Shown here one piece after another: positions 1 through 64,000 of a stretch of 64,000 nt of DNA (within the stretch, counting starts at the first letter, position 1; the number at the start of each line of letters is the position of its first letter). The DNA is from an uncultured bacterium (GTDB lineage Bacteria; Patescibacteriota; Gracilibacteria; BD1-5; UBA2023). The stretch spans positions 454 to 64,453 of the forward strand of contig CAIVSN010000116.1 in assembly GCA_903908595.1 (NCBI GenBank), in the 5' to 3' direction. Under the pieces are notes generated by a model, which worked only from the letters and a program-made list of their open reading frames with translations, was not told the DNA's origin and did not search any database. Position numbers and translations under genes: made by a program.

Positions 1-1416
1 GTCGGCGGAGTCATCCGATTCAACGGCGAAATCAGCAACGGGATCAAGCTGTTCAGCCAAAGCATGTTTTCCCATACGAACTTTTTTTGCATGTCGGAAA
101 ACCTGACCGTCGGAGCGGAAGACTACGCGTGAGTCATTTGCCTGGACTACGCGGAGAAAAACGACGACGAATTCTACTACGTCGCCAAGGAAATCGATTT
201 CGACTACCTCGCGCATATCCTCGAATTCGATTACATCGAAGAAATCTATCGGAATCTCAAAAAGAAAACCGGCACGGCCAAACGCGAAATCTCTTTTGTT
301 CAAAAATTCTGAGAATACGTAACGGTTCGGGAATCGAACCCCGAAGGGCCGGACGGGAAACGGCCCTCGTTCGAAAAGATACTGGAACTCACGGAAGAAA
401 AATCCGAAATCCCTGACGAAAATGCCGGAAACCCACCCCCGTCGGATCCGGAAATCGAAAACGAAATCAACGCCTTCATGTCCATGAAATCGAGGCATTT
501 CTACGGGAAGATACCGGACAAAAACGTTACGGTCGCAGGGCATATCACCGATAAGGAATTCAAGAAATATTTCGGCTACCTCAAAGAATTCATCCTGCTC
601 GGAATCCTCCGGAATTGCCAGGAGAAATACGGGAAACCCTACGACGTCATCGGCGCCGTATCCACCGGCATCGCCCCATGGGAAGAGCAAACCACCTGAG
701 GCGATATCTATTTTTGTTCCGAATTCGTCACGGAATCGCTCCTGTTTGCCGGATTTTATCCGTTCGACTTCCAGACGAAGACTCCCAAGGCGGTGACCCC
801 GGGGGATATCATGGACATGAGCATTATTTTCAAACGGACCATGGACGGAAACGGAAAGGAATCGGACGCGGTGCTGTACGCGCACCCGAAGCAGGGGGAG
901 TTCGTGCCGGAAAACCTCGCTGACGGCGTATCGGTCAAATCCCACATTATCAACAAAGAACGTGGAAACCCCGAATTCCAAAGGCAGAAAATGCTGATCA
1001 GCGCGTTCAAGGGGATATTGGGCTACAATTTTTCCGCGGACGGGTATACCAGCAAGCCCGTTGCCGAAGAAAAGGCTCCGGCAAATCCCGCACGGTATCC
1101 GGTAAAAAGCACGGCGATGGCCTGAGGGTTCGTCCTGCTTGGAATGCTTGGCGGGTTCATCCTTTCTGGAATGACCGTGCTGAAAGCGAGCGTCGGGGAA
1201 TCCGGCGAAACGTATCCGGGAGGCATCTCGAATCCGAACCTCGGGATGGCATGGGACTTCCTTGCCTGAACGATACTGATATCCCTCGAAATCATCTTCG
1301 CCATTTGCTTGGCTTGGGTACTTTTCACGGCCATCATCCCGAATGCGAAGGCACATTCGCATAGGTGGAAGAGTTGGATCGAATGATGGTATAACGGTAT
1401 TAAATCCCGATTTTAG
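1..1416 (+). CDS. Hypothetical membrane-anchored protein, 5'-truncated by the window edge. Possibly contains a permuted papain/NlpC-P60-like domain.
   Basis: Frame-1 track ORFs 478-699 and 793-1125 join the upstream and downstream frame-1 sequence across in-frame TGAs. The first TAA/TAG in frame is TAG 1414-1416. The C-terminus has two hydrophobic helices (GFVLLGMLGGFILSGMTVL, ILISLEIIFAICLAWVLFTAII). The 'YFCSEFVTESLLFAGF' segment resembles YiiX/C92-type Cys motifs (weak). Confidence 0.6.
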
Positions 1417-1621
1417 AAGCGGGTTTGAGGATTGTTTTTCGGAGGTTGCTTAGAGGCTAGCCGAGAATCGTCTTTGTATCGTCCCACTCAAATCCGACCA
1501 GATTGGGCCTTTTGGAAAGTCATAATCGAAATGCCTAGTTTTGGATAGGGGGCGTCAAGTCCAAACCCAGTTTTTTTATTCGGAAAATACGCTATACTGT
1601 ACACCCCCTAAACCGTCGAAC

Positions 1622-1873
1622 ATGAAATACGGAATCATTCTCCTCTTGGTCGTCCTCGACGGATTTATCATACGCCATTTTTTCCCGAACTTGCGATGGG
1701 GGGAAATCGGGAAGGTATTCAGCAACGACGTTACCGGATTCAACACGGTCCTAGCCATATTTTTCTTGCTCCTGCTCTTGTCGCCTTGGGGAAACAACCC
1801 CTGGGTACTGGGGTGTTCCATAGCGGCGGCGATATGGCTCGCGGTCATGTTGCTGGCGGTGAACAGCTGGTAG
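1622..1873 (+). CDS. Small integral membrane protein (83 aa)
   Basis: Taken from track ORF 1541-1873, starting at the internal ATG 1622 (MKYGIILLLVVLDGFII...). It has three hydrophobic segments and ends in TAG. Confidence 0.5.
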   Translation: MKYGIILLLVVLDGFIIRHFFPNLRWGEIGKVFSNDVTGFNTVLAIFFLLLLLSPWGNNPWVLGCSIAAAIWLAVMLLAVNSW

Positions 1874-1909
1874 AAAACCGGAAATATAAATAGGTTCCAA
1901 AAACCGCAC

Positions 1910-2419
1910 ATGGCCCGGCTTTCATTCTTCCCTATGTCCGACAACGTCTATTACCTCTCCCCGCGTTCCAGGCTCGACGATGTCGACCGGGATATGGTCG
2001 AGCTCGAAATCGCGTCCCTCGCGTCCCACCGCCAACTGGAATCTTCCCGAGAGCGGGTCGGAAAAATCATCGGGGCGGACTATATGTTCGCGCTGCTCGA
2101 ATACCTTTTTTCCGGAAAACCCGCGTTTCCGAAGGGATTCGACCCCACGGGCACGCCCTTCCCCTACCCGTACCGGCACCATCTCGACCTGATGGAGGGA
2201 CGGGAATTGGAAATTTTTTCCCGGACGATTTCCATGATTATGAAAAGGGCCTACGATCGTTCGGGCCGTTCGAGGAAGGAATTGTTCTTTTTGCGAACGG
2301 AAGTGATGCGGCGGCTCGCGATATTCCGGGGCGAGGATTCCGGAAATACCGAAAGGCCGGAATTCGTGGGAGAACCGGGGAAGGGAGGTCCATCGGGACT
2401 CCGTATCGTACATACCTAA
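1910..2419 (+). CDS. Hypothetical protein (169 aa)
   Basis: Track ORF with an ATG start, a TAA stop and non-repetitive composition. No family recognised. Confidence 0.5.
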   Translation: MARLSFFPMSDNVYYLSPRSRLDDVDRDMVELEIASLASHRQLESSRERVGKIIGADYMFALLEYLFSGKPAFPKGFDPTGTPFPYPYRHHLDLMEGRELEIFSRTISMIMKRAYDRSGRSRKELFFLRTEVMRRLAIFRGEDSGNTERPEFVGEPGKGGPSGLRIVHT

Positions 2420-2466
2420 CCAAAATTGGTTTTCGGTATTTCACAGGTACAGATTTGGAATAGATT

Positions 2467-2874
2467 TTATTTTTCTTCTTTCGGGAGCTTATCGGGAATA
2501 ATTGCAGGAAGGCTTTCATTGCTTTTTTCGATAATGATGTACGCGCTTCCGATGTTTCCCGCGGCGTCTTTGGCCGTGACGACGATCGGGGTGAACTGCC
2601 CCTCGAGGGCTCTCATTCCGGCTCATTCGACGACGATGAGTTCCGGGGAAGTTTTGTCGTCCGTGACCCGGACTTGGACGTCGATGGCATCTCCCGAAAC
2701 GACCTGATCGTTCCGGTAGTTCACGAATTCGATAGTCGGAGCCGTCACGTCGGGCTTCGGTTTGGCATATTTCCGGACGGACGTATACCGGTTGTCGGCG
2801 GAGATTTCGGACATTCACCAAAAGCAGAGCCCGGTCACCAACGCTATCGACACGAGTATGTTGAAATTTCTCAT
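2467..2874 (-). CDS. Small secreted/anchored protein (135 aa)
   Basis: Track ORF 2623-2814 extends across TGA 2815-2817 up to ATG 2872-2874 (MRNFNILVSIALVTGLCFW, signal-like). It also extends across TGA 2623-2625 down to TAA 2467-2469. The start lies 3 nt after the upstream gene's stop. The last ~11 codons lie inside a family-B repeat fragment. Confidence 0.55.
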
Positions 2875-2877
2875 ACG

Positions 2878-4269
2878 TTAGAATTTTTCGTGGTAAATAT
2901 GCTCGAATCCCCGGGATTTGAGCGCTTTGACGCTCGATTCCACCAATTGCGGATTCCCGCAGACATAGAACTCGCAACCCTCGGGGAAATCCAATTTCGT
3001 CACGTCGATCCTCCCCGTCTCAAAACCGGCGGCGGTTTCGCGGGAGAGGTACGTGACCGTTTTGAGGTTCGGAATTTTTGCGAGCCGGTCGGCATAGAAG
3101 CGGCTTTCGGAATCCCGCACGCCGAAGAGGAGGATCTTTTCGGTTTCCGGAATATGCGACATCATATTGACGATTGGCGCGAGCCCGGTGCCGGTAGCGA
3201 TGAACGCCTTCTTGGAATCGGTAGGCCGCAGGACGAAAGAACCGGAGACGTTTTCGATTCGCAGCGTATCCCCGACTTTCAATTTTTTCAGCGCGTTGCC
3301 TCCTCTCCCTTCGGAAATCCTAATGCAGAAGGTCAGCTTCGACCGATCGGAATCCACGACGGAATACGGGCGGACGAACGTGCCGTCCCGATCCGAGAGC
3401 ACCACCCGGGCGTATTGTCACGGGATGACCACGAACGGCGTGGCCGTTTCCACCACGAGTTCCATGGTCGTGGAATTCAGCATGGCAATCTGCCGCACCG
3501 GAGCGTCTACCGGCTCCCGGTCGTCGGCCGGCTCGGAAACGGGCACGAAATCCCTTTTGGATACCCCGCAGACCGGGCACGCCCAATCGTCCGGGATGTC
3601 CTCGAACTTCGTCCCCGGCGCGATGCCGCCGTCCGGATCCCCGAGTCGTTCGTCGTAGACGTACCCGCATGGCACGCAGAGGTATTTGGTAACGGGTTTT
3701 CCCAATGGGTTCGCTTGCCCCTTCCGGGAAGCGTCCTTGCGGAAAAATGCCACGGTCCGGAAAAATATCACGGCGCCGATAATCGCCATATACCATTCGT
3801 CGAACCTCGAAGCGAAGGCGATATGGAGCGCCGCCATGAGGAAGAGCGGGTACGCGAGGGTTTGGATTTTTTTCCAAAAACCTTTCAGCAACCGCACGGA
3901 AACATCGTTGGAAGTGACGCCGAGCAGGAAAATTATCACAAATGCCACCGTCCCCGAAGCAACGTCCAGTTCCAAGAAATGTTCCAGGACGAAGAAGGTT
4001 TTCTGGTATGCGTATTCCGCGTAGAAATATACCGCCATATGCCCGATCGCGAGCAAAAAGGCAAAAATCCCGAACGTTCTCCGATACGGCGCCCAACCGG
4101 GGCGTTCGGTCAGGGCGATGATCGGGGTGACCGACATCGCGAGGGCGAGATACAGGAAAGAAACCCTCCCAAAATCCCGAAGCAGCAGGTTCGCGGTTCA
4201 TGGGTTCATCGCGTAGAACGTGACAAAAAGGACGGCTCCGGGAACAAGGGAAAGCAGGTATCGGGTCAT
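2878..4269 (-). CDS. Fusion protein: ferric-reductase-like transmembrane domain + rubredoxin + FNR-type FAD/NAD(P)-binding oxidoreductase (NOX/FRE-like architecture)
   Basis: Same-frame track ORFs 3418-4137 and 2878-3405 are joined by TGA 3418-3420, and extend upstream across TGA 4198-4200 to ATG 4267-4269. TM part: [11 protein letters not shown]...LHIAF. Rubredoxin knuckles: CVPCGYVY...WACPVCG. FNR motifs: RPYSV, GTGLAP, CGNP. Ends in TAA. Confidence 0.8.
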
Positions 4270-4305
4270 GGAAAAAAATGAGGTCGGTTACCGTATTATG
4301 ATGCT

Positions 4306-4400
4306 GAGGTTTGCCTTGGGAAGTCAGTTTACTTTCGAGGCAGAGGTTTGCCTTCCTTGGAAGTCAACTCGCCTTCTAGTCTGAGGCTTGCTTGGAAACG
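4306..4400. repeat. Three imperfect direct repeats, GAGG(T/C)TTGC..TTGG(G)AA, in the intergenic region upstream of the ferric-reductase fusion gene
   Basis: gaggtttgccttgggaagtca (4306-4326), gaggtttgccttccttggaagtca (4343-4366) and gaggcttgcttggaaacg (4384-4400), spaced roughly 37-41 nt apart. Confidence 0.5.
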
Positions 4401-5384
4401 CTAGCTCGCCTTCGAAGTGGTATCGACTTTTGGAACGTACGGGGCTTGCACGGGAGTTTTCGCGGCAGCTTGGGCTTTTGCCTGGGCTACGGCGGCGGCT
4501 TGGGCCCGCGCCCGTTCTTGCTCTTGCCGGATCGCGGCCGAATTGTCGGCCGGCGCGGCGGCTTGGGCTGGCGCGGCGGCTTGGGCTGGCACGGCGGCTT
4601 GGGCTGGCACGGCGGCTTGGGCCGGCGCGGCGGTTTGGGCTGGTGCCGTCTTGGTGTCGTTCGCGGCGGGAGCCTTGGGGGATTTCGCCAGGGCCGGGAC
4701 GGATTTCCTCGGCTTCTTGACCATGACGGGAGGCTCGTACTTGTTATTTATGTCGATGTAGGCGACCAAGGATTCCTTGGTGGGGAAAAACGCGGTTGAG
4801 AGCGTGCCGTTCGGCCTGCGGTACATGTAGGAATCCCTGGTCCGATTGTCCACGATACCGTAGGCCTTCCCGTTCGGGGCGACATAGTCCCCCAATTCCC
4901 TGATATCCGGATTGTTTTCCCTCAGCATAAGCAACAGCGCTTCGTAGTCCTTGAATTTTTTCGAAGAAAACGTCCCGTCGGGCCTCTCAAAAATGTACGC
5001 GCCGCCGTACAGCCGGTGGATGACGTAGGTTTTCCCGTTCGGAACGACGAATTCCACGGGAACGTTAGCTTCCGGAGGCAGGGGCAAAACGACCGTTCCC
5101 GAAGCGGAAACCGGCGTCGTGCCCGCGGGATCGCTTGCCGGCGACGGAGCTGGCACGGGTACCTGCGTAAATTGATATTCGCCATAATCGTCATCCGCAT
5201 CCTCATGTTCGTCTTCATCCTCGTCGTCTTCATCGCTGTCCGCGTGGGCTACCATTACCAACGGCTTGACATTCCAAAAATTCCCGGCCACTTCCTTTTC
5301 TTTCAGGGAAACGATTCCGAAAAAAGAAACGCCCCAAAGCAGGAAAATACTCCCGATTACCACGATTCGCAAAGAAGTTTTCAT
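4401..5384 (-). CDS. Secreted/anchored protein with an acidic stretch and a C-terminal (PAQAAx)n Ala/Pro-rich tail
   Basis: Intact track ORF of 327 aa. It has an N-terminal hydrophobic anchor (MKTSLRIVVIGSIFLLWGVSFFGIV), a DSDEDDEDEDEHEDADDD run and five 18-nt tandem repeats. Ends in TAG. Confidence 0.7.
   Translation of the reverse strand: MKTSLRIVVIGSIFLLWGVSFFGIVSLKEKEVAGNFWNVKPLVMVAHADSDEDDEDEDEHEDADDDYGEYQFTQVPVPAPSPASDPAGTTPVSASGTVVLPLPPEANVPVEFVVPNGKTYVIHRLYGGAYIFERPDGTFSSKKFKDYEALLLMLRENNPDIRELGDYVAPNGKAYGIVDNRTRDSYMYRRPNGTLSTAFFPTKESLVAYIDINNKYEPPVMVKKPRKSVPALAKSPKAPAANDTKTAPAQTAAPAQAAVPAQAAVPAQAAAPAQAAAPADNSAAIRQEQERARAQAAAVAQAKAQAAAKTPVQAPYVPKVDTTSKAS
4552..4642. repeat. About five tandem 18-nt units inside the CDS, encoding PAQAA(A/V)
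   Basis: gcNcggcggcttgggcNg is repeated head-to-tail and can be read directly in the sequence. Confidence 0.85.
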
Positions 5385-5446
5385 AAAATGATTGAAATAA
5401 CGGGATGCAACGGATGAAATTATACGAATGGAATCCTAATAGAAAA

Positions 5447-6361
5447 TTAATACGCGACGGTTTCCGGAAAATCGAGATCGTATTTTTCCCAGAGTCACCG
5501 GGTGTAGAGCAATTCCCCGATAGAAGTGAAAATGAACCCCTCCATGCCGTTTTGCTCGATTATCCGCAGTCACTCCGATACCGGCGCGTTGAATACGCTC
5601 TTGGTGAAGCCGTCGCACTTGGCGCAATCCGGAGATATGAGCGTGACGCTGACGATCGAATTTTCATTTTCCGAAGTTTTCGGATTGACGATGTGGTGCC
5701 GCTTTTTCCGTCCGATTTCCCAGTTGCGCTTGTAGCTTCACGAGGTCGCGATCGCCGAATCCCGAAGCACCAGGGAGGTGAAGATTTCTTGGGTGAACGG
5801 ATTCTCGATGCCGATGACCCATCCCCTGTCCAGGCTCCCGTTCGTCCCGCTCGCGTAGATATCCCCGCCCGCATTCACAAAAAAATCGTCATAGCCGTAC
5901 ATCCGGAGCATGTCGCTGGCCCGGTCGACGGCCCAGCCCTTGGCGATGCCGCCAAAATCCAACGACTGCCCAGGTTCGAGCGTCACCGTATCCCCTTCGG
6001 TTTTCACGGCATGGAAATCGGTATTCACCGACCCGTTGACCGTGACGAAATTCCCTTCCTCGAAAGAATGGCCGTACCCGAGCTTGGCGACGGAAACGAG
6101 CGGATTGAAGAACCCGTCCGTCAGCCGGTACATGTTTTTGGAGACGCTCAGGAGTTCCAAAAACCGCTTGGAAACGGTCGCTTTCTTATGGGCGTTGAGC
6201 AGGCTCAGCGCGGAGTCCTCCCGGAACCGTGAAAATTCCGCCTCGACCGAAACGAAAAAATCGAAAACGGCGGCGATTCGCCCATCGGTAAGCGGATCTT
6301 CGGAAATGACGGCGATTTCTATTTCCGTCCCCAAGAGTTTTCTCGTTTCGGAATATCTCAT
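5447..6361 (-). CDS. apbE: FAD:protein FMN transferase (ApbE family)
   Basis: This is the C-terminal part of track ORF 5738-6724, starting at ATG 6359-6361 (MRYSETRKLLGTEIEIAV...). It reads through TGA 5738, 5570 and 5495 to TAA 5447-5449. ApbE-like blocks: FNPLV, DFGGIAKGWAVD, NAGGDIY, 'AIATS[TGA]SY' (canonical ATSG), 'HHIVNPKT'. No signal peptide is seen. Confidence 0.85.
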
Positions 6362-6424
6362 ATGACAAAAAATAATTCGGGGCGATTGTACGGAGACGAT
6401 ATTAAGGAAGCCTTCGGAAATGAA

Positions 6425-6450
6425 AAAGAAGCGCTCGTAAGCGCTTCTTT
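6425..6450 (-). terminator. Intrinsic terminator after the 6591-7508 gene
   Basis: Perfect 11-bp stem aaagaagcgct/agcgcttcttt with loop cgta, followed by a T-run on the minus strand. Confidence 0.6.
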
Positions 6451-6590
6451 CAAATGTCGAATGCCCTGGCGTTCCAGCGAACGAACCGGTTGAAAATATT
6501 TCCAAACGGATATTCGCGGATAACGGCCTCGTGCGATTCTTTGGTTCGTAGCGGGAAATGCCTGGGCATTCCCGGTTCCGACTTCGCTTC

Positions 6591-7508
6591 CTACACGACG
6601 AATCCGGTGACGGAACCACTCTCGCGGTCGTGCATCTCGATCCTCGACGCGCTGAATCTGAGCTGGCCATCGTGGAACCTCCAGATTGGCGCACAATGGA
6701 ACGTGCCTTCCAATCCGATGACATACTCGTCTCCCGCGCATTTCATCCAAAGGTCATCCTTCGTCTGAAACCGCTCCGGATGAGTCAGGAGGAAAACTCC
6801 CGTCTCATAGGCGCCCAATCCGAATTCGTGCCTTCCCATGACTGCCCGTGCCCGACGCACGGAACGGCCGCGGTGACGGAATCCGAGTTGGGCCGGGAAC
6901 ACCAGGATGTCAGAGTTTTGTTTTTGTCGCATGGCATGCATGGCACGCGCTTTCCGTTCCGTTTCCCGCATGTGACTTTCCCCCAACCGCCGTTCCCGGA
7001 AGTTGATGAAACGTTCTCCATGCGCGAACCGAATCATGTCGAATACGCGTTCCACTGCCTTTTCGTATGTCTCTCCCACCGAGGCCCAATGCGGGATGGC
7101 GTACCATCCGTTCCTGTCTGACCCGATGGGAAGCTCTTCTTCTTCCCGAATCCGCAAGAGCCGCTCCGGGTCGGAATTCCGGAATTTCGGAAACAGCTCA
7201 GTAAGCCGGTCGATTTGATCCGCCAATTCCCTCGTCCGATAGGACGGGGGATAGGTGGAATTCGTATCGACTTCTTCGTCGGCGTATTCGTCGGGGCAAA
7301 GATGGCGCGATATGGCCGATCCCATTGCCGGCGAGATATCCGATTGGAATTGTCCCCCGTTTTCCAATACCCGTTGCAGTTCCTCTTTCGAGGGGTTCAT
7401 CTTCTCAACCAGTTTGGCGACCGTTTTGCGTGCGGCCGATTCTGCCAATTGCGTGAGTTGGGCTACTTGCCCTGACGTGATCCCGTAGGTCATCATCGAC
7501 TCCTTCAT
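6591..7508 (-). CDS. Hypothetical protein (305 aa)
   Basis: Intact track ORF with a TAG stop and no in-frame TGA. No family recognised. Confidence 0.6.
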   Translation of the reverse strand: MKESMMTYGITSGQVAQLTQLAESAARKTVAKLVEKMNPSKEELQRVLENGGQFQSDISPAMGSAISRHLCPDEYADEEVDTNSTYPPSYRTRELADQIDRLTELFPKFRNSDPERLLRIREEEELPIGSDRNGWYAIPHWASVGETYEKAVERVFDMIRFAHGERFINFRERRLGESHMRETERKARAMHAMRQKQNSDILVFPAQLGFRHRGRSVRRARAVMGRHEFGLGAYETGVFLLTHPERFQTKDDLWMKCAGDEYVIGLEGTFHCAPIWRFHDGQLRFSASRIEMHDRESGSVTGFVV

Positions 7509-7574
7509 GGTACCGTTCGGAAATAATGCCCCCGAACCTATGGCGAATTGGATTATTGGTGATTTTAGAAAATA

Positions 7575-7595
7575 GTCAAGCGGAAATGCCTTGAC
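7575..7595 (-). terminator. Possible terminator hairpin after the pilin-like gene
   Basis: gtcaag-N9-cttgac stem, followed on the minus strand by tattttct. Confidence 0.35.
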
Positions 7596-7624
7596 CTATC
7601 GCGAATTCGATTGAATCACGAACC

Positions 7625-9211
7625 CTATTGATCCTGGCACCAGAGATAATCCGAACTGAGCAGATTGGCTCACCAACCGTTGGTCCGGGTTTTTGAATAA
7701 CAATTGCTCCATGCGTTATCGGTGTAAAAAGTCGTGCTTCCCGCGGTCAATCGCAATCTGCTTTCGCTCAAAGTCCAAGCCGATCACCAATCCGGACCTC
7801 ACATCGTCGTCCAGATGACCGTGGTTTCCGTACCGAATGCCGGCACGTCCAAGTTGTTGGCATACGTGTTCGTACAGGAATGGGTGAAATCCATGTTCCA
7901 ATTGGAGGATCCGTACGAAGAGCTGCTATAAAACGCCGCGCTCGACTGATTCGTCCTCGGTCACTTCGTTCATGGCTTGATGGAATTGCAGAGATTATCC
8001 CAATCCGAAATGGAATTGACGACCGTATTGGTTTGAATTTTGCAAAGATAATTCTGCTTATTGCCAACTGAACTTGGCGTGAATTTGTAACATGCGTTGC
8101 ATGCGTTTCAAACCAAATAGGATCATGGGCTGCATTTGTACTGGCAAGTATTGTTCGTCGGCGCCGTTGCCCCGCTTGCCGTCAAGCTGGTTCCGTTCGC
8201 TGCGCCGGTTAGGGAATAGCTTGTGGAAGAATTGTAAAACACGGCGTTCGCCGGAAGTCCCGTACATGCCCCGCTCACCAAATTGCTCGTGCCGCCTCCG
8301 TCTCATACGGCATTTGGCGCGCCACCCCCGAACTGGGCGCTGATCATGTTCGTTCCGAAAGCGACCAATCCTCCCGTGCTCGTATTGATGAGCGTGGAAA
8401 CATTCTGATGGTTCTGGATATCGCTCGATCCATAGAGGGCCTTGAGGGCGGAAACCATATCGGTTATCCCGGACGACGTATTCGGAAGACCGCTCGGATT
8501 CGTCACGGTCTTCGATCCGGAAAACACCACTTGGTTGGGATTGAATGAACTCGCGTTACGGAGGGTTTTCCCATTGAAAAGGAGGGTTCCGGAAAGCGCG
8601 TTCGTACCGCGTATTTCCACGGAGGCTCCTATGGATCCGGTGTTCGTAACGATGCTCGGCACCGCAATGACGTACACTCCGGTTCCTACCGTGACTTTTG
8701 CGGTAAGCCCGCCGAAATTTCCCCGGATATAGGCGATGGTCGGTTCCCCTGCCCCGGCATGCGCGTCTTTTACCAAAGATTCCGCGTTATTCGCGGTTTG
8801 ATTCAAATCCCCTTCATATTCCGCTTTGATTTGGTAGGCCTTACCTTCCGCGAGGGAAGAATAGCCGTACTCGGTATTTTTCAGCGGATCCAAAGGCCTC
8901 TCGTTGAGTCAGCCTCACGCGATCGTTCCCTTGAAATACTGCATGACGGTGCCGCCCACGGTTCCCTGATTCCAAACCGCGCCTCAGGAATAGGTCACGG
9001 CAAAGGAATTGTCCGGAATCGGATACGAACCGGAAGTCACGATGACGATATCCAAAGATTTGGAAACCTGCGCCACGTCACCGATCCGGGCGGAATCCCT
9101 GGCCCTGGAAGAGTATCCTCAGATGGAGAGGAAACCGATGGTACCCAGTATTGCTAGGATAGTAATGACTACGATAAGCTCCACCAAAGTAAAACCTTTG
9201 TATCTCCTCAT
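7625..9211 (-). CDS. Type IV pilin-like protein with a long Cys/Thr/Ser/Asn-rich C-terminal extension (528 aa)
   Basis: Same-frame track ORFs 9119-9340 and 8303-8893, plus further frame-matched sequence, are joined by 12 in-frame TGAs. The first real stop is TAG 7625-7627. The N-terminus is a prepilin signature, MRRYKGFTLVELIVVITILAILGTIGFLSI, followed by GGYSSRARDSARIGD. Confidence 0.8.
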
Positions 9212-9290
9212 ATTGGGCTGGGTAGGCGAAGTGAGTTTATTGTCATCCATAGAAATATGGTAAAAATATATGCGTGCTTCATTCCATTGC

Positions 9291-9318
9291 ATGATAGTAT
9301 ATATTTTTCCGAATGCAA
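9291..9318 (-). promoter_or_regulatory. Candidate sigma-70-type promoter for the pilin-like gene (TTGCAT-N16-TATCAT)
   Basis: Minus-strand -35 TTGCAT (9318-9313) and -10 TATCAT (9296-9291) with a 16-nt spacer, about 80 nt upstream of ATG 9211. Confidence 0.4.
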
Positions 9319-9490
9319 GGAAGATGGATTTCCCTGTCATTTTAAAAGTTAAAATGTCGTAAACTCATGAAATAGAAGTGTCACCTTTTTTCCAAAATAG
9401 AAATGCAATTATAGGATTGATCGTCTTCCGTAAACGCGGGCTGGGAAAATGAGTGGTAACGAATTCAAGGGAGGCAATTTTGAAAACTAC

Positions 9491-9521
9491 AAAAAAGGCG
9501 CGATTCAGAATCTCGCGCCTT
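9491..9521 (-). terminator. Intrinsic terminator after the DUF2202 gene
   Basis: Minus strand reads AAGGCGCGAGATTCTGAATCGCGCCTTTTTT. It lies 14 nt after TAA 9535-9537. Confidence 0.7.
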
Positions 9522-9534
9522 AGTGGAATGGGAG

Positions 9535-10476
9535 TTATTTCGCCGGATTTCCCTGCATCCGCATTCCGCAGCTTCCTTTTCCGGCATGCTTGCATGTGCC
9601 GCCGGACGATTTGCCGCATGCTCCGTTCGTCATGTTCCCGCACTTCCCTTGGTGCATTTGCCCTCCCGTTTTGCCGGATTGGCAGCTTCCGCTACCGGAC
9701 GAAGGCGAAGCCGGAACCGCTATCCCGTCTTTTGCCAAACGGTCGGCGAGCTTACCCTTGAGAGACCCCTTCGATGCGACTTCTGCGGCGGTCAGATAGG
9801 CGGAGTAGTCTATCGAAGTCGTGAATCCCTTCGCTCCGATTTGGCGGGCAAAACTCCGAAGGTGATTATACGAAGCTCCTCCGATATTGGAGAACACAAG
9901 CTTCAAATCGGCGTTATCGGTGGTTTTGATCGTGTCGGCGATGTCCTTGATATCGAGCATTTCGATCTTGAGCCCAACCTCGAGGGCTTCTTTTAACCCC
10001 TTCTGTCACTCGGCCTTGAGCGCGTCGAACGTGGTCTGGAGTTCCCCGTAACCGGTCGGTAACGGCAACGAATAGCGGTCGAGCAGGGTTTTTACCGAAT
10101 CCATATGCTGCTGTTCGGAATCGGCAATGGTTTTGAATTCCGGATCTTGGTAGAGCGTGTGGAAATACGCATACATGTCCCTCGCGACCATTTCTTCCCG
10201 ATATTGGAAGGCGAGGTCGGCTTTCTCCTGTTCGGAGAGCGCGGAAGGGGCGATGCTCATGAGCGCGCCGGAGTGGGTCGACGATGCGGGACCGCGGGTT
10301 TTGGCGGTCGCGGCAGGCTTTGCCGGGACGGCCGTCTGGATCTGTCGGTTCATTCCCTGTCCCGCTGCTCCCCGCAATGGGTTCTGCTGTCAGGAACCCG
10401 CGAATACGGCGAAGGAAGTGGCAATCAGCAATCATCCGATCGCGATTCAAGAAGCAATCATCGTGGTATTTTTCAT
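9535..10476 (-). CDS. DUF2202 (ferritin-like) domain protein with an N-terminal anchor and a Cys/Gly-rich C-terminal tail
   Basis: Same-frame track ORFs 10006-10377 and 9535-9960 are joined by TGA 10006-10008. The frame extends upstream across TGA 10390, 10432 and 10447 to ATG 10474-10476 (MKNTTMIASGIAIGGLLIATSFAVFAG). Blocks such as LSEQEKADLAFQYREEMVARDMY, SEQQHMDSV and GASYNHLRSF match my recollection of DUF2202. Ends in TAA. Confidence 0.7.
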
Positions 10477-10608
10477 AGGGAAAAAATTATGGATAGGCGT
10501 CTGGGGCGGCGAAGCGTCCTCACGGGGGTATACGGAAAGCCATGGAATATTTATTCAGAAAGTTGTAAAAATGCCTCTGGGAAATTCCGGAACCCCGGAA
10601 AAACGATG

Positions 10609-10774
10609 TATACCCAACGGGAATTGGTTTTCGGTATTTTACGGTCATAGATTCGGAACAGGTTTCATTTTTCTTCTTTCGGGAGCTTATCGGCAATAAG
10701 TGACCGAAGAAAAAAATGAAAGATGTCCGAATATGTGACTGGAAAAACCGGGAAACCAATTCCCGTTGGGTATA
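10609..10774. repeat. Family-B element, full-length copy. It is a 166-bp imperfect palindrome with 22-bp termini TATACCCAACGGGAATTGGTTT.
   Basis: The left arm and the reverse complement of the right arm align over the whole length. The centre is catttttcttctttcgg...ccgaagaaaaaaatg. Intergenic. Confidence 0.8.
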
Positions 10775-10871
10775 ATCCGAAGCCGAATTCAAGCACCGCG
10801 GTGAGACGTACTGGGGTACGGTGGACGAGGAACGGAGAAACGGACGAGGAATTCGCGTTTTCCCGGGATCC

Positions 10872-11570
10872 CTAGAATCCCCTGCCGGATCCCTGTCCGA
10901 ACCATGGCATAACCTTGTCCGCGTCGAAGGCATCCGAAGCGACCGCCGTTCCGGAAATCCGGACTTTCGCTCACGTTTCCGTCTTTGCCATTTTCCCGAT
11001 GTGGGCACCGGAAATATCGATTTTCCACAGGTTTCCGTCCAGATCCCGAAGGGAAATGCCCTCGGGACCGACGCCCTGGATCGTACCGGAGAGCCGCCCG
11101 TTCTCGGGCTCGTTCCACGAGGATTCCCGGTACACGATATCGGCCAGGAACGGGATATTTCCGGCGACGTAGGAATGGACCGCCGGTCCCAATCCCGTAC
11201 CCCGGAACGCCACCGCGGCCAGGAGCACCGCGATCCCCCAGACGATCGCGTTCCGGAAAACGTCGTACCGGTACCCGACCGCGGTTTTGCGGAATCCGAA
11301 CAACCCAATAGCCATGAGGCCCGCGAGGAATATCCCCCAGAAAACCGGCGGGAAAAACAGGAGCTGGCCGCCGTTGCCACCTCGCCCGAACCGGAAGAAA
11401 TCCAGGGAGTCGTCGATGAAAAACACCCCGAAAACCGTGGAAAACGCCAAAACGGAAACGATGCCCGCCCACAAAAACCATCGCTGATTGCGGAAATGCG
11501 ATTTCGGGACCGGCACGATGTGCTCGTCGCGGATTTTCGAGAGGATGCTGGTTTTGAGCGGGGTGTTCAT
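10872..11570 (-). CDS. Putative anti-sigma factor / membrane protein cotranscribed with the ECF sigma factor
   Basis: Begins at ATG 11568-11570 (MNTPLKTSILSKIRDEH...), 11 nt after the sigma gene's stop. Has three to four TM helices. Reads through TGA 10971-10973 to TAG 10872-10874. Confidence 0.6.
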
Positions 11571-11581
11571 ATTCGGGAAAG

Positions 11582-12166
11582 TTATTGGCCGCAGTGGAAT
11601 GTTTCGAGGAGCGTCCGGAGCTGTTTGCGCGCCCGGTTGACGAGGGTGCTCGCCGTGCCGATGGGAATCTTGAGAATGTCGGAAATGGCTTCGTACGAGT
11701 ATCCCTCGATGCACCGGAGGAGGATGATTTCGCGGTATTCGGCCGGCAGATGGGAAATCGCCTTTTGCACGCAAGACTTGAGCTCCTTGGACCGGAGTTC
11801 CTTGTGCGGGGTATTCCCGTCCGATACCGTATCGAGTATCGAATCGTATTCCTCGTCGTCGAGCGAGACGTTGCCCATTTCCTTTTTGCTTTTGCGGAAT
11901 CCGTCGATCGTGGCGTTGTGCGCGATCCGGAATATCCACCCCGAGAAATCCCACCGTTCGTCATATTCGTTGATATTCCGGTAGACCTTGATGAAAATAT
12001 CCTGGACGAGATTTTCCGCGTCCTCGTAGGAAACTCCGGAAATCCGCATGACGTAGCGAAGGAGGCGACCCTCGAACATCGTGACAATTTCCCCGAACGC
12101 GTCGGGGTCGGAGTTGATTTTGCGGATGAGCGGGAGGAAATCCATAGTAGCGGGGTTGGGATCCAT
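11582..12166 (-). CDS. ECF-type RNA polymerase sigma-70 family factor
   Basis: Intact 194-aa track ORF. Region 2 (DAENLVQDIFIKVY, FSGWIFRIAHNATIDGFRK) and region 4 (LPAEYREIILLRCIEGYSYEAISDILKIPIGTASTLVNRARKQL). Ends in TAA. Confidence 0.85.
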   Translation of the reverse strand: MDPNPATMDFLPLIRKINSDPDAFGEIVTMFEGRLLRYVMRISGVSYEDAENLVQDIFIKVYRNINEYDERWDFSGWIFRIAHNATIDGFRKSKKEMGNVSLDDEEYDSILDTVSDGNTPHKELRSKELKSCVQKAISHLPAEYREIILLRCIEGYSYEAISDILKIPIGTASTLVNRARKQLRTLLETFHCGQ

Positions 12167-12261
12167 TGTATGGGAATACGCGGATATGGGGAAAAATTAT
12201 TCGGGAAAATAAAAAAACTTGCTATACTCCTTTAAAAGTTCGGGACGTGAATTAAGGGAAG

Positions 12262-13302
12262 ATGACTGAATCATTTCTTACTGGCCAAAATATGGAACCG
12301 CAAAATAGTATCGTCATATACGAGGGGGATAACGGAGAACTGAGAATAGAGGTGCTCATGGACTGAGAGACGGTCTGGCTGAACATTGAGCAGATGTCTG
12401 AATTATTTGGGAAAAGCCGCTCTACCGTCAATGAACATATCCTGAATATTTATGAAGAAAGCGAATTGACCGAAGCGAATACTTTGAGAAAAATCGGAAT
12501 TTCCGATTTTTCTACAAAACCGACAAATTATTACAACCTCGACGTGATTATCTCCGTAGGCTACCGGGTCAAATCCGTACGCGGTACCCGCTTTCGCCAA
12601 TGGGCTACCACGCGGCTACGGGAATACATTATCAAAGGTTTTACCATGGATGACGAGCGACTCAAAAAAGCGTGAGGGGGGAATTTTTGGAAAGAACTTC
12701 TTGATCGTATCAGGGATATTCGCAGTAGCGAAAAAGTACTCTACCGACAAGTACTCGATCTCTACGCTACCAGTATGGACTATGACCCGAATTCGGAAGA
12801 ATCGATCCGTTTTTTCAAGACGGTTCAGAATAAGCTCCACTATGCAACGAACCAGCATACCGCTGCGGAAACTATCTATGAACGAGCCGATGCAGGGAAA
12901 GATTTTATGGGGCTTGCAAATTTCAGAGGTGCCTTGCCGGTAAAATCGGAAGTAGGAATAGCAAAGAATTACCTTACCGAAGATGAACTTTTCCGACTGA
13001 ACCGAATGGTCTCGGCATTTTTCGATCTCGCTGAAATCAAAGCGTCGGAGCACGTGGAGATGAAGATGTCCGATTGGGTAAGCGAACTCGACAAATTTTC
13101 GGAAAATTACGGAAAATGAGTTCTCGATGGTTCGGGGAGAATCAGCCACGAACAAGCTCTCGAAAAGGCAGAACGGGAATATAGAAAGTATCAGGAAAAA
13201 ACGCTTTCTCCCGTCGAGGCAGCCTATCTGGAGAATATAAAATCGCTCGCGAAGAAAGTAGAAAAATGAGCGAAAACAAAACCACCTCTCGGAGCTTCCT
13301 AG
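12262..13302 (+). CDS. RhuM family virulence-associated protein
   Basis: Frame-1 track ORFs 12394-12675 and 12775-13119 are joined, with the upstream ATG at 12262, across TGA 12364, 12673, 13117 and 13267. Ends in TAG 13300-13302. Typical RhuM blocks: IVIYEGDNGELRIEVLMD[G]ETVWLN, NLDVIISVGYRVKSVRGTRFRQWATTRLREY. Confidence 0.8.
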
Positions 13303-13308
13303 TTTTTT

Positions 13309-13329
13309 TGGAGCACCCAGTAGGGTTCG
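13309..13329. repeat. Degenerate direct copy (17 of 21 nt) of the tRNA-Arg 3' end
   Basis: tggagcacccagtagggttcg compared with tggtgcacccagctgggctcg (14472-14492). Same orientation, and preceded by a T-run like the other copies. Confidence 0.6.
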
Positions 13330-13378
13330 TCCTCCGGGTCGGCGTTGATTTTCGTTTTTCCTACTCCCGGCATCAATG

Positions 13379-14203
13379 CTATTGATCCCCTTCGAGTTCC
13401 TCCCAGGTCGGTCGGTGAAACTTCCCCTCGTACGGACAAAGGGTCACCCCCTCCGCGTCGATTTCGACTTCTTCCACGTTCTGCAGGGGAAACCACTCTC
13501 CGGAAATCGATAAGAAATCCTTGTCTCCTATCTTGAGAGGACTTGCGGACACCCATTCCTCCTCATAGGTCCAGCCGACTTGGACGAGAAATTTCGAAAT
13601 GTCCTGCGGGGTTTTCGAATCGCAGGACCGTTTCGGGAAATACTGGTTGTTTTCCGTCAATGGCAAGCGCAGCCGTATTTCGCCGACGCTCTCTTTTCCC
13701 GGATCTACCGCCGTTGCGACAATGGGAGTGCGACGGGAAACCTGCATGAACATCGGCGGAGTGAGAATTCCCTTTACGACACGCGCGGTCGATCCGCTTT
13801 GGAAAACGTAGGCGCTTCAATCTTCGAAAGACAGTTCCCCGTTTTCCCCGAATGACAGGAGTTGGTCGAAAACGAAAATCCGCTTGTTCACCGACAAATT
13901 TTTCATGGCATATTTCAGGACGATCTCGTCGGAAGTCCGTTCGGATACCGTCGCCTTCAGCTCGACTCGCCTTCCAGGGGGAGAGATGGTTTCCATAGTC
14001 GTTTTGGGATTATTGATAACTGCGGTGTTCTTGGGCTTCGGGGCCTGTCACGCATCCAAGGGCATTGAGCCCGAACCGATAGCCGGCGCTTCCGGCGCCT
14101 GTGCCTTTCCGCCGGTCGACATTTTGGAAAATACGAAAAATCCGATGACGGAAAACAGTATCGCCAAAGCTAGTATCGCCGTAATTGCCCTGGATTTGTA
14201 CAT
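13379..14203 (-). CDS. Hypothetical N-terminally anchored protein (274 aa)
   Basis: Track ORF 13379-13753 extends upstream across TGA 13817-13819 and 14048-14050 to ATG 14201-14203 (MYKSRAITAILALAILFSVIGFFVF). Ends in TAA. Confidence 0.55.
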
Positions 14204-14246
14204 AAAAACTGCCTTTTTAAAAAAACGAGTTGGCGAATAGCGATGT

Positions 14247-14471
14247 TTGGTGCACCCAGCTGGGCTCGCCCGTTGGGCCGCCCGGGGCCGGAGTCCAAAC
14301 CGTTGGACTCCTCGATGCTCCGCATCGCCCCGCGTTCTCGCCGGGGGTTTTGATTATTTTGGTGCACCCAGCTGGGCTCGCCCGTTGGGCCGCCCGGGGC
14401 CGGAGTCCAAACCGTTGGACTCCTCGATGCTCCGCATCGCCCCGCGTTCTCGCCGGGGGTTTTGATTATTT
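14247..14471. repeat. Two tandem 112/113-bp units immediately 3' of tRNA-Arg. Each ends with a 21-nt copy of the tRNA 3' end.
   Basis: ggtgcacccagctgggctcg starts at 14248, 14360 and 14473, and the third occurrence is the tRNA itself. Each unit also contains the hairpins cgatgc-gga-gcatcg and ggagtcc-N8-ggactcc. Confidence 0.9.
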
Positions 14472-14549
14472 TGGTGCACCCAGCTGGGCTCGAACCAGCG
14501 GCCTCAGCCTTCGGAGGGCTGCGCTCTAATCCAACTGAGCTATGGGTGC
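14472..14549 (-). tRNA. tRNA-Arg (anticodon CCG), CCA encoded
   Basis: Minus strand reads GCACCCATAGCTCAGTTGGATTAGAGCGCAGCCCTCCGAAGGCTGAGGCCGCTGGTTCGAGCCCAGCTGGGTGCACCA. The cloverleaf folds, and the anticodon loop is CTCCGAA. Confidence 0.9.
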
Positions 14550-14689
14550 ATGGCGGCATGATATCTAAAACGTCGGATTTTTCAAATTCGATATACGAGG
14601 TTTTTTTCGGATTCCGCGCGGTTACAATTCTTACAGTGCAACTGACAGTCATGGACATTGTTATTGCCACGGAAGCGCAATCGCCTACG

Positions 14690-14811
14690 GAGACTTCTGC
14701 AAAATGATGAAATCCGAAGTCAATTTCGAGCACTGCAGTGAGGCGTACTGGCAAGTACGTCGAACGAGGAGCGGAAAAATTGACAAGGAGTTCGCATTTT
14801 GCAGAAGTCTC
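14690..14811. repeat. Family-A palindromic element, copy 1
   Basis: Termini gagacttctgcaaaatg / cattttgcagaagtctc. Conserved core gatgaaatccgaag...gaggcgtacTGGCAAgtacg...caaggagttcgc. The right end abuts the ATP-grasp gene's stop codon. Confidence 0.85.
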
Positions 14812-15794
14812 TACGGATCGAATATCAGCTTCAGCATTTCCCGTCCGGTATTCACGCCCGTAAGTTCCCGGTCTCACCCGAGGCCCGGGGTGGCGTTCAC
14901 TTCGAGGATTATTCCCCCGGTTTCTTTCAGGGGCTTGGAAAAATCGGTAGACAGGATATCGATTCCGCAGATTCCCAGTCCGAATTTTTCCGCGATTTCG
15001 ATACACGTTTGCCGGGTTTCGGGATGCAGCAATGGGGTAATGTCCCGGGCGGTGCCCCCGGTTCACAGATTCGAGTTTCATCGCAGCCGGAGGCAGGCTC
15101 AATCGGGCAAAACGCTTTCGGGAGAATATCCCTGCTTGCCGATGAAATCCCGGAGTTCCCCGTCGATCGGGATCAGGGAAAGCGGCGCTTCGTATCCGTT
15201 TCCCCGGAGCGAATTGCTTTCGTTTTCGTACCGGATCAGCGCTTCGACGGTCGATTTCCCGTCGCCGGTCACCGCCGGGGGAATCCTTTGTAGCCCGAGC
15301 AATACCTTTCCGAGCACTACCAAAACCCGACATTCGTCTCAGGCGACCTGCTCCTGTACGATCATCCGGGGGTATTCCTCCAAAGACGCCGTCAGTTTTT
15401 CCGTCAATTCCCGAACGTCCCGCAAGCCCATTTTCACGCCATTGCCATGGGCTCCGTCGACCGGCTTGACGATTACGGGAAAAACGAAGTCGGCAAAGTC
15501 CTCAGGCCCGAAGCCTTCGGACAGCCGTTTGGCATCGACGTAGCAAGTGCGGGGAATGGGAAAACCATATTTGGAAAGCATAGCATACGACAATTCCTTA
15601 TCGTCCGCGATATTTTTTCACAAGGCGGAATTCGCTCAAAAATCGGTGCTTTTGAACGTCACGGATTTCCGGGGCGATCGCACGATGAAAAAATTTTTTT
15701 CGGGAATGACCACTTCGACGGTGAGTCCGAGATTTTCCGCTTCTTCTTGGAGAACCTGGGAGGAAATCGACCAATAGGTCATGAAGTCGGTCAT
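14811..15794 (-). CDS. ATP-grasp ligase resembling the cyanophycin-synthetase N-terminal domain / RimK family
   Basis: Same-frame track ORFs 15636-15848, 15339-15593 and 15099-15323 are joined by 7 in-frame TGAs. Ends in TAG 14811-14813. Blocks: PVIVKPVDGAHGNGV, RIPPAVTGDGKSTVEALI, NL[G]TGGTARDIT, GICGIDIL, GGIILEVNATPGL. Confidence 0.75.
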
Positions 15795-15860
15795 AATTGG
15801 AAAAATTAGGGAGTCCCATGCGAAATGATGAAATGAAATCTGTCTCAAACAGCGGGATCC

Positions 15861-16898
15861 CTATTGGGCATAACAGCTTGCCACCGAGTCGAGCCATTCC
15901 TTCGCGAAATACCGTTCTTCCGGTTCGCACAGATATCCGGTCATGATGTTGTTCTCCGTGAAATAGTATTTTCCGTCCTTTCCCACGAGGATGTCCAACC
16001 CTCCGTGAAACTCGGGAACGATTTGGCAATAGCGGAGGATTTTCAGCTGGACATCCTCGGGAATGACGCTCAGATCCAATCGTCTCAACGTGTTTCATTT
16101 CGCGATATTGTGGAGTACCTGTCATTCTTGCCGCTCTTTCCCGTGCACTTCGAGAAGTTTGGGACTTCATCCTGCCATTTTTGCCCAATATACCCGGTAT
16201 TCCGTATCGGAAACGTCGAGCAGCTCCATGATGACGTAATCCCCGCCGCAAGCCTGGGACACGAACGAACGGAGCCCGTCTTCGAAACCGGTTTCCGCGA
16301 CCCCGAATATCCGTATCCCCTCCCCGGAAGAAAATCCCGCGTTCTTCGCGATCGCCGATTCGCCGAACCGGCCGGATTCCCGTATGAATTTCACCAAGTA
16401 GGAGAAATCGCCTTCGTCGCAGACATACGGCACGACGCATCGGGGAAAATTCTCGCCATCCGCATAGGCAAGCGCGTGGCACTTCGAAGAAAGCGGGGTA
16501 TTCTCCGGATTTTCGAGATTCGTCACCACCCGGATGTCCCACCGCAATTTCGCGCTTTTCACCAAGAAAGCGAGGAACGATTTCGGCAGGCCTCCGGTCC
16601 TGTGGAGATATACGGTACTCCCCGGGGGGATTATGGAAAAATTCCCGTTTTCGTCGATCCCGAACAGGCCATCCTGCGATACGAAAATATTCCCCGAGAG
16701 GATGTGTCACATTTCGGATCGATCCCGGAGGAGTTGGGAAAATACGTATATGACGTCCACTCAACTGTCCCCGACGGAAAAATATGCCTTCGAGTTCTCC
16801 GCGAATCGGGAAACGTTTTCGAAGGAAAATCCCCCGTACGACTCCGAAACCCGTTTCAATTCGGAAACGGAAAACGAGGTAAAACAATATTTTTTCAT
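15861..16898 (-). CDS. Second ATP-grasp-like protein (345 aa)
   Basis: Same-frame track ORFs 16761-17093 (from the internal ATG 16896-16898), 16167-16565 and 15861-16088 are joined by in-frame TGAs at 16761, 16707, 16167, 16122 and 16095. The C-terminal FHGGLDILVGKDGKYYFTENN resembles an ATP-grasp C-domain. Ends in TAG. Confidence 0.55.
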
Positions 16899-16942
16899 AC
16901 TCCCTGGGGGTGAGGATACGGCATTGCGACGGCATTTTTCTC

Positions 16943-16962
16943 CCGATTTTTCGAAAAATCGG
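16943..16962. promoter_or_regulatory. Perfect 20-bp palindrome CCGATTTTTCGAAAAATCGG upstream of the ATP-grasp pair (candidate operator)
   Basis: The sequence is its own reverse complement. It lies about 45 nt upstream of ATG 16898. Confidence 0.4.
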
Positions 16963-17261
16963 AACTTTGGAGCGATTCGGATACGCACGTTATGATTTCC
17001 CATCGTATGGGATTTCTTGAAAAAGTCAAAGCCGGCCCCGATTCCGCGCGTAGCCGGCCGGATGCATTTTGCGAATCGCTGGAAATATCCCATGAGCCAG
17101 GCTCAAAAAGAGATACTTGGGAAATAATGGGGCACGAAAAACGTCATAGGGTCGTACTTACGGCCCAACCCTATCGTGGAAACCAAAAATTTCCGAGATT
17201 TTTCCGTGATTTTCGTAAGGGAATCGGTAGCGTGTTCCCCTATCCATTACCCCAATCCACC

Positions 17262-17669
17262 ATGAAACTCCTTACCAAACGCATCCTCGAACAATTCCGG
17301 AAAATATGAAACCAGTCGGAAAACCCCGATCCCCTCGTCATCTGCAAATTCTTCAACCCGGCCGGGGCGGGCACGTGGTACGCCTCGGAATTCGACGAGG
17401 AAAGCGGGATATTCTTCGGGTACGTCTCCATTTTCGGGGATTGGAACGACGAATGGGGGAATTTTGCCCTTTCGGACCTCGAATCGTTCCGCGGAAAGTT
17501 CGGGCTCGGAATCGAACGGGACATCCACTTCGAGCCGGAGCGGTTTTCGGAATTGGGAATCGACCGCCAAACCGAGGAGGCGGATGCGGAGCCGTATGCG
17601 ATTGGGCAAATCGCCTATCCATCGACCGGGGAAATCATTGCGACGGCCGTGCCTTCCACGGCGGCGTAA
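17262..17669 (+). CDS. DUF2958 family protein
   Basis: MKLLTKRILEQFRKI[TGA=G]NQSENPDPLVICKFFNPAGAGTWYASEFDEESGIFFGYV...LSDLESFRGKFGLGIERDIHF matches my recollection of DUF2958. Ends in TAA 17667-17669. Confidence 0.7.
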
Positions 17670-17677
17670 CCCAGAAA

Positions 17678-17712
17678 TATACCCAATAGGAATTGGTTTC
17701 CTATTGGGTATA
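17678..17712. repeat. Family-B minimal hairpin (15-bp perfect stem, loop ttggt)
   Basis: tatacccaataggaa-ttggt-ttcctattgggtata, located between convergent genes. Confidence 0.85.
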
Positions 17713-17738
17713 AGTCCCGGAAAAAAGCAAAATCCGCG

Positions 17739-18179
17739 CTATTTCGCCAAACCCTCCGAATGCCGCTTGAAATTCTCCAAGATGGCGCTCCAGCCCGCGA
17801 TCTGCATTTCGTGGGAATGGACGTCTTCCGCGTCGAAAATCTCCGTAACCCGTATCCCGTCGGGCGTTTCTTCGAAAACGACTTCCACTTCCCGGCCGGC
17901 CGGGAGGAAATATTCCTTCATCTCGCCCATCGTGTAGGAGACGCGTTTCATCGGCTCCACCAGGTCGTACCGGGCGGTGAAATCGAAGGAAGCGCTCCCG
18001 TCTTTCGCGGCGAACGTATTGCAAAACACGACGCCGACCCCGGGTTCGGGAGAGTCGGATTTCGGGCAGTGCCAATCGTCCGAGGCGAAGCACCAGCGGA
18101 CGATGTGTTCGCTCTTCCAGAAAGCGTCCCAAACGGTGGGAAGCGGAGCGTGCACCAGGGTAGATACGGTAAGTTTCAT
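17739..18179 (-). CDS. SRPBCC/AHSA1 (START-like) domain protein
   Basis: Intact 146-aa track ORF. MKLTVSTLVHAPLPTVWDAFW...GWSAILENFKRH is typical of Aha1/BPI-like SRPBCC proteins. Ends in TAG. Confidence 0.7.
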   Translation of the reverse strand: MKLTVSTLVHAPLPTVWDAFWKSEHIVRWCFASDDWHCPKSDSPEPGVGVVFCNTFAAKDGSASFDFTARYDLVEPMKRVSYTMGEMKEYFLPAGREVEVVFEETPDGIRVTEIFDAEDVHSHEMQIAGWSAILENFKRHSEGLAK

Positions 18180-18260
18180 AGGGAAAAAATAGGTGATGGA
18201 GCGTCGTTGTATTTTTTACGGAAGAAGCGAACCGGCGGATTGCCAATGGATTGGAGGCGA

Positions 18261-18605
18261 TTATTTTTTCTCTGCCGACGTTTCCCCGAAAATCATAGTA
18301 ACGATAGCGAGGACAATGGCAAATACGGCGGCTGACAAAAATCCGTCCAATACGAATCCCGGTACGATTTTTGCGACCAGCATCACCATGAGCACGTTGA
18401 TAACAAGGGAAACGAGCCCGAGCGTCAGGAGGTTCAGGGGAAGCGTCAGCAGCTTCAAAACAGGCGTGATGGTGGCGTTGACCACGGCGAGGACGACCGC
18501 GACGATAATCGCCGTCACGTACCCGTCCACGTGGGATCACGGGGTGAAATAGGAAGCGATGGCGATTGCCAGCGCGGAAATCAGAAGGTTCAAGATGATG
18601 GCCAT
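18261..18605 (-). CDS. Phage holin family IV / DUF360-type small membrane protein
   Basis: Track ORF 18261-18530 is joined across TGA 18537-18539 to ATG 18603-18605. MAIILNLLISALAIAIASYFTP[G]SHVDGYVTAIIVAVVLAVVNATITPVLKLLTLPLNLLTLGL matches the family, with the TGA falling on the conserved PG. Ends in TAA. Confidence 0.75.
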
Positions 18606-18778
18606 ATGGGGAAAATTAGGAATACGGCCTGACATTATACGCGTATGTGCGGGAATGGGTAAAGATAAGCCGGGGGGCGGGGGGATTTCATGATTTGATA
18701 TCATCAAATATAGCAAATACGGGAAAATTCCATACACTTCGCTTATGAATGGATTGTATTTTTTAAATTTTATAAGAT

Positions 18779-19324
18779 ATGTTCAACACGTTCTTTTCTT
18801 TTTTGATAAAGCCTACTGAAGTTACCAAGGAAATTTTATCTTTCGATAATAAAACGAAGGATATCGTTACGGTATCGATAGTCGTTCTTTACTTCATATC
18901 CTGACAGTTACTTGCCTATATGATGTTGCCGGAACTATATCTGCTCTGAATTTCTGCCTTGTCCGTTGTCACGGCATTTGCAATGTCATTTATCGGGTTT
19001 TACTCGTTCAATCTTGGAATGCAACTATTCGGGAAGGCAATTGGTGGGAAAGGTTCATTTAGGGATGTAAGCGTCGTGACGGCGTATTCGATGTTTATCT
19101 ACGTTATCTTGACCCCTCTGATTTCCATTGTCTCAAAGGTGCTTTGACTCGGGTTTATCGGAACTGCCAGTATGCTTATACCATTGGTCTGGTTCTTGAT
19201 AATATATTCGAAATCACTATCGCAAGCACAGCAATTTTCTGAAACCAAGGTATTGGTAAATGTGCTGGTTGTTGGTGGCATATTCTACTTTATCATTGCT
19301 GTTTTACCAAAATTAGGTCTTTAG
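18779..19324 (+). CDS. Yip1-like integral membrane protein, in an AT-rich segment
   Basis: ATG 18779. Frame-2 sequence including track ORF 18959-19147 is joined across TGA 18902, 18947 and 19145. Ends in TAG 19322-19324. Has five hydrophobic helices. Confidence 0.6.
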
Positions 19325-19458
19325 GGTAAACTTGTACTTGGGCTCTTTTCCCTCAGTGTCGATTCCGCTTTCCAAGCGGACTCTCGCTTCGGGAAACGCC
19401 TTGCGACAAGCTTGCCATTCCAGGCAAGCTTTCCCCGGCTCGCCGCTCCGCGCTCGCC

Positions 19459-19490
19459 GGTGTCGCTGCGGTTCGAGCCCCGCCAAACCC
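19459..19490 (+). pseudogene. Fragment copying the tRNA-Lys 3' portion (T-arm plus acceptor 3' strand), inverted relative to the gene
   Basis: ggtgtcgctgcggttcgagccccgccaaaccc compared with tRNA-Lys AGGTCGCGGGTTCGAGCCCCGCCAAACCC. One G is deleted from the T-stem. Confidence 0.7.
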
Positions 19491-19503
19491 GGCGTCCCGC
19501 GTG

Positions 19504-19530
19504 AAAAAACCCGCTTGCGCGGGTTTTTTT
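19504..19530. terminator. Bidirectional intrinsic terminator
   Basis: aaaaaacccgc-ttgc-gcgggttttttt, located between the Yip1-like gene (+) and the ankyrin gene (-). Confidence 0.75.
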
Positions 19531-19572
19531 GGAGTTCTGATGGTGGGTTACCCAACTCCGCTAAACATGTTT

Positions 19573-20793
19573 TTACCTCAATACCTGAAGCATCTTTTCT
19601 CTGAAAACATCGTTTTTAATTTGAGAAGCATAATCAATGGCCGATTGATCAAGCGAATCCATTAAATTTGGGTTTACTCAAAAATCTATTAATAACTTCG
19701 CCGTCCTGACTGCTTCTTCAGAAGCACTTGACTGTTCTTTTTTTGGTAAGGTATTAAAATTATGAACAAGATAATCATTAAGATAGAGACGTTCCTGAAT
19801 TTCTAAAATCAATGCAGTGCGTCCAAGATCATCTACTGTATTTGGATTTGCATCAATGCTTTTGAGGTAATCAAAATCATTTTTTGTTAATCCTCTTAGT
19901 CGATCAAACCATACGGGGGAATGGTATGATTCCTTATATGGATAACGGGCTGGTCCCCATATCGAAGCAAACAAAGTGATATTTACATCTTTAATGCCGA
20001 GGCATCTTCCTGATATCAGAAAGTACGACATATTCCCGCCATGCCTATCATTAAGAATGATTTGTTTGAGTTTTTGGCAACCGTGTGACCATTCTTGGGA
20101 ATTTGGAAACTGTCATATACATAGAGCATATTGGGAGTATGTTCCAGACAAACCACTATCGAGCGTATTGATTTTACCACACATATTGGAATCTTTATTT
20201 TTGATTGCTTCTTGTATTAATTGTAACCTTTTACACGAATCACTATAAACATACATGTTATCACAAGAAATCGGGTCATTTGAATAAATAGTTTTTGAGG
20301 TAATTTCTTCGAGTTTACACGAAGCATACATATGTGTATTGGGAGTATATATTGAGCAACTTGCATTTTGTTCTACAAAAGACTTATAATTTGCACCTTG
20401 CAAACAACCACTATACCAGCTGTTCCAAGTTGAGAGCATAGATTTTTCTTCTCCTTGAGATATTCATGCTAATGGTAGTTTGCAAAACATATCATTTCCT
20501 GTTACTTGTGCTAAGGAGCTTGAAAAGATTACCAAATTTTTCTGCCAAACAAATAAACTGCAGATTAGAATTGGAATTAGGAGTGCAAATTTTTTTATTG
20601 ATATTTTGGGCTCTAACTTTCGTGATTTTACAATTTTCTTAATCGATAGAAAAATACCAAAGATTACTATTGATATATGGGCATAGTAAACAAAACTGAC
20701 GAGCTTATACCAGATAAATAATTCAATCATATACATTCTGATTATCCGATAAGATTTATTTGCATTAAAACAAGTAAATACCATTCTCGGCAT
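19573..20793 (-). CDS. Membrane-anchored Cys-rich protein with C-terminal ankyrin repeats, in an AT-rich segment
   Basis: Same-frame track ORFs 20464-20793, 20113-20439 and 19678-20031 are joined by TGA 20464, 20113 and 19678. Ends in TAA 19573-19575. Ankyrin-like: DANPNTVDDLGRTALI and LLIDF[G]VNPNLMDSLDQSAIDYA. The start is uncertain; ATG 20736 is an alternative. Confidence 0.6.
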
Positions 20794-20887
20794 TTACTTG
20801 TTTTGTCTTTCGTTACTTTCTTTTATCAAAGCCAATCTTCTTCCCCTCACCGAGAGGAGGTAAAAAAGTTTGACGGTCTTGGTACAA

Positions 20888-20963
20888 TGGTGGGTTTGGC
20901 GGGGCTCGAACCCGCGACCTTGGCCTTAAAAGGGCCCTGCTCTACCTGCTGAGCTACAAACCC
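20888..20963 (-). tRNA. tRNA-Lys (anticodon UUU), CCA encoded
   Basis: Minus strand reads GGGTTTGTAGCTCAGCAGGTAGAGCAGGGCCCTTTTAAGGCCAAGGTCGCGGGTTCGAGCCCCGCCAAACCCACCA. The anticodon loop is CTTTTAA. Confidence 0.9.
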
Positions 20964-21066
20964 AAAAAAGTGGGTCTCCAATCCTTCTCATTTTCTACTT
21001 CGGGGGCATTGTAGACAAAGAACCCGGAAAGTCGAATTTATTTTGAAATTTTCGCCCCTTCCATTC

Positions 21067-21094
21067 CTTGCAAACCCCGGCATATATGATACTA
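21067..21094 (+). promoter_or_regulatory. Candidate promoter of the giant gene (TTGCAA-N16-TACTAT with an extended -10 TG)
   Basis: -35 TTGCAA 21067-21072 and -10 TACTAT 21089-21094, with TG at 21086-21087. It lies about 30 nt upstream of ATG 21125. Confidence 0.45.
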
Positions 21095-21124
21095 TGGCCC
21101 CTAGAAAGATATCCGATCCCTTCC

Positions 21125-24100
21125 ATGTCCGTATTTCCCAAACCAAGCAGGCTCAAAAAATGGGTTTCCTCACTCCTCATTTTTACCATGTTCGCGAGCC
21201 AGACGGTGCAATTCCCGTTGCTGGTTCCCAGGATCTTCGCGGAAGGCAGCGACGTTCCGAATTTGGTATCGATCATCGTCAGCGAGTCCGTCTTTACTGG
21301 CAACACGAAGGACAAAATTTCCCAATATTCCAAGGATATCCAGGCTTCGATGACCAATACCCGGGTCGTCATCGTGAACGTGCCCGACAACATCGCCCCG
21401 CACAGCATCGCGGCGCTCAATGAAAAACTCTACTACGAAGGCGACGGCGACGGGATTTCCCGGCTCGTGGGGACCGTCCTGATCGGGAAACTCCCGATTC
21501 CCGTGGTCCACAACGGAAGCAAGAGCTTTCTCAGCATCTATCCGTATACCGACTTCGACGAAAAGGTCTTCATGTTCGACGTGGAGAAGGGCTACTACGA
21601 GGCTGGAAGCGGACCCGTGGAGCATGACAGCCCAGAAATCTGGCACGGGGTCATCCAGCCGAATTCCGGGGATTCCGCCACCGACCGGGCCAAACTCGAA
21701 CAGTACCTCGACAAGACGCACGATTTCTATGCGAAGCAGGGGGTGTTCGCCAACATGAGCCAGACGCCCTACGTTTTCTATCTCGACATCACCCACGACC
21801 AGGAAGCCGCGAGCGCTTCCAATTGGAAGGCGTACAACCTCGGCCTCGAATACCTGGAAGATCTTACCTACAAGCGCTTCAACAAGCACCTGGCCAAAAC
21901 GCTGTACGACAAGTTCCAGGGCATGCAGGATTCCACGGCGGATCTGACTTCCGAGGAAAAAGCCGAGCTCGGGGCCGCTGGGGTGGACATTCCGCCGATG
22001 GCCGATTCCATGGATTTTTCCAGTTCCCCGGACATCCAGACCCGCACCGCCATCACCGAGGTAACGAAGCAGTTCTTCGAGATTTTCAACGAAAAATACC
22101 TCGGGGACATCCTCAAGTTCATCTACAACACGGGAAGATACGGCGACGGGAGGGATACCCGGGCCGATATCGCTCCGGTACTGGTATCCAAGCGCGACGA
22201 ATTCATGAAGCGGGTCATTAAGGACAGCAATACCGCGCTCGAAAACAGCATCGACCAGCTCGTGAAATCCGGCCTCGCGATCGATCTGGCCATTCCGACC
22301 GACGTCAAAATCACCAAAACCGGCTCGGGCGCTGACGCCAACAACCCCGTTCCGCCGATATACCGCAATTACTATTATGGGAAATTGGCGAGTTCCATTA
22401 CCAACGCGAAGGAGTGCTCCATCGTCCGGGGTTCTACGCTCCCGGTCGAAGCGAACCGGGGATACAATATCCTCAACGTCGAGCCGGATTTGCAGAAGCT
22501 TACCCAATATTCGACGCTGTGCTTCCCCGGAGGGCTTCCCGCGACGATGGACTGGTGGGGCGGCAACAGCCCGCTCAACGTGAAGACCGATTCGTTCACG
22601 GCGGCGGATTTGGCGATCTTGCAAAGCGCGACGGGCGGAACGGACCTCTCCGCCTACGAAGGCAAGCTCTCCACCAAGTTCGAGCTCAAGGGCAACGTCT
22701 ATAAGGATTACGTCATCCAGACCTTCGATCTCCTGGGGCAAAGCGAAATCTCGCGTACCGGAGCGCTCCGCGTCAATTCCCCGTCGGATTGTCTCGCCTC
22801 GAACTATATCGCGGATCCGTTCGTCGGAAAATCCGAGGATGGGATGTCATTTTCCCAATTCCAGCATCCGCAGACTACGGGGGGGACGCAGTTCGTCTGC
22901 GTGATGCGGGACAGCAAGGGGGTGCTCGGCCACAAGTTTTTCGTGCAATCCAGCACGACCCTTTTCGCGGACGCCATCGCCGACCGGATCAACCCGCCCC
23001 TCTGTACCGTCGTCAAAGTCAATCTGGTGGGAGGTTTTTCCAAGCAGTTCGGACGGCTGTGCGATGAAGAAGTACCGGTGGCGACCACGGGAAACGGAAC
23101 GGGAGAATCCTCCGGAACGGAAACGGTGACGACCGGGACGACCGAGGAGTACGACTTCAAAAAGATATCTTCCTGGATCGTCCACAAATCCCCCACGGAC
23201 GAAGAATACGGGGCCGCCGTCAAAGGCATGACCACTCCTTCCCTCGCGAGCGACGGGGACCGCTACATCGACTTCATGGGCCCTGCGGGAACCGTCCAAA
23301 AAATCGTCTATCCGAATTTTTTCCGGCTGAACAACCAGTCCTACGAGGCCGCGTTGGCAACGGCAGGAACCTGAGGCAGCACGTTTTTTGGCGATCTCGT
23401 GACCGTCGTGGACCACTCCCTCGCCTCGGCCGGCTGAGGCACCGTGGCCAACACTGGGGCCAGCCTGCTTTCCGGCAATATGCCCGACCTGACCATCGAT
23501 ATGGTCAAAGATTCCATCAAGGCGGTCCTCGATAAGAAAAGCGCCGAAATCAACGCCATTATCAACGCGCAGGATCCGGCGCTCCTCACCGGGGATCAGG
23601 CCGCGATCTACCAGCTCATGAATACCGGCGCCTATCCGGCCGCCAACGTCGATCTCTATACGATGGTCGCGAGCAGCGGGAACATGCTCACGACCCTGGC
23701 GGATACCATCCTCTGGTACAACCGCACCAACGCGACGAGCAAGTATTCGTTCATCCTCGAGAATTACCTCGACCGCGACGGGAACCGGGACTACCCGCTT
23801 TCCGGGCACCATTCCGATTATGAAATGGGATACATCGGCGGACCCGGCGACGCGCAGAACATGTACGTCAAGGTCGACCCAGAATCCAAAGGCACCCTGT
23901 CGAAAGACATTACCGACATCCAGGCCGACTACGGTTCCCTCGTAAACCTGCTGGACGCCGCGAACGTCGCCGAGTACAGTCCCGAAGATTCCCAATTCAA
24001 GTGCGGGCCGCCGGAGGGCGTGGTCATTTGGAAATGGCTTCCTGCCGTCTTCTGCTGGCTCGGGACGATTCTCCCGCCGACCATTTCGGCCGGATCCTGC

Positions 24101-27100
24101 GGACCGCAACTCGGCTCCGATACGGACAAGGGGCAAGACCGCGATTTTTTCACTTCGATTCCGGGCACGGACGGCAAGCTCGCCTGGCAGCAAGACCTCG
24201 ACCATAACGGAATCCTCGACGGATACGAGTGGGTCAAGGACGGGGAAATCAAGCTTGCCGCTTCTCTCAAGCGGATCGGATACCGCTCGGGCGCGGCGCT
24301 GACGGCCGATCTCACGAAGGACGGCCGGATTCTCGCCCACGATTCGTACAACCAGGTATTTTTCGACGTCAAGAAAATCACGCTGCTGAAGGGTCAGAAC
24401 GATCTCGAAGGCAATCCGGTGACTTCCGACAAGATCGTCTACGTCCGGGGAGGAACGGGAGCCGCCGGAAGCATCGAGACGCTCAAAAAATACGTTTTCT
24501 TCACGCCGATCGCGGTCCGGGCGGAGGCGGGAACGGCCACCTACGGCATCCAATCCATCGACCGGGACATCGATATCGATATCGTCGCCACCGTCGCTCC
24601 GAAAGACAAAAACGGAAACGTCGCCTTTTCCAAGGATTCCAATCTCATTACCCTCAAAGTCCGGGACGAAGCGCTCAAAATCGGTACGGAAATCCAGGAA
24701 ACCACCGGAACCGGATCCCGGGTCGATCCGACCTTCAAGGCGGGAGACGCGAGCAAAATCACCTTCAAGTTCACGGTATCCGGGAAAAATCCCGAAACGC
24801 CGACGGCCGCGAAATCGCCCATCAAGATCAAAATCCTCGACGACGTCGACGGAACGGAGCTTACGCCGAGGCCGGCGGATATCGGCAGCGACACGTTCAT
24901 TTATGCCGGAAACCTCCTGAAACAGGCCGGGAATTACCGGTTCGAATTCGTCGACGCGGAAGACCGGTACGGCACCGTCATGGTGAACGTCCTCCCGGGC
25001 GACCCATTCAAGATCGAAGCCGTAGCGGCCTCGAACATGTTCGTGAAAGGCCAGAAAAATATGGTCCTCGTAACCGTGAAGGACCGATTCGACAACTACG
25101 TCAAGGGGGACTTGCTCCAGGTCGCCGGCACCGTCGACGGGGGCGCGTATTTCACGGAAAACCACGATGCCGCCAATTCGAAAAGCACCGTCGAAGGCGT
25201 ATTGAGCTTCGAGATGAGCGCCGACGCCGGAAGCACGGGCAACAACACCCACAAATTGGATTTCAGCACCGTCGACAGCAAAGGCGCGACCATCAAGATG
25301 GCCACGCCGCTGACCGTCCAATCCATCGACTACGCCAAGATCCAGGTAAACGTCGCGAACCGCGGCAGCCTGGTGGCCGGAGGTTCCGGACAGACCGTCA
25401 CGCTCAAGATTACCGACAATCTCGGGCAGGTATTGACCGGGTTCAACGGGGTCGCCAGTCTGGATTTTCCGAAAAATTCCGGATTCTTCAGCACGCCGTT
25501 CGTCCAAATCACGAACGGGACCAATTCCGGCGCCCTGACCTTCACTCCGGGAACGGTCGCGATCCTCGATGCCAAAATCGACGTGCAGGTCCCCGGGATC
25601 GTCGACGTGGAAGGCGGAACGCTGAGCATTCTCCCGAACGTGCCGATGCGCGTGGGACTCCTCTCCGATACCGCCAAATTCGAAGCCAAGGTCGGGAATT
25701 CCGCCGGGATTACCGCGCAACTGTTCGACCGGTACGGCAACATCGCCTACAATCACCCGGCCGGAATGTCGGCGAATTTCACGATTCCGAGCGGTTACGG
25801 CAAGTACGGCAGCATCAGCGGGGGGAACGTGCCATTCGCGAACGGGGAAGCCAAGGTCCAAATCAATTCCAGCAGCAGTCCGGGCACCCTCTATTATATG
25901 GTGGAAGTCGCTCCCGGACTCGAAACGAATACCTTTACCATAGAAGGGGAAAATATCGACACGACCCCTCCGACGAAAACTTCCGTCACGATCAAGGGGT
26001 ATTCCAAAAACGTCGCCTACATCGAGAGCTACTACCTGTGGAACGCGGAAAAACTCGCGAAAACCAACTACAACGTCCTCTCCACCACCCTGCTCGGGGC
26101 CGACTACGGAAACGTCACCGTTCCGAACTATCTCGCGGGCGAACTGATTTTCAATTCCGGCAGCTCGTCGATGGCGGTCACGACGCTCCTGGGCAACGCC
26201 GAAAAGCGGGACGAAATCGTCCAGATGACCCCGGGAGGAAAAATCGTCCTCGACCGGGGCCAGACGGCCGAAGTCCAAATCGGTTCCAACAAGAACCGGA
26301 CGACGCTCGATATTTTCGACCCGTTCAAACGGGAAAATATCGGAAGGTTCTATCTCAATACCAGTCCGGCGACGCCGACGTTCGCATGCGCCACGGACGA
26401 AGCGGACGAAATCGACGCCTGCGACTTCCAGGGCAAGGAATCCTATATGGTCCTCAAGGGATTGGGCGAGGCCGAAGTGACGAAGATCGGCAACCGGCTC
26501 AGCCTCGGTTTCGACGGCATTCCCGTCTTCGAAATTTCTCCGGACGGAACGATCACCAAGTATCCGAACGTCACCGTGGAAGCGGACGGGGAAGAAAGCA
26601 GGAATCTCCTTTCGCTCTCCATCGTCAGCAGCGGCATCAAAATCGGACGGCTCGGCATCAAGTGGGACGCTCCGGAGATTATCGTCAGCTCCCCTTCGAC
26701 CCTCGACGCAGCGCTCGCGAGCCACCCCGGCACCATCGTCTACGAGGGCATTTCTCCCCGATACGGCATCAAACAGGACAACCTGGGGAATACTTCCGCG
26801 GGAGACAAGGGCCTCAAGATTTTCGCCCAGAGCGAAGACGTGGAGACGGACCGGGATCTCATAGGATCCTCCGGCAAGCTGGGATACGAGGAATACGCCA
26901 AAAACAAGGGGATCGGATTCGGCGACGGCAACAACACCCAACTCGAATTCGCGAGCCAATCCACCGTCGGGCAATCCGCCAAATCCTTCGCGACCTACTC
27001 CGAAATCGTCATCGGCGACCCGGTCGCGAGGCTTCCGGAAATCCTCTCTCCCCAGAACTTCGACCGAACCCTGGGAAAAAGGCTCATGAGCAGCGCCGGC

Positions 27101-30100
27101 GGAATCATCGAATCCTATTCGACGATCGACTACAACCGGGACAACATGCAGGACATCGTCGTCTTCTACCAGGACGGCAAGGTCGAGCTCCTGCAAAACT
27201 ACCGGTGAACCTACAAGAGCCTCGGCTATCTCCTCTACGTCTTCGACGCGGGCAAGGAACGCAAGGGCGCGGGGGATTTCAACGGCGACGGCTACGGGGA
27301 CTTGGTCATGGTGGACCAGGACGGCAAACTCATCGTCATCCAAAACCGAAAGGGCAAATTCGTCCGCGTACCCGCAAAAATCATCGACCAAGCCGGTGCC
27401 GAAGCCAAAATCGGCGGATCCGTCATGCAGCTGGAAATATTCGACATGGACAAGGACGGCAAAACCGACATCGTCATTTCCGACGATTCCGGAGAATTGA
27501 ACATCCTCTACGGCGGCGGCACTCCGGACGACGTCGTTTTCACCAAAAAATTGCTCGACGACGGCATCGGAATCAAGCTGGGAACCGGGGAATTCACGAA
27601 CGGCGGGGCGATCCGTTTCGACGGCATCAAGGAAATGACCCCGTTCACCCAGACCGGGTACGTCATGGAAACCGAGGCTTCCAGCGCGGACGCCGACGTC
27701 GAAACACTCAGCCTTCCGGACCAAATCCGGCTCTTGGACAGCAAAATCTACTACCAGCAAACCGTCTACGAGGAAGTTCAGAACCCGGCGGAGGCCCAGA
27801 ATATCCGGCTGCTCAGCGGAGTGGGCGACGATCCGGACAATCCCGGCGTCCCTAACCAGGCGCTCGCCGATGAGATCAGCCAGACGATTCTCGATTTGCA
27901 GAACCAGGCGGCGAGCGGCAGCATCGACACGAGCGAACTCACGAACGCGACGATCGAAAAGCAGCGCTCGTTCCTCCGATCCGAATTCGCGGACGGAAAA
28001 GACATAAAAATCGCAAAAAAATATACCGATAGCAACGGCGGGTTCCTTCAGGCGGGGGATCCGATCCTGGTAACGATCGACGTGACCAATGCCGGAAGCG
28101 CTCCCCTTTCCGGAGTCATCTATCTCGACAGTTACGAAAAATCCGTGTTCCAGCCGGGAGAAAACGATTCGTATGCCATTTACGGCGGGTCGGGCAGCAT
28201 GATGGGAACCGGGGCTTTCGCCGCCTTCACGGGAAGCACGTTCTTCGACGAACTGGCAACGGTCGTGGACCATTCATTGTCCGCGGCCTCGGGCGGCTGA
28301 TCGGCCGGAAGCGCCGCCGCCACGGGATCTGCCCAAGACGGGCTCATTGGCACCGGCAGCCTCGACCAGCTCACCGAAGGGGAATTCGACTTCCAATTCG
28401 GAACGCTGACCATCCCCGTGGGCCAGAAAATCACCATCAAATACCTCCTCAAGGCCAATGCTATCTCCGTCGGGAAATTCCACGTGGGCGTACTCGAAAC
28501 CGATGACATATACGGGGACGTCAGCATGAACGCGAACTCGGTCTGCTGAGACCAGGAATGGCTTTGGAAATCCATCGTACCGACTCCGAGAACGTATTCG
28601 GCAAGAACCCTCAGGGATATCCCGGAGAGCGGCGACGTAGCCGGTACCCAAAAGGGCAAGTTCACCGATTTCAACGGCAACGGATCCCCGGACTATATCG
28701 ACCTCCTTTCCGGAACGGGCGGTAACGATTCCATGGCGTCCTCGCTCTGGGATCCAACGCGACACGGGATCCTGGTTTTCCGCGAAACCTCGACCGATAC
28801 CGGGCTGGACGGAACGAATTTCGAAGTCGGACGGGTCGTCTCCAATTCCGAAACGGGGTACGTCCAACTCAACCCCGTATCCGTAAAGGAAGACGTTCCC
28901 GTTCTCGCGACGCCGGCGCTCGCCAACGGGACGATCAACGGAAACGAACTCGGCGCCGGAAGCGTCAGCAACGTCCTGACCGGAAGCGTTACCAATACGC
29001 TGATCACGACCGCCTGCGGACAACCGGGCACTTCCGTTTCGGATCTCCGGCTCACGGGATACCGGCAGATCTATCATCCGAGCGTCATGTCGGACATTAC
29101 GGGAAACCTCTCGCTCGTCGCCGTCGGAACGTCGAAAACCCTCGACGCTTCTGGAAGCGTCATCGGTACGGGCGACTGCATGATCGACATCAATTCGACG
29201 TCGAATCCGGCATGGGACGGTACCAAGGTCACCGGGCTCGGCTGGAAACTCCTCACCAAGGGAACCTTCCAGCACTTCAGCCTCGGGGGCACGCAATCCA
29301 ACCTCATCGCCGAGTCCGTCGGAATTCCCGACAGCCACGAACCGCTCGGAAGCGATTTGTTCACGTTCGAAAGCGATGGGTCGCTCATCGGGGGAACCGT
29401 CGACATCGGGGGCATGTCGGACGAAAACATCGACAAGGTCAACGGGGCCATCGATACCATCGTCCAGGGCCTCGGGTGCGGATTCGGAGGAGGTAGCTGC
29501 CTCTCCATGCCGATGAACTGGGCCCCTCTCGCCCCGGGTTCCGCTCCGGTCGTCATGGGATTCCCCATCGGGGGACTCAGTCCGTCGACGGGTTTCCCGG
29601 TATTCAGCAGCCTCACGGGCATCCAGACGATGTGCGGCAAATCGCCTTGCTGCATACCGAGCGTTTTTCCCATAAGCCCCCTCGCCTACGTACCCGGACC
29701 GGCTTGCGGATCCCCGAGCGCCGGAGGATACCTGGGCACCTGGGCGCCAACCAACACGTTCCGCTTCTATATCACCCCGACCATCACGGGAGCCGTGGGA
29801 ATCGCCGCGTGTTTCGGAGGTACGGCCATGGTTACCGGACGAATACCGCCACAGGCCGTATCGCCGCTCGTGCCGGGAGGCAACTGCGTCGTCGCGGCCA
29901 AGCCGCTCCTCGGCTGCAAGGACGACGGTTCCGACGGGACGTTCGAGGACTTGTGAAGCACCGATAACGGAACCCTCAATGCCGGATCCTGCAAGAACCA
30001 ATCCGACGAGGAAACCGTTTCCGCCGAAGACCAGGAAAAAATCCGAGCCTTCGTCCGCGGCGACAATACCTTCGTGAGCGATATCGTCAAAAATGCCGCG

Positions 30101-33100
30101 GGCCGCGGAAGCATGATTATTCCGAACGGTCCCCTGCTCTCCATCTGAGGCCGGGGCGGAAGCGGAGCCGGCAGCTTCGAGCTGGCCATCGATCTCAAGA
30201 GCATCAAGAACTTCGATATCGGCATCATCACCAAAATCAGCAACCAGCGGGTTTCCGCGTTCCCGGATTTCATCATGGACTGGGTCAACCGCCAATTGGA
30301 AGAAGTCGCCAACAAACTCACGAGCCTCCCGACGCTGTATATCATCAAGCCGGATTTCCGAGGCGTCATCGACGGCAACTGGAACGGGTTCACGGAGAAG
30401 CTCGGGAAAGCCTACGGTACCGGAAAGAAAAACGGCAGTCCGGTACTCGGCAACGAAAACGCCGGCCGGAGCATTTCCGGCGTCAAGTCAGCCTACGAAT
30501 TCATGTCCCGGCTCCCCCTTATCAAATTCGAGAAAACGACCCTGGACATCTCCTATCCGGACATCGGCCAGGAAGACCTCAACAAGGCCCTCAAGAATCT
30601 CAAGAATACCAAGGCCCAATGGGAGCGGGAGATTTCGAGCAAGAAAGCCCTGTACGCGGGCACGTTGACCGCTACCGGCATGGACGCGAGCATTATCGTC
30701 CGGTCGGAATGACTTATCAGCAGCATCAACCAGAACATCCGAACGATAGAGGAATACAAGAAATTCCCGGAAAAACTCGCGAAGTACCTTACCTGGAAGG
30801 AACGGTATGCGGCGCAATTGCTCTGCAATATCACGGCAATCCAAAACATGCTGGACAGTTTCATTACCAAGAATGCCATCCGCTTCAAGGCCTGGGTCGA
30901 GTTCTTCGAACTGCTCAAGAACATCCTCAAGGGCTGGCAGCTCATCCCGGACCTCTTCTACAAGAACGAGGCCGAATGCGGGGTGTGCCGCAACGAGCGC
31001 TACGACGCGAAGCATTTCATGTTCAAGCTCATCAAGGCCATCATACCGCCGCTTCCGATCATCAAGTTCCCGAAGTGGCCGGACATCATCTTGGACCTCC
31101 ACAACGTTCGGCTCGGCCTCCGCATCGCCATGCCGGAATTCGTGTTCCACCCGACCCCGATCGTCCTTCCGAGATTCCCGAATCTCGCGTTGCCGACGCT
31201 TCCGAAACTGGGCATCGGTTTGCCGAGCATTCCGACGCTTCCGAGCCTGCCGCCGTTACCGGAATTGCCGGATATTCCGTCGCTTCCGCTCATCACCCTT
31301 CCGGAACTCCCGCCGCCGCCGACCATCCCGAAGCTCTTCGGAGCCATCAAATTCACGTTGAACATCCTCAAGATCATCGCGAAGGTCCTCTGTATCATGC
31401 GTTCGAATCCGTTCGTGCCGGAATGGCGCGCCGGAGACCAGATTGCCCAGATTACGGAACGGCAGGGCAAAATGAAGCTCGACTTCCTCAATATCGAATT
31501 CCCGCAGTTCAACGCGAGCTTCGTCGATGCCATCAAGGTGACGACCTACGTGAATTTCGAGTTCCAGATCGACTTCCTCCTCGAAATGGCCAAAGCCACG
31601 TTCGAACCGATCAACGCGTTCACCTCGAACCTCTCGAACATCGTTCCGAACGCGACCAAGGACATCCTTCCGAACAAAGTGGACCTCCGCGGGCTCAATC
31701 CGGGCAACCAGAAAATCCAAATCGGTCCGACCGGAATGGAAGGCAAAAACCCGTTCGTCAAGCAATACGCCCAAACGTTGGCCCAAGCATTCGTTACGAC
31801 GATCAAGCAAGGACAATTCTACGCGAACGAATCGGCGGCCTACGAGGAAATACGGGAGAATCTCGCCGACGAGCTCGCCCATACCCACGCGACCCCGGGA
31901 ACCCCGGGATTCGCCATCCTCGAAGAAATGCGGGAAGGACTCCGGATTCGCGGCGATGCCGAAGCCGAAGCCCTCGCGACCGAACTCCGAAGGGACAACG
32001 ACGAAAAGTTCAACCTCGCGAACGGTTTCGTCAAATCGGAGATGCACGAAATCACGGAACTCCAGGCCCAACTCCACCTCGTGCAAACCGGCAAGAAGGA
32101 CCTCTCGGATATTTTCGGGACCCGGAAAAGCGGGGGAAATGCCGAATTGACGGATTCCGCGAACCCGTACAGCACCGAATCGGAACTTCCAGATTTCACC
32201 AAATTCAACGAACGGGCCTACGTCGCCTATTCCGAACTCCTCGCACCGAAGCCGGACGACGAACTCGTGACCATGGGAAAAAATCTCAAGGACAGCATGC
32301 AAGCCTATTCCGCGGAAGCCGAGAGGAAGTCCGCCGAATACTGAGCCGGAACTGACATTGCCGGCGGAGGCGAACTCGCGAATTACGAATACCGCGGCAT
32401 TTATACCAAGGACAACGGTCGGCAGATCCGGCTCTTCGATTACACCAACGACCTCATGGGAGACGAGAGAGCCGTCCAGGTCGACCGGCTCGGAAACGGG
32501 GCGATAGAATATATCTACCTGAGCGGGGACGGATTGTATCTCAAGACCAAACTGGGGAATTCCGGAACCTCGGCGACGAGCGGAAGCGCTTCCACGGGCG
32601 GAACCGGTTTCTTCGACGAACTCGGCACCGTCGTGGACAATTCCCTGTCCATGGCTACGGGAGGAACTCCGACTGCCAACACCGGAGGTGGGACTTCGGG
32701 CAGCGTCACGACCAGCATTCCCGTCTACCGGCTTTCCGGCATCATCGATCTTCCGAATTCCGAAACGTTGCGGCCGACCGCGCCGAACCGTTTCGTGGAA
32801 AGATTCGTGGCTTCCGGGGAAATCAACTTCTCGTTCCGGCCGGCCGACTTGGTCAACGACACGATTTTTCGAATGGAATTCTACGATTATATCGATCGCT
32901 TCGACCTGCGGATGAGTGGGAAAGACTGGAAGGATATCGCGCCGACCACCCGGGTTTCCTACGTGGATCTCGTCCCGGAATTCACGGGCGAAACCGTGAC
33001 GGACGCTTCCAATACCGGCATCATCCTCCAAAAACCCTATGCGAAATACTTACAGGGAACCGGGAACGGATTCATCAGCGGGGCGGACTACCGCACCCTC

Positions 33101-34630
33101 TGAGCCGGCTCGAAGATTCAGGTTGCCGCGAGCAAATCGATCTATGCTGACGGAGGCGGAGCGAAAATCGCGTACAAAATCGCCGACAGCGCGGCTTCCG
33201 TTACGGGCAGCACGGTGACCATACCGAATTCCGGAGAACTCAAATTCTTGGACAACATGGACATGGAAGTCCTGAACGGAAACGTCATCCTCATTAACGA
33301 GAGTTCGAGCCCCGTACGGCGGCCACAGGATTTTCAGAAACTGAACGGGCTTCCCGTCATCCTGGGTCAGAAAATAGAAATTCCCGCGACGACGGCCCGG
33401 CTCAATATCGAGTATTACAACGGCGCATCGCTCCGCATGGACGGGCCGAGCCTCTATGAAAGCCACGAGCTCGGAGCGAAATCCGACGAATATGACGTGT
33501 CGCTCCGCCAGGATAACGGCTGGTACTACGCCAGGCTCGAAAGCGTTTCGCCGAGCCCCCGGACCAGTACGCGGATCACGCTGCTTTCGCCACAAATGGA
33601 AGCCGACAAGGAAGCTCCGCTCATCGAGGTCGCGGGAGGATTCCGGGCGCCGGTCTATCTCGACCGTGCCATAGACTTACGCGAACAGATTACGGACGTT
33701 TCCGGCATCAGCGACGTGTTTATCGACACGGATCTCGCGGCCGATTCCGACCGGGATGGGCAAATGGACAACGACCGGGATTCCGACGCGGCCGGATCGA
33801 TATTCAGAAAGGGCAGCTCCAATCTCGAATGGATCGTCAAAGCCCAGGATCGACTGTTCGAGAAGAAAATCAAAATCTGGGCCGGGGACGAAAGCGGAAA
33901 TTTGGCAGGAACAGAGACGGATCTCCGCATCTATGCCCCGGTTCCGAATATTTCGACCCAATCGGGAACCACGATTTTCGGAAACCTCGACGAGTCGTTG
34001 GACGGCGAACCGACGGATATCGTCCGGTACCGCAACGGCAAGATTTCCCCTATCGGCAACGCGGCGCTTACCCAGAGCGGCGGGGAATTCCTCAATACCT
34101 TCGGCACGAATACCGGAATAGCCATCAGATGACCGTCGGGCGAATTGGCAAAAATCAACGAAAACACCGGAAAACTCACCCTGAGCGGCAGCGAGAACGA
34201 ATTCGTCGTCCTCCCGGCCAACGCCGACGTCCCGATGCGGATCGAAATCCAGAAGAAATCGGATCATTCCGTCCTCTACTCGCAATCCGTAGCACTGGGA
34301 AGCGCCGGGAAGATAGAACCCGTGTCCAGCCTCGCGGAAGCTCTCGCCAAAGCGAAATGAGGCCTCGGCGTACGTCTCGATGCCGGATGGAATTTCGTCC
34401 GGAACCCGGGCAATAGCCCGTCGCTTCCAGGAGGCATATTCGTCACGGACGCGGACATGAAACCGGTGTTCGGTATCGCCAAGGATGGCAACGTATACTT
34501 CCTGAAATCCTCTGGACTCAGCCTGAAATACGGAACCGAACAGGACTACTTCGTCATCGAAGTCCGCGACGCGGACCATCTCGTCGGAACCCTCTATTAC
34601 GTACTCGATGCCGAATATGTCATCAAATAG
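21125..34630 (+). CDS. Giant secreted surface protein (~4,500 aa) with FG-GAP/VCBS-like, Ig-like and DUF11/CARDB-like segments and a Pro-rich region
   Basis: Nine frame-2 track ORFs (21068-23374, 23444-27208, 27302-28300, 28733-29956, 30275-30712, 30818-32344, 32456-33103, 33215-34132, 34145-34360) are separated only by 12 in-frame TGAs. The first TAA/TAG in frame is TAG 34628-34630. Signal-like MSVFPKPSRLKKWVSSLLIFTMFASQ. FG-GAP-like GDFNGDGYGDLVMVDQDGKL and DMDKDGKTDIVISDDSGEL. Pro-rich LPSLPPLPELPDIPSLP. Confidence 0.85.
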
Positions 34631-35243
34631 CCTCCTTATCGCTTCGGTGACCGATCCGGGACACTGGTACCTTTTCGACGACCGGGACGTTTGTACGGCC
34701 CACGAAACCCATTCCATCGCCGGCAAGGAATTCGACCGCTTCCTCGATACTGCGGTCGGATTCCTGAAGGGCCGAAATCTCGGATTCGCGGATATTTCGA
34801 CCATTTACCTAGTCACCGGACCGGCTTCTTTCACGGGGGGTCGCATCATGACGCTCACGCTCGGTTCCCTCGCGCTCGCCTACCCGAATATCCGGCTCGT
34901 CGGAATTACCCTCTTCGAATACTGGGCGATGGCGGGAAACGCCTACCCGATGGCCATCGAGGCGAACCGCGAAGAATTGGCCATCCAGCGGGGGCCGGAA
35001 TCGGAAATCGAGCTCGTCTCCAAAGCGGAAGCCGAGATCATTCCCTTCCGCACCTGGTATTCCCGCATATGAAAGTTGCCGAAGTGGGAAAATATGATAC
35101 AATTCGACGAACGAATATCTTCTTTACCCAACGCCCTGAAACGGAAACCCCCTACTCGGACCCTGAATCCGCTGTATATCAAAAAGCCGAACATTACCAT
35201 CTCACCGACTTCCCATGATACCAGTAGACCTTCACATCAGTAA
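34608..35243 (+). CDS. tsaB: TsaB/YeaZ-like protein (tRNA t6A biosynthesis)
   Basis: Track ORF 34608-35072 reads through TGA 35070-35072 to TAA 35241-35243 (211 aa). The block IYLVTGPASFTGGRIMTLTLGSLA resembles the TsaB GPGSFTGLRIG motif. It overlaps the end of the giant gene. Confidence 0.6.
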
Positions 35244-35793
35244 CCTGCGACCGGGGGAACGGATCGAATACGTGCTTCACCGCCACTGGATTACCCTCTT
35301 CTATACGGGCGGATATATCTTCGTCCTCGTAATGGTCACCATACTGATGCTGGCGTTCCACGATTCGTTGTCCGCCTTCCTTCCTTGAACGTTCCTTTCG
35401 CTCCTGCTTCTCGCGTTCATGATGTTTTTCACCCTGTTCATCTACGTCTACTGGGTGGACAACGAACTGGACTTCTACATCATTACCAACGAGCGGATCA
35501 TCGCTATAGAACAGCTGTCCTTCCTCAACCGGACCGTCAGGGAATGCTCGCTGGAACAGGTTCAGGAAGTCAACGGGTTCGCCCGGGGACTGCTCGAAAA
35601 CATCCTCAACTTCGGGTGCGTCACGATTCGGACGGCTTCGGACATCTCCGAATTCAACATGGAACTCGCGCCGGAACCGCTCGAAAACGCCCGGATCATC
35701 CTCAATATCATCCAGGAATACAAGGGGACGCACCGCGAACGCATGCGGGATTTCGTCCGTGACGAAAAGCCGAAGGCGCCGGAAATACCTTAG
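35215..35793 (+). CDS. Membrane protein with a bacterial PH (bPH_2/YdbS-like) domain
   Basis: ATG 35215. Joins track ORF 35419-35793 across one TGA. Has two TM helices, followed by DFYIITNERIIAIEQLSFLNRTVRECSLEQVQEV. Ends in TAG. Confidence 0.65.
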
Positions 35794-35835
35794 GAGATCC
35801 TACGACAGAATCCTATTTTTTAACCCATATTCCCC

Positions 35836-36465
35836 ATGTACGGAACATTCGTCAAAGGACTTTCCAAAAAAAACGACAAATACGGGTTCGTAAACGAAAA
35901 CGAAGTGCGGATCGCCACCGGCGTGACCTTCGTTTTTGGGCTCTTTTCGCTCTTCCTCGTGCTGCTCAAATGAGAATTCACGATTCCGCTCGTCCTGCTT
36001 TCGCTCGTATGGCTCGACTTCGTCGTCAAGGTGTTCGTTTCCCCGGAATACTCGATTTTTGGAAGGTTCGTCCGGCTGTTCCTCAAAAAAGAACCCTACT
36101 GGATCGGATCCGTCCAGAAGCGGTTCGCCTGGTCGATCGGACTGGTGATATCCACGATTGCCGTGCTGTGCCTGATATTCCAATCCGGGCTGTTCGTCGA
36201 CGTGGCGCCATTTTTCCAAACCGCGTACGAATATATCCAAGCGCAGCTGAAGCAGGCGACGTTCATCAAGCACCCAAACCAGCTGATGTATACGCCGCTC
36301 AATCCCCCGATCCTACTCTGTATCCTCTGCCTCGTGTTCATGTGGTTCGAATCCGTCGTCGGCTTTTGCGTCGGGTGCGCCATCTATGCCTGGGGAGTGA
36401 GGAAAAAATTCTGGAAAGCATACGAAGGACAGAACTGCACGGGCGGGATGTGCCGACTGGACTAA
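35836..36465 (+). CDS. DUF4395 family membrane protein
   Basis: ATG 35836. Joins track ORF 36031-36465 across one TGA. NENEVRIATGVTFVFGLFSL...CVGCAIY is typical of DUF4395. Ends in TAA. Confidence 0.6.
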
Positions 36466-36471
36466 AGCTCG

Positions 36472-36506
36472 AAATGCCTTCCGAAATCGGAAGGCATTTT
36501 TTATTT
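36472..36506 (+). terminator. Intrinsic terminator
   Basis: aaatgccttccg-aaat-cggaaggcattt, followed by a T-run. Confidence 0.75.
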
Positions 36507-36552
36507 TCCCCTTGTAATATATTTTTTCGGCTATATATTGAAAATCGTCAAT

Positions 36553-37116
36553 ATGCCTATGATGGAAAGATACCTATCGGAGATGCCGAGCAGGAGCGAA
36601 GTCCGGCAGTCGGAACAATCCATTCTGGAAGCCCGAACGTTCGAACGCCTGCTGGAATCCATGCCTGAAAAAAAGAGCAAAGCCGTGACCCGGCTGGACC
36701 GTACCGATTTGTTCAAAAACGACATCGCGTACCTCCGTTTCGTCAAGGAAAAAAAAGAAAACGGCAAGACGATTCAACGGACGGACATCAAGGTTTCCCT
36801 CTTCGTTCGGGGGGTCCACGGACCCCTCCTCTTCTGTACGGCGAGCTTGGAAAACCCTTCGCGTGAGGGATCCCACAATACCGGAAACTGCATCATGCGG
36901 CTCCCCATTATCGGCAACCGCGACGGGATACTCCTGGGGCGGAGGGCGTTTGACAATCTCGCCAACGAAGTGGGATACGGCCTCACGGAAGAGGAGCAAG
37001 AGATGCTGTCGGAAAAATTCCTCGACGACATCCAATGGATACCCGACTACCACGAGCGGTACCGGAACCTTTGAAAAGCGGTCCGGGGATTCGTCAGCGA
37101 CATTTTCGCAAAATAA
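36553..37116 (+). CDS. Hypothetical protein (187 aa)
   Basis: Taken from track ORF 36538-37074, starting at ATG 36553. Reads through TGA 37072-37074 to TAA 37114-37116. Confidence 0.5.
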
Positions 37117-37204
37117 TTTGTACATCCCGGCGGGAATCTGATATCATTCCTTCGCCATGCCCAATTTCGGGCAAATCAACCAATTTTGGGAAAAGGAGAA
37201 ACAA

Positions 37205-37438
37205 ATGGCCACAATTACCATTGTGAAAAAAGGTTCCGGGATCCGCGTCCGTGCAATCACGACCGGTGGGTACGGCAGCCAAGAAGGTTACACCGACAGC
37301 AAAGGCATGGTACGATTCAACGACAGTGCCAATAGGACTCAGATTCAGGTCTGGAGTCCGGGCGGCTCGCGTTGGGTCAATACCGGCGACGTGCTTTCCT
37401 CATTACGGGGAGATCACGACTGCTACATGCCCTTCTGA
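37205..37438 (+). CDS. Small hypothetical protein (77 aa) with standard-code hallmarks. It ends in TGA.
   Basis: AGGAG 37194-37198 lies 6 nt before ATG 37205. The ORF closes with TGA 37436-37438, and an intrinsic terminator follows 8 nt later. Under code 25 the frame would stay open to TAA 37841-37843. Confidence 0.45.
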   Translation: MATITIVKKGSGIRVRAITTGGYGSQEGYTDSKGMVRFNDSANRTQIQVWSPGGSRWVNTGDVLSSLRGDHDCYMPF

Positions 37439-37445
37439 AGGATTA

Positions 37446-37474
37446 CGGCCCCCGTTATGCGGGGGCCGGTTTTT
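37446..37474 (+). terminator. Intrinsic terminator
   Basis: cggcccccg-ttatg-cgggggccg, followed by gttttt. Confidence 0.75.
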
Positions 37475-37480
37475 GTGTGG

Positions 37481-37598
37481 AACCCCGGCAAAACGCGAAC
37501 TCCTTGTCAAATTCTGCTTCCTCGCTCAACGTACCTATCGGTACGCCTCGCTACGGTACTCGAATTTGGCTTCGGATTTCATCGTTTTGACGGGGTTC
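37481..37598. repeat. Family-A palindromic element, copy 2 (inverted orientation)
   Basis: Termini gaaccccggcaaaacg / cgttttgacggggttc. The central hairpin is cgtacC-GATA-Ggtacg on the reverse strand. Confidence 0.85.
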
Positions 37599-37628
37599 TG
37601 GGGTTTTTGCAAAATATTTCTGTCAGAC

Positions 37629-37829
37629 ATGAACTTGTGCCTTCCGCTTCGGCAATACCTTGCCATATCCGGGAAACAGGCGGAATCTACGGCGGAACAA
37701 CCCACCGTGAGCCGAGACCAGTATCCGCTTGCGCAAGGGGTACGTGTCGAAGTGCCGGGCAATGCCCGGGTACGAATTGACGGCGGAAACGAACGACTGC
37801 TTTTGGCACCAAAAGATTTCGCTCGTTAA
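37629..37829 (+). CDS. Possible small protein (66 aa)
   Basis: ATG 37629, TAA 37827-37829. MNLCLPLRQYLAISGKQAESTAEQPTVSRDQYPLAQGVRVEVPGNARVRIDGGNERLLLAPKDFAR. It sits in a generally open GC-rich frame, so support is weak. Confidence 0.25.
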   Translation: MNLCLPLRQYLAISGKQAESTAEQPTVSRDQYPLAQGVRVEVPGNARVRIDGGNERLLLAPKDFAR

Positions 37830-37836
37830 TTCAAAA

Positions 37837-37972
37837 GTATTAAATGGGTTTTAACTTGACACTACCTCAATCAGGATAAATCGTTATTACATTCCTTAGT
37901 AGAGAGTAAAACTGAACCGATTTTTCGAGTACATTTCGTATAGTAGGCGTCAGGTTAAAACCCATTAAGTAT
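37837..37972. repeat. AT-rich segment bracketed by a 13-19-bp inverted repeat (AATGGGTTTTAAC / GTTAAAACCCATT)
   Basis: gtattaaatgggttttaac (37837-37855) pairs with gttaaaacccattaagtat (37954-37972). The ~100-nt interior is much more AT-rich than its surroundings. Confidence 0.6.
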
Positions 37973-38078
37973 TATTTCCGAAAGGGAAATTATCTTTTTC
38001 CATTGACCGGACCAGTTATTCCGTATGATACTCCCAAAAACGCCTATACTCTCTCAAATTCCGTAATCCCTTCCGAAC

Positions 38079-38507
38079 ATGAAAAAACGATTGCTTCCCA
38101 TTCTTTCGACACTTTGCCTCATGGGCCTACTCGTCGCCGAATCGACGACCTATGCGTTCCCCAAGTCAAATTTTTCGGGAAAAACCGAAATCACCCAGCG
38201 CTACGGCGAAATGACGAAAGCTTACGAGTCCAAATACTCCGCTTGGGAAATCAAAAAATCGAAGCGCGTCAAAACCATGGAAAACAAGATTTTTATCGCC
38301 TACAAGAATCTCGCCAAAGCGAAAACTTCAAAACTGAAAAAGCGGTATGAGACCCAAATCGTCCAATTCCAGAAGAATTTGGACGCGGAATTGCTTCGAT
38401 TGAGCAAGCTTCCCAAGCCTCCGGCAAACCTTTCTCCAAAAACGGATAGCCAAAACTCGGGGATGGACGCGATAGAATCGGCCATCAAGGAAAAACTGAA
38501 AAAATAG
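38079..38507 (+). CDS. Small secreted Lys-rich protein
   Basis: Intact track ORF. Signal peptide MKKRLLPILSTLCLMGLLVAESTTYA. Ends in TAG. Confidence 0.6.
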   Translation: MKKRLLPILSTLCLMGLLVAESTTYAFPKSNFSGKTEITQRYGEMTKAYESKYSAWEIKKSKRVKTMENKIFIAYKNLAKAKTSKLKKRYETQIVQFQKNLDAELLRLSKLPKPPANLSPKTDSQNSGMDAIESAIKEKLKK

Positions 38508-38607
38508 CCGAAACGCATCAGTACTCCCCTTTTCCACCAAAGAACCCCCCCCCCTTCAGAAACAAGCCGGACGGATTTCCAAAGCCAATCCTTCAATTTT
38601 CCAACCT

Positions 38608-39813
38608 ATGAAACATTCATATATCCCAAAAATCGCGTTCTCGATCGCGTTCGTCGCATTTTCCTTTTCCACTGCTTCCGCAGAAGGCCTCGTTTACGAT
38701 TTCGACCGCGTCGACGTGAAATTCGCTACGGAATTCCAGGTCATGCCCGCCATCGAGAGCAACGGGACCAGCTGGGCAACCGAATTGGCCGGCGGTACTG
38801 CCGACCCGCTCACCGTCACGTACGGAATCGTCGACCTCATCAAAAACGATCAGCCCGCCTGGTCCGAAGAATTCGTCAAGGTTACTGGCAAAAACGGATC
38901 GGAACGATTTTTGGTGAATTCCGGATCGCCGGAATTCTACGAATGAACCGACAAGCTGAGGCATAACCGGTCGTTCTTTTGGTCGGCAAAAAAACTCGTC
39001 GGAAACTCGGTCATGAAAGATTTCAGCGGAACCGTCAAGTCCATCGTGCTCGAAATGAAGCTTTCGGAAGACCAGAAAATCGATTCCGCGAGCCTTTCCT
39101 TTTCGGACAACGGCCAGCAGGCCAGCGAAGATTTCTGGTATCCGGAACGGAAGGGGAATTTTCAAAATTATTACGAATATTCGAAAGGTACCGTCGCCGG
39201 TACGACGGTACCGGCTTCGAATCCGTGCGAAGAAAGCATCGCGTACGACGGCAACGAATACCCGGTCAAGCTCATGCCGGACGGAAAATGCTGGACGACG
39301 ACTATGAAGCATCTTCCCGTCAAGCACATTCCTTGGAACGCCGAGGGAAGCCAAAGCGGTTCGTCCTACGTGGGCAATTCCTGGAACTACGGGGATACCG
39401 AAGCGAATCTCCCGACGAACGGCACCGGCGCGGTATCCGGAAGACTGTACAGCTGGTACGCGGCCATGGGACTGGACGAAGGATCGGCGGAGACGGAGGA
39501 ATCCTCGAACCGAACCGTCCGTAGCGTATGTTCGGCTTTGGGAAGCGGATGGAAACTCCCGACCGAGGAACAATGGAGGACTTTGGAAAAAGCCGGGGGC
39601 ACGAAAGAAATCATCACGCACTATCCCGGATATCAGGACTCCACGGGAACGTTCCGGGATTATGGCAAGGAGAAAAATTCTTGGGCCGCCTGGAGTTCGA
39701 CCTCCAAGGGAAGCGAAGCGTACTTTTACGCGAATTTTCAGGGGAATCACTATCTGGGATACGGCGACATCGGGAAGAAGCAGGGAGCTTCGGTGGTTTG
39801 CGTCAAGAATTAA
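38608..39813 (+). CDS. Secreted protein with a C-terminal Fibrobacter-succinogenes-major-paralogous (FISUMP) type domain
   Basis: Frame-1 track ORFs 38608-38946 and 39013-39813 are joined by TGA 38944-38946. Has a signal peptide. GRLYSWYAAM...CSALGSGWKLPTEEQWRTLEKAGG...AWSSTS matches my recollection of TIGR02145-type domains. Ends in TAA. Confidence 0.65.
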
Positions 39814-39848
39814 GTGGTTTCGGATGGGCTGAAAAGAGTCATATTCAC

Positions 39849-39881
39849 AAAAAAACGCTCGTTTGGTATGAGCGTTTTTTT
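39849..39881 (+). terminator. Intrinsic terminator
   Basis: aaaaacgctc-gtttggtat-gagcgttttt, followed by tt. Confidence 0.7.
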
Positions 39882-39903
39882 GAAGTTTCCATTTTATACC
39901 CAA

Positions 39904-40028
39904 CGGGAATCTCGTTAAAAACGCGAACTCCTTGTCAAATTCTCCGCTCCTCGTTCAACGTACTATCGTACGCCTCACTACGGTGCTCAAATTTGACTTC
40001 GGATTTCATCGTTTTAACGGGATTCCCG
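39904..40028. repeat. Family-A palindromic element, copy 3 (inverted orientation), abutting a family-B half-site (39895-39910)
   Basis: Termini cgggaatctcgttaaaaacg / cgttttaacgggattcccg. The central hairpin is cgtac-GATA-gtacg. It overlaps the stop codon of the methylase gene. Confidence 0.85.
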
Positions 40029-41291
40029 CTGCACGATCCGCACCACCTCCCTCCCAACGGTCTGCCCCGGCCTCCGATAGATCAACGATCCGTACTTCGT
40101 CAATTTTACTTCTTCCCGGTCTGCCAACAACGGGTCCGCCCGGAATCCGTGACGCCCAAGCAACTGGTAGAATTCCCCGAAATAAATGCTCGATTCCTTC
40201 GTCTCCCAACACGGGATGGTCATGACGATGACCCCGTCCCATTTCGCCTTCGCGAGCCCTTCGAACATCGGCCCGTAGATTTCGAGCAGGTGGATTTTTT
40301 CTTCCGCCACGAGTTCCGGTTTGATGGAGTGCTGCCCAAAAATCCGTCCCAGGTATCCTTCGGTCACGATATGGGTGACTTTGGCAATGGCCGGGAACGT
40401 CGAGATGAGTTTCCCGTCCAGAGTTTCTATTTTCAAAGGAGAAATCCTCAGTGCCGGGTCGTCCGTACCGGAAACCCGCGCGACGTAATCCGCCACCCCC
40501 TGTTTCGTCGCGGCCGTCATTTCCGGGCTGATGTCCGAAGCGTAAACGCGGGTAATCCCCATATGGAGAGCTTCGATCGGTACCGTCCCGAGCCCGCAGA
40601 ACGGGTCGTAGAGATGCACGTCGTCGCCGGGAGATTCCGTCCCGAGCGCGAGATTAATCATCGATTGCGCGAGCTTCGGGGGAAGCATTCCCACGACCAT
40701 ATCGCGGGATTTCCCGAGGTCCCGCTCGGAGTACGCGTCGATATCCTGGATATGGATGGTGTGCGCCATATAGAATTTCTTCCCGCTTTCGAGTAGGAAA
40801 AATTCCGTGGCCGTTGCCACGAGGCCTTCTTTTTTGACGACCGCGGACACGAGGTTCTGGTCGTCCTTGTTGACGGTCCGGAGGTTGAATCCCTTGTCCC
40901 TGAGGTCCTTTTTGAGCCGCAGTCATTGCGAAAAAATCGGCACGCTGACCCCGATAGCCCCGAGCCCGAAAGTAATTCGCGCTTCGTTCGGAATCCGCCC
41001 GATGCGCTTTCCGACCTCCGCCCCGAACGAACGAGGATCCCGAAGCGGCGCGTCCATTTGGAACGCGCGGATGATTCCCCCCATCCTCGACGCGATTTGG
41101 GCCACGTCCCGAGATGTCTGCACGACGCAAAGTTTTGGGGTGACGGAGACGATGTTTTCCGCTCCGAACAGCGTTTCGATTTCCGCGAGCGAGAGCTTCC
41201 ACTCCCGGCCGAGCTCGAACGCGTGCCAGGTTTCCGGATCGAACCGGTGGGAATTCCGGCTTTCCGGAATGGGCTTGGTAATAGGTTTCAC
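40014..41291 (-). CDS. Class I SAM-dependent RNA methyltransferase (UPF0020/Trm11-like)
   Basis: Same-frame track ORFs 40923-41291 and 40014-40850 are joined by TGA 40923-40925. Motif I is LYDPFCGLGTVPIEA. Ends in TAA. Confidence 0.7.
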
Positions 41292-41300
41292 AAAGCGGGA

Positions 41301-43466
41301 TTAAATGACGATAATAATTCTTTCGAGCCCCACCCTCCCCTTCTCCTTGTCCACGTTGATGATCTTGACGTTCACTTCCTCCCCGACGCTCACGTATTTG
41401 GAAATGTCTTCCACCCGTTCCTTGACCCCGAGTTTCGAGATGTGCATCATGCCGGACTTCCCTTTCGACCATTCGACGATGGCGCCGACCCCGTCGAGGA
41501 TCTTGACGACTTTGCCGTGCAGCACGTCGCCGACCTCGTCGTCTTTGAGAATGCCCTTGATGCGTTCCAAGGCGGCCTTTCCGCTCGCCTGGTCCTTCGC
41601 GGTAACGGAACATTGCCCGTTGTCTTCGAGATTGACTTCGACGCCGAATTCCTTCTCGATGCCCTGGATGGTTTCCCCGCCCTTCCCGATGACTTCCCGC
41701 ATTTTCTCTTCCGGTACGAACACGCTGAGGATGAACGGCGCGAACGGCGAAAGTTCCGACCGGGGAGCCGCGAGCGCCTGGGCCATGCTTGCCCGTATTT
41801 CTTTCAGGGCCGCGACGGATTGCGCGAACACTTGGTCGATTACGCCGAGTTCCAATCCGGAAATCTTGCAGTCCATCTGCAGCGCGGTGATGCCGTTTTC
41901 GGTAGAAGCGACCTTGAAGTCCAGATCCCCGAGGAAATCCTCCTGGGCCTGGATGTCCGAGAGCACCACGTATTCGCGGGTCTTCTCGTCGAAAATCATT
42001 CCCATGGCGACCCCGGCGACCGCCCGTTTGATCGGCACCCCCGCGTCCATCAGGGAAAGCGTGGATCCGCAAACGGAAGCCATGGAAGACGATCCGTTGC
42101 ACGTGAGCGTTTCGGAAACCACCCGGATGAAGTACGGGAATTCCTCAAGCGACGGGAGCACGGGTTCGAGCGCTTTTTCCGCGAGCCGGCCATGTCCGAC
42201 TTCCCGCCGTCCCACGCCTCGCAGCGGTTTGACTTCGCCGACGCTGTACGGGGGAAAATTATAATGGTGGATGTACCGCTTGGTATTTTCTTCGAACATG
42301 TCGTCGACGATCTGGATGTCGCCCGGACCGCCGAGGGTCGTCACCGAAAGCACCTGCGTCACCCCCCGCTCGAACAATCCGGAACCGTGGGTCCTCGGAA
42401 GGATGCCGACGGCAGACCGGAGCGGACGCACCTGGTCGGGTTTCCGTCCGTCGAGTCGGACTTTTTGCCCGAGGACCGAAGCCCGCATGTGGGTTTTGAC
42501 CATGGAATATACCGCTTCGGAAACGGCTCCGGCGTCGATGGCGTTTTCTTCGGCATCGGCCTTGTAGCCGAGATCCGAGAGCACGGATAATTCCAATTCC
42601 TTCAACCGGTCGTAAAATTCCGTTTTTCCGGTGCGGAACAACGGCTTGGTGCGTTCCGCGGTAACGAGGATCGCCACCCGGTCGTGGAGGATTTCGTCAT
42701 CCTCCTTGAGCGTGAGCTCGATGACCGGAAGCGCGTACGACTTCTGGTATTCCGTCAGGAAATCCAATTGCGCCTGACAGATTTCCCGGACGATTCCGTG
42801 CGCGAAGGCGAACGCCCGCGACATGGTCGCTTCGTCGACTTCCTGGGCCTGCGACTCCACCATGGTAATGGCGTCGAGCGTTCCGGCGATCGTGAGGTCG
42901 AGTTTCGCCGCCGCGATTTGCGCGAAGGTCGGATCAAAGACGAACTTCCCTTCCGCGTCCATCGCGATGCGGACGCCCGCTACCGGCCCTTCGAAATCGC
43001 CGACTCCCGCGAGCATGAGCGAGAGCGAGGCTCCCGTGATTCCCCAGAATCCGAAATCGGAAGTTCCGCCGGAACTCATGATGGTGGAAATGATCTGCAC
43101 GTCGTTCTGCACGCCCTTCGGGAACATCGGACGGATCGGCCGGTCGATGAGCCGGGAGGTGAGAACCGCCGTTTCGGAAGGCCGTCCTTCGCGCTTCATG
43201 AAGCGGTTGCCGCCGATTTTACCGGTCGCGTAGTACCGTTCGACGAATTCCACCGTGAGCGGGAAAAAACTCGCGGCCTTGGGTTCGGGATTGATGCCCG
43301 AGGTCGTGAGGAGATAGTTGCCGAGCGTATCTTGGATGACAATCGCGCCCTGGGCGAGCCGCGCCATACGGCCGGATTCGAAGGTTACCGGCTTGCCGGC
43401 GATATCAAAAGTCTTGGAAACGGGAAGTTTGCCCATCACGTTCTGATCGGAGAGTCCGGGAATCAT
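41301..43466 (-). CDS. pnp: Polyribonucleotide nucleotidyltransferase (PNPase)
   Basis: Intact 721-aa track ORF with two RNase PH domains, a KH domain (REVIGKGGETIQGI) and an S1 domain (GKVVKILDGVGAIVEW). No in-frame TGA. Ends in TAA. Confidence 0.95.
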   Translation of the reverse strand: MIPGLSDQNVMGKLPVSKTFDIAGKPVTFESGRMARLAQGAIVIQDTLGNYLLTTSGINPEPKAASFFPLTVEFVERYYATGKIGGNRFMKREGRPSETAVLTSRLIDRPIRPMFPKGVQNDVQIISTIMSSGGTSDFGFWGITGASLSLMLAGVGDFEGPVAGVRIAMDAEGKFVFDPTFAQIAAAKLDLTIAGTLDAITMVESQAQEVDEATMSRAFAFAHGIVREICQAQLDFLTEYQKSYALPVIELTLKEDDEILHDRVAILVTAERTKPLFRTGKTEFYDRLKELELSVLSDLGYKADAEENAIDAGAVSEAVYSMVKTHMRASVLGQKVRLDGRKPDQVRPLRSAVGILPRTHGSGLFERGVTQVLSVTTLGGPGDIQIVDDMFEENTKRYIHHYNFPPYSVGEVKPLRGVGRREVGHGRLAEKALEPVLPSLEEFPYFIRVVSETLTCNGSSSMASVCGSTLSLMDAGVPIKRAVAGVAMGMIFDEKTREYVVLSDIQAQEDFLGDLDFKVASTENGITALQMDCKISGLELGVIDQVFAQSVAALKEIRASMAQALAAPRSELSPFAPFILSVFVPEEKMREVIGKGGETIQGIEKEFGVEVNLEDNGQCSVTAKDQASGKAALERIKGILKDDEVGDVLHGKVVKILDGVGAIVEWSKGKSGMMHISKLGVKERVEDISKYVSVGEEVNVKIINVDKEKGRVGLERIIIVI

Positions 43467-43514
43467 AGGAAAAAAATAAAAAACATCTTTCCCATATCCG
43501 AACGAATGCCTCTT

Positions 43515-43633
43515 GAGACCCTGGAAAAATGATGAAATTCGAAGTCAATTTCGAGTACCGAAGGGAGGCGTACGAGAGTACGCCCGCAAGGAACGGAAAA
43601 ATTGACGAGAAGTTCGCATTTTTCCAGGGTCTC
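43515..43633. repeat. Family-A palindromic element, copy 4, in the pnp leader
   Basis: Perfect 17-nt termini gagaccctggaaaaatg / catttttccagggtctc. The central hairpin is cgtac-GAGA-gtacg. Confidence 0.85.
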
Positions 43634-43723
43634 TCTCGGCTTGCGACGACGGCACGAACCGCCGACGCAAGCAAAGAGGCTACGCTGGGTTTGGGAGATA
43701 GCCAGAGTATACGGGAAAAACCG

Positions 43724-46654
43724 CTATTGTAAAAGCGTAGGCGAATTTCGTACCGAATCGTCGGCGAATTTCGGCCTTTTGGCGTTCCGGAGGTACTCCG
43801 TGATTTTCCGCCCCTTCTGCTCGTATTGGCTCGCCAGAATCGGATGTTCGCACACGTTCTCAAAAATCTCCGTGACGAATTCGTAGAGTTTCGGCATTTT
43901 CTTATCGCCCATATGCATATACTCGAAGTACCCGATTTCGAAAATCAAAGCGATGATGAACGGGTCGACGATCTGGTCGAGCATCCCGATTTCCTTCCCG
44001 TTATCGTCGCGTTCCATCATGGAATAGATCGATTCGTCGGTTTCTTCCGAAAAATCCACGTTCGCGAATTGCTTCAAAAATGCCGTGAACACGTCGTTTC
44101 TCAGGCTTTTTCTCCGATCTTCGGAAGTTTCCTTCGGTTTCTTGTTCTTGCCGAGCGAATCGTCGATCTGGAAATCCTCCATATATTTGAGGAGATCGTT
44201 GAAATAATCGAGCGTAAATTCGATATCGTCGCCATGGACCCTCGCGAGCGTCCGGGAATAGAAGAGGTGCTTGGCAATATCGGCCCATTCCACCCGCTGG
44301 AGCGATTCGATGCGGTCGATTTCGTCGAACATCCGGATGTCGTACTGGTCCAAGAGCTCGTCGGACAGCGTTTCAAGCCGCAATGGATCCGAGAACAGGA
44401 GCGTCCGGCAGGCGCGGTGGAAAATCTCGGGATCGCCGTTCGCGGAGAGTTCGAGATACGTGCCGAGATAGTCCGGATGGTCTTCTGGCAAATCCTCGAT
44501 GAGTTTCAAAAGTTTCGAAGCGTCGTATACGCTCTGGTCCGGGCGTTTTTTCGCTTCTTTTTCCATAATCAGCCGGTTGGCCCGGGCGATGTCCGAGAGA
44601 AACCTCGGATCCTGGGTCTCCTGGTGGATTTCCTCGAAAAGCCGGAGGGCCATCTTGGGCTTCGGGGCCGAATACAGGTAGTATTCCGCAATCCTCGTCC
44701 TGGCCCGGAGATTGCCGGCGGCGGCGGCATCGCGGAGGATGGAGAGGCCGCTCCGGATTTCGCCGTACGCAATGGCGGTTTCCCCGAACATCGCGAGGAT
44801 TTCCGCGGGATAGCTCCCGTCGGGAAGGATATTTTCCTTGAGGATATCGGCAACGATAACTTTGAGGTCGATCGGGTTCTCGGGATCGAAATCCGGTCGG
44901 GTCGTCAGCGCCACGACCAAATCCTCCGGCGCGTGATTGCCGGAAAAAGCGAGGTTGAGCATCGAGGAGACCACCTCGGGATCATGGAGATCGGCTTGGG
45001 CGAACGCCGACAGCGCGTACCGTTCGTACCCGCAGTTCTGGAGCAGCCGCCCGAACTGCTTGGCGGCCGCGGGAGGCATGAAATCGAGATTGATCTTCTC
45101 GATCATCGCTTCCGTATAATCCACGTCGGCTCCGTAGAGGATCGCGGCCATCGTGAACGCGACCAGGCTTCCGTAGTCCTCAAGCGTGGGGGTATTCAGC
45201 TGGAACTTGCCTTCGAGCACGGCGATCTTGACCGCGTAATAGTTCTCTTCGGCCTTGAGCACGGACATCGCGGACTTCTGCATCAGGATGTAGAAATCGG
45301 CAAAATCGTCTCCGAGCAGCTTGAATATCGACTCGATCCGGGCGTGTACCAGCGTCAGGTCGTGCATCAGGGGCTTCAATGTCGCGAGGTCGTGTTCCTC
45401 GGCAAATTCCTTGAGCGTCCGGATCATGTCCGCTCGGTCGGGAGTGATCGCGAACCGCGCCGCGAGATAGAGGTGCGCGGAAAGCGTCGGTTCGAAATCG
45501 TCGGTGACTTCCGTATCCTCGGAATCGGCTTCTTCGTCGGATTCGTCCCCGGCTTCTTCCTTCAAAAATGCCCGGGCCCTCGGCAACGGATTTTTTTCGA
45601 GGAAATCCTTGAGCAGCGCCCGTTTTTCCCATCCGCCTTCGTACAGTCCCATGACGAAGGTCACGAACTGCTGCGAAGCCGGATAATTGCGGAATTCTAT
45701 CGCCGCGAGCCGCAGTCCCCGGAGCTGGTACAGTATGGCTTCGGGCGTGCCTTCCTTCTGTTCTTCCAATCCGCTCGCGACCGCTTCGAACAGGTCCTTC
45801 CGGAATCCTGATCCGAGAAAGTGATCCGCGCCATTTTCTCCCAGTTTTTCGATCGCGTCGAAGTCCCTCGGGAACCGGTAGTCCCGCAGGTGGGTTCACA
45901 AATCGCCGTCGAGCGGCTCCCCGAGATCCCGCAGGTATTGGAACAGCGGAATGGCCTCTTTGGAATTTTTCGTGATGAAGTGGACTTGCGCCAAGGCTCG
46001 TAGGGACTCGACGTCCCGGTACTGCTCCCATCCCATGGAGAGGATCCGTTTCGCGAGCTCGATTTTTTTCTTTTCGAGGAGGATTTGCGCGTACGGCACG
46101 ATGGCCGCGGCATCGCCGTCGAGCTGGAACGCGGTCCGGAAGGATTTCGCCGCCGGCATGGTTTTCTTGGCGACGTACCTGAGGTACATCGCGTAGGCCC
46201 GGTCGAACTTGGGATCCCACTCGCCCCGGGCCTCGATTTTCTCAAGGAATTCTAGGAAAAACGCCTCGAACCGCTGGGAAAACAGTTCCCGTTTCCGGCC
46301 GAATTTTTCGTCGGCATCCGAATCCTGCGACCAGTAATCATGCCCCATGATCGCGATGACGTTCTCGCACAAGGCGCCCGGCACCTCGTTCATGATCCGG
46401 TTCAGCCAGCTGAAAATCCGGACCAGCCAGCCTTTTTCCAAGAGCTGGAGCGAAATCTTGACGATGGTTTCCCGGGGCATCCCTTCGAGGGAAGGAATCG
46501 CGTCGAGGCACGCGCCCGCCTGGGACTTGGACGCGGCGAGGAGCCGGTAGGCCCGCTGTCCGTCCTCCTCGGCGGAAAGGCGCAACATCGCCTCCTTGTC
46601 GAAATACGGGATAAATGCGGGATTATCGTTTTTACCTGGGGCGGGAAGGTTCAT
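43724..46654 (-). CDS. Large hypothetical all-alpha protein (976 aa)
   Basis: Same-frame track ORFs 45896-46654 and 43724-45769 are joined by TGA 45896-45898. Ends in TAG. No family recognised. Confidence 0.6.
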
Positions 46655-46778
46655 ATGGCGGGATTGGATTTGGTATTTTATAATTGAATAATTTGCAAAG
46701 TCAAAAGATAGCGCCGAGGGATTTTTTGTTTTGACATTCTTTCCGAAGAACTGGATGGGTGTAAAGATAATCCGGGAG

Positions 46779-46823
46779 TATACCTAACCGAATCTATGGC
46801 CATAAAATACCGAAAACCAAATT
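46779..46823. repeat. Family-B arm fragment (inverted)
   Basis: The reverse complement, aatttggttttcggtattttatggccatagattcggttaggtata, aligns to the left arm of the 10609-10774 copy. Confidence 0.65.
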
Positions 46824-46825
46824 CG

Positions 46826-46991
46826 CTTAGTCTCTAAGCAAAAATAAGTTGCAACTTTGCCGCGTATGCATGAGGTATCAGGCAAGGCGACTCTTACGCA
46901 GTGGAGCGGGCTCCACAAGTATGAGGCAACGATGGCTGATATCTTATGCATACGATGGGAAAGTGTAAGTTATTTTTGCTTAGAGACTTAG
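46826..46991. ncRNA. Rod-like structured element of ~165 nt. It is either a candidate ncRNA or a palindromic mobile element.
   Basis: A 22-bp closing stem (cttagtctctaagcaaaaataa / ttatttttgcttagagacttag), a 19-bp inner stem with two G-U pairs (cgtatgcatgaggtatcag / ctgatatcttatgcatacg), and an apical hairpin gtggag-cgg-ctccac. Confidence 0.4.
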
Positions 46992-47134
46992 GTATATTTT
47001 TGGAATTTGGGGAAAGTGACAATGCAACCATGGGAATGACACGCTCAAAATCGAATTTGACAATCGCGATACGGTCCATATATTGCGGACGGCTCAACCA
47101 AAATCAGTTGGAGGCCGCAAAATAGGAGTATACC

Positions 47135-47485
47135 GTGGAAATACAAATATACCTGATTGGCTTCGATCTCTGGCTTCTCGTCCTCACGACCCTGCTCGGA
47201 ATGACGGTAAGCACGATCGGATATGTGAAACGTTTGCCGAACGGGAAACGGTTCGATATCGTCAAAGCATGGAAAACGTCAATCATTGCCACAATGTTGC
47301 TATTGTGGGGATTGATCATCGCGCTCATGGTCTGGTTTTCTTACGAACCGGAATCGTTCGGCAAGTTTTTCTACTATCCCATCCAACTCTTCTCTGCCGG
47401 AATCGTCGGCGAAACGTTGGCGCTCGGGTTGTCCTGGATTCTCAAAGGGCATCGCAATTCCCTTCTGAATCTCGGGAAAACCTGA
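47135..47485 (+). CDS. Small membrane protein (116 aa) with standard-code hallmarks. It ends in TGA.
   Basis: AGGAG 47124-47128 lies 6 nt before GTG 47135. It has about four hydrophobic helices. The ORF closes with TGA 47483-47485, and an intrinsic terminator follows at 47520. Under code 25 the frame stays open to TAA 48992-48994. Confidence 0.5.
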   Translation: MEIQIYLIGFDLWLLVLTTLLGMTVSTIGYVKRLPNGKRFDIVKAWKTSIIATMLLLWGLIIALMVWFSYEPESFGKFFYYPIQLFSAGIVGETLALGLSWILKGHRNSLLNLGKT

Positions 47486-47519
47486 AATCTTCCCCGGGAA
47501 ACCCCCGTGGAAACCCCCA

Positions 47520-47551
47520 ATCCCGGAACGGCGACGTTCCGGGATTTTTCT
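47520..47551 (+). terminator. Intrinsic terminator
   Basis: aatcccggaacg-gcga-cgttccgggatt, followed by ttt. Confidence 0.75.
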
Positions 47552-47624
47552 GAATCGGGAATCCCGGGATTCCATTTTTTGAAAATCCCCGTACAATGCC
47601 TGCCAATCCTAATCATAACCCATT

Positions 47625-48437
47625 ATGAACACGCCACCATTTTCCCTCGCGCTCGGCGGATGAGCCGCCCGGGGACTCGCCCATGTCGGAATCATACGGT
47701 ATCTCGAAGAACACGGGCTCCGCGCGGAAGAAGTCTCCGGAACGAGCATGGGATCCATCATCGCGGCGCTCTACGCCTATTGAAAGACGTCCGAAGAAAT
47801 GCGGAATATCTGTGCCGATATCAAGTTCGTCAAGCTGATCGATCTCGATCTCAAGAAATGACTCCTCAAGGGGAACAAGATCGAAAAGCTTCTCGAATCC
47901 ATATTCTGAAACGCGAAGATCGAGGATTTGAAAATGCCCTTGAAAATCGTTTCCGCCAATATCGACACCGGAGAAAAACGCGTTTTCGAAACAGGTCCGG
48001 TCGTCGACGCCATCCGTTCTTCCATCAGCATTCCCGGAATCATCATGCCGAACGAACTCGGCCTCGAACGGCTGGTTGACGGGGGCATCGTCAACAATCT
48101 CCCCGTGGAAATCCTCAGGGGCAAAAACGTCATCGCCGTTTCGGTCTTACGGGACGTCTCCCGTCCAATCGACATGAAACTCAAAGTCCTCGGGTTCGAG
48201 ATGAACCAATCCATTTTCTGAATCGGGTATCAGATCTTGCAGAAAACCATCGACATCATGGTAAACCAGAACGAAAAAAGGTCGTTGGAATCGGAAAAGC
48301 ATATCGTCCTGCTCGAACCGAAATTCCCGGGAATCGATTATTACGAATTCCAGAAGTACGACGAAATCATCGGCATCGGATACGCTACGGCCATGAACGC
48401 CGGGCTGATTGGCCGATTATCCGAAAAATTCGAATAA
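47625..48437 (+). CDS. Patatin-like phospholipase
   Basis: ATG 47625. Frame-0 track ORFs 47928-48221 and 48237-48437 are joined with upstream sequence across 5 TGAs. Motifs: LALGG[TGA]AARG (GGGxRG), GTSMGS (GxSxG), DGGIVNNLP (DGG). Ends in TAA. Confidence 0.85.
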
Positions 48438-48449
48438 TCCAAATCGAAC

Positions 48450-49007
48450 ATGCCACTGGAAACCATCGTCGCGTTCGATCGATACTGCATCCTTTCGGTA
48501 TCCGCGTTCCAAAGCCCCTGGCTCGACCCCGGCATGATTGCCCTTACCAAAGTCGGGGATATGGGAGCGGTATGGCTGATCGGTACCGCCACCCTGCTCC
48601 TCTGGCAGAAATACCGGTACGAAGGAGCCGTTATTTTTTCCGGACTGGCATTGAATACGGTCCTCGGGGAATGAATATTGAAGCACGTTTTTCAAAGGGA
48701 TCGCCCATTTCTCGATCTGCACGAAGTCGCGCTCAAGATTCCGGCTCCGATTACTTCGTCGTTTCCGTCGGGACACACGAGTGCTTCGTGGTGTTTTGCC
48801 CTGCTGTTCACGGTATTTTTTTGGAAACGTTCGAGATCCGCCGTCATCCTCGTCTGGACGTTGGCAATCGGCATCGCGTTTTCCAGGTTTTACCTCCAGG
48901 TACACTATCCGAGCGATATTCTGTGAGGAATGGCTATCGGTACGGCCAGTTCGATTGCGGTAATCTACATTTTTGGAAAAATCGACGCCAGTAAAAAACT
49001 CCCCTAA
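48450..49007 (+). CDS. PAP2 superfamily phosphatase (BcrC/undecaprenyl-diphosphatase-like)
   Basis: Frame-0 track ORFs 48450-48674 and 48678-48926 are joined by TGA 48672 and 48924. Motifs: KHVFQRDRP, PSGHT, SRFYLQVHYPSDIL[TGA]G. Ends in TAA 49005-49007. Confidence 0.8.
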
Positions 49008-49021
49008 CCGGGGAGTTTTTT
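48994..49021. terminator. Bidirectional terminator between convergent genes
   Basis: aaaaactcccc-taacc-ggggagttttt. The PAP2 stop codon lies in the loop. Confidence 0.6.
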
Positions 49022-49039
49022 ACTGGCTGGCAATTCCAA

Positions 49040-49918
49040 TTATTTCTTAGCCGGAGCGGGAACCACTGCTGGCGCTGGAACCACTGCCGGAGCGGGAACC
49101 ACTGCCGGAGCGGGAACCATGCCCGGAACGGTCATTCCTTCGGGAATACGTCCGGTCTGCTTGCTGTCTACGGCGTCCAAGAACGACCGGAGAATGTCGA
49201 ATCCGATTTTCTTCCTTTCGATTTCCGATTTCGAATCGAGCTTCACGTTGATGTCGGAAGTCGCCTTATGGAGGTTTTCCCCGACTTGCTTCATTACGTT
49301 GACCCCTTCGACACACATGTTGAGCTGCTCAGCGACGTTATTCGTGAGAATCTGGCTCAGGGTCCGATCCACGCCTTCCACGAGCGCCCCCTTCAATTGG
49401 TCAAGCTGATCCTGGGTAAGGACGGCGCCGTTGGTAAGCTTCAGATTGGTGAGTTGGATACCCATTTCGGTATTGAGAACCCCTTCGAACTCCTTTCGGG
49501 AAATCTCCACCGCTTTCACGTTGAGTTCCTTGTATTGTGCCAACAGCTTTTCCTGCATGACGGGAAGGTACGCCTCGAATTGCTTCTTGAGTTCCTCGAA
49601 GAGGACCGGTCCGCTTTTTTCTGCCGTCTTACCGAGTTCTTCCGTAATCCGTGGCATTACCTGGACTACGCTGTATTTCGCGTTTTCCAAAAAGGCCGGG
49701 CTGGTGAAATACCGGTACATACTCACGAAAATGAAAGTATTGTAGAGGATAACCACCAGGATCGCGATCCATACGTACTTCTTGGTCTTGTCACCTTTCG
49801 CGCGCTCCTCCTTCTCCGCGAGGAGCATCTTGAGTGCTTGCTGAATGTCTAACATTTTCGCGGAATCCGCAGAATTGGAATCTTCCGGTGAGGCGTTGGT
49901 ATTTTTGTCTCGAGCCAT
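49040..49918 (-). CDS. Membrane-anchored coiled-coil protein with a C-terminal (PAPAVV)n tail
   Basis: Intact 292-aa track ORF with one TM helix (YVWIAILVVILYNTFIFVSMY). 18-nt tandem repeats at 49050-49124. Ends in TAA. Confidence 0.65.
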   Translation of the reverse strand: MARDKNTNASPEDSNSADSAKMLDIQQALKMLLAEKEERAKGDKTKKYVWIAILVVILYNTFIFVSMYRYFTSPAFLENAKYSVVQVMPRITEELGKTAEKSGPVLFEELKKQFEAYLPVMQEKLLAQYKELNVKAVEISRKEFEGVLNTEMGIQLTNLKLTNGAVLTQDQLDQLKGALVEGVDRTLSQILTNNVAEQLNMCVEGVNVMKQVGENLHKATSDINVKLDSKSEIERKKIGFDILRSFLDAVDSKQTGRIPEGMTVPGMVPAPAVVPAPAVVPAPAVVPAPAKK

Positions 49919-50132
49919 AAAAAAAAGTTAAAGGTAAAAAAGTATTAAAAAAAGATATTTCTTTTTTTGTACCGCGGTAGTATATATACATTTTTTGAAT
50001 ATTCCAAAAGATTATGCATAAGGGGGAATTAAGCGTCAAGGGAAAATCGGTTTCCTTAAGAAAAAATATTGTTTTTCCGGTAAAATAAAACGTTGGGAAC
50101 CGTCGTGAAAAAATGGTTTCGAATGGGAAATG

Positions 50133-52439
50133 TTAGGAAGCGGAATCCGAGGAAGGATCGTATTCTCCGCACCAAATAGAGTTTCTTCCATGTTCTTTCG
50201 CCTGGTACATGGCATCGTCGGCCTGCTTCAATATATCGTCGGCATGCGTCTCGTCCCCATCGAATACCGCTATTCCGATGCTTCCCGTACACCGGTGATT
50301 GACGTGGATTTTTTCCCGTTTTTCGTTCGTTATGGAGAGCGAATATTCCTCGCCGAGCGAACTGAGAATTTTTTCGGCGACGTTTTTTGCCAATACGGAA
50401 GAATCTCCTGGATCAAGATTCAATTCGTTCAACAGGATGGCGAATTCGTCTCCTCCGAAACGCGCGACCGTATCGGTTTCCCGAACGCAATCCTTCATGC
50501 GGTTCGCGGCCTCTATCAGGAGGAGATCCCCGAATTTATGGCCGAATTGGTCGTTCAGCGGCTTGAAATTGTCGAGGTCGATGAACAGGACCGCGCCAAA
50601 CGACCGGCTCCGTTTATGGCTGATCATGGACAGTTGCAGGCGCTCGAAGAACAGCCTCCGGTTCGGCAGATTCGTCAGCCCGTCGTGGAACGCCATCCGG
50701 AGCACCTTGTCCTGAAGCTCCTTCCGGTCGGTGATATCGGTAATGAAGCCGTGCCAGATGGTCGAACCATCCGCTTCCCTCTCCGGAGCTGCATCGCCAA
50801 AAAGCCACCTTACGGTCCCATCGTCGAATTTTATTCGATACTCGTGTTTCCAGAGCGACAGGTTTACGGCAGAAGCATTGATGGAAGCGACAACCCCGCT
50901 ATAGTCCTCGGGGTGCAAATTGGTGAATACCTTGGAAGCATCGTTCTTTACCTCGTCGGGAGAAACCCGGTAAATCGCGAAGATGGCCTCGCTCGCGAAC
51001 GGAAAACACGACGTGCCATCCGGCCGAAGCCGGAACTGGTATACGAGACCGGGAACGCGGCTCGCGATTTTGAGCAACAGATCGAGCGTGTTTTTCCGGT
51101 CGGAAATATCGGTATGGGTACCGAACATCATGAGGGGTTTCCCGTCGGGAGTCCTCGTGATAACCTTTCCGTGATCGCGCACCCAGATCCAGCGTCAATC
51201 CCGATGCTTCATCCGGCAATCGAAATCGTAATACGGGAGCTCACCGGAAAAATGCCGTTCGAGCAACGCTCACGATTCTTTCAAATCGTCAGGATGGGCC
51301 AATTCTCACCAGGTCTTGATGCTGATGGGCTGGAGTTCGTCGAGCGTATATCCGACGATTCGAGCCCACGTTTCATTGAAGATCGTCTCGCCGGTCTGAA
51401 CGTTCCATTCCCAAGTGGCCGCGTCTGTGCCTTCGATGATATTCTCGAACCTCCAAGAGATATTCCGAAGCTTTTCCTGGATGATTTTCTGTTCGGTGAT
51501 ATCCTGTCATTCCGGCAACAGATACATGACCAGCCCATTTTCGTCGAAAACCGGGGAGAGGCTGAAGTCGATGAAGTGCCGGGTTCATTCGATATCCAGG
51601 TGAATGACTTCTTTCCTGACGAATTTCCCGTTTTTCGCTTCCCGAATTGCCTCGATCAGCGTTTTTTGGGCATCGGGAGAATATGACCACCATACACCTT
51701 CCCAGAAGGGCTTCCCCACGATTGCTCCGATGTCGGTCCCGATGAAATCCAACGAGGTCCTATTGGCTTCTATGACGATGCCGTCCGGATCCAGCAGTCC
51801 GATGAACTCGCGGGAAAGGTTGAAAATGGCTCGGTACCTTTTCTCGCTTTCCACCAGGTTCCTTTCCAAGAGTTTTCGCTCCGTGATATCGTGGATGACC
51901 GAGAAGAGGATTTTGCTCCGGTTGAATTCGATGGGGGAAGAATGGACTTCGACCAATCGTTCTTCCCCGCTTGCCAACTTGTGGGGAAAATGGAAATAAT
52001 TCCGATGATCGCTGACGGCGTTGACCAGTTCAGTTCTGATTTGTCCATCGGATAGCATGTTGAGTTCCCGGATGTTTTTTGCCCGGAGATCGTTTTTTGA
52101 ATATCCATAGAATTCCGCGGCGGCATCGTTGGCATCGAGTATGGCACCGGTAGGGGGATCGACCAATAGCATGATGGCGCTGTGTCGACCGAACAGGTTA
52201 CGAAAATCCCCCCTTACTTCCAACGGCAGTTCCGGTATCTCGGCCTTCTCGACCGGTTTTCCCCTACCGCCATCGGGAGTCCCGACGATCGCTTCGGCGC
52301 TCAGAGAAATGGCCTCCTGCAAGGCTTGGACTCCGTATTCCCGGATCATCCGGGCCAATTCCAACCCGTCGGCCGTCGAAAAGGATTTCGGAGGGGTCTG
52401 CGAAATCGTCGAAGAATGCACCAATGGAAGAACGCTCAT
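50133..52439 (-). CDS. Multi-PAS sensor diguanylate cyclase (GGDEF)
   Basis: Same-frame track ORFs 51585-52439 and 50133-51182 are joined across 5 in-frame TGAs. PAS blocks are followed by [14 protein letters not shown]...[11 protein letters not shown]...[14 protein letters not shown]. Ends in TAA. Confidence 0.85.
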
Positions 52440-52543
52440 TTTATCTGGAGGGTATTATCGAGTTACGATCGCGATGAACGTTCATAATGAACATTTCAAT
52501 AAAAAAGTCAACTAATATTGGCCTCATGCGTTCGTTGCGATTT

Positions 52544-52578
52544 TATACCCAACGGGAATTGGTTTCCTGTTGGGTATA
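52544..52578. repeat. Family-B minimal hairpin
   Basis: tatacccaacgggaa-ttggt-ttcctgttgggtata. Contains one G-T pair and covaries with the 17678 copy. Confidence 0.85.
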
Positions 52579-52638
52579 TTTGAAAAAGCGTCGGAACGCA
52601 TCGGCAAAATGCCCGGTCGGGATTTTTCCGATATCCCC

Positions 52639-54387
52639 CTACCGGAATTTCACGGAAAAATCCTTCGGATCGCGATCGTATGGAAGTTCGGTACACTTCG
52701 TCGACGAAGAAGAGATTTCGCACGAGACGCCCAACCCCGGAAGCGTCTCCGGGAAGGGCTGGTCGAAGATGAAGTTGCCGAGCGAATAGTAAATCGGGAC
52801 CCCCCGGTAGATTTCCGAATCGGCCATGACGTGCGGATGGTGTCCGATGATGAGCCGGGCTCCCGCGTCGACGAACCGGTACGCGAGTTTTTGCTGCGCT
52901 TCCGTATGGGACGCGGAATACTCTACCCCCCAGTGCAGCGAAACGATGGGCACGTACCCCGAAAACGACAACGTTTGGACAGCTTCGACCTTTTTGTCCC
53001 AATCGTTCGTGATGTCGATGGCGTTCAGTCCGACGAACGCGTACTTCGTCCCGCGGATTTCGGTCTTGAAAATTTCGGATTCGGTCTTCCTGCCGTCGCC
53101 GAAGTACGCGAGGCCCGCTTTCGCGAGGTCGTCTTTAGCGGCAATATAGGACGCGGTTCCGCAATCGTACGCGTGGTTGTTCGCGAGATCGACCGTGTCG
53201 ATGCCGATCGATCGGAGGATGGAGAGGTTCGCCGGCGGCATGATGATGCGGACGGATTTCTTGGACGGCAGGCACCCCTCCTTCGTGGAAACCGCGGTTT
53301 CGAGATTGGCAATGACCCGGTCGAACCCGGAAAGCGGGCGGTGATACCCCGTGTCGAGCGGGATTCCGATGTCCCCCTTTTCATAGAAGGAGGCCAGCGA
53401 GCGGGCGATGGCGCCGGAAGACGCGGCCTCGCGCATTTGGAATCCGCGCCCCAGGTGCGTATCCCCGAAAAACGCGAAAAACGCGGGGGATTCCCGACGG
53501 ACCGCCGGGTCGGCAGGCGCGAAAAATCCGTAAACGTGGCTCGTGTTCCCCGTGAAACTCCGGGTCTGGAATACCGTATCGACGCTGGTCCTCGCCACAA
53601 TGGAAAAATCGGTCAGCCCCGCCTTCGTCGCGACGCTTTTGGCCACGGCGAGGCAGTTCCGGCAATCGACCTCGGCCTTCGCGAATTCGTCCGTGCTCCC
53701 GTTCCGGAGGATTTCCACGGAAAGCGAATCGTGGAGCTTGGCGAAAGGTTCGTCGGTATTGTGGGAAAAATCCACCGAGGCCAGGACGAGCACGTTCCCG
53801 GGAAGTCGGGCAATCGCCGAAGCGAAGCGCTCGCTTTCTTCTCCCGGTTTCAGTTCGCGGCGGAGGACGACCGGCATGATTTTCGCGTCGGGAAAATGCT
53901 TGGAAACGAAATCGAAATGCTCCCCGAGCCCGTGCTCTCGGGTTTCCCCGTTCTCCGTAAACAGCGGGAACGTCGATGGGATATCCACGAATCCCGGGAA
54001 GGGCACGGCCGAGACGTGGCGGTCCTTGAAAAATATATCCCGTTCCGATCCGACGGATTCGAGCGGCTGTTTGCCAGCCCCGAAATGGTTCGGCGAAACG
54101 ATGACGACCGTCGAGGGGATTCCGTATTTTACCGCCAGGAGCTCATAGAACCCATCCACCCGGGCCCGGTCGACCATATGGTGCGGCAACACGGCGACAT
54201 GGATGCCCGGAACGGGAACGGAATCGGTCGGCAATCCCGCCATGGAACCCGGATGGGCCGGCAGGATTTCCCAAGGGGCCATCAAAATCCGGTACGACCA
54301 AATCCCCCCGTAGAGCAATACGAAGACGAGAAAGGCGCCGAACACCGAATACGGACGCAGCCGGAACGAAATATTGGGGAGCTTCAT
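52639..54387 (-). CDS. Fusion of a Memo/AmmeMemoRadiSam-B-like domain with a CapA-family metallophosphatase; N-terminal TM anchor
   Basis: Track ORF 52639-54432, starting at ATG 54385-54387 (MKLPNISFRL...), which overlaps the upstream stop as TAATG. The CapA part has LANNHAYDCG, HWGVEY and IIGHHPHV. The N-terminal part has VLPHHMV...VIVSPNHFG. No in-frame TGA. Ends in TAG. Confidence 0.7.
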   Translation of the reverse strand: MKLPNISFRLRPYSVFGAFLVFVLLYGGIWSYRILMAPWEILPAHPGSMAGLPTDSVPVPGIHVAVLPHHMVDRARVDGFYELLAVKYGIPSTVVIVSPNHFGAGKQPLESVGSERDIFFKDRHVSAVPFPGFVDIPSTFPLFTENGETREHGLGEHFDFVSKHFPDAKIMPVVLRRELKPGEESERFASAIARLPGNVLVLASVDFSHNTDEPFAKLHDSLSVEILRNGSTDEFAKAEVDCRNCLAVAKSVATKAGLTDFSIVARTSVDTVFQTRSFTGNTSHVYGFFAPADPAVRRESPAFFAFFGDTHLGRGFQMREAASSGAIARSLASFYEKGDIGIPLDTGYHRPLSGFDRVIANLETAVSTKEGCLPSKKSVRIIMPPANLSILRSIGIDTVDLANNHAYDCGTASYIAAKDDLAKAGLAYFGDGRKTESEIFKTEIRGTKYAFVGLNAIDITNDWDKKVEAVQTLSFSGYVPIVSLHWGVEYSASHTEAQQKLAYRFVDAGARLIIGHHPHVMADSEIYRGVPIYYSLGNFIFDQPFPETLPGLGVSCEISSSSTKCTELPYDRDPKDFSVKFR

Positions 54388-56315
54388 TATCTGATAACGG
54401 TATTTTCCTTGTCGGAGAGCGGTCCTCCCCATTCGAAGACGTCATATCCCCCGCTCCGGTCGAACCGCCGGAGGATCTTGCTATCGAACGCGTTCCCTAC
54501 GCTCGGCCACGAGAACTTCGGATTGACGGAAGGGATTTCGTAGGATTCCAGCAACACCCGGAAGACGGAGTCGGGAGCCGGGGAAAAATTCAAAGCCGCA
54601 TAGGGGGACAGCCGATCGTCGAATTTGAAGGAAACGAAGTAGGCGCGGTCAGCATGGAATTCCGGAATCCAAAATTCCATGAAATCCCGTTTTTCCACTT
54701 CGTTGAATCCCATGGTTACGAGCTTGTTTTCGAAGAACGCTTCCATATCCCGGCCGTTCACCATCCACCCTTCGGTATTGAAGCGGTAGTTCGGCACCTT
54801 CGCGGAATAGTACAGGTACGGATACCCGGATCCGAGCACCGAGACGGACCCGCCGGCGTCGGCACGGAAATCCCACGATTGTTTTCCGGTGAAATCCGGG
54901 ATGAGCTTGGTGAAGGCTCCTCCTGGGGCGAGAGTCACCGTGAGGGACTTGTTCCCATTCGGATTTTTCGAGTCATAGGCGTACACCGCCGGCTTGCAGA
55001 GTTCCGCGAACGTGGTGAATTGGTATTTTTTGGCGGTATATATCAGGTAGTTCCCCTTGCCGTCGAACGGGACGGTCAGGAAATACGGGAGCCCGGCTTC
55101 CGTCATGGTTTCGGGAGTCACGGTTTCGTTCATGGAGCCGGTCAGGATGAGGACGCGGTTGCTATCGTTCGATAGCGAGCCCGAAAGGATTTTTTGGGAA
55201 AGTTCGAGGTTCTGGAGGTTCCCGCCCTTCAGGTTTTCGGAGAGCCAAGAAGCGTCGGTGCCGAGATACGCGATCCGTTCGGAAGGCTGCATTTTTTTGT
55301 CCGCCATTTCGTACCGGAATCGCGTTCCGGGATATTCCGTGAACGAAACGATATACGATTTGGAGAGGAATTTGGACGATGCGGCCAACTGGGAAAGTAC
55401 GGCTCCGACGTCGTCGCCAACGGAAAGCGCCCCGGTGAATTCGATATTGTCCCGGATCGATCCGAAATAGTAGAGGTCCGTGGAAATCATGGAAGACGTC
55501 GGGCGAAACTCGAAATTCCCGATTTTTAAGCTCTTCGGATACGGTTTTCCCAAACTGGAAAATTCGACCGCCTGGTCCTTCGCCCCGAAAATTTCCTGCT
55601 TCCAGCTTCCGCCCCCGCAGCCCACGACTTCGGATCTCTTTACGAGAAAATCGCCGTTGTCGGAGACGGACTCGGATTCTTCCGTCATCATGGCGTTGTA
55701 CGTCTTGCTCGCCGTTTTCTTTTGGACGTTCACGACCGTGGCGGTTTTTTCCTGGCAGCCGTGATTTTCCGATTCGAAAAAATCCCCGTCGACGTAGAAC
55801 GATCCCTCGATGGATTTTTCTTGATTGCTAGCGTAGCAATCGCCCAGCTTGTATTGATGGATTCCGTCGGCTTCCTTGATGGTCTTCTGTCCCAAGTCCA
55901 CGCAGATATCCAAAACGCACGAAGGGGTTTTCATTTTGGTTCCCAGTACGGGCTTGGGAAGTTTGTCCATCGTCGAGGCCACTACGGCCGGTTTTTCTTC
56001 CGGGACGGGGGTCTCGGTTTTTTCCTCGATGGGAGCGATGGCTCCAGTCAGGGAAAGGAGGGTTCCGGTTCACTCCGAAACGGCGCCGGTGGCAACGCGT
56101 TCTGGCAATGCGGACAGCGAGCCGGTCAGCTCGGGCAGGGATCCGGTCAGCTCGGCTGGGACGATTGGGACCGGCACGGCGGTTTCCCGGACGGCCGGAG
56201 CCGTGACGGCTTGCGGGACGGCGGGAGGATTCGGAGCCGGCGTTACCTTTTGCCCACACGAAGACAGGGCAAAGACGAACGCAGCCGCAACGGCATAGTG
56301 GAAAATTTTTCTCAT
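54387..56315 (-). CDS. Lipoprotein, function unknown (642 aa)
   Basis: Track ORF 54387-55982 is joined in frame, across TGA 56070-56072, to ATG 56313-56315. Lipobox: MRKIFHYAVAAAFVFALSSC. Ends in TAA 54387-54389. Confidence 0.65.
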
Positions 56316-56401
56316 GGAAACGGCTTGGATTACTTGGCAGTAAGTATATGCCTGATAACGGGATATGCCAAATGAATTCTCCCGCTTGTGCCAAACGGGA
56401 G

Positions 56402-56441
56402 AAAAAACGAAACATTCCCCGGCATTGTCCGGGGAATGTTC
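56402..56441 (-). terminator. Intrinsic terminator after the 56467-57468 gene
   Basis: 12-bp stem aacattccccgg / ccggggaatgtt, followed on the minus strand by tcgtttttt. Confidence 0.65.
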
Positions 56442-56466
56442 ATAGAAAATCCGAAGCGGGTACCTA

Positions 56467-57468
56467 TTATGTTTTCTTGACTGCGGCAACCCCGGTAGCT
56501 GCAGTGGCAACGGCGGGAGCGGGGGCAGGAGCTGCGGCGGGGGCGGCGGCAACGGCGGGAGCGGGGGCGGCGGCAACCGCGGGAGCGGGGGCTGCGGCGG
56601 GGGCTGCAGTAGCAACGGCGGGTTTAGCGGCGGGTTTGGCGATGGGCGCGGTCGCGGTTGCTGTGGCGGGCGCCGTGGCAGGCGCTTCTGGTTTGACCTT
56701 GGGATCGGCGGCTGCGCTGGCGCTGGCCACCGCCACGGCTTCGGCCTTCTGTTCCGGTTTCGCGAAATATTTCGCCACAAGCGTCTGGGTATCGGGCTTC
56801 TTGTCGGCCTTCGTGCATTCGAGCGGAACGCTCAACGCTTCGGCGAAGGCTTTGTCGACCACGATTTCCGTTTTGGGCGGTTCATTCCCCCTTTTGTAAG
56901 TCGCCTGGATCTGATCGCCGACCATCGCGTATTCCGTATCGGCCGGGTAAATCTTTTTCAGTTCCGATACCGCGCTTTCCGAAAGGGTTTTCTTTTCCTT
57001 GGCCTGCGCATCCGCATCGGTCGCGCCCGCGGGGATTTCCTTCTTGAGGAACGTGAGGAACGGAGCGCTTTCCTGATTGGATGAAAGCAATTTTCCCCCC
57101 TTGAGCGCATCCTTGATGTTCTCGAATTTCATGAGGGCGTCCTTGGGCATATCCCCGGAAAAGAGCGCCTTGAGGATGGAGAAAAGCTTGCCGAGAATGG
57201 GAACGTCCTTGAACGTCTGGCCCATACGGTCAAGCAGCTTGTTGAAATCCTCGACGTTTTTCGGCGGATTCTTGCCGGCGATTTCGCTCACGACCGAAGC
57301 CGCGGCCTTGGGCGAATCGGGATTGTTTTGCGCGGCTTCCGCGACGGTGGCCGGGACTGCGTCAACCGTGGCAGGAACCTGGTCTTCTTTCGCTTTCTTT
57401 TCTTCAGCCCGCTTGGCTGCCTCAGCTTCCGGAGTCTTGGTCCGATCCGATATTTGTTCTACTGGCAT
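56467..57468 (-). CDS. Hypothetical protein with a long Ala/Pro-rich C-terminal tail
   Basis: Intact 333-aa track ORF. The tail is ...APATAPATATATAPIAKPAAKPAVATAAPAAAPAPAVAAAPAPAVAAAPAAAPAPAPAVATAATGVAAVKKT. Ends in TAA. Confidence 0.6.
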   Translation of the reverse strand: MPVEQISDRTKTPEAEAAKRAEEKKAKEDQVPATVDAVPATVAEAAQNNPDSPKAAASVVSEIAGKNPPKNVEDFNKLLDRMGQTFKDVPILGKLFSILKALFSGDMPKDALMKFENIKDALKGGKLLSSNQESAPFLTFLKKEIPAGATDADAQAKEKKTLSESAVSELKKIYPADTEYAMVGDQIQATYKRGNEPPKTEIVVDKAFAEALSVPLECTKADKKPDTQTLVAKYFAKPEQKAEAVAVASASAAADPKVKPEAPATAPATATATAPIAKPAAKPAVATAAPAAAPAPAVAAAPAPAVAAAPAAAPAPAPAVATAATGVAAVKKT

Positions 57469-57473
57469 ATGCG

Positions 57474-57803
57474 TTAAAATGAGATGATTGACTCCCCTTG
57501 GGCTTTTGACTCCGCTTCGGTCGCTTTCATTTCTTCCTCCCTTTCGGAATTTTCCTTGTCCTTGAGGTTTCGCATGGAGCGTACGCCTTCCAGCATTTTT
57601 GCCCTGGCTGCCTCGTGTTTGGCCGAATCGGCCGCTTCGACGAGCATTTCGAGGGCCTTGTCAATGGACTCCGGGGTCGCGTGTGGGCTGCCGATCAACA
57701 GGTGCAAACCTTCGGCGAGATCCCAGTATCCGAACAGGCGTTCCAGAGCTTGCAGCACGATGGCGCGCTTCCGGATATAGTCCTGCTTTTCTTCGGGAGT
57801 CAT
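57474..57803 (-). CDS. Hypothetical helical protein (109 aa)
   Basis: Intact track ORF with a TAA stop. It lies 5 nt upstream of the next gene's start. Confidence 0.5.
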   Translation of the reverse strand: MTPEEKQDYIRKRAIVLQALERLFGYWDLAEGLHLLIGSPHATPESIDKALEMLVEAADSAKHEAARAKMLEGVRSMRNLKDKENSEREEEMKATEAESKAQGESIISF

Positions 57804-57904
57804 GGAAAAATTCTTTTAAGAAGATGCTTCCCGGCAACTCTACCATATACGAAAGGATATTGCAAAATTTGCCATCGACGAATTTTTGCCCTGGTTTCCG
57901 GAAT

Positions 57905-59803
57905 ATGGTATATTCGCAGGAACGGCCGGAAATCTTCGGTCACTTCATCATGCGCAACGATATCTATCAACGTACTCCTGAAACCGGGAGCCCTCACAGC
58001 AAGGGCTTGGCGGATCCGGAAAAAACCGGACGGGATTCCCTCGATTCGGCGGCTACCCGGTTTTCGCTCACGCTCGGGAGAGAATTCGAAAGGAAATTTC
58101 CGGAAAACGAAGTTTCGTTCGATATCCGCGGTTTCAAGTCGCGACTGGTTTCCGCCGTGGAAAAGGTATTTCTCGACCCGTCCATCCCGGAAATCGCGAA
58201 GAAAAAATTCGAATCGGACCTCCTCGCGAAAATCGAACTCCTGGCCAAAGTGGAATTCGCCGATATCGAAAACCTCAGGAACCGCCGGGCCGTGGAATCC
58301 CTCGGCATCGAGCCGGTGGAACTCGAAAGGAAATTCGGCAAGGACGAAGCGAAAAAACGCGGATACTACCTGGGAAAAATCCTCGGCGAAACGATTGGCA
58401 ACTACGTGGAGCCCGCGGCGCTCGGATTGGTTTCTGCATTTTCCGATGAAAAACGAAAGGTCGGAACGACCGAGTACCACGCGAATACGCTCGACGCGTT
58501 CCGTGGGAAGATCGGGACGCTCGACGCGAAATACGGCGTAGACATCGGTTCGGAAATCGAAGGGATAGCCAGGGATTTCAAAAAAAATGCCTCCGGGGAC
58601 ATTTCCCGGGAAGACCTTTACCGGGAGGCGGGGACCCGGCTCGTGCGCCAACTCGATGCGCGGCAACGGATTCCCCAAGCGAACCGCATCCTGGAACTCA
58701 TCCGGAACGGAACCCTCACCGAGCGGGCGAAATTCGGAAAACAAACCGAAGCCGGTACCCCGAACGGGCCGAAAGACGCCGTGGATATCGTCCTGGAATA
58801 CCGGACCGCCATCCTGACGTTCCAAAAAACGGAGACGGAAATCCGCACGGCGAAAGACGTGGCCGTCGCCACCGGACCGGTGGCGACGGCCAAACAATGG
58901 CTCGGGATGGATCGGATCAAAAACGAATTCGACTCCCTCCGGCCGGAAAGCATCGACATGAAAATCCGGAATGCCTCGTTGTCCGACATGGTCATCATGG
59001 CGGTGCAGCTCTCCCAGCTTTCCCCGATAGTCGGCGACATCGGCGGGGGATTGGAAGGCATCGCGAACGCCTATTCGGGAACGAACGTCAACGGGGCGAT
59101 GCTCACGGGAGCGGAGCGGTCGGTGAACGCCGCTCTCGGGGTCCTCGGAATCGCCGTCGTAGGCGGATTCGCCAAACGGGCCCACGATGCGGGGAGGTTG
59201 CCAGAAATCCTGAAATCTTTCCGCGCCTTACAAAAATACCTCCCCGAAAAGCTCGCGGAATTCGCCAAATCGGGTGAAAATCTCCCAAAATCCGCGATAT
59301 CCCGGCTCGAAAGCCTTTTTCCTTCCACAAAACCCGTATATTTCATACCGGAAGCCCAAATCTCGGAAAAGGCCACGGGAAAATTGCAAACTTCCGCGTG
59401 GTTCGAGCAGATGAAGGCGAAAAAACAATGACTCGCTTCCCTGGAAGCCGCGGAAAAAAACCTGGCGGAATCGAAAACCGGCTGGAACCGGCTGGACGCG
59501 ATGATGCGATTGGATATCGCCATGGACCGGGCGCATCCCGGAAGCGTGCCACCGATGCGATTGCAAATGGCCACCGAGGCCATCGTACGATGAGATGTCG
59601 CCATGAAACTCCCGAAGGGGCAACGGGAAACGGCATTGGCGGACATACGGATGAGATTCATTACCGCCTATACCCAAGAACTCCTCATAAGCCAAAAGGC
59701 AGAAGGCCAAGCGAAAACGGCCATTCAAAAAGCGAAACTCTCCGCGAATGTCTCGAACAAATTCATAGAAGACGTCATCGGGAATACGGAGGGTACCGAC
59801 TAG
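57905..59803 (+). CDS. Large hypothetical protein with a possible pre-toxin TG (PT-TG) domain
   Basis: This is the frame-2 part of track ORF 57599-59431, starting at ATG 57905. It is joined across TGA 59429 and 59591 to track ORF 59603-59803 and ends in TAG. SPIVGDIGGGLEGIANAYSGTNVNGAMLTGAERSVNAALGVLG resembles the PT-TG signature. Confidence 0.55.
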
Positions 59804-59838
59804 CGAAAAATTCGAACCGCGGAAGAAAAATCGGAAAC

Positions 59839-60873
59839 CTAGTAGCTCTCGGGGGTCAGCCGTGCCAATGCCATGTATCTCCGGAGCTTTTTCAACCCCG
59901 TCTTCTCGATTTGCCGGATACGCGAAGAAGTCAGATCCATGACTTTGGCAATTTCTTCCAAAGTGTATTCCTGCGGGATTCAGAAAAGCCCGAACCTCAT
60001 GGAAATGACGGCCTTTTCCCGTCTCGTCAGCCCGGCGATCACGCCGTCCTTCGCCGTGTCGAAAATCGACAGCACCTTTTCGGAAACGTTTTTGCGGAGC
60101 AGGCGCTCGTACGGTTCGCAATCGCTGGACGCGGGAATGAGATCGTGGAGATCCGTGTCTTCGTTATCCGTTCATACGGGGCGGTCGAACGACGAGAGGT
60201 GCCGCATCTGGGTGAGTTCCCTCAGCATCCATACGCGGTCGCGGTCGATATCGAATTCGTCGCTGATTTCCCGTTCCGTGGGCATTTTCCCGTTTTGCCG
60301 TTCATATGCGGCAACGTAGGCGCCGTATTTTCACAGCTCGGACATGATTTGTACGGGATACCGGATTTCCGTGCCCATTTCCCAGATGGCGCGTACGATC
60401 GTCTGGCGTATCCACCAAGTGGCATACGTCGAAAACCGGAATCCGAGTTCCGGATCGAATTTTTCGACGGCCCGCATGAGTCAAATATTCCCCTCCTGGA
60501 TCAGGTCGGACATTTCCAACCCCCGGTTGGGATATTTTCTGGCAATGGAAAATACCAGCCGTACGTTCGAGGCTACCATCCGATCGCGAGCGGCGATATC
60601 CCCAGCCCTGGCAGCACGGGAAAGCGTGACTTCTTCCGCGGCGGTGAGGAGGTCGTTTTTTCGGGAATCCCGCATCAGGAAGGCTACGGAGTCCTGCGTT
60701 GAAAACACTTCCTTTTCGACGCAGGTCGTGCCGGTATCGGAATTTGCGAAGTCCGGGACGGAGAATGCCGCCTTGGCGACGGTTGCAAGAAAATCGGAAA
60801 CTTCGGCCCTTTCGGGAGCGAGGATTTCCATCGCCTCGGATACTTCGGCCGAGTCCGGATCCTTGATGTTCAT
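59839..60873 (-). CDS. rpoD: RNA polymerase sigma-70 family factor, RpoD-like (regions 2-4)
   Basis: Track ORF 60481-60873 continues across TGA 60481, 60331, 60172 and 59980 to TAG 59839-59841. Blocks: SDLIQEGNI[TGA][32 protein letters not shown], then [16 protein letters not shown][TGA][33 protein letters not shown]. Confidence 0.9.
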
Positions 60874-60907
60874 ATCGGGAGATTGAGGTAGTGGAGATGA
60901 AAAATAG

Positions 60908-60935
60908 AAAATACCTATAAATATATAAAAGTCAA
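60908..60935 (-). promoter_or_regulatory. Candidate promoter of the sigma factor gene (TTGACT-N16-TATTTT)
   Basis: Minus-strand -35 at 60935-60930 and -10 at 60913-60908, about 35 nt upstream of ATG 60873. Confidence 0.35.
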
Positions 60936-61053
60936 TAACCGGTGGTACCGACGGTCGTCTCCATTTTGGCTTGACAAACTGGAAATGCGATTTTTAATGC
61001 GTTTCCCAATGGGAAAATGAGATACGACGGCCGATGGAACGGACGGGAAACCC

Positions 61054-61082
61054 AAAAAAAACCTCCCCGGTTTCCGGAGAGG
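61054..61082 (-). terminator. Intrinsic terminator after efp
   Basis: Minus strand reads cctctccgg-aaa-ccggggagg, followed by tttttttt. Confidence 0.7.
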
Positions 61083-61103
61083 AGTTCGCGAGATGCCCCG
61101 TGG

Positions 61104-61667
61104 CTATTTCGCCCGTTCCTGGTATTCTCCGGTTTCCGTGTTGATAATGAGGTATTCCCCGTTGTTCACGAATCCTGGAACCCGCATTTCGAGTCCGGTT
61201 TCGAGCTTGACCAGCTTGTCGACCTTGCCGTCGGCCGTATTCCCCGCAACCGCGGGATCCGCCTCGATGACCTTGAGCTTGACCCGTTGCGGGAGCATGG
61301 CCCCGATGAACCGGCCCTCGTAGCTCTGGATGTCCACGATGAGGCCTTCCGTCATGTAATTGACGGCGTCCCCGATGTCGTCGACCGTGAGTTCGATCTG
61401 TTCGAAAGTATCCTGGTTCATGAACGCGTACGATCCCGCCGACTCGTAGAGGAATTCGAATTTTACGCGTTCCAGCGTGATGTCTTCCATCTTTTCTTCG
61501 CTGTCGAACATCTTGTCCACGGAGTTCCCCTGGAGCAGGTTCTTGAGACGGAGCTTGATATTGGTAGCCCCGCGCCCGCCCCGGTGGAGTTCGAACTTGA
61601 GGACCAGGAGGATGTCTCCCCCGATTTTGACGACCGTACCAACACGGCATTGCATTGCGAATTTCAT
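61104..61667 (-). CDS. efp: Translation elongation factor P
   Basis: Intact 187-aa track ORF with EF-P-wide similarity (VGTVVKIGGDILLVLKFELHRGGRGATNIKLRLKNLLQG...VEADPAVAGNTA). Ends in TAG. Confidence 0.9.
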   Translation of the reverse strand: MKFAMQCRVGTVVKIGGDILLVLKFELHRGGRGATNIKLRLKNLLQGNSVDKMFDSEEKMEDITLERVKFEFLYESAGSYAFMNQDTFEQIELTVDDIGDAVNYMTEGLIVDIQSYEGRFIGAMLPQRVKLKVIEADPAVAGNTADGKVDKLVKLETGLEMRVPGFVNNGEYLIINTETGEYQERAK

Positions 61668-61704
61668 AAAAAAAAGTTAGTTCTTGCTGTTTTTGGAAAT
61701 GATT

Positions 61705-61790
61705 TGGTGCCCAGAATGAGACTCGAACTCACAAGGGATTGCTCCCACAGGCTTCTGAGACCTGCGTGTCTACCATTCCACCACCTGGGC
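61705..61790 (-). tRNA. tRNA-Leu (anticodon CAG), class II with a long variable arm, CCA encoded
   Basis: Minus strand reads GCCCAGGTGGTGGAATGGTAGACACGCAGGTCTCAGAAGCCTGTGGGAGCAATCCCTTGTGAGTTCGAGTCTCATTCTGGGCACCA. The anticodon loop is CTCAGAA. Confidence 0.9.
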
Positions 61791-61923
61791 CAATGCTACG
61801 AATAGCGGCAATCTTTCCAAAAAACGTGCAGATAGTAAGCAAAAGCTAAAAAGAAGCAAGTTTTGACATTTTTAATTCTTTATGTATCGTTTGAAAGTGC
61901 AACTATCCGTAACCTTTTCGCGC

Positions 61924-62268
61924 ATGAAAACCGATATCGCATCCGGGCATTTCGCTCCGGAAACCCCGGAAAATTCCGATCCCCTTCTGCTCGCGGCTCC
62001 CCTCAAAACCACGGAATACGCCGGCACGGTCGCGGCGACCGTCGGAGCGCTCCTCCTGTCCGGATGCGTCGTAATAGCGGAACGGCCGAGTTACGACCAT
62101 TACCCGTCCCGGCACTACGAACCGGTACGAGAACGGCATTACAAAGAACGCCGCCGGATCATCGTCGTGGAACGCCCGGTCATCGTGGAACGAAAAATCA
62201 TCGTCGTGGCCCCGAAACATAAGAAGGACAACGACCGCCACCACCGAGATCACGACCGGAAAAACTAA
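61924..62268 (+). CDS. Small basic putative lipoprotein
   Basis: Taken from track ORF 61882-62268, starting at the internal ATG 61924. Has ...VGALLLSGC, followed by an Arg/His/Lys-rich tail. Ends in TAA. Confidence 0.45.
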   Translation: MKTDIASGHFAPETPENSDPLLLAAPLKTTEYAGTVAATVGALLLSGCVVIAERPSYDHYPSRHYEPVRERHYKERRRIIVVERPVIVERKIIVVAPKHKKDNDRHHRDHDRKN

Positions 62269-62351
62269 GTCTTTCGGTATTTTTTTCCAAAACCCGAAAA
62301 AATCCCCAAGATTCCCCTTTTGAGGAATGTTCATTTTGACTATAATCCTCC

Positions 62352-62471
62352 AAAATCCTGCAAAACGATGAAATCCGAAGCCTATTTCGAGCACCGTAGC
62401 GAGGCGTACTGGCAAGTACGCCGAACGAGGAGCGCAGAAATTGGCAAGGAGTTCGCGTTTTACAGAAATTT
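62352..62471. repeat. Family-A palindromic element, copy 5
   Basis: Termini aaaatcctgcaaaacg / cgttttacagaaattt. The central hairpin is cgtacT-GGCA-Agtacg. It lies just upstream of proS. Confidence 0.85.
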
Positions 62472-62498
62472 CCACAGCGTAATTTAAACCCCTATCCC

Positions 62499-63971
62499 AT
62501 GGCTATCACATCCCGCGCGACCGACTATTCCCAATGGTACCTCGACGTCGCCAAATCCGGCGACCTGTTCGAATATTCCCCGACCCCCGGCTGCATCACC
62601 TTCCTCCCCAAATCCGTGACCATGTGGACCCGCATCCAGAAGGCCATGCAGGAGAAGCTCGACCGGCTCGGCGTCCAGAACGTCTATCTCCCGATGCTCG
62701 TCCCGATGAGCTTTTTCGAGCGGGAAAAGGACCACGTGGAAGGATTCGCGCCGGAACTCGCCGTCGTCACCATCGGCGGAGGCAAAACGCTTGAGGAGCC
62801 CCTCGCCATCCGGCCGACTTCCGAGCTCCTGTTCTGCGATTTTTTCAAGGACAAGCTCCAGTCCTATCGCGACCTCCCGATGCTCTATAACCAGTGGGTA
62901 TCCGTGCTCCGATGGGAAAAACGCACCCGACCGTTCCTCCGCACCGCGGAATTCTACTGGCAGGAAGGCCACACCCTCCACGAAAACCGGCCCCAGGCGG
63001 ACGCCTTCGCGCTCGACATCCTCTGGAAGGTCTACATCGAGACGATCGAGGACGTCATGGCCATCGGCGGAATCGCCGGCCGCAAGTCTTCGAGCGAAAA
63101 ATTCGCCGGAGCCGACACCACCTATACGTTCGAGCCGATGATGAGCAACGGCTGGGCGCTCCAAATCTGCACGTCCCACCTCCTCGGACAGGGATTCATG
63201 GAAGGGTTCGGCGTGAACTACCAGGACCGGGACGGGGCACTGACCCATCCGTGGTACACTTCCTGGGGACTCTCGACCCGGTCCATCGGGGGGATCATTT
63301 CGAGCCATTCCGACGATCGCGGGCTTATAATTCCTCCGAAAATGAGCGAATTCCAAGCGGTCATCCTCCCGCTTTTCACCAAGGAAAACACCGAAGCCAT
63401 CGGGGAATACGCCCGGCAAATCGCCCGGCTCATCGTCGGGGAAACCGCGAGCGAAGTCCCGGTCCACGGAGAATATTTCCGGGCGCTCGTCGGAGCCGGC
63501 GGCAAGGTCGAGCTCGACCTCCGGGACGCGAGGCTGGGAGAGAAAATCACCGACTGGGAAATCTCCGGATACCCCATCCGCATCGAGTGCGGCGAACGCG
63601 ACCGACAAGCCGGGAAATGTGTGATCGCATCGCGGATCACCGGGGAAAAATCGATCGTCACGCTCGACGAAGTCGTGGCGACCGTGTCGAGAATGAACGA
63701 GGAAGGCCAGGCCAAACTCCTCGCGGACAGCCGTCGGAGACTGGAAGAAAACACCGTGGCCTGCTTCGGCATGGAAGACATCGGCAACGCCATCGAAGCC
63801 GGGAAGTTCGCCATCTGCGAATGGGACCAGGACCCCGAATTCGAGAAGGAAATCAAGGAAAAATTCAAGGCGACGACGCGGTGCATCCCGTTCGAGGGAC
63901 AATTCACGGATGAATTGCTGCCTTTGACCAAGGAAGGAACGGTTCGGGTCGTGGTGGCGCGGAGTTTTTAG
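62499..63971 (+). CDS. proS: Proline--tRNA ligase (archaeal/eukaryote-like type)
   Basis: Intact 490-aa track ORF. Similarity includes YLDVAKSGDLFEYSPTPGCITFLPKSV, FAPELAVVT and RPTSE...FLRTAEFYWQEGHT. No in-frame TGA. Ends in TAG. Confidence 0.9.
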   Translation: MAITSRATDYSQWYLDVAKSGDLFEYSPTPGCITFLPKSVTMWTRIQKAMQEKLDRLGVQNVYLPMLVPMSFFEREKDHVEGFAPELAVVTIGGGKTLEEPLAIRPTSELLFCDFFKDKLQSYRDLPMLYNQWVSVLRWEKRTRPFLRTAEFYWQEGHTLHENRPQADAFALDILWKVYIETIEDVMAIGGIAGRKSSSEKFAGADTTYTFEPMMSNGWALQICTSHLLGQGFMEGFGVNYQDRDGALTHPWYTSWGLSTRSIGGIISSHSDDRGLIIPPKMSEFQAVILPLFTKENTEAIGEYARQIARLIVGETASEVPVHGEYFRALVGAGGKVELDLRDARLGEKITDWEISGYPIRIECGERDRQAGKCVIASRITGEKSIVTLDEVVATVSRMNEEGQAKLLADSRRRLEENTVACFGMEDIGNAIEAGKFAICEWDQDPEFEKEIKEKFKATTRCIPFEGQFTDELLPLTKEGTVRVVVARSF

Positions 63972-64000
63972 GGCATCCTGGGCGTTTTCGGAACGAATCG

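Follow-up and report, generated by a model that had tools for sequence, protein, structure and literature searches.

A ~120-base DNA hairpin family without an earlier name in the small genomes of a few Gracilibacteria

ERIC (enterobacterial repetitive intergenic consensus, ~127 bp), Correia/NEMIS and the Rickettsia RPE are similar RNA-hairpin repeats. Among REP repeats, the GTAG-tagged REPs form subfamilies defined by complementary stem variants, lie less than 20 bp past the upstream ORF and frequently supply, with their termini, the TAG stop of that ORF (PMC3733652). REPINs, in turn, form long hairpins with frequent compensatory changes, and their intermediate, once excised, has a 5' tail that is single-stranded (PMC3116915). 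Here we describe a repeat family that is a ~120-base DNA hairpin without an earlier name, found in the small genomes of a few Gracilibacteria. Our best reading is that it behaves as an oversized bacterial REP repeat, nothing fundamentally new.

Copies in the window and in other genomes

The window, a stretch of 64,000 nucleotides from an uncultured bacterium, contains five full-length copies, at 14690-14811 (+), 37481-37598 (-), 39904-40028 (-), 43515-43633 (+) and 62352-62471 (+), hereafter copies 1 to 5. Sequence and alignment confirm the positions and orientations given in the original prediction, and each copy is supported by its sequence, its fold and the covariance model (for copy 1: -59.7 kcal/mol, z -10.5; 138.8 bits). 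Copies measure 118-125 nt, with 47 modelled pairs and an overall element size of ~120-130 nt, and the five score 121-139 bits (E ~1e-28 to 1e-32) with a model built from themselves. There is also a sixth full-length copy, which is split by a 166-nt palindromic insert: a 5' fragment, GGAACCCCGGAAAAACGATG, at 10589-10608 (+), and a 3' fragment, from ATCCGAAG to CGTTTTCCCGGGATCCC, at 10775-10872 (+). The rejoined sequence aligns end to end with the family consensus, and the covariance model gives a partial match at the 3' fragment (10774-10852, 39 bits); a TAG on the plus strand comes after it, and CTA is found at 10872-10874. The insert itself (inverted repeat I2, 10609-10774; fold -91.9 kcal/mol) is a different element, with termini TATACCCAACGGGAA / TTCCCGTTGGGTATA, sitting in copy 6 at GATG^(AA)ATCC. 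A solo TATACCCAACGGGAA terminus (39895-39909) abuts the 3' end of copy 3. The 166-nt insert, a palindrome bearing terminal inverted repeats, behaves like a MITE.

The covariance-model search proposed with the original prediction recovered 48 further copies in three other uncultured genomes: ~44 in MAG JAVHRB01, plus those in one Peribacteria MAG and one Gracilibacteria MAG. Family statistics are given over 53 copies. The family is absent from relatives whose PNPase is 74-79% identical, and it had no matches among phages, plasmids or viral contigs. In the window, Rfam returned only tRNAs at gathering score and, at E <= 10, only chance snoRNA-like matches; as had been supposed, no match to a named family was found. 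Breakpoints of same-strain contigs fall within copy 5.

A 9-nt single-stranded tail, AAAAYTCCC, is present in about 60% of copies, on the end opposite the TAG foot described below. The flank consensus is AAAAYTCCN at -9 to -1, and conservation of the 5' flank is limited to these 9 nt. In copy 2 the tail (9 nt, 37600-37608, -) reads GGGGTTTTT on the plus strand, that is AAAAACCCC in the orientation of the element; in copy 6, GAAATTCC (10581-10588) precedes the 5' fragment; copy 5 has a weak version, ATAATCCTC (62342-62350); and copy 1 has none. Read in the opposite sense, the tail provides a T-run that starts ~5 nt past the stem (YGGGARTTTT). The motif was not found as a host signal after stop codons, and in L023, a part of JAVHRB01, its orientation reverses along with the element.

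Fold, anatomy and covariation

Each of the five copies folds into one long rod of ~47 base pairs, at -45 to -61 kcal/mol; relative to dinucleotide shuffles, the z-scores are -5.5 to -10.5. Covariation is statistically strong with the 53 copies used: 93.3% of cells are paired, 33 of the 47 pairs change on both sides (357 compensated cells), none of 500 shuffles reached the observed value, and slid controls pair at 32-46%. The rod-like fold that the original prediction took to be under selection is real. Selection on RNA is a separate matter: with two fixed wobble positions set aside, G·U mismatches (89) occur as often as A·C ones (83), so that selection specific to an RNA strand is not demonstrated. 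The strand bearing the fixed G·U pairs is the better RNA fold in 48 of 53 copies, with a mean fold of ~-42 to -48 kcal/mol for either strand.

The shared core and the conserved CGTAC/GTACG apical stem are as originally described. Strong conservation marks the asymmetric core of the mid-arm, which contains fixed bulges, tandem G·A and the two fixed G·T wobbles. The outer arms (consensus RGAACCYC-NNN-AAAAYG / CRTTTT-NNN-GRGGTTCY) do vary while remaining self-complementary, as claimed, but they are not free in sequence: their outermost parts follow RGAACCYC...GRGGTTCY, with conserved RGAACC/GGTTCY termini, and the tail and the TAG tag are further sequence features of the ends. Similarly, the GNNA apical loops reported for the five copies are present there, but in only 11 of 53 copies across the family; the loop is hypervariable and GNNA is not a family trait. 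Overall, the termini are the most variable part and the interior the most conserved, and the arms have no convincing palindromes of their own. Private substitutions number only 46 in the 53 copies and 48 columns are invariant, although pairwise distance is 15-21%, a pattern that fits equally well purifying selection on each resident copy, i.e. a host function.

Gene context and occupancy

The host, a member of the Gracilibacteria, reads UGA as Gly (genetic code 25), and genes were re-called under this code before stop codons were counted. This revised in part the contexts initially proposed, in which all copies lay at gene 3' ends or in leaders, including that of pnp. Copy 1 ends on the first base of a CTA, which the minus strand reads as TAG, and its 3' end abuts or overlaps the TAG stop (14811-14813) of an ATP-grasp gene (RimK/cyanophycin-synthetase-like; 14811-15848, -); this gene has 7 in-frame UGA codons, six of them aligned to Gly in homologues. 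Copies 2 and 3 come after ordinary terminators, copy 2 directly past the intrinsic terminator (37446-37478) of the upstream plus-strand gene; the 5' arm of copy 3 contributes the final 13 nt, along with the TAA stop (40014-40016), of a minus-strand gene for a 425-aa methyltransferase-like protein. Copy 4 stands before pnp: on one side is the start of this gene at 43466, on the other the TAG stop (43724) with which the upstream minus-strand gene ends, and the copy is antisense to both genes. Copy 5 precedes the proS start (62499) by 27 nt, in sense, which is the minority orientation.

Across the family, the 3' end falls within -2 to +6 nt of the stop codon of a converging gene in 27 of 53 copies, and the 3' side points toward a gene stop rather than a start in a ratio of 36:13 (p = 0.0014). 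TAG accounts for 19 of these 27 adjoining stops versus 40/132 (30%) elsewhere (p = 1.5e-4), and CTA lies 0-4 nt from the 3' foot in 22/53 copies (~41%; p = 6e-9), with a GTAG reading in 11 of the 19 TAG cases; in general form this foot is C(n)TA, read as (G)TAG from the other strand. Surviving copies are mostly located right after a stop codon, reverse-complemented in the mRNA of that gene, with a terminal G that completes or provides a TAG stop. This is the placement of REP repeats, near the 3' end of the upstream ORF and with termini supplying TAG stops. The tag is rare where a copy is not beside a stop codon, and could be a by-product of selection for intact ORFs; at L023:474 the gene has its own TAA stop, followed by TAG and then by the stem. 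Orientation is biased in unidirectional contexts (18 vs 7), few copies lie between divergent genes (4/53), and both orientations occur among housekeeping genes (pnp, proS, tRNA, efp).

Comparison of orthologous loci, as the original prediction had advised, spoke against conserved occupancy. L023 (PNPase 88% identical) is syntenic with positions 37117-46712 of the window, and our comparison rests on this one region rather than on strain-level polymorphism. Copy 4 is a clean 119-nt presence/absence difference: the spacer is 257 nt in the window and 138 nt at the empty site of L023, ambiguous by 0-4 nt within a TC repeat. Conversely, L023 has a copy at the pnp stop; in the window, L065 and L062 this stop is separated from the next gene by only a few nt, indicating that the insertion in L023 is derived. 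Copies 2 and 3 and the intervening 2.3 kb correspond to one inverted copy in L023, and decayed or partial copies were found at L023 1870-1917 and L019 1135-1209. Since two genomes whose PNPases are 88% identical differ in occupancy, the element moves: copies have been gained, lost, truncated and interrupted within the time separating two congeneric genomes. The ends of the fold not being free in sequence, the lack of conservation of GNNA, the equality of G·U and A·C, the unconserved occupancy and the tolerance of a disrupted copy make it at least as likely that the hairpin is needed for mobility as single-stranded DNA as for an RNA function in the host.

A mobile element of REP type and its alternatives

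We favour, with a probability of roughly 0.55, a DNA element that is mobile but non-autonomous, of REP/REPIN type and enlarged to ~120-130 nt; among the options that the original prediction offered, REP/BIME-like elements are the best fit. An enzyme supplied in trans would copy or move the element, and may recognise the folded single strand via its conserved asymmetric core. Only copies keeping the hairpin would then propagate, from which covariation between subfamilies would follow. Any effect on the host would be secondary, possibly that of a very stable 3'-UTR hairpin followed by GGGARUUUU.

The main competitor, possible but clearly behind, is an RNA element selected by the host, namely a 3'-UTR hairpin for transcript stability, for processing by RNase III or another enzyme, or for termination (with the GGGARUUUU that follows), mobility being only its means of arrival. 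ERIC-type repeats act as host RNA elements in this manner. REP repeats, too, are known to have such activity (PMC3733652). Strong covariation, invariant columns with few private changes, location directly after stops with a bias in unidirectional contexts, scarcity between divergent genes, folding of both strands and a T-run after the hairpin in mRNA sense all speak for it. Yet in that sense the two fixed wobbles become A·C, the mRNA strand is the less stable of the two in 48 of 53 copies, and G·U is no commoner than A·C at variable positions. Furthermore, related genomes differ in occupancy, copies 2 and 3 follow a terminator that is already there, copy 5 is in the opposite orientation, and the disrupted copy 6 persists. 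Intrinsic (Rho-independent) terminators have a U-tract immediately after a GC-rich hairpin; here the run starts ~5 nt after the stem, in ~60% of copies only, and we rejected this identity. It is doubtful, more so than the host RNA, that the family is instead an unrecognised structure-recognised mobile element of CPR bacteria, with a non-RAYT enzyme reading the core of a 120-nt hairpin, or a domesticated portable 3'-end module that equips genes with a UAG stop and a stable hairpin, in a lineage where UGA no longer serves as a stop.

Size (~120 nt), loose terminal inverted repeats (RGAACC/GGTTCY), dispersed copies with presence/absence polymorphism, and the presence in the window of another, MITE-like palindrome would be compatible with a classical MITE, derived by deletion from a DDE-type insertion sequence and mobilised via its terminal inverted repeats in a cut-and-paste manner. 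We consider this improbable: variable termini around a conserved interior are the reverse of a MITE, tail and tag, both one-sided, give it asymmetric ends, and neither of the features that the original prediction associated with ordinary MITEs was found. Target-site duplication in the flanks of the 53 copies did not exceed a shuffled-pairing control. All ORFs of ~400 kb, only part of two genomes, were scanned for YxxNP/HUH motifs and compared by phmmer with E. coli RayT, a distant query; no RAYT/Y1 (HUH) transposase or other candidate enzyme came up in them (no match at E < 0.1, no motif pair), and no longer element sharing the family termini was seen in these ~400 kb. Less probable still are small RNA genes with transcription of their own, or recombination sites resembling integron attC, despite a rod-like fold with an asymmetric conserved core and a GATGAAAT strand that is the better RNA fold. 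No conserved promoter is present upstream, the 5' flank being conserved over 9 nt only; on the forward strand, a small RNA would read into the neighbouring gene in antisense, and Rfam has no match. As for attC sites, they are likewise variable, structure-conserved palindromes just after ORFs, but R''/R' boxes (RYYYAAC/GTTRRRY) are absent, the termini being RGAACC/GGTTCY, and copies lie both ways round among pnp, proS, tRNA and efp instead of forming a one-way cassette array.

Compared with known systems, the family resembles ERIC, Correia/NEMIS and RPE as a ~120-nt imperfect palindrome with a conserved interior, located in transcribed intergenic regions and able to overlap ORF ends, without sequence similarity and in a different phylum; Correia duplicates TA while no duplication is seen here, and RPEs are mostly in frame within genes while our copies mostly end at an ORF end. 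With IS200/IS605 (TnpA Y1) it shares the lack of target duplication, asymmetric ends, imperfect hairpins whose fixed mismatches tell the strands apart, and insertion beside a short specific sequence on one side only. Those elements, however, have two subterminal hairpins and their own TnpA, whereas ours is one hairpin, with no enzyme in the ~400 kb, and its TAG flank is not universal.

The closest likeness is to the GTAG-tagged REPs of the REP-RAYT system (Di Nocera, De Gregorio & Rocco 2013, PMC3733652): high-copy extragenic palindromes whose complementary stem changes define subfamilies, mostly between unidirectional or convergent genes and a few nt from where the upstream ORF ends, with (G)TAG unpaired at one foot and frequently serving as the stop of this ORF, a short conserved motif on the opposite side in some REP families, and no target duplication. 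The short REP unit (20-40 nt, stems of 6-13 bp) does not describe our family, which at 118-125 nt and ~47 pairs is 3-5 times longer (about four) and has a long conserved asymmetric mid-arm core. The tag marks ~41% of its copies against >90% of REP members, no RAYT was found with it in the ~400 kb (part of two genomes, distant query), and its CPR/Gracilibacteria host, with code 25, is outside the phyla surveyed for REPs. REPINs (Bertels & Rainey 2011, PMC3116915) also have a hairpin of ~100 nt as replicative unit, an asymmetric single-stranded 5' tail and an occupancy that varies among close relatives. A REPIN joins two REPs in inverted orientation, its ends being invariant 16-mers and its spacer variable, an architecture that we rejected for our family: hairpin and common compensation are shared, but here ends and apex are variable, and it is the mid-arm that is conserved.

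Family A copies, fold and covariation

Family A, a hairpin repeat of ~120 nt, is confirmed and extended by our analysis. The five copies of the original prediction were found in the window sequence at the positions and in the orientations claimed: copy 1 at 14690-14811 (+), copy 2 at 37481-37598 (-), copy 3 at 39904-40028 (-), copy 4 at 43515-43633 (+) and copy 5 at 62352-62471 (+). Each folds into a single rod, as had been proposed, with minimum free energies of -45 to -61 kcal/mol and z-scores of -5.5 to -10.5 against dinucleotide shuffles, and the RNAalifold consensus of the five comprises 48 pairs. The covariance model proposed as a check, built on these five copies (R1), scored them at 121-139 bits and recovered further copies in other genomes. 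It also gave a partial match at window 10774-10852, whose source is a sixth full-length copy (copy 6). A 166-nt palindromic insert (10609-10774) separates the 5' 20 nt of this copy (10589-10608) from the remainder (10775-10872). Once rejoined, copy 6 aligns end to end with the family consensus, with only two A residues missing, at the junction, and bears both the tail found at the element's 5' side and TAG (CTA in element orientation) at the 3' foot. The repeat also accounts for assembly breaks: in independent assemblies of this strain, contigs (L059, L061) end in the apical region of copy 5 (window 62402 and 62409), and short-read assemblies of this organism are fragmented because of it.

Other genomes were explored by a left-arm core scan of species representatives, followed by a model search of the fetched loci, which yielded at least 48 further full copies outside the window. 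Among the matches listed, about 44 belong to a single MAG, JAVHRB01 ('Patescibacteria group bacterium auto_43_30'), one to a Candidatus Peribacteria MAG (L005) and two to a Candidatus Gracilibacteria MAG (L020, L046), the other fetched loci being chance matches. The carriers besides the window organism are JAVHRB01, JAQTZK01 and CAZRBF01. No match came from pattern scans of JGI metagenomes and IMG/VR viral contigs, and BLAST against plasmids and phages returned nothing meaningful. Family A was absent from the 3.8-22 kb examined in relatives whose PNPase is 74-79% identical; one of these loci, L062, is from a 1.27-Mb contig. One such locus (L064, PNPase 74% identical) has at 3117-3218 a different, perfect-armed palindrome of 102 nt with a weak 26-bit match to the Family A model; its core (GACGAAGTTGAC...GTCGACGAGGAAT) is loosely similar to Family A, of which it may be a distant sister family. 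That no named family has this sequence also held: Rfam gave no match at gathering thresholds and, at E <= 10, only weak chance matches resembling C/D-box snoRNAs. By inspection, a K-turn reading of the GAUGA/internal-loop region was a misfit to the consensus. Family A is unnamed and, as far as sampled, restricted to a narrow Gracilibacteria/Peribacteria group.

The proposed within-copy covariation was measured on an alignment of 53 copies (A4) and proved very strong: 93.3% of cells are standard pairs, and 33 of the 47 pairs have changed on both sides (357 cells). None of 500 shuffles reached any of five measures, and sliding the partners by 1-3 columns lowered pairing to 32-46%. The outer arms are indeed complementary within each copy but are not freely variable, since they follow a consensus (RGAACCYC-NNN-AAAAYG / CRTTTT-NNN-GRGGTTCY); common arm variants, sometimes found across genomes, define subfamilies. 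The supposed GNNA apical loop is present in 11 of 53 copies and is not conserved, the loop being hypervariable. Across all copies 48 columns are essentially invariant and 52 variable, with just 46 private substitutions in all, and the pairwise core distance is 0.155 in the window, 0.21 in JAVHRB01 and 0.20 between the two. Two further readings were rejected. Outer arms derived from older host terminator stems, with the core inserted in their loop, do not agree with the arm consensus and subfamilies, and the matching right half is absent. Peptide coding from a conserved ATG (MKSE...) fails because variation tracks pairing and the frames break at the loop.

Genetic code and position relative to genes

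Coding sequences show that the window organism uses code 25, in which UGA is read as glycine. In-frame UGA codons of JAVHRB01 align to Gly in window proteins, and six of the seven in the ATP-grasp gene (14811-15848, -) align to conserved Gly in homologues. Window 21068-34630 (+) is a single frame of 4520 codons, 12 of them UGA; it is probably one giant surface protein, which code-11 ORF lists split. Several other window genes contain 1-7 in-frame UGA codons, and a 346-aa ORF with four of them (12262-13302, +) resembles RhuM-type 'virulence protein' sequences by eye. Code-11 gene calls, whether made by taking the longest ORF or with a codon model trained naively, were wrong, giving false gene ends and giant shadow ORFs, for instance one of 1808 aa at 22847-28273 (-) opposite the giant frame and one of 472 aa opposite proS. 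The final gene context comes from a seed-trained codon model and then code 25, which gene calling in this lineage needs.

With Family A oriented as in the original prediction, its 3' end faces gene stops rather than starts (36:13, p = 0.0014), and 27 of the 53 copies have that stop within -2 to +6 nt. No stop preference is seen on the 5' side (20:24), where stop distances are at least 14 nt. Where the flanking genes point the same way, 18 copies are reverse-complemented with respect to transcription and 7 are forward; convergent contexts (11) are more frequent than divergent ones (4). Within the window, copy 1 adjoins the TAG stop of the ATP-grasp gene, while copy 4 is separated by 90 nt from the TAG stop before it and by 48 nt from pnp after it, and reads as the reverse complement in the mRNA sense of both genes. 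Copies 2 and 3 come after ordinary terminators, and a methyltransferase-like gene takes its final 13 nt and its TAA stop from the other arm of copy 3. Copy 5 departs from this pattern, standing in sense orientation 27 nt upstream of proS.

Of the 27 stops abutting the element, 19 are TAG, compared to 40 of 132 in other genes (Fisher p = 1.5e-4), and CTA stands at the 3' foot of 22 of 53 copies (p = 6e-9). GTAG is found in 11 of the 19 TAG cases. At position 474 of L023, a JAVHRB01 locus, the gene's own TAA stop is followed by TAG and then the stem; this site aside, TAG is rare in copies away from stop codons. The C-terminal tails of ATP-grasp and PNPase, compared to place the TAG as native or element-borne, differ in length among homologues. 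The tag may be borne by the element, may be its insertion target, or may arise as a by-product when insertion into or beside a stop codon lets the element's initial G restore TAG. A tail, AAAAYTCCN, is found on the element's other side in about 60% of copies; a comparison of L023 to the window shows it inverted together with the element. We rejected the tail as a host motif or insertion target, as it is present after just 3 of 132 stops. Ordinary terminators of this clade are bidirectional, AAAA-YYCCC...GGGRR-TTTT (L062 2524-2557; L064 13704-13735 and 14725-14764; window 48987-49027), with an arm resembling the Family A tail AAAAYTCCC.

Occupancy and neighbouring repeats

Window 37117-46712 has a syntenic counterpart in L023 (JAVHRB010000036), about 77% identical in nucleotide sequence, and occupancy differs between the two. 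Copy 4 accounts for a clean difference of 119 nt in a spacer that otherwise aligns. In L023 a copy stands right at the pnp stop, an insertion that is derived because only a few nt separate this stop from the next gene in L065, L062 and the window. A single L023 copy, in opposite orientation, corresponds to copies 2 and 3 plus the intervening 2.3 kb. This 2.3-kb segment (window 37599-39903), absent from JAVHRB01 (compare L023 474-605), has genes for a FISUMP-domain protein of 401 aa and for another protein of 142 aa; copies 2 and 3 are direct repeats and could be traces of a recombination that inserted or deleted genes. Truncated remnants are found at L023 1870-1917 and L019 1135-1209, and copy 6 is interrupted by another palindromic element. 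At L025 2173-2412, two copies sharing the same 5' arm stand in direct tandem with no spacer; the 3' arm of the first is degenerate, and the arrangement looks like a local duplication, not two insertions. No target-site duplication rose above a shuffled-pair control, and look-ups of exact proteins for strain-level empty sites returned the same strain only.

The insert in copy 6 (fold -91.9 kcal/mol) belongs to a second palindromic repeat family, with termini TATACCCAAYRGGAA / TTCCYRTTGGGTATA. The window also holds two 35-nt palindromes of this family (17678-17712 and 52544-52578), a solo terminus abutting copy 3 (39895-39909) and a weaker match (15858-15872); in all there are 8 matches against 0.25 expected, and none in the 66 fetched loci. 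More long imperfect palindromes, of 144-169 nt and unrelated in sequence to Family A, lie at 46826-46991, 37833-37976 and 47215-47383, one of them just downstream of copy 2. Finally, two identical copies of a 22-nt palindrome, GGAGTCCAAACCGTTGGACTCC, 90 nt apart (14290-14311 and 14402-14423), adjoin tRNA-Arg(CCG) at 14472-14549.

Nature of the element

The original prediction of selection for a rod-like fold stands as to structure, on the evidence of fold and covariation, yet not as to RNA. The GATGAAAT strand is the better RNA fold in 48 of 53 copies (mean margin 6.2 kcal/mol) because of two fixed wobbles, U·G 20-107 and G·U 54-73. Outside these pairs, G·U (89) and A·C (83) are equally common. 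This symmetry is the expectation for transitions on double-stranded DNA, and the G·U excess expected for one selected RNA strand is not observed. The same symmetry weighs against the main rival explanation, a host-selected 3'-UTR RNA element, as do occupancy that is not conserved, fixed wobbles on the wrong strand and a non-canonical U-run spacing; the scarcity of private changes and the invariant columns speak in its favour, and it may be true in addition to mobility. The missing target-site duplication, and an interior that is conserved while the ends vary, speak against an ordinary DDE-type MITE.

We infer that Family A is a REP/REPIN-like, structure-dependent, non-autonomous mobile hairpin. 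Its folded single strand would be recognised by an enzyme supplied in trans, and propagation would filter for the fold. To our knowledge, work on REP, REPIN and ERIC interspersed palindromic repeats has dealt almost exclusively with Proteobacteria and some other cultured groups. Gracilibacteria genomes reportedly rank with the highest of all phyla in inverted-repeat density (bioRxiv 10.1101/2024.09.29.615628). Family A is a well-defined repeat family in this group, with dozens of copies in probably small genomes (a close relative's contig is 1.27 Mb), and is made useful by its very clean covariation, its one-sided tags and a reproducible link to TAG stops in a lineage with UAA and UAG as sole stops. 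Its covariance model can be used to mask and annotate these genomes. Family A also makes it possible to ask whether a REP-like element can spread in the absence of a RAYT, the Y1/HUH transposase of REP elements.

Family A is 3-5 times longer than REPs, and what it conserves, unlike REPINs, is an asymmetric core in the middle of the arms and not the ends; relative to REPs, the tag is found in a minority of copies. Because of this length, core and minority tag, and of the absence of a RAYT from about 400 kb in a partial, weak search, we do not file it as a REP. The likeness lies in behaviour. GTAG-tagged REPs have subfamilies defined by complementary stem variants and lie <=20 bp from the end of the upstream ORF, between unidirectional or convergent genes (PMC3733652), and Family A resembles them in its stem-variant subfamilies, its placement at ORF ends and its gene contexts. 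REPINs are long hairpins in which compensatory changes are common and whose excised form has a 5' tail (PMC3116915), and Family A is alike in all three: the long hairpin, the compensatory changes and the tail.

Follow-up and report, generated by a model that had tools for sequence, protein, structure and literature searches.

The 3' flank of a tRNA-Lys gene in a UGA-recoded gracilibacterial genome: a probable recombination hotspot with three layers of separately derived DNA

Gracilibacteria have genomes of about 1 Mb and depend on hosts, and their altered genetic code, in which UGA is read as glycine, should bar most gene flow. The stretch of 64,000 nt analysed here (the window), from an uncultured member of this group, raises the question of how two AT-rich segments came to lie behind its tRNA-Lys(UUU) gene, separated by a GC-rich block that carries an inverted fragment of the same tRNA. 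The initial annotation of this DNA treated the whole arrangement as a single island. The locus is instead a stack of at least three pieces of separate derivation, and we consider it probable (at about 0.65) that the 3' flank of this tRNA gene is a recombination hotspot that holds three layers without a recombinase of their own, with recoded lineages of lower GC content as the donors.

The AT-richness of the two parts, originally claimed by eye, is clearly visible in GC and tetranucleotide profiles. Compared with windows of the same length from the 2.4-Mb assembly, positions 18690-19324 (GC 0.370) belong to the lowest 2.4% and positions 19532-20887 (GC 0.341) to the lowest 0.28%, the tetranucleotide distance of the latter segment being in the top 0.2% of genome windows, while the block that separates them (19325-19531) has a GC content of 0.614. 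The only ORFs in the AT-rich stretches are a Yip1 gene (GC 0.39) and an ankyrin-like gene (GC 0.336), whose GC3 values are 0.46 and 0.28, respectively, against 0.71-0.76 in the neighbouring genes. Both were recovered under translation table 25 as a Yip1-like and a Cys-rich ankyrin-like gene with three TGA read-throughs each, as had been described. The host itself has the highest GC content in its genus (0.565 for the giant gene versus 0.43-0.50). Neither gene has a syntenic orthologue in the five same-genus genomes, from all of which both are missing, and the foreign composition attributed to the two GC outliers is upheld. The features of the locus are collected in Table 1.

Table 1. Features of the tRNA-Lys(UUU) locus (positions are those of the window)
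Feature	Position	Strand	Basis or remark
Yip1-family membrane protein gene, 181 aa, 3 TGA = Gly	18779..19324	+	ORF, table 25
Element left arm, decayed	19322..19345	+	Alignment with the G004 and G002 units
Element conserved core	19346..19469	+	Covariance model R1, 153 bits
Element right arm, GGTTCGAGCCCCGCCAAACCC	19470..19490	+	21 nt identical, in sense, to tRNA-Lys T-arm and acceptor 3' strand
Bidirectional intrinsic terminator (A-run, CCCGC/GCGGG stem, T-run)	19503..19530		Folds at -18.6 (+) and -17.0 (-) kcal/mol
10-nt relic of tRNA-Lys 3' end, ATGGTGGGTT (antisense of AACCCACCA plus 1 nt)	19540..19549		Identical to 20887-20896
Cys-rich, membrane-anchored, ankyrin-like protein gene, 387 aa from ATG 20736, 3 TGA = Gly	19573..20736	-	ORF, table 25; Pfam
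tRNA-proximal spacer, common to relatives	20765..20887		84% identity to G001, 75% to G006
tRNA-Lys(UUU), CCA encoded; hotspot anchor	20888..20963	-	ARAGORN; Rfam, 70.3 bits
Giant surface-protein gene, conserved, 4520-aa ORF, 12 TGA; fixed flank on the tRNA 5' side	21068..34630	+	ORF, table 25

The two flanks of the tRNA gene behave differently. On the 5' side, the divergent arrangement of tRNA-Lys and the giant-protein gene recurs in the relatives G001, G002, G004, G005 and G011. On the 3' side, the AT-rich cargo begins 1 nt past the intact tRNA gene, and the low-GC cargo differs between same-genus genomes: at this position G001 carries a HindVP endonuclease together with a C5 methylase and a helicase, whereas parts of type I restriction-modification systems and Abi_C are found in G002 and G005, and AAA_14/DUF4143 ATPases in G004. 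No distal repeat of the tRNA end was found as a boundary of the G001 and G005 islands in a search within 6 kb. The tRNA is provided with its own terminator, a strong minus-strand hairpin at 20767-20804 with UUUU behind it (-19.6 kcal/mol, z = -8.6); a scan with a consensus terminator model returned no matches, although both canonical terminators of the locus (19503-19530 and 20767-20804) fold well. Since the spacer that contains this hairpin is also found in G001 with different cargo, it may be fixed DNA of the locus and not part of a mobile unit.

What the GC-rich block represents could be settled by comparison with its homologues. Hairpins sharing a TTCCA loop, an inverted tRNA-Lys copy and a bidirectional terminator had been described in it as parts of the island. 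The hairpins (19364-19380 and 19408-19431, with TTCCA-type loops) and the terminator, which folds well on both strands, are present. The inverted copy, given as 32 nt (19459-19490), is exact over 21 nt, 19470-19490 being the reverse complement of 20892-20912 at 21 of 21 positions, and the remainder amounts to a weaker similarity upstream. The block as a whole is a non-coding element of about 150 nt with its own bidirectional terminator, and its predicted fold has a minimum free energy of -78.2 kcal/mol (z = -4.4). In stem P1 positions 19346-19351 pair with 19391-19396, hairpin 1 being located at 19364-19380; in P2 positions 19403-19407 pair with 19462-19466 and enclose hairpins 2 (19408-19431) and 3 (19436-19460). 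The terminator has the same position in G004, G002 and other copies, lying in the relatives between the element and the tRNA. In the relatives the left arm copies the tRNA-Lys 3' end in antisense over 20-21 nt (TGGTGGG...GGGGCTC); of this copy only GGGCTC (19340-19345) is left here. The fold, the terminator and the fully matching right arm place the block in the R1 element family, with the left arm decayed and the tRNA displaced by 1.35 kb.

The structure of this family is strongly conserved. On 86 distinct copies 93.2% of the cells are paired, versus 70.7% in shuffles, 37 of the 38 pairs change on both sides, and the covariation is 0.504 compared with 0.171 for shuffles and 0.06-0.09 for slid controls; in the outer arms, cases with both sides differing number 30 same-base versus 33 different, a weak excess of compensatory changes. 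The element occurs in 36 of 204 genomes of the order, 35 of which belong to the family (35/89), with at most 12 copies per genome. A convergent tRNA gene lies within 420 nt of 68 of the 85 distinct copies (median gap 60 nt), and 22 anticodon types are represented. The other copies carry an antisense copy of the last 20 nt of the adjacent tRNA together with a sense copy of the T-loop and T-stem, the sense module matching the local tRNA in about 60 of them, and in this genome at least 7 of the 33 tRNAs bear element arms. The GC-rich block is a regular member of this element family, and the inverted tRNA fragment is the standard module that such copies carry next to 22 kinds of tRNA genes; a reading of either as a scar or switch of the island is not supported.

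As to the strand of the element, a conserved U.G pair (40 of the 54 copies with letters there) would favour the one antisense to the tRNA, but overall G.U and A.C pairs are about equally frequent (89 and 86) and give no preference. In a test of the cassette composed of an ORF and an element, co-oriented ORFs ending at the element were counted at 41 versus 33. A tree of the cores is poorly resolved, with partial clustering by genome, genus and tRNA type. In Rfam, only three tRNAs reach the gathering score and no family does so for the block, the matches in 19200-19700 being terminator look-alikes with E >= 0.001, far under the cut-offs; blastn against the same genome returned only the tRNA-derived 21-mer, and the covariance model was needed to find a second copy. 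We also considered a tmRNA or other tRNA-like gene and rejected it, as ARAGORN reports none in the block, the acceptor is unpaired and copies exist for 22 tRNA types. Searches of the literature yielded no description of elements that copy tRNA tails in this manner, and such a folded element is apparently both widespread and unpublished.

The inner cargo gene is rare. Its ORF is open up to 20793 (19573-20793, minus strand, 406 aa), and the ATG at 20736 was taken as the start in view of the terminator hairpin and of the start of the homologue on the metagenome contig L139. The tentative ankyrin assignment comes from an Ank_4 match of 24.0 bits (cut-off 22.7) over a single stretch only and from an all-helical AF2 model (pLDDT 68), the top Foldseek matches of which are nearly all ankyrin or DARPin structures (best E 0.014). 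Only four homologues were found in 5.8 billion proteins. Within the family the gene is present in 2 of 89 genomes, the source genome (G000) and, as a partial copy, G006, to which L139 has to be added; scans of genome and metagenome contigs added only a standard-code Paceibacterota type that is not located at a tRNA. The distribution is patchy but the position is constant: in G000, G006 and L139 alike, the gene is the immediate 3' neighbour of tRNA-Lys(UUU) and is accompanied by a spacer and a terminator that are homologous in all three. It is not special to the tRNA-Lys of this genome, as two further recoded genomes have a relative of it there.

The site of entry of this gene can be read from relatives that lack it. 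In G004 and G002 the block with its terminator abuts the tRNA-Lys 3' end, bracketed by 20-21-nt repeats of the tRNA end and without any trace of the spacer, and positions 19540-19549 of the window align with the tRNA end of both genomes. Since ATGGTGGGTT stands where the tRNA end is expected from this empty-site arrangement, the 1.34-kb ankyrin segment is seen as an insertion at the terminal 10 nt of the tRNA. The direct repeat that had been noticed around the segment is in this way identified as an insertion boundary; noise is a poor explanation of it, as an exact 10-mer of the tRNA end is expected anywhere in a shuffled 1.6-kb segment with P ~0.003, and the match falls where relatives have their tRNA end. 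The relic of L139, TAGTGGAGAT, matches the end of its own tRNA, though over 9 of 10 nt only; in G006 no relic was found. A short relic followed by cargo recurs twice at tRNA-Asn of genome G093, each time with a conserved motif after the relic. On contig L140, which has no tRNA, the motif GATGGTGGTG occurs past the stop of the homologue in the wrong orientation, and it was left out as evidence. No integrase or other recombinase is encoded at the locus, the two PF00589 genes of the genome being on other contigs; an extra tyrosine recombinase of 270 aa (G004, contig C48, 501-1313) lies just outside an element at tRNA-Leu in G004. The locus thus shows the intact tRNA 3' end, the distal repeat (at 10 nt, short for the class), the atypical composition and the patchiness of a tRNA-associated island, but not the integrase.

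The outer cargo gene matches almost the whole of the Pfam family PF04893 (profile positions 4-173 of 173, E 2.7e-11, 44.1 bits with a gathering cut-off of 28.6). It ends in a TAG codon (19322-19324) that is shared with the decayed left arm of the element. The gene was not found in 60 relatives, and no recognisable repeat marks its left boundary on the 18690-18780 side. Only three homologues were found, and all three have W, that is TGA, at Gly columns. In publicly available translations, the homologues of both Yip1 and the ankyrin-like protein show W where the organisms insert Gly.

Use of genetic code 25 by the genome is evident from in-frame TGA codons in Gly columns that are conserved, from a UCA-anticodon tRNA on contig C142 and from the giant ORF with its 12 TGA codons. 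In homologues, the TGA of the ankyrin motif 'LLIDF[TGA]VNPN' corresponds to Gly (LLIEFGVDP), and one homologue translated with TGA as W has W in this column; more generally, two of the three TGA codons of the ankyrin gene and those of the Yip1 gene align with G of the homologues, or with W where TGA was called as W. In-frame TGA at conserved Gly columns was observed in all three Yip1 homologues and in the closest ankyrin homologue. The donors of both cargo genes were, to judge from these alignments, very probably UGA-recoded. The nearest homologues of both genes come from UGA-recoded organisms, but a Paceibacterota genome with the standard code has an ankyrin homologue, more distant, that contains no TGA, and the stronger statement that any donor used code 25 is consequently a strong inference and not a logical necessity.

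The favoured history, for which we infer the order of events, the direction of transfer and site-specific rather than illegitimate recombination, would involve three layers. The first is the family-native, tRNA-trailing element of about 150 nt, with arms that are antisense and sense copies of the 3' portion of the adjacent tRNA. The newest would be the second layer, a low-GC segment of 1.34 kb composed of the tRNA-proximal spacer, the terminator and the ankyrin-like gene, which would have come to separate the element from the tRNA through recombination inside the terminal 10 nt of the tRNA gene, regenerating the tRNA end and leaving ATGGTGGGTT as its displaced copy. The third, the low-GC Yip1 gene on the outer side, may have overwritten most of the left arm of the element upon arrival. 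Both cargo genes would originate from relatives with a lower GC content and the same glycine reading of UGA, and the recombinase would have acted in trans or have been lost since. The locus would thereby provide a relative dating, the element being there first and later split from its tRNA by the cargo insertion. This split also tells apart a crossover point in the T-loop (20-nt repeats) from another at the acceptor end (8-10-nt repeats), which makes the system testable.

The same observations can be read without a site-specific insertion. If tRNA-Lys, the spacer and the Cys-rich ankyrin gene were ancestral to the family and mostly lost or overwritten later, the 10-nt match would be a leftover or chance and the low GC content would be kept for reasons besides recent arrival. 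The homologous gene and spacer behind tRNA-Lys in three lineages (G000, G006 and L139) fit such old residence with many losses, the spacer is kept in G001 too, and the DNA identity of the ankyrin locus to L139 is only about 70%, so that no recent donor is in hand. We nevertheless consider vertical descent unlikely: a GC3 of 0.28 amid values of 0.71-0.76 is hard to keep through long residence, the gene is confined to the two family genomes mentioned, in G004 and G002 the element directly adjoins the tRNA and the spacer is missing altogether, and the relics here and in L139 match their own, differing tRNA acceptors at the same end position. Quite unlikely, in our judgement, is also replacement by ordinary recombination with DNA of relatives on the tRNA and spacer, in which no dedicated system would operate and the 10-mer would be a micro-homology. 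The tRNA and spacer do offer about 200 nt of 75-84% homology to relatives, a recombinase is absent from the locus and repeats are entirely missing on the Yip1 side; the far junction, however, falls exactly on the tRNA-end position of the relatives, and the recurrence of relic plus cargo at tRNA-Asn of G093 (twice) and in L139 suggests a defined crossover point.

Artefactual joining deserves attention because the assembly, with its 186 contigs and 2.4 Mb, is about double the size of the relatives and has an estimated contamination of 5%, and because the ends of several contigs lie no more than about 130 nt from element-bearing tRNA genes, as if AT-rich stretches of a co-occurring low-GC relative had been joined at shared repeats. 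A chimera is nevertheless very improbable here, given that the junctions (19532-19550 and 18690-18780) are not long repeats, that the 10-nt match is below assembler word sizes and that the element, the tRNA and the giant gene, which flank the ankyrin gene on both sides, have homologues native to the lineage. An invertible segment, which the inversion test proposed in the initial annotation implies and in which the 21-nt repeats at 19470-19490 and 20892-20912 would flip the ankyrin gene, appears extremely improbable. These repeats are indeed exact, inverted and 1.4 kb apart around the ankyrin segment, but the left one is the standard right arm of the element, about 60 other copies of which lie some 50 nt from a tRNA with only the terminator between; as read from the sequence, inversion would swap the ACCA end of the tRNA for GGCG, and no invertase was found nearby.

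If the layered insertion history is correct, the locus illustrates continued gene exchange in spite of the altered code: tRNA 3' ends would dock single-gene modules from UGA=Gly lineages without a resident integrase, and tRNA ends in this group would gather DNA in layers with no recombinase gene nearby. The closest general precedent is given by the Islander-type genomic islands, which are integrated in tRNA genes by tyrosine integrases (PMC4383910). The likeness includes the use of the tRNA 3' end as the site, the regenerated tRNA end, the displaced fragment at the far end, the atypical composition, the patchy distribution and the varied cargo at the same tRNA in relatives; the locus is different in having no integrase, a displaced fragment of 10 nt, a one-gene cargo of 1.3 kb and a structured element between the cargo layers.

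Accretion by recombinase-less modules with att-like bounds, stacked in tandem at a tRNA 3' end, is a further point of resemblance, namely to CIMEs, and would need a recombinase in trans. CIMEs and their tandem accretion, that is, integrase-less remnants flanked by att sites, have been described for streptococcal ICEs at tRNA-Lys. The units considered here are far smaller and are conserved in structure, unlike decaying remnants, and we know of no parent ICE or conjugation genes for them. One-gene modules at a fixed docking site, together with a folded element of variable sequence, bring integron attC cassettes to mind, and the tRNA-Asn of G093, where element, relic, conserved motif and cargo are repeated, has the appearance of an integron-like array. 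Unlike in integrons, docking takes place at a tRNA end and not at attI, IntI was not identified, the arms copy the tRNA and the ankyrin segment has no element of its own. By analogy with these cassettes, we tentatively put forward the possible, if rather doubtful, idea that the element is the working part of an undescribed tRNA-anchored cassette system in Gracilibacteria and other bacteria with tiny genomes: in RNA form, or as single-stranded DNA in a folded state, the element might use its stem to rebuild a duplex copy of the T-loop and 3' region of the tRNA gene in the manner of attC, so that a recombinase acting in trans could stack cassettes such as the ankyrin gene while the element itself spreads among tRNA genes.

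At the tRNA-Lys(UUU) hotspot, the DNA behind the tRNA forms a stack that lacks a recombinase. The initial annotation had described a single island, an idea that was broadly right, but what we find is a layered islet. The two AT-rich stretches it had recognised by eye were borne out by windowed GC and tetranucleotide profiles: GC is 0.370 in the Yip1 stretch (lowest 2.4% among same-length genome windows) and 0.341 in the ankyrin stretch (lowest 0.28%; by tetranucleotide distance it ranks in the top 0.2%), and the block that separates them reaches 0.614. The assembly (2.4 Mb in 186 contigs, 51.5% GC; the window contig has 72.7 kb) uses TGA as a sense codon; the 4520-aa ORF adjoining the locus contains 12 in-frame TGA codons and a tRNA with anticodon UCA was found. 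Under table 25 the AT-rich stretches encode two proteins, each with the three TGA read-throughs originally attributed to it.

The gene for the giant protein and the divergent tRNA-Lys(UUU) are kept in four same-genus genomes and in one of another genus. The comparison of this locus that had been proposed from the sequence revealed that the DNA past the tRNA-Lys 3' end is different in each of these genomes and always low in GC, which marks this flank as a genus-wide variable hotspot, and that both the Yip1 and the ankyrin gene are absent from all five.

The most unusual part of the locus is the GC-rich block, a member of a widespread and apparently unpublished family of structured elements that copy tRNA tails. 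Two same-genus genomes, G004 and G002, have a sequence homologous to window positions 19340-19480 (~79% identity) that directly adjoins the tRNA-Lys 3' end and is followed by a terminator. The tRNA end, from position 57 in the T-loop through CCA and one further base, is directly repeated on both sides of it over 20-21 nt, and in G002 the unit occurs twice in a row. A DNA search, followed by a covariance model (R1) built from nine copies, detected the element in 35 of the 89 family genomes, some with up to 12 copies, and gave one weak match in the rest of the order. No Rfam family matches the block, and no description of such elements was found in the literature. In the proposed fold the two arms pair into a closing stem, the P1 domain may carry a hairpin, and P2 is a three-way junction from which two hairpins extend. 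This fold is strongly supported by 86 distinct copies, in which 93.2% of cells are paired (70.7% in shuffles) and 37 of the 38 pairs show changes on both sides, and by a covariation score of 0.504 against 0.171 for shuffles and 0.06-0.09 for slid partners, the pairing and covariation figures being somewhat flattered by an alignment fitted to the model. A convergent tRNA gene, of 22 anticodon types in all, lies within 420 nt of 68 of the 85 distinct copies (median gap 60 nt). The left arm is usually an antisense copy of tRNA positions 57-76 and the right arm a sense copy of positions 54 to ~66; such arms occur at at least 7 of the 33 tRNA genes reported in the host assembly by ARAGORN, which found no tmRNA gene there. 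The window's own tRNA-Arg(CCG) is one of these.

Because this structure and its arms recur from copy to copy, the inverted tRNA fragment and the TTCCA hairpins, formerly assigned to the island, are rather standard element parts and not products of the AT-rich DNA. The fragment, described as 32 nt long, is exact over a 21-mer only; the proposed bidirectional terminator does fold well on both strands, and the 10-nt repeat is present at both ends as described. A consensus terminator scan of 18500-21200 reported no site; two canonical hairpin-plus-T-run terminators exist in this interval, with folding energies of -17 to -20 kcal/mol.

Features of the tRNA-Lys locus and of related loci (window positions unless a genome or contig is named)
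Feature	Position	Remark
Holin-like ORF	18261-18737	probable true start 18608
Yip1 stretch	18690-19324	
GC-rich block	19325-19531	element copy
Inverted tRNA-Lys match	19470-19490; 20892-20912	exact 21-mer
Bidirectional terminator	19503-19530	
Ankyrin stretch	19532-20887	
ATGGTGGGTT	19540; 20887	10-nt repeat
tRNA-proximal spacer	20765-20887	123 nt
tRNA-Lys terminator hairpin	20767-20804	
tRNA-Lys(UUU)	20888-20963	minus strand
tRNA-Arg(CCG) mini-units	14248-14471	two perfect 112/113-nt tandem copies
Further partial copy	13309-13329	tRNA-Arg(CCG)
Three element units	C168:9429-10560	host assembly, after tRNA-Leu(CAA)
tRNA-Asn array (L154)	G093:C1:109800-119400	
Tyrosine recombinase (L151)	G004:C48:501-1313	AT-rich, 270 aa, own terminator; immediately outside element left arm, tRNA-Leu(GAG)
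Holin-like homologue (L152)	G008:C125:1957-3873	genus g4
Cargo past tRNA-Lys, G001		HindVP restriction enzyme, C5 methylase, helicase
Cargo past tRNA-Lys, G002 and G005		type I restriction-modification parts, Abi_C/DUF3644
Cargo past tRNA-Lys, G004		two AAA_14/DUF4143 ATPases

Several contigs of the host assembly, which is about twice as large as those of its relatives (0.9-1.3 Mb), stop within ~130 nt of element-carrying tRNA genes, suggesting that the assembly was broken by these repeats. The tRNA-Arg(CCG) mini-units each begin with a 22-nt tRNA-end copy, TTTGGTGCACCCAGCTGGGCTC, and contain hairpins resembling element hairpins 2 and 3 plus a terminator-like end; they are a reduced subtype missed by R1. 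On contig C168 the outermost unit is split by ~620 nt of AT-rich DNA ending at another tRNA-end copy, the second case in this assembly of AT-rich DNA within such an array, and in the arms a compensatory change from the tRNA sequence is seen (CCAAGCGGG pairs with CCCGCTTGG).

The outer AT-rich stretch encodes a Yip1-family protein (Pfam E 2.7e-11). The second protein (387-406 aa) begins with two long helices, continues with a helical region rich in Cys and ends in an ankyrin-like C-terminus; its Ank_4 match reaches 24 bits against a cut-off of 22.7, and its AlphaFold model (pLDDT 68) matches almost solely ankyrin/DARPin structures (best E 0.014). The long ORF, from 20793, passes through the tRNA-Lys terminator hairpin, and the true start is probably the ATG at 20736 (MYMIELF...), since the closest homologue, on metagenome contig L139, begins beyond its own hairpin. 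The start proposed for the holin-like ORF is where its Pfam match begins. The best homologue of this gene in genus g4 (75% identity) is in the opposite orientation and has an element-carrying tRNA-Lys(UUU) ~1.5 kb away; the gene may be an old neighbour of the hotspot.

Judged by its layout, the ankyrin segment is best read as an insertion at the tRNA end. In other copies ~10-25 nt separate the element from its terminator, and the tRNA end comes ~10 nt later. In the window ATGGTGGGTT stands 9 nt past the element and its terminator. This relic can be aligned with the tRNA end in both G004 and G002, and 1,337 nt of AT-rich DNA separate it from the real tRNA-Lys, the right arm lying ~1.4 kb past the tRNA 3' end versus the usual +50. 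An exact tRNA-end 10-mer is expected anywhere in the shuffled segment with P ~0.003. The tRNA-proximal spacer (84% identity to G001, 75% to G006) is predicted to fold into a strong hairpin terminating the tRNA transcript. The L139 homologue (~70% DNA identity) is followed ~40 nt past its stop codon by a relic, TAGTGGAGAT, which matches L139's own tRNA end TGGTGGAGAT, different from that of the window, and similarity stops at the same position; the chance probability of this relic alone is ~0.04 anywhere in 1.5 kb. The tRNA-Asn array of G093 reads as a cassette-like stack, in which a 20-nt tRNA-end copy, element, terminator, short relic ATGGCTCC, conserved motif TGGAGGAAGTTAGAAC and cargo genes follow one another in two rounds, with cargos of 4 kb and 2.3 kb; a further two units come next, then tRNA-Asn.

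The ankyrin gene has four homologues only among 5.8 billion proteins and, within the 89 family genomes, is confined to the host and, as a related Cys-rich membrane protein, to G006. Both G006 and L139 have it at the same place and in the same orientation (tRNA-Lys(UUU), terminator-bearing spacer, gene), and such rarity at a constant address is what would be expected of a site-specific mobile module. The three syntenic cases also agree with vertical inheritance accompanied by many losses, which we consider unlikely, as it is at odds with the composition, the empty sites and the relics; the ankyrin GC3 of 0.28 (0.71-0.76 in host genes), in the GC-richest host of its genus, argues for arrival later than the host GC rise. 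An assembly chimera is very improbable given junctions without long repeats, and an inversion switch is less likely still, since any element copy would supply such a repeat as an arm and flipping the segment would cost tRNA-Lys its CCA end.

The Yip1 stop codon overlaps the left-arm position of the element, of which GGGCTC is the sole remnant, so that either the arrival of Yip1 or a later deletion removed the arm. No repeat was found at the outer boundary of this part, and the closest Yip1 homologue (73% identity) has no tRNA beside it but belongs to an AT-rich patch on another recoded contig. Homology-assisted replacement without a dedicated system is a possibility especially here, if a slightly fainter one than vertical descent.

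The suggestion that any donor used code 25 holds for the nearest known relatives, which are recoded; no TGA occurs in a more remote ankyrin homologue (48% identity), which is surrounded by ribosomal genes in a Paceibacterota genome. At two of the three ankyrin TGA codons the homologues have Gly; one of these is the codon noticed in the ankyrin consensus, where a homologue called under TGA=W has W. In all three Yip1 homologues many of the window's Gly columns hold W, and their translation requires TGA as a sense codon; the ankyrin homologue of L139 contains four TGA codons in frame. In the public translations of the homologues P0003, P0006, P0007 and P0008, made with code 4 rather than 25, TGA is rendered as Trp although the lineage inserts Gly, which distorts identity values and hides conserved glycines.

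No recombinase gene is present at the tRNA-Lys locus, both tyrosine recombinase genes of the host being on other contigs. The L151 recombinase, which G004 has besides the Xer-like gene of the whole genus, is a candidate for an enzyme acting in trans, and its position beside an element arm shows that islands carrying a recombinase make use of such sites. Within a single genome, different tRNA genes can have near-identical element cores; in the Leu-CAA/Leu-GAG pair of G004 the identity covers core, right arm and terminator as far as the tRNA end, with the source tRNA sequence retained in the right arm and a local sequence in the left, which indicates that elements move or convert between tRNA genes. 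Together with the relics and crossover zones, this points to an order in which the element would have been present first at tRNA-Lys, the ankyrin cassette would have entered site-specifically with a recombinase supplied in trans, and the Yip1 gene would have joined on the outer side in a separate event. As a tentative proposal, to which we give about one chance in four, the element could be the functional part of a cassette system not described before. Two crossover zones can be distinguished, the T-loop, yielding the 20-nt repeats around small elements, and the last 8-10 nt, yielding the relics beside cargo; tRNA-targeting integrases are known to prefer defined sublocations within the tRNA gene.

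Follow-up and report, generated by a model that had tools for sequence, protein, structure and literature searches.

A 13.5-kb Gracilibacteria gene with in-frame TGA glycine codons encodes a conserved giant protein with predicted surface features

Introduction

Is a 13.5-kb stretch of DNA that is crossed by 12 TGA triplets a single gene, and if so, what might a protein of some 4,500 residues do for its cell? The question is raised by positions 21125-34630 of the window, by which we mean the whole stretch of 64,000 nucleotides analysed here. An earlier reading of the letters alone (the sequence-only reading) had proposed one giant surface protein. Here we examine the gene, its relatives and the architecture of its product, and weigh the roles that the product may have.

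Results

One gene in which TGA encodes glycine

The locus is made up of the following two features.

21125-34630, plus strand: giant open reading frame of 4,501 sense codons followed by TAG, with 12 in-frame TGAs read as glycine (code 25)
20888-20963, minus strand: tRNA-Lys(UUU), found by ARAGORN

The frame opens at the ATG at 21125 and the first TAA or TAG within it is the TAG at 34628-34630, giving a predicted product of 4,501 residues with a mass of 484 kDa and a pI of 4.8. The in-frame TGAs lie at 23372, 23435, 27206, 28298, 28547, 29954, 30146, 30710, 32342, 33101, 34130 and 34358, all positions matching exactly those given in the sequence-only reading, as does the absence of any TAA or TAG before 34628. 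With a TAA plus TAG frequency in the window of 0.008 per position, the chance of so long an open frame is approximately 2e-16; in the same interval the other two plus-strand frames contain 19 and 12 of these stops, and the coding frame only the terminal one. The GC content at codon positions 1, 2 and 3 is 0.545, 0.426 and 0.758, a pattern that identifies the plus strand as the coding strand, and GC3 (0.76) reaches the level of EF-P and ProRS in the same window. An antisense frame at 21101-31150, free of TAA and TAG over 3,349 codons, has a GC1 of 0.77 and was rejected as a mirror image of the giant frame.

Gene callers using the standard code 11 split the frame into at least nine ORFs, and fragments are present in public collections (for example P0061, 407 aa), as would be expected if TGA terminated translation to give several proteins, or if the locus were a pseudogene or an assembly artefact. 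We give these possibilities next to no credence. The window's housekeeping genes demonstrate the use of code 25; three of the four TGAs of the sigma-70 gene (59839-60873) lie opposite conserved glycines of RpoS/RpoD. In the giant gene TGA and GGN codons swap between orthologues: 19 of the 27 TGAs of orthologue L001 fall where both other aligned sequences have glycine, and glycine is the commonest residue, in up to 47 of 53 sequences, in four of the seven window TGA columns that could be aligned across 53 orthologues (background glycine frequency 7.4%). Conservation runs on across every TGA, and orthologous frames stay open for approximately 13 kb even at 20-25% GC with 200-300 TGAs. Misassembly is not a concern since the only long DNA repeat in the gene, three copies of 65 nt, is too diverged (69-75% identity). 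Given the codon exchange, the sigma-factor alignment and full-length collinear orthologues in at least 56 genomes, the proposal of a single gene holds: 21125-34630 is one gene, and it belongs to a CPR bacterium of Gracilibacteria type in which TGA codes for glycine.

The gene had also been described as directly following a tRNA-Lys and a good promoter match, and this description did not survive. The tRNA gene, being on the minus strand, is divergent from the giant gene rather than co-oriented with it, and no plus-strand site upstream of the gene passed the promoter scan; a TTGCAA-16-TACTAT candidate at 21068-21095, found by eye, scores 8/12. No conserved operon partner that would give a hint to function was found.

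An unnamed family of full-length proteins

Complete orthologous ORFs bounded by TAA or TAG are present in at least 56 species-representative Gracilibacteria genomes. They span 3,140-4,548 codons, with collinear orthologues of ~4,000-4,550, and contain between 2 and 297 in-frame TGAs. Across genomes of 20-59% GC their length is nearly constant (median ~4,260 codons) and their order strictly collinear. The gene is single-copy, occurring once in every complete locus examined and in nearly every Gracilibacteria genome examined. Over the full length the closest relative, L006, is 73% identical to the window protein, L003 70% and L009 49%. Public annotations hold full-length members of 4,000-4,640 aa, such as the 'hypothetical protein' MDD2487531.1 (P0065, 4,224 aa), and the complete genome CP042461.1 also has an orthologue. 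These Gracilibacteria proteins, 40-73% identical to the window protein and collinear throughout, share with it the signal peptide, N-terminal domain, repeats, FG-GAP region, Gly/Pro/Cys block, core and C-terminal region. A profile of the core matches 667 clusters at 50% identity. Those relatives that were tested run collinear with the window protein from the N-terminal domain to the C-terminus. The earlier statement that the architecture matches no family as a whole is thus right for named families, whereas an unnamed full-length family of 667 clusters does exist. No experimental study of any member was found in the searchable literature.

More distant relatives of 3,600-6,066 aa use the standard code and are also collinear. 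Among them are MBI2464194.1 (P0162, 4,699 aa, labelled Candidatus Peregrinibacteria and annotated 'S-layer homology domain-containing protein'), P0183, P0195, P0171 and P0139. They share the N-terminal domain, core and C-terminal region in the same order as well as the same FG-GAP and Ig-like modules, but unlike the window protein carry C-terminal SLH domains, which anchor proteins to the cell wall, and TSP3 repeats. Matches to Invasin_D3, DUF11 and FecR are also found amongst the collinear distant homologues. In L086 and L093 the gene is followed by a conserved operon of small secreted proteins that has no counterpart in the window.

The N-terminal half

From the N-terminus the product contains the following parts, all encoded on the plus strand.

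21125-21241, plus strand: predicted signal peptide, aa 1-39 (sequence, AF2 helix at aa 7-27, orthologue N-termini)
21257-23344, plus strand: conserved N-terminal domain, aa ~45-740 (AF2; collinear in distant relatives)
24842-25984, plus strand: tandem ~110-aa repeats, aa ~1240-1620 (hhalign of sub-alignments)
26822-27664, plus strand: FG-GAP/integrin-alpha-like repeat region, aa ~1900-2180 (Pfam, motifs)
27992-28504, plus strand: DUF11/CARDB-like segment, aa ~2290-2460, interrupted by cassette 2 (pattern)

The signal-like segment proposed earlier has the layout of a conserved signal peptide, with a basic n-region (KPSRLKKW), a hydrophobic h-region and a predicted cleavage site at IFA|EG. Ala39, which would be at position -1, is nearly invariant, being conserved in at least 85-90% of homologues. 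The N-terminal domain that follows is confidently modelled by AF2 only for an alpha/beta subdomain (aa ~45-200). Foldseek against the PDB gave generic flavodoxin-like folds with a best E of 8.5e-3, and the domain has no match in profile searches of Pfam, NCBIfam, PHROGs and the PDB.

The ~110-aa repeats are probably Ig-like beta-sandwich domains. When sub-alignments from 54 orthologues were compared with hhalign, probabilities of 97, 94, 90 and 89% were obtained, and Invasin_D3 and Glyco_hydro2_C5 matches in P0162 and P0183 are collinear with the repeats. The 'Ig-like repeats' of the sequence-only reading are therefore backed by the internal repeat and by distant homologues, but not by a direct Pfam match in the window protein itself. 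The FG-GAP/VCBS-like repeats are on firmer ground, with Pfam FG-GAP_3 matching aa 2051-2118 (nt 27275-27478) with an E of 8.1e-9 and 36.4 bits against a cutoff of 26.9. The same match is seen in orthologues, and the region has Ca-binding-type motifs (DFNGDGYGD and DMDKDGKTD) and a DNA repeat family, D6, spaced at 45-49 aa. For the DUF11/CARDB-like segment the window protein shows the pattern only; a DUF11 match was obtained solely in P0183, at the collinear position (25.9 bits against a cutoff of 24.6), and P0122 and P0123 are annotated by JGI as 'TIGR01451 family'. Pfam searching and structure prediction, of the kind suggested with the sequence-only reading, gave FG-GAP_3 as the sole Pfam match and two AF2 models with a mean pLDDT of ~57.

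Lineage-specific cassettes

Three in-frame cassettes distinguish the window copy from the rest of the Gracilibacteria family.

23345-23485, plus strand: cassette 1, G/S/T/A-rich, core motif FFGDLVTVVDHSL, containing the TGAs at 23372 and 23435
28187-28339, plus strand: cassette 2, motif FFDELATVVDHSL, containing the TGA at 28298
32567-32695, plus strand: cassette 3, motif FFDELGTVVDNSL, seen in the window only among the sequences compared

All three share the motif FFDELxTVVDxSL. Cassette 1 is present in L003 and absent from L006, L008, L009 and L012. A further segment of ~150-190 aa (aa ~2550-2700) is clade-specific, being common to a minority of orthologues only.

Giant surface proteins are known to be processed in other bacteria, and flexible G/S/T-rich cassettes lying between conserved blocks might mark, as might other linkers, where a polyprotein-like precursor, once exported, is cleaved to yield several mature surface proteins. 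We consider this very improbable. All three cassettes are missing from the closest relative, L006, and the other 53 orthologues lack them too (cassette 1 in L003 excepted), so they are not a family-wide processing signal, and neither a protease domain nor a known autoproteolytic motif was found in Pfam and profile searches.

The Gly/Pro/Cys block, core and C-terminal region

The second half of the product contains the most conserved parts of the protein.

29465-29929, plus strand: uncharged Gly/Pro/Cys-rich block, aa 2781-2935 (composition)
30212-31624, plus strand: family-defining core, aa ~3030-3500 (conservation, AF2)
32732-34627, plus strand: C-terminal region, aa ~3870-4501 (collinear across the family)

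Composition bears out the Cys/Gly-rich block noticed earlier (CGFGGGSC...NWAPLAPG...TPTITG...CFGG...PGGNC): residues 2801-2900 include no acidic and two basic residues, with 16 Gly, 15 Pro and 5 Cys. It is second in conservation within the family, is matched in distant relatives and is modelled with low AF2 confidence. Conservation is highest in the core, with a mean majority-residue fraction per column of 0.7-0.76 over 54 orthologues. The core comprises the motif AFPDFIMDW..RQLEE, long helices, a CGVC motif (CxxC; nt 30977-30988), the FPKWPDIILDLHN hairpin, an LPxLP polyproline stretch, an amphipathic Lys-rich helix and NPFVPEWRAGDQIAQITERQG; the polyproline stretch, at nt 31157-31330, is the Pro-rich stretch of the sequence-only reading. 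In AF2 of the orthologue piece P0001 the helices and hairpin of the core have a pLDDT of 70-90. The core has no match by fold in the PDB or BFVD, by profile in the PDB, or in Pfam, where a single hit, CoV_S2 at E = 0.043, was dismissed as noise. Taken with the N-terminal domain and the block, it matches nothing in Pfam, NCBIfam, PHROGs, the PDB or BFVD, although the structural negatives are weak because mean pLDDT is ~57 in each of the two AF2 models.

The C-terminal region is best explained as beta-rich. In P0162 a FecR match lies between the stretches that align to aa 3042-3937 and aa 4124-4366 of the window protein, and homologues have weak PKD matches at collinear positions. The window protein has no SLH, LPXTG, transmembrane anchor or other recognised retention signal and no RTX repeats, and its internal hydrophobic peaks are weak, with no transmembrane segment among them.

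The block, uncharged and of moderate hydrophobicity, is highly conserved and adjoins confidently predicted helices of 25-72 residues and a hairpin. That these are the most conserved parts could suggest a mechanical core, here of a contact-dependent device for attacking the host membrane or fusing with it. The block would insert in the target membrane, and the helices, CxxC and polyproline hinge would power a change of conformation, making the protein a functional analogue of fusion proteins or pore-forming translocons. Such a device would support the 'vampire-like' feeding of the sister lineage Absconditabacteria, whose predatory lifestyle (PMC8080830) speaks for it. We nevertheless judge it improbable, as no likeness to fusion or pore-forming proteins was seen in sequence or structure (Foldseek E > 3 for the PDB and >= 0.16 for BFVD; PDB profile matches all E >= 0.2, with HA2 at 1.6). 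Rich in Pro and Gly, the block is not strongly hydrophobic, its Kyte-Doolittle average never exceeding 1.5, and it is common to the standard-code relatives, at least one of them labelled Peregrinibacteria, which are not known to be predators.

Discussion

Several known systems resemble parts of this protein. Vampirococcus lugosii, of the sister lineage Absconditabacteria, also uses code 25 and has giant membrane or surface proteins of similar size, the longest of 4,163 aa, with DUF11 and integrin domains and a proposed role in host recognition and attachment (PMC8080830). This likeness is to the published description, which lists the domains for the ten longest proteins taken together and not protein by protein (PMC8080830). 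Large extracellular proteins with strain-level indels are described in Peribacter (PMC4736985). In the metaproteome of Gracilibacteria from Wallender Born (WB) groundwater a 'VCBS repeat' protein was reported that may or may not be an orthologue of the giant protein (PMC11452946); genome 25_26 of that study carries the orthologue L031. The FG-GAP_3 repeats and Ca-binding DxDxDG loops are shared with integrin-alpha-like FG-GAP/VCBS adhesins, and homologue P0052 is named 'VCBS repeat-containing protein' at NCBI; unlike in those adhesins, the repeats make up less than 7% of the protein and the rest, including its most conserved parts, is unrelated. Giant adhesins of diderms (RTX/Bap-type LapA, SiiE; intimin/invasin) are likewise very large, acidic and of extracellular type, with Ig-like repeats and Ca-binding motifs. 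The window protein differs in lacking RTX nonapeptides, a C-terminal type I secretion signal and an N-terminal beta-barrel anchor, and in having a predicted Sec signal peptide and a mostly non-repetitive, collinearly conserved sequence.

The surface protein of the sequence-only reading is upheld in that we infer export and a surface location, which are well supported by the signal peptide, the FG-GAP and Ig-like modules and the SLH domains of distant members; any host-contact role is inferred likewise. It would seem likely that the cleavable signal peptide directs the protein to the Sec pathway and that the exported protein takes its place in the envelope or at the surface of the cell. Starting at the N-terminus, the chain would then run through the N-terminal domain, a stalk of ~110-aa Ig-like repeats, the Ca-binding FG-GAP region, the DUF11-like domain, the ~150-aa Gly/Pro/Cys block, the ~500-aa helical core with its CxxC and polyproline stretch, and the beta-rich C-terminal region. 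The repeat and FG-GAP modules may extend away from the cell to bind partners, a host cell being a plausible one, and the block and helical core would serve to assemble the protein or attach it at the envelope of the organism itself.

Less likely is that the protein is no host adhesin and instead has a housekeeping role in envelope architecture, either as a scaffold that resembles an S-layer or organises the wall or as a surface structure for cell shape or division, which would self-assemble on the wall with the repeat modules as structural spacers. One copy in each complete locus, a near-constant length and strict collinearity whatever the GC content, the 70-76% conservation of the core and the core-gene-like codon usage are consistent with this, as are the SLH domains of distant relatives, which are typical of S-layer and S-layer-associated proteins. 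The Gracilibacteria form, however, lacks SLH domains, FG-GAP, Ig-like and DUF11 modules typically belong to binding proteins, and the lineage-specific cassettes and loop indels suggest surface variation. Classical S-layer subunits are also far smaller than a 484-kDa monomer.

On balance, and with some reserve, we favour a protein exported by the Sec pathway that acts in the envelope or in host contact, as a large element of the surface with structural and adhesive functions. Host-specific adhesins normally vary quickly, and constant length, strict collinearity and a conserved core would be unusual for them; together with the presence of the gene in every complete locus examined, these features look more like those of a constrained envelope machine than of a fast-evolving adhesin.

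The giant gene is one open reading frame

The sequence-only reading had taken 21125–34630 of the forward strand as a single gene, and the 12 TGAs that it placed in frame with ATG 21125 match the sequence exactly. The first TAA or TAG is the TAG at 34628–34630, giving 4,501 sense codons and a gene that takes up about a fifth of the window. At the window's own frequency of TAA and TAG a frame would stay open this far with a probability of ~2e-16, and within the region the coding frame contains one TAA/TAG, the terminal one, as compared with 19 and 12 in the other two forward frames. The GC content at codon positions 1, 2 and 3 is 0.545, 0.426 and 0.758, a GC3-rich signature common to clear housekeeping genes in the window such as those for EF-P and ProRS. 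On the opposite strand the frame at 21101–31150 (minus) runs for 3,349 codons without TAA or TAG and has just 4 TGAs; it was rejected as a gene, since a GC1 of 0.77 shows that it mirrors the GC3-rich codons of the sense strand. ORF-based gene callers that count TGA as sense could be misled by such an antisense frame.

Code 25, in which TGA is glycine, is used by both Gracilibacteria and Absconditabacteria. The window has a GC content of 54% and nearly all of its genes are broken if read with the standard code. Three of the four in-frame TGAs in the sigma-70 gene at 59839–60873 (minus strand) fall at conserved glycines of RpoS/RpoD (e.g. in DRPVxTD and RFGLFx) and a TGA lies inside the GGxAARG motif of the patatin-like gene at 47625–48437, so TGA encodes glycine in the window (translation table 25). 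Within the giant gene, 19 of the 27 TGA sites of the orthologous locus L001 have a glycine codon in both of the other aligned sequences. Of the seven window TGA columns that can be aligned with 53 orthologues, four have glycine as their most frequent residue, in up to 47 of the 53 and against a background of 7.4%, with conservation unbroken on either side of every TGA. The giant ORF is one gene, read with code 25.

Misassembly across internal repeats is not expected, because the only long internal DNA repeat of the gene, a 65-nt element in three copies of 69–75% identity, is far too diverged. A public record (P0061), a 407-aa fragment called with code 11 on a contig of ENA ERZ1426765/JGI, is identical to window 28733–29956, and its spacing to the next fragment is as in the window. 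The start at ATG 21125 is backed by the N-termini of the orthologues.

Genomic surroundings

The upstream context is not as had been proposed from the sequence. The gene had been said to follow directly on tRNA-Lys and a good promoter match; the tRNA-Lys, at 20888–20963, sits on the minus strand and no sigma-70-like site on the plus strand upstream passes the scan, the candidate TTGCAA-16-TACTAT at 21068–21095 matching at 8/12 positions by eye. Directly downstream is a gene for a bPH_2 membrane protein (35215–35793, plus strand), found at the same position in 14 close relatives, together with a gene for a DUF4395 protein (35836–36465, plus strand). Across 54 loci the bPH_2 gene was the only recurrent neighbour found, the giant gene being flanked elsewhere by assorted housekeeping genes with no neighbour conserved throughout the family.

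Three other genes of the window can be recorded here. Beside the tRNA-Lys, 19573–20793 (minus strand) encodes a Cys-rich protein of 406 aa whose C-terminal part contains ankyrin repeats (Pfam Ank_4); with a GC content of 0.34 and a GC3 of 0.28, versus a GC3 of 0.62–0.79 in its neighbours, and a position within a GC-poor patch at ~18000–21000, it looks like a foreign insertion. At 2878–4269 (minus strand) a gene with 2 in-frame TGAs combines a ferric-reductase-like transmembrane domain, a rubredoxin and an FAD/NAD-binding reductase (Pfam), the same unusual tripartite architecture as Vamp_33_45 of Absconditabacteria, a proposed membrane redox device (PMC8080830). Finally, a long TAA/TAG-bounded frame at 54387–57365 (minus strand) starts with a stretch that is extremely Arg/Pro-rich in translation and probably non-coding, and then holds a 642-aa lipoprotein-like ORF (MRKIFHYAVAAAFVFALSSCGQ...) without a Pfam match.

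Orthologues across the Gracilibacteria

When one genome was scanned for each GTDB species, a relative of the giant gene was confirmed in 89 genomes, including the complete genome CP042461.1, all of them labelled Gracilibacteria, 'Peribacteria' or Patescibacteria. Aligned with MAFFT, the window protein is 49–73% identical to its orthologues across 4,200–4,400 aligned positions. Over the whole length the identity is 50% to L001 (OY970170.1, a 1.27-Mb chromosome of 45% GC with a frame of 4,361 codons and 27 TGAs), 70% to L003 (51% GC, at least 4,579 codons, 9 TGAs) and 73% to L006, the closest. The 56 loci at which the whole TAA/TAG-bounded frame lies inside the fetched DNA have 3,140–4,548 codons (median ~4,260) with 2 to 297 in-frame TGAs, in genomes of 20–59% GC, and the length and order of the protein are nearly constant in every complete locus examined across this range. 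At 20–25% GC, chance cannot keep a frame open for 13 kb without a TAA or TAG.

Gene callers that use the standard code split the giant gene into at least nine 'hypothetical proteins', and most of the public records (P0001–P0064) are unannotated code-11 fragments of 200–2,000 aa; the family is therefore largely invisible to surveys built on such calls. A 744-aa query (aa 2757–3500) found just 20 relatives in 5.8 billion clustered proteins, all of them unannotated fragments; L001 and L003 are the loci surrounding two of these. As a practical warning, family-level analyses that use standard-code calls will miss the giant family.

Architecture of the giant protein

The giant protein has a mass of 484 kDa and a pI of 4.8, and no internal transmembrane segment stands out.

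Features of the giant protein (amino acid residues, or window nucleotides for the cassettes; all encoded on the plus strand)
aa 1–39: signal peptide with a basic n-region, a hydrophobic core and IFA↓EG; Ala39 nearly invariant in homologues
aa ~45–740: conserved N-terminal domain; AF2 is confident within an alpha/beta subdomain (aa ~45–200) and nowhere else
aa ~1240–1620: tandem ~110-aa repeats; hhalign probabilities 89–97%
aa ~1900–2180: FG-GAP repeats with DxDxDG loops; Pfam FG-GAP_3, E 8e-9
aa ~2290–2460: DUF11-like by pattern alone; split by cassette 2
aa 2781–2935: Gly/Pro/Cys block with almost no charged residues; second in the protein by conservation
aa ~3030–3500: core, the best-conserved region; 70–76% column identity over 54 orthologues
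aa ~3870–4501: C-terminal region without SLH, LPXTG or RTX motifs
23345–23485, 28187–28339 and 32567–32695: cassettes 1–3, G/S/T-rich, 43–51 aa

The N-terminal part was modelled with AF2 from a TGA-free piece and 20 homologues. Foldseek searches with the model returned generic flavodoxin-like folds alone (best E 8.5e-3) and the domain has no match in Pfam, NCBIfam, PHROGs or a PDB profile search, Pfam also being blank in the 20 homologues. A peptidase C25 or caspase-like domain was suggested by the pattern of the sequence. A WH(G) is conserved; by eye there is no candidate catalytic cysteine after the conserved VFY.D strand, and with flavodoxin-like folds at E >= 8.5e-3 and no Pfam match in the homologues this identity was rejected.

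The FG-GAP/VCBS-like repeats that had been read from the sequence are borne out, with PF13517 scoring 36.4 bits (cutoff 26.9) at aa 2051–2118 and 37.9–46.8 bits in orthologues. FG-GAP_3 is the sole Pfam match above threshold in the window protein, in which three to four units are recognisable as compared with the seven of a complete beta-propeller. The segments described as Ig-like do contain internal ~110-aa repeats, as detected by hhalign, but the Ig-like part of the description finds no Big or Invasin match in Pfam. An intimin/invasin-type Ig adhesin was rejected in the same way, the window protein also being without a beta-barrel anchor domain; the more distant homologue P0183 has an Invasin_D3 match at 27.2 bits, under the cutoff of 33. 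Similarly Pfam finds no DUF11 in the window protein, which was therefore not classed as a DUF11/TIGR01451 repeat protein, while P0183 has a DUF11 match (25.9 bits, cutoff 24.6) at a position collinear with the window segment. With no GGxGxD motif in a regular-expression search and no Pfam RTX match, an RTX or type I-secreted adhesin was rejected, as was a sortase-anchored protein, there being no LPXTG motif and no C-terminal hydrophobic segment.

Each of the three in-frame cassettes carries the motif FF(D/G)(E/D)LxTVVD(H/N)SL (FFDELxTVVDxSL) and has a 65-nt DNA core with 69–75% identity between the copies; together they contain three of the 12 TGAs. Their sites are short loops in other orthologues. 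L006, the closest relative at 73% identity, lacks all three; L003 carries cassettes 1 and 2, and cassette 3 occurs in none of the compared sequences but the window. Elsewhere in the window the motif does not recur, nor do the 53 other orthologues have it, and two metagenome pattern scans gave 0 matches and 6 unrelated matches. In-frame strain-level indels in very large extracellular proteins have been described earlier for Peribacter (PMC4736985).

A further segment of ~150–190 aa at aa ~2540–2720 (window 28742–29284, plus strand; SSLWDP..GILVFRE..GYVQLNPVS..GLGWKLLTK) is limited to the subclade of the window, comprising L003, L006, L008, L009 and L012. More than 80% of the 54 orthologues have a gap here, so the segment is a clade-specific inserted domain.

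The core and the Gly/Pro/Cys block

The core was modelled from an orthologous piece, P0001 (44 rows). The model has helices of 25–72 residues and a beta-hairpin at pLDDT 70–90, leaving the polyproline stretch and the Gly/Pro/Cys block unmodelled; the mean pLDDT is ~57, as it is for the N-terminal piece. No significant Foldseek match was found for the core fold in the PDB (E > 3) or BFVD (E >= 0.16), the model being of low confidence outside the helices. Profiles of four alignments had no match better than E = 0.19 among PDB sequences, NCBIfam and PHROGs searches with seven TGA-free pieces of the giant protein gave only noise, and so did Pfam searches with each member of the N-terminal and core alignments. 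A class I viral fusion or pore-forming core, another idea from the sequence pattern, was rejected with no support from Foldseek (PDB, BFVD) or the PDB profiles of the core (E >= 0.2). No relative of the N-terminal domain, the core or the Gly/Pro/Cys block is known from Pfam, NCBIfam, PHROGs, PDB or BFVD, and the most conserved 650 residues of the protein resemble nothing known.

A wider family that includes standard-code relatives

When a profile of the core, built from the trimmed alignment, was searched exhaustively with HMMER, 667 cluster representatives matched at E <= 1e-3, of which 360 reached E <= 1e-30. Many of the matches are full-length at 4,000–4,640 aa, with a second group at 4,700 to 6,066 aa, and where names are available they read 'hypothetical protein [Candidatus Gracilibacteria bacterium]', 'uncharacterized repeat protein (TIGR01451 family)' or 'S-layer homology domain-containing protein [Candidatus Peregrinibacteria bacterium]'. 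An HMM in window coordinates, built from 54 orthologues and run on the distant proteins, matched collinearly at aa 60–740, 1,200–2,180, 2,720–2,930, 3,040–3,900 and 4,000–4,490, corresponding in order to the N-terminal domain, the repeats with FG-GAP, the Gly/Pro/Cys block, the core and the C-terminal region. The signature motifs of the core (AFPDF.MDW..RQ.EE, C.VCRNER.D, FPKWPDI.LDLH, LP.LPPPP and F.PEWRAGD.IAQ.TERQ) are all present in the window protein at aa 3045–3450. The window protein is a member of this unnamed giant family by full-length collinear homology.

The distant members use the standard code. Pfam matches Glyco_hydro2_C5 (an Ig-like sandwich), Invasin_D3 (below the Pfam cutoff), DUF11 and FecR in them and not in the window protein. 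Past the region that aligns to the C-terminus of the window protein they also have one or two SLH domains and TSP3 repeats. SLH (PF00395) was seen only in these relatives, with no match in the window protein at E <= 1 or in close orthologues at E <= 0.1 (Pfam), and an SLH-anchored S-layer or S-layer-associated protein was rejected as the identity of the window protein.

At two of the standard-code loci, L086 (19662–22641) and L093 (15610–19613), three to four tightly packed genes lie 3' of the giant gene, and their small protein products carry signal peptides; two of these proteins are homologous between the loci and none matches Pfam. L086 has in addition a prepilin (N_methyl) gene upstream of the giant gene, at 640–1158. 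No counterpart of the prepilin or of these operon genes is found near the window gene, and the downstream operon genes have no homologue in the window.

Discussion

CPR genomes are already known for giant surface proteins that carry integrin/FG-GAP, DUF11 and Ig modules, and the orthologues described here are already in public databases as hypothetical proteins. The searchable literature holds no account of one collinear ~4,300-aa family across Gracilibacteria and standard-code relatives (labelled Peregrinibacteria) with an unassigned conserved core.

The giant protein would be exported by the Sec pathway to the envelope or cell surface, where its role is likely to be structural and adhesive, possibly in host contact. 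Giant proteins of Vampirococcus have been suggested to act in host contact (PMC8080830), and so has a 'VCBS repeat' protein detected in the metaproteome of groundwater Gracilibacteria from Wallender Born (WB) (PMC11452946). Genome 25_26 of the latter study has an orthologue, L031, which the supplementary text of that paper does not tie to the detected protein. A simple fast-evolving adhesin is disfavoured because of the constant length and highly conserved core. This leaves room for an envelope scaffold and, less probably, a membrane-active device.

It is also conceivable, if rather unlikely, that the Gly/Pro/Cys block and the helical CxxC–polyproline core form an undescribed envelope or host-contact machine, ancestral to Gracilibacteria and their standard-code relatives and probably to Absconditabacteria, and a central, universal component of their lifestyle. 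If this were true, the machine might for example be the structure that lets these episymbionts or predators bind to their hosts or break into them, and the giant protein would be central to that lifestyle and not one adhesin among many. The sister Absconditabacteria include cultured predators; to our knowledge none of the Gracilibacteria and their relatives has been cultivated. The giant protein provides a concrete, testable candidate for a core surface structure of the lineage.

Follow-up and report, generated by a model that had tools for sequence, protein, structure and literature searches.

In an uncultivated bacterium, a giant gene at positions 21125 to 34630 (+ strand) of the window, the whole 64-kb stretch of DNA analyzed here, carries three copies of the motif F-F-x-[DE]-L-x-T-V-V-D-x-S-L, each within a stretch rich in Gly, Ser, Thr, and Ala. 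The residue pattern of nine intact copies from the window and its relatives shows each to be a predicted 13-residue acidic amphipathic α-helix held between flexible tethers rich in these four residues, and comparison of orthologues showed that the linker-motif-linker cassettes are optional and unstable, having been gained, moved, degraded, or lost in relatives. We tentatively read them as tethered short linear interaction motifs that would bind a common, as yet hypothetical, partner.

Three cassettes in a giant gene that reads TGA as glycine

The gene has ~4,500 codons. Its start at 21125 is uncertain (an alternative ATG lies at 21086), and a tRNA-Lys gene (20888 to 20963, − strand) bounds its 5′ end. 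The stop-to-stop open reading frame (20930 to 34630) contains 13 in-frame TGA codons and holds all three motif copies in its single frame. Across 57 TGA codons in four orthologues, a GGN-encoded Gly stood opposite in 104 of 135 comparisons and Trp in none, and TGA therefore encodes Gly, as in a code 25 host. The N terminus of the giant protein resembles a signal peptide (MSVFPKPSRLKKWVSSLLIFTMFA), and the protein is probably secreted or located at the cell surface. A Pfam FG-GAP_3 match at residues 2051 to 2118 (numbered from the Met at 21125) scored above the gathering threshold (36.4 bits against a cut-off of 26.9).

An earlier note on this DNA had reported three motif copies flanked by low-complexity G/S/T/A linkers, and translation, pattern matching, and a repeat search confirmed both the copies and their setting. 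The copy 1 peptide (23375 to 23437, + strand) translates as GSTFFGDLVTVVDHSLASAG followed by TGA and G, the copy 2 peptide (28232 to 28300, + strand) as GSTFFDELATVVDHSLSAASGG followed by TGA, and the copy 3 peptide (32600 to 32665, + strand) as GTGFFDELGTVVDNSLSMATGG. Cassette 1 (site 1; 23348 to 23488, + strand; AALATAGTGGSTFFGDLVTVVDHSLASAGGGTVANTGASLLSGNMPD) places the motif between a G/S/T/A linker and another linker, with its core at 23384 to 23422 (+ strand; FFGDLVTVVDHSL). Cassette 2 (site 2; 28184 to 28354, + strand; GGSGSMMGTGAFAAFTGSTFFDELATVVDHSLSAASGGGSAGSAAATGSAQDGLIGT) is a loop insertion within a β-sandwich domain, with its core at 28241 to 28279 (+ strand; FFDELATVVDHSL), and cassette 3 (site 3; 32564 to 32698, + strand; GTSATSGSASTGGTGFFDELGTVVDNSLSMATGGTPTANTGGGTS) is a 45-residue insertion found in the window lineage only, with its core at 32609 to 32647 (+ strand; FFDELGTVVDNSL). 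Cassettes are 45 to 57 residues long in the window and up to ~85 residues in relatives. Outside the cassettes, the giant protein is strongly G/S/T/A rich in just one segment, residues 718 to 739, which is free of the motif; motif and linker therefore mostly travel together. The window linkers are richer in Gly and Ala than in Ser and Thr.

Back-translated to a degenerate DNA pattern, FFx[DE]LxxVVDxS[LF] matched the window exactly three times and matched none of 100 dinucleotide-preserving shuffles, and the repeat search grouped these three copies, each 65 nt long, as family D2 at 69 to 75% identity. DNA similarity among the copies is limited to ~50 to 65 nt, that is, to the motif itself. Core 3 is nearest to core 2, with 13 of 17 residues identical and only 4 of 13 codons different. 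Cores 1 and 2 also share 13 of 17 residues, but 8 of these 13 are differently encoded, which argues for selection rather than recent copying. The nucleotide-level conservation previously claimed is thus real for copies 2 and 3, which fit the string that was quoted, and does not extend to copy 1, which uses other codons. Three TGA codons beside the motif (23372, 23435, and 28298) are genuine Gly codons, the last two having been noted earlier as directly following a copy, but such a location is not special. Those that follow copies 1 and 2 occupy the identical position in a common ...GGC TGA tail, and the adjacency arises because the linkers are Gly rich and copies 1 and 2 share ancestry. Three of the 13 TGA codons fall inside cassettes, which account for ~34 of the 458 Gly codons in the protein, and the orthologous cassettes of relatives have no matching Gly at the position of the copy 1 and copy 2 TGA codons.

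Cassettes are gained, moved, degraded, and lost among orthologues

When orthologues 68 to 75% identical were compared, the cassettes appeared as discrete indels in otherwise collinear proteins. Indels of 6 residues or longer occurred in 12 regions of a four-way alignment, 9 of them within the aligned protein body, and cassettes at sites 1, 4, 2, and 3 accounted for five of these nine (site 2 being split in two), the largest included. Site 4 lies in an FG-GAP blade (27449 to 27541, + strand), between ELNILYGG and GTPDDVVF, and the FG-GAP_3 match adjoins this blade on its upstream side. The site is empty in the window and holds a cassette in L002 and L223/L224. The window lineage thus has cassettes at sites 1, 2, and 3, L001 has one at site 1 and a tandem pair at site 2, and L002 has them at sites 1, 4, and 2; that each lineage has three copies may be coincidence. 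L005 has no cassette at any site, and L223/L224 retain copies at sites 1 and 4 only in degenerate form (FFTEPSSISDTSF and LLNNITSAITQSL) and have site 2 deleted. Cassette 1 is present in L001, L002, and L223/L224 and is missing as a whole block in L005, and at the copy 3 site L001, L002, L005, L103, and P0009 pass directly from KLGNS to (V/E/I)P.P.T. No cassette was found in L103, L104, P0009, P0016 to P0018, and others at the sites covered by their sequence, and the motif was not found in more distant orthologues.

Neighbor-joining bootstrap values were 100 for the grouping of L002 with L223/L224 and 64 to 81 for L005 joining them. L005 and L223/L224 are therefore nested within the motif-bearing clade, and the absence of the motif there is due to loss, as judged from a small set in which three lineages have intact motifs, the metagenomic contigs are short, and some nodes of the neighbor-joining trees are weak. 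We concluded that the cassettes spread inside the gene through duplication and gene conversion and are deleted as clean blocks, and that within a lineage they are either all intact together or lost or degraded together. The earlier note had held that absence from orthologous giant proteins would count against its proposal, and the comparison gives a divided answer: L005 has no motif, it is missing from L103 and L104 wherever their sequence covers the sites, and copy 3 is confined to the window lineage, whereas L001 and L002 carry the intact motif.

The idea that regularly spaced copies mark module boundaries is not supported. The spacing of 1,400 to 1,600 residues is not conserved, since other lineages use other combinations of sites. 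Self-BLASTP of the giant protein (E ≤ 10, word size 2) gave only the self-hit, with no internal repeats and no homologous modules between the copies; furthermore, copy 2 lies within one β-sandwich and a cassette of relatives lies inside an FG-GAP blade.

Beyond the giant protein, scans of 596 Gb of genomes, of the metagenome contigs, and of 1.84 billion representative proteins found no genuine copy of the motif; pattern matches in the public collections numbered 95 and 118, none of them with the linker context. No second location was found in the 64-kb window or in the flanks of eight related loci.

The core keeps a helical pattern rather than a sequence

The consensus of the nine intact copies spans 13 residues, F-[FL]-x-[DE]-[LI]-x-x-[VIT]-[VI]-[DEN]-x-[SA]-[LF], in which F1, [DE]4, [LI]5, [VI]9, and [LF]13 are kept in all nine and positions 3, 6, 7, and 11 are free to vary. 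The hydrophobic moment was maximal at 90 to 100° in every copy (0.41 to 0.55, matched by at most 5% of shuffles; for core 1, the helical moment was 0.41 and 2.8% of shuffles were higher) and was low at β-strand periodicity. Core net charge ranged from −1 to −4. Cores at the same site in different genomes are only 23 to 62% identical, not above the composition-biased linkers, whereas the flanking domains are 60 to 72% identical, and the case for constraint is therefore one of pattern and not of identity. Residue sharing was greater within genomes (9.3 of 17 on average) than between genomes (7.0 of 17; permutation P = 0.003), each genome having its own signature residue (L13 for the window, F13 for L002, and N6 for L001). 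This likeness would fit coevolution with one partner or gene conversion, and the latter is evident between L002 sites 4 and 2, which differ in 1 of 10 codons.

AlphaFold2 strands place cassette 2 between the N-terminal half (28001 to 28186, + strand) and the C-terminal half (28355 to 28495, + strand) of the same β-sandwich domain. In the model of orthologue P0002, the strands (residues 28 to 88 and 140 to 177) had pLDDT values of 70 to 80 and the cassette (residues 90 to 137) had values below 50, and the copy 2 cassette is thus predicted to be an exposed disordered loop interrupting one domain. The models are poor overall (mean pLDDT of 31 and 45), and the helix that they place in the motif is only 3 residues long. 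With the cassette removed, the host domain gave a subthreshold Pfam DUF11 match (E = 0.035; 14.9 bits against a cut-off of 24.6), and a Foldseek search of the site 2 host domain against the PDB gave only nonsignificant, generic β-sandwich matches.

One other segment of the protein, rich in Cys, Pro, and Gly (29627 to 29743, + strand; TMCGKSPCCIPSVFPISPLAYVPGPACGSPSAGGYLGTW), varies with the state of the motif. It is 87% identical among the window, L001, and L002 and 65 to 70% identical in L005 and L223, even though these two are the closer relatives of L002. This difference is ~3.8 standard deviations away from the average over 553 overlapping segments, and the stretch is the sole region whose conservation tracks motif intactness. 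A single covarying region of this kind may be coincidence; speculatively, it is a candidate partner site for the motif.

What the cassettes might do

If the cassettes were neutral loop insertions, they would be low-complexity expansions and a functionless peptide duplicated within the gene, with their likeness owed to descent and occasional gene conversion. Their dispensability and decay fit this account, all of them being gone in L005 and degenerate in L223/L224 with site 2 deleted, as do the low identity of same-site cores and the gene conversion seen in L002. We nevertheless consider it unlikely, because the core is free of indels in all nine intact copies while the linkers differ by 17 to 44 gap columns, six positions stay within one physicochemical class across the nine copies despite largely scrambled synonymous sites between paralogues, and helical amphipathicity is found in nine of nine. 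The degenerate copies of L223/L224 are what relaxed constraint looks like, and constraint is therefore implied in the other lineages. An in-frame selfish DNA element, similar to the Rickettsia palindromic elements and coding for a tolerated peptide, would account for discrete in-frame insertions in four or five loops of the gene that vary by lineage, and those elements are a precedent for peptide-encoding insertions tolerated in protein loops (PMC10969869). However, the cassettes form no hairpin or palindrome as DNA or RNA (fold z-scores of −0.61, −0.32, and +0.28), a search for terminal inverted repeats and target site duplications found none, DNA similarity ends with the motif, and neither the 64-kb window, the flanks of relatives, nor the genome and metagenome contig scans held a genuine copy outside the gene, making such an element highly improbable. 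The differences among copies are also not adenine specific, as they would be in the target of a diversity-generating retroelement.

By analogy with the P97/P102 adhesins of Mycoplasma hyopneumoniae, a genome-reduced bacterium in which large adhesins are cleaved at S/T-X-F↓X-D/E in disordered regions (PMC3322551), a protease might cut the cassettes and free or loosen fragments of the surface protein. The cassettes are exposed, flexible, and of low complexity, and, as at the adhesin sites, a short motif of Phe and acidic residues lies in a disordered Ser/Thr-rich region of a large surface protein. In some register the N-terminal half, [ST]-x-F-F-[DE], fits the site (S/T at P3, Phe at P1, D/E at P2′) in four of nine intact copies, but the other five fit in no register, nothing in the adhesin site corresponds to the conserved VVDxSL half, which, like the helical periodicity, is left unaccounted for, and cutting at sites 2 and 4, both inside folded domains, would leave modules joined. 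Moreover, L005 has no cassette at all, and domain searches of the giant protein revealed no protease. We therefore consider processing somewhat less probable still than neutrality. It is very unlikely that the motif serves to recognize or nucleate modification of the adjacent Ser/Thr-rich tethers, with the helix recruiting a hypothetical enzyme, for instance for O-glycosylation: the motif always lies within S/T/G-rich sequence and the protein has just one motif-free segment of that kind, but the Gly/Ala bias of the window linkers speaks against this proposal, which is in effect a special case of docking.

Docking peptides were among the functions first proposed, and of these they are the most compatible with the evidence. 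Short linear motifs, or molecular recognition features, are a concept rather than a family and have been described mainly in eukaryotes. The cassettes resemble them in having an amphipathic acidic 13-residue pattern between flexible tethers, in conserving pattern and not sequence, in being gained and lost quickly, and in occurring several times per protein, although here the copies loop from folded domains of a giant bacterial surface protein and the partner is hypothetical. Colicin translocation domains are intrinsically unstructured and carry TolB- or TonB-box epitopes on Gly/Ser-rich tethers, and the proteins to which they belong act on other cells. The putative epitope here is also short and so tethered, and TVVD loosely recalls the "[DE]T-x-VV" of the TonB box; that box, however, is [DE]-T-[ILM]-V-V and binds as a β-strand, whereas T-V-V-D has no intervening residue, occurs in some copies only, and has helical periodicity. 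Contact of the giant protein with Gram-negative prey would be hypothetical. VAP, a eukaryotic protein, uses its MSP domain to bind the FFAT motif, in which EFFDAxE lies within an acidic tract. Like that motif, the core here has acidic residues after a Phe pair (FFD[DE]), but FF is preceded by T, G, N, P, S, or L, position 5 is L or I rather than Ala, the flanks are G/S/T/A/N and not acidic, and the conserved C-terminal half has no FFAT equivalent. A double-glycine leader (LSxxELxxIxGG) does not fit either, as GG follows EL by 13 to 15 residues instead of 6 and is absent from orthologous cassettes. The host protein itself recalls the giant surface proteins of code 25 CPR predators such as Vampirococcus lugosii (PMC8080830), which likewise run to several thousand residues in a TGA-recoding lineage and, by description, combine integrin/FG-GAP-like and DUF11-like β-sandwich elements (the DUF11 match here being subthreshold) and are probably membrane or surface proteins; that account describes no such motif or cassette.

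Under the docking interpretation, cassettes would loop out from the surface loops of this ~4,500-residue, probably cell-surface, protein, and their helices would fold upon binding a hydrophobic groove of the common partner, which might be a neighboring copy, a distinct protein, or some other stretch of the giant protein itself. With several copies on one chain, docking would then be multivalent and of long reach. The cassettes are dispensable, with none in L005, which counts against this interpretation. Whatever its role, the motif is a modest, lineage-restricted curiosity.

Results

The three copies of the motif F-F-x-[DE]-L-x-T-V-V-D-x-S-L lie in a single frame of a stop-to-stop ORF (window 20930-34630, + strand) that contains 13 in-frame TGA codons. 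Their translated stretches are GSTFFGDLVTVVDHSLASAG followed by TGA and Gly (copy 1, 23375-23437), GSTFFDELATVVDHSLSAASGG followed by TGA (copy 2, 28232-28300), and GTGFFDELGTVVDNSLSMATGG (copy 3, 32600-32665). The giant gene probably starts with the ATG at 21125, the next residues resembling a signal peptide; on the 5' side it is bounded by a tRNA-Lys gene (20888-20963, - strand). Scanned with FFx[DE]LxxVVDxS[LF] written as degenerate DNA, the window gave three matches and 100 shuffles gave none, and a repeat search of the window returned the same three 65-nt copies (69-75% identity), so that the motif in three copies described in the earlier note is real.

Opposite the giant gene, at 21101-31255 on the - strand, lies a 3,384-codon frame without TAA or TAG. 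With these two codons taken as the sole stops, the window has many further long frames that overlap one another. The frame opposite the giant gene seems to stem from GC-rich codon usage and is apparently not a gene. A greedy ORF map for the remainder of the window is unreliable at this GC content. The region 18000-22000 has a GC content of 45%, compared with 51-60% over the remaining window. It holds, just upstream of the giant gene, a Cys-rich 406-codon ORF (19573-20793, - strand) as well as the tRNA-Lys gene, and the region may be of foreign origin or evolving rapidly. In relatives, the 3' side of the giant gene is occupied on the opposite strand by a thioredoxin gene, beyond which Pfam also marks FolD/FTCD_C-like and radical-SAM genes in L001 and L002 (regions concerned: L001 17365-19934, L002 15522-17991, and L103 10249-10566, these being orthologous loci). 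The ORF at 62499-63971 (+ strand; MAITSRATDYSQWYLDVAKSGDLFEYSPTPGC…) is, as we read its sequence, presumably a prolyl-tRNA synthetase gene, which would make the DNA cellular and not viral.

Relatives were recovered by three regional homology searches and contig look-ups, while a search for related loci in metagenome contigs returned none. They comprise full or long orthologues (L001, L002, L005 [GCA_036170835.1], and L223/L224), more distant orthologues (L103 [GCA_031422145.1], L104, and L225), and several protein fragments. The gene is present in public databases only as fragments, 10-20 in number, because standard-code gene calling cuts it at TGA, and such gene calling therefore conceals motifs in proteins of this kind. 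The window, L001, L002, and L005 are collinear over ~4,400 residues at 68-75% identity, and their four-way alignment shows 12 indel regions that span 6 residues or more, nine of them inside the aligned protein body. Each motif copy sits in a cassette, a linker-motif-linker insert, and cassettes account for five of the nine in-body regions, including the largest (site 2 being counted as two pieces).

Site occupancy differs among lineages. In the window, sites 1, 2, and 3 are filled and site 4 is empty. L001 has a divergent cassette at site 1 and a tandem pair at site 2, with none at sites 4 and 3; L002 has cassettes at sites 1, 4, and 2, with none at site 3; and L005 lacks all four. In L223/L224 the cassettes at sites 1 (FFTEPSSISDTSF) and 4 (LLNNITSAITQSL) are degenerate, site 2 is deleted, and site 3 is not covered. 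Sites 4, 2, and 3 are empty in L103 (site 1 not covered), as are sites 4 and 2 in L104 (sites 1 and 3 not covered); fragment P0009 lacks the site 3 cassette, and fragments P0016, P0017, P0018, P0022, and P0025-30 lack one at site 1. The site 3 cassette was found in the window only, and its core is closest to core 2, with 13 of 17 residues identical and different codons for only 4 of those 13. Neighbor-joining trees united L002 with L223/L224 (bootstrap 100), with L005 adjoining them (64-81). Since L005 and L223/L224 are thus nested in the motif-bearing clade, their empty or degenerate states are losses.

Several further loops deserve mention. The sequence NLFFGD at the right edge of site 1 in L002, considered as a truncated second motif, proved to be conserved flank (compare SLLSGN in the window and NLLAGN in L223). 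Two distant orthologues (38-40% identity) carry inserts of other linker-helix-linker types: in the L225 ORF (ENA ERZ909572), SLEEILRELD is flanked by S/P/T/A linkers at site 1 (aa ~727-775), and in P0024 DFFTQLAELQSSIL is flanked by G/S/T linkers in a fifth loop, close to window aa 915. The display of tethered helices on loops may be more widespread in this protein family. A G/S/T-rich linker without the motif, ATTGNGTGESSGTETVTTGTTE, occurs at window 23081-23146 (aa 718-739), and in fragment P0021 a more extended S/T/G run, GGTSGSTTSSSTTPSGG, lies apparently at the corresponding position; this region looks like another variable loop of the giant protein.

In the giant protein, Pfam recognized FG-GAP_3 alone (36.4 bits; cutoff, 26.9), a sequence search of the PDB found no relatives, and the protein has no internal repeats; a self-processing C25-like protease at its N terminus was dropped as lacking Pfam support. 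In the AlphaFold2 model of the orthologue P0002, strands at 28-88 and 140-177 form a beta-sandwich (pLDDT 70-80), and the cassette (90-137) is a loop of pLDDT <50 with a single short helical turn within the motif. Without its cassette, the site 2 host domain gave a DUF11 match below the Pfam threshold, and Foldseek of the site 2 model gave beta-sandwich matches only, none of them significant. Site 4 comes after the "…ELNILYGG" strand of an FG-GAP repeat, and the model of the site 3 region was uninformative (mean pLDDT, 31). As site 2 lies within a beta-sandwich and site 4 within FG-GAP, at least two sites are intradomain loops and not module boundaries. The suggestion that regularly spaced copies mark module boundaries is thus not supported, given also the lack of internal repeats and the differing site combinations among lineages. 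Elsewhere, at window 31130-31340 (aa ~3400-3470), a proline-rich LP/IP run (…LPRFPNLALPTLPKLGIGLPSIPTLPSLPPLPELPDIPSLPLITLPELPPPPTIPKL…) precedes a hydrophobic helix-like segment (FGAIKFTLNILKIIAKVLCIM), and this part may be membrane proximal or membrane spanning. Code-25 CPR predators are already known to have giant surface proteins in which integrin-like and DUF11 domains occur (PMC8080830), and the likeness of the giant protein to these Vampirococcus-type proteins is at the level of domain description.

The nine intact copies, from the window, L001, and L002, give the consensus F-[FL]-x-[DE]-[LI]-x-x-[VIT]-[VI]-[DEN]-x-[SA]-[LF], with no indels in the core and free variation at positions 3, 6, 7, and 11. 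In all nine the hydrophobic moment is maximal at 90 to 100 degrees (0.41-0.55, equalled by at most 5% of shuffles) and low at beta-strand periodicity, and the net charge is -1 to -4. The motif thus has the hallmarks of an acidic amphipathic alpha-helix, ~3.5 turns long. Same-site cores are only 23-62% identical between genomes, so that it is the pattern, and not the sequence, that is constrained. Consensus features of a double-glycine leader, a type IV pilin N terminus, FFAT, a TonB box, and a DGR target are lacking. The linkers, noted earlier as low-complexity sequence, are indeed flexible G/S/T/A-rich tethers on either side of the motif, alike in composition, with length differences of 17-44 alignment columns.

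In the giant gene, TGA encodes Gly: of 135 comparisons for 57 TGA codons in four orthologues, 104 place TGA opposite GGN-encoded Gly and none opposite Trp. The earlier note had placed TGA-encoded Gly beside the motif, and whereas the decoding stands, the adjacency needs no special explanation. Of the 458 Gly codons of the protein, ~34 fall in cassettes, as do 3 of the 13 TGA codons, and the TGA after copies 1 and 2 lies within a common "…GGC TGA" tail from a shared ancestor, so we dropped a functional tie between motif and TGA. No matching Gly was seen at the motif-adjacent TGA position in orthologous cassettes of relatives.

Copies in the same genome are more similar than copies across genomes (9.3 versus 7.0 of 17 residues; permutation P = 0.003), orthologous pairs at the same site sharing a mean of ~7. 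Recent copying alone is insufficient to explain this likeness, because window cores 1 and 2 encode 8 of 13 shared residues differently. Gene conversion does take place, as between sites 4 and 2 of L002, which have in common 9 of 10 codons for identical residues; site 4 is older than the split of L002 from L223/L224. Similarity between copies at the DNA level is limited to 50-65 nt, no terminal repeats or target duplications were found at the cassettes, and no further cassette copies were found elsewhere within the window or in related loci. Secondary structure in RNA or DNA was dropped as a cassette feature, the z scores (-0.6 to +0.3) being not unusual.

The strict pattern matched 95 times in 596 Gb of species-representative genomes and 118 times in a metagenome contig collection, all chance matches without G/S/T/A flanks. 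A 17-position profile run against 1.84 billion representative proteins, in a search insensitive to divergent single copies, found only P0011, the window's own fragment. On current data, the motif is confined to one small clade of one protein family.

Discussion

Each copy is an optional cassette, exposed and flexible, with the pattern of an acidic amphipathic helix, and this pattern has been kept under selection in three lineages and lost or degraded in two nested ones. Among the possible functions proposed in the earlier note, a docking peptide is the most defensible. We tentatively propose that the cassettes serve as tethered short linear interaction motifs with a common putative partner, in which multiple copies per polypeptide would provide avidity and reach. 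Neutral loop insertions, which would agree with the dispensability and decay of the cassettes, are unlikely, being at odds with retention of the pattern despite scrambled synonymous sites. Protease processing sites have a precedent in the Mycoplasma hyopneumoniae cleavage motif S/T-X-F|X-D/E (PMC3322551), but only four of nine copies fit it, and processing would leave the VVDxSL half and the intradomain positions unexplained; we consider it distinctly unlikely. An element that recruits modification, a special case of docking, is very improbable, and a selfish element like the RPEs (PMC10969869) extremely so, since neither the structure of the cassettes, nor the distribution of their copies, nor the extent of their DNA homology fits such an element.

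As to the partner of the proposed docking motifs, one candidate surface would be an ultraconserved Cys/Pro/Gly-rich hydrophobic segment of the protein itself (aa 2900-2938, nt 29627-29743), whose conservation tracks motif integrity. It is 87% identical among intact-motif lineages versus 65-70% in L005 and L223, diverging specifically in the two lineages in which the motif is lost or degraded, a contrast ~3.8 SD off the mean of 553 overlapping windows that is, given the small sample, a weak hint alone. So are the three copies in each of the three intact-motif lineages, in differing site combinations and again a small sample, and the genome-specific signature residues common to all copies of a genome. 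No part of the protein is more conserved than the surrounding hydrophobic Cys/Gly/Pro-rich stretch (window 29450-29900, aa ~2840-2990; GLGCGFGGGSCLSMPMNWAPLAPG…TNTFRFYITPTITGAVGIAACFGG…), which is 86-98% identical among orthologues, is still discernible in relatives ~45% identical overall, and has no match in Pfam or the PDB. The other candidate would be a prey-cell receptor, reached through the flexible tethers in the manner of a colicin translocation epitope. A stoichiometric, coevolving docking system, with three helices per polypeptide on one partner surface of either kind, is a long shot; if true, the cassettes would be a new adjustable clasp or prey-engagement device in the giant proteins of epibiotic code-25 bacteria.

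The motif is previously undescribed and belongs to a familiar class, that of short linear motifs borne on disordered tethers by large, adhesin-like proteins; its history of intragenic loop hopping is unusual and well resolved. The finding is narrow, with the intact motif in only three known lineages and a putative docking function. To our knowledge, almost nothing in the giant surface proteins of TGA-recoding CPR bacteria can be annotated. In these uncultivated organisms they are thought to mediate host recognition (PMC8080830). In one such protein we have defined a small, testable element: an amphipathic helix, 13 residues long and flexibly tethered, whose copies have moved among loops, become homogenized in each genome, and disappeared or decayed in sister lineages. 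Should this element serve in docking, synthetic peptides would be a simple handle with which to fish out the partner and begin to dissect the function of the protein. As this example shows, short motifs in such giant proteins can be optional inserts, not architectural landmarks.
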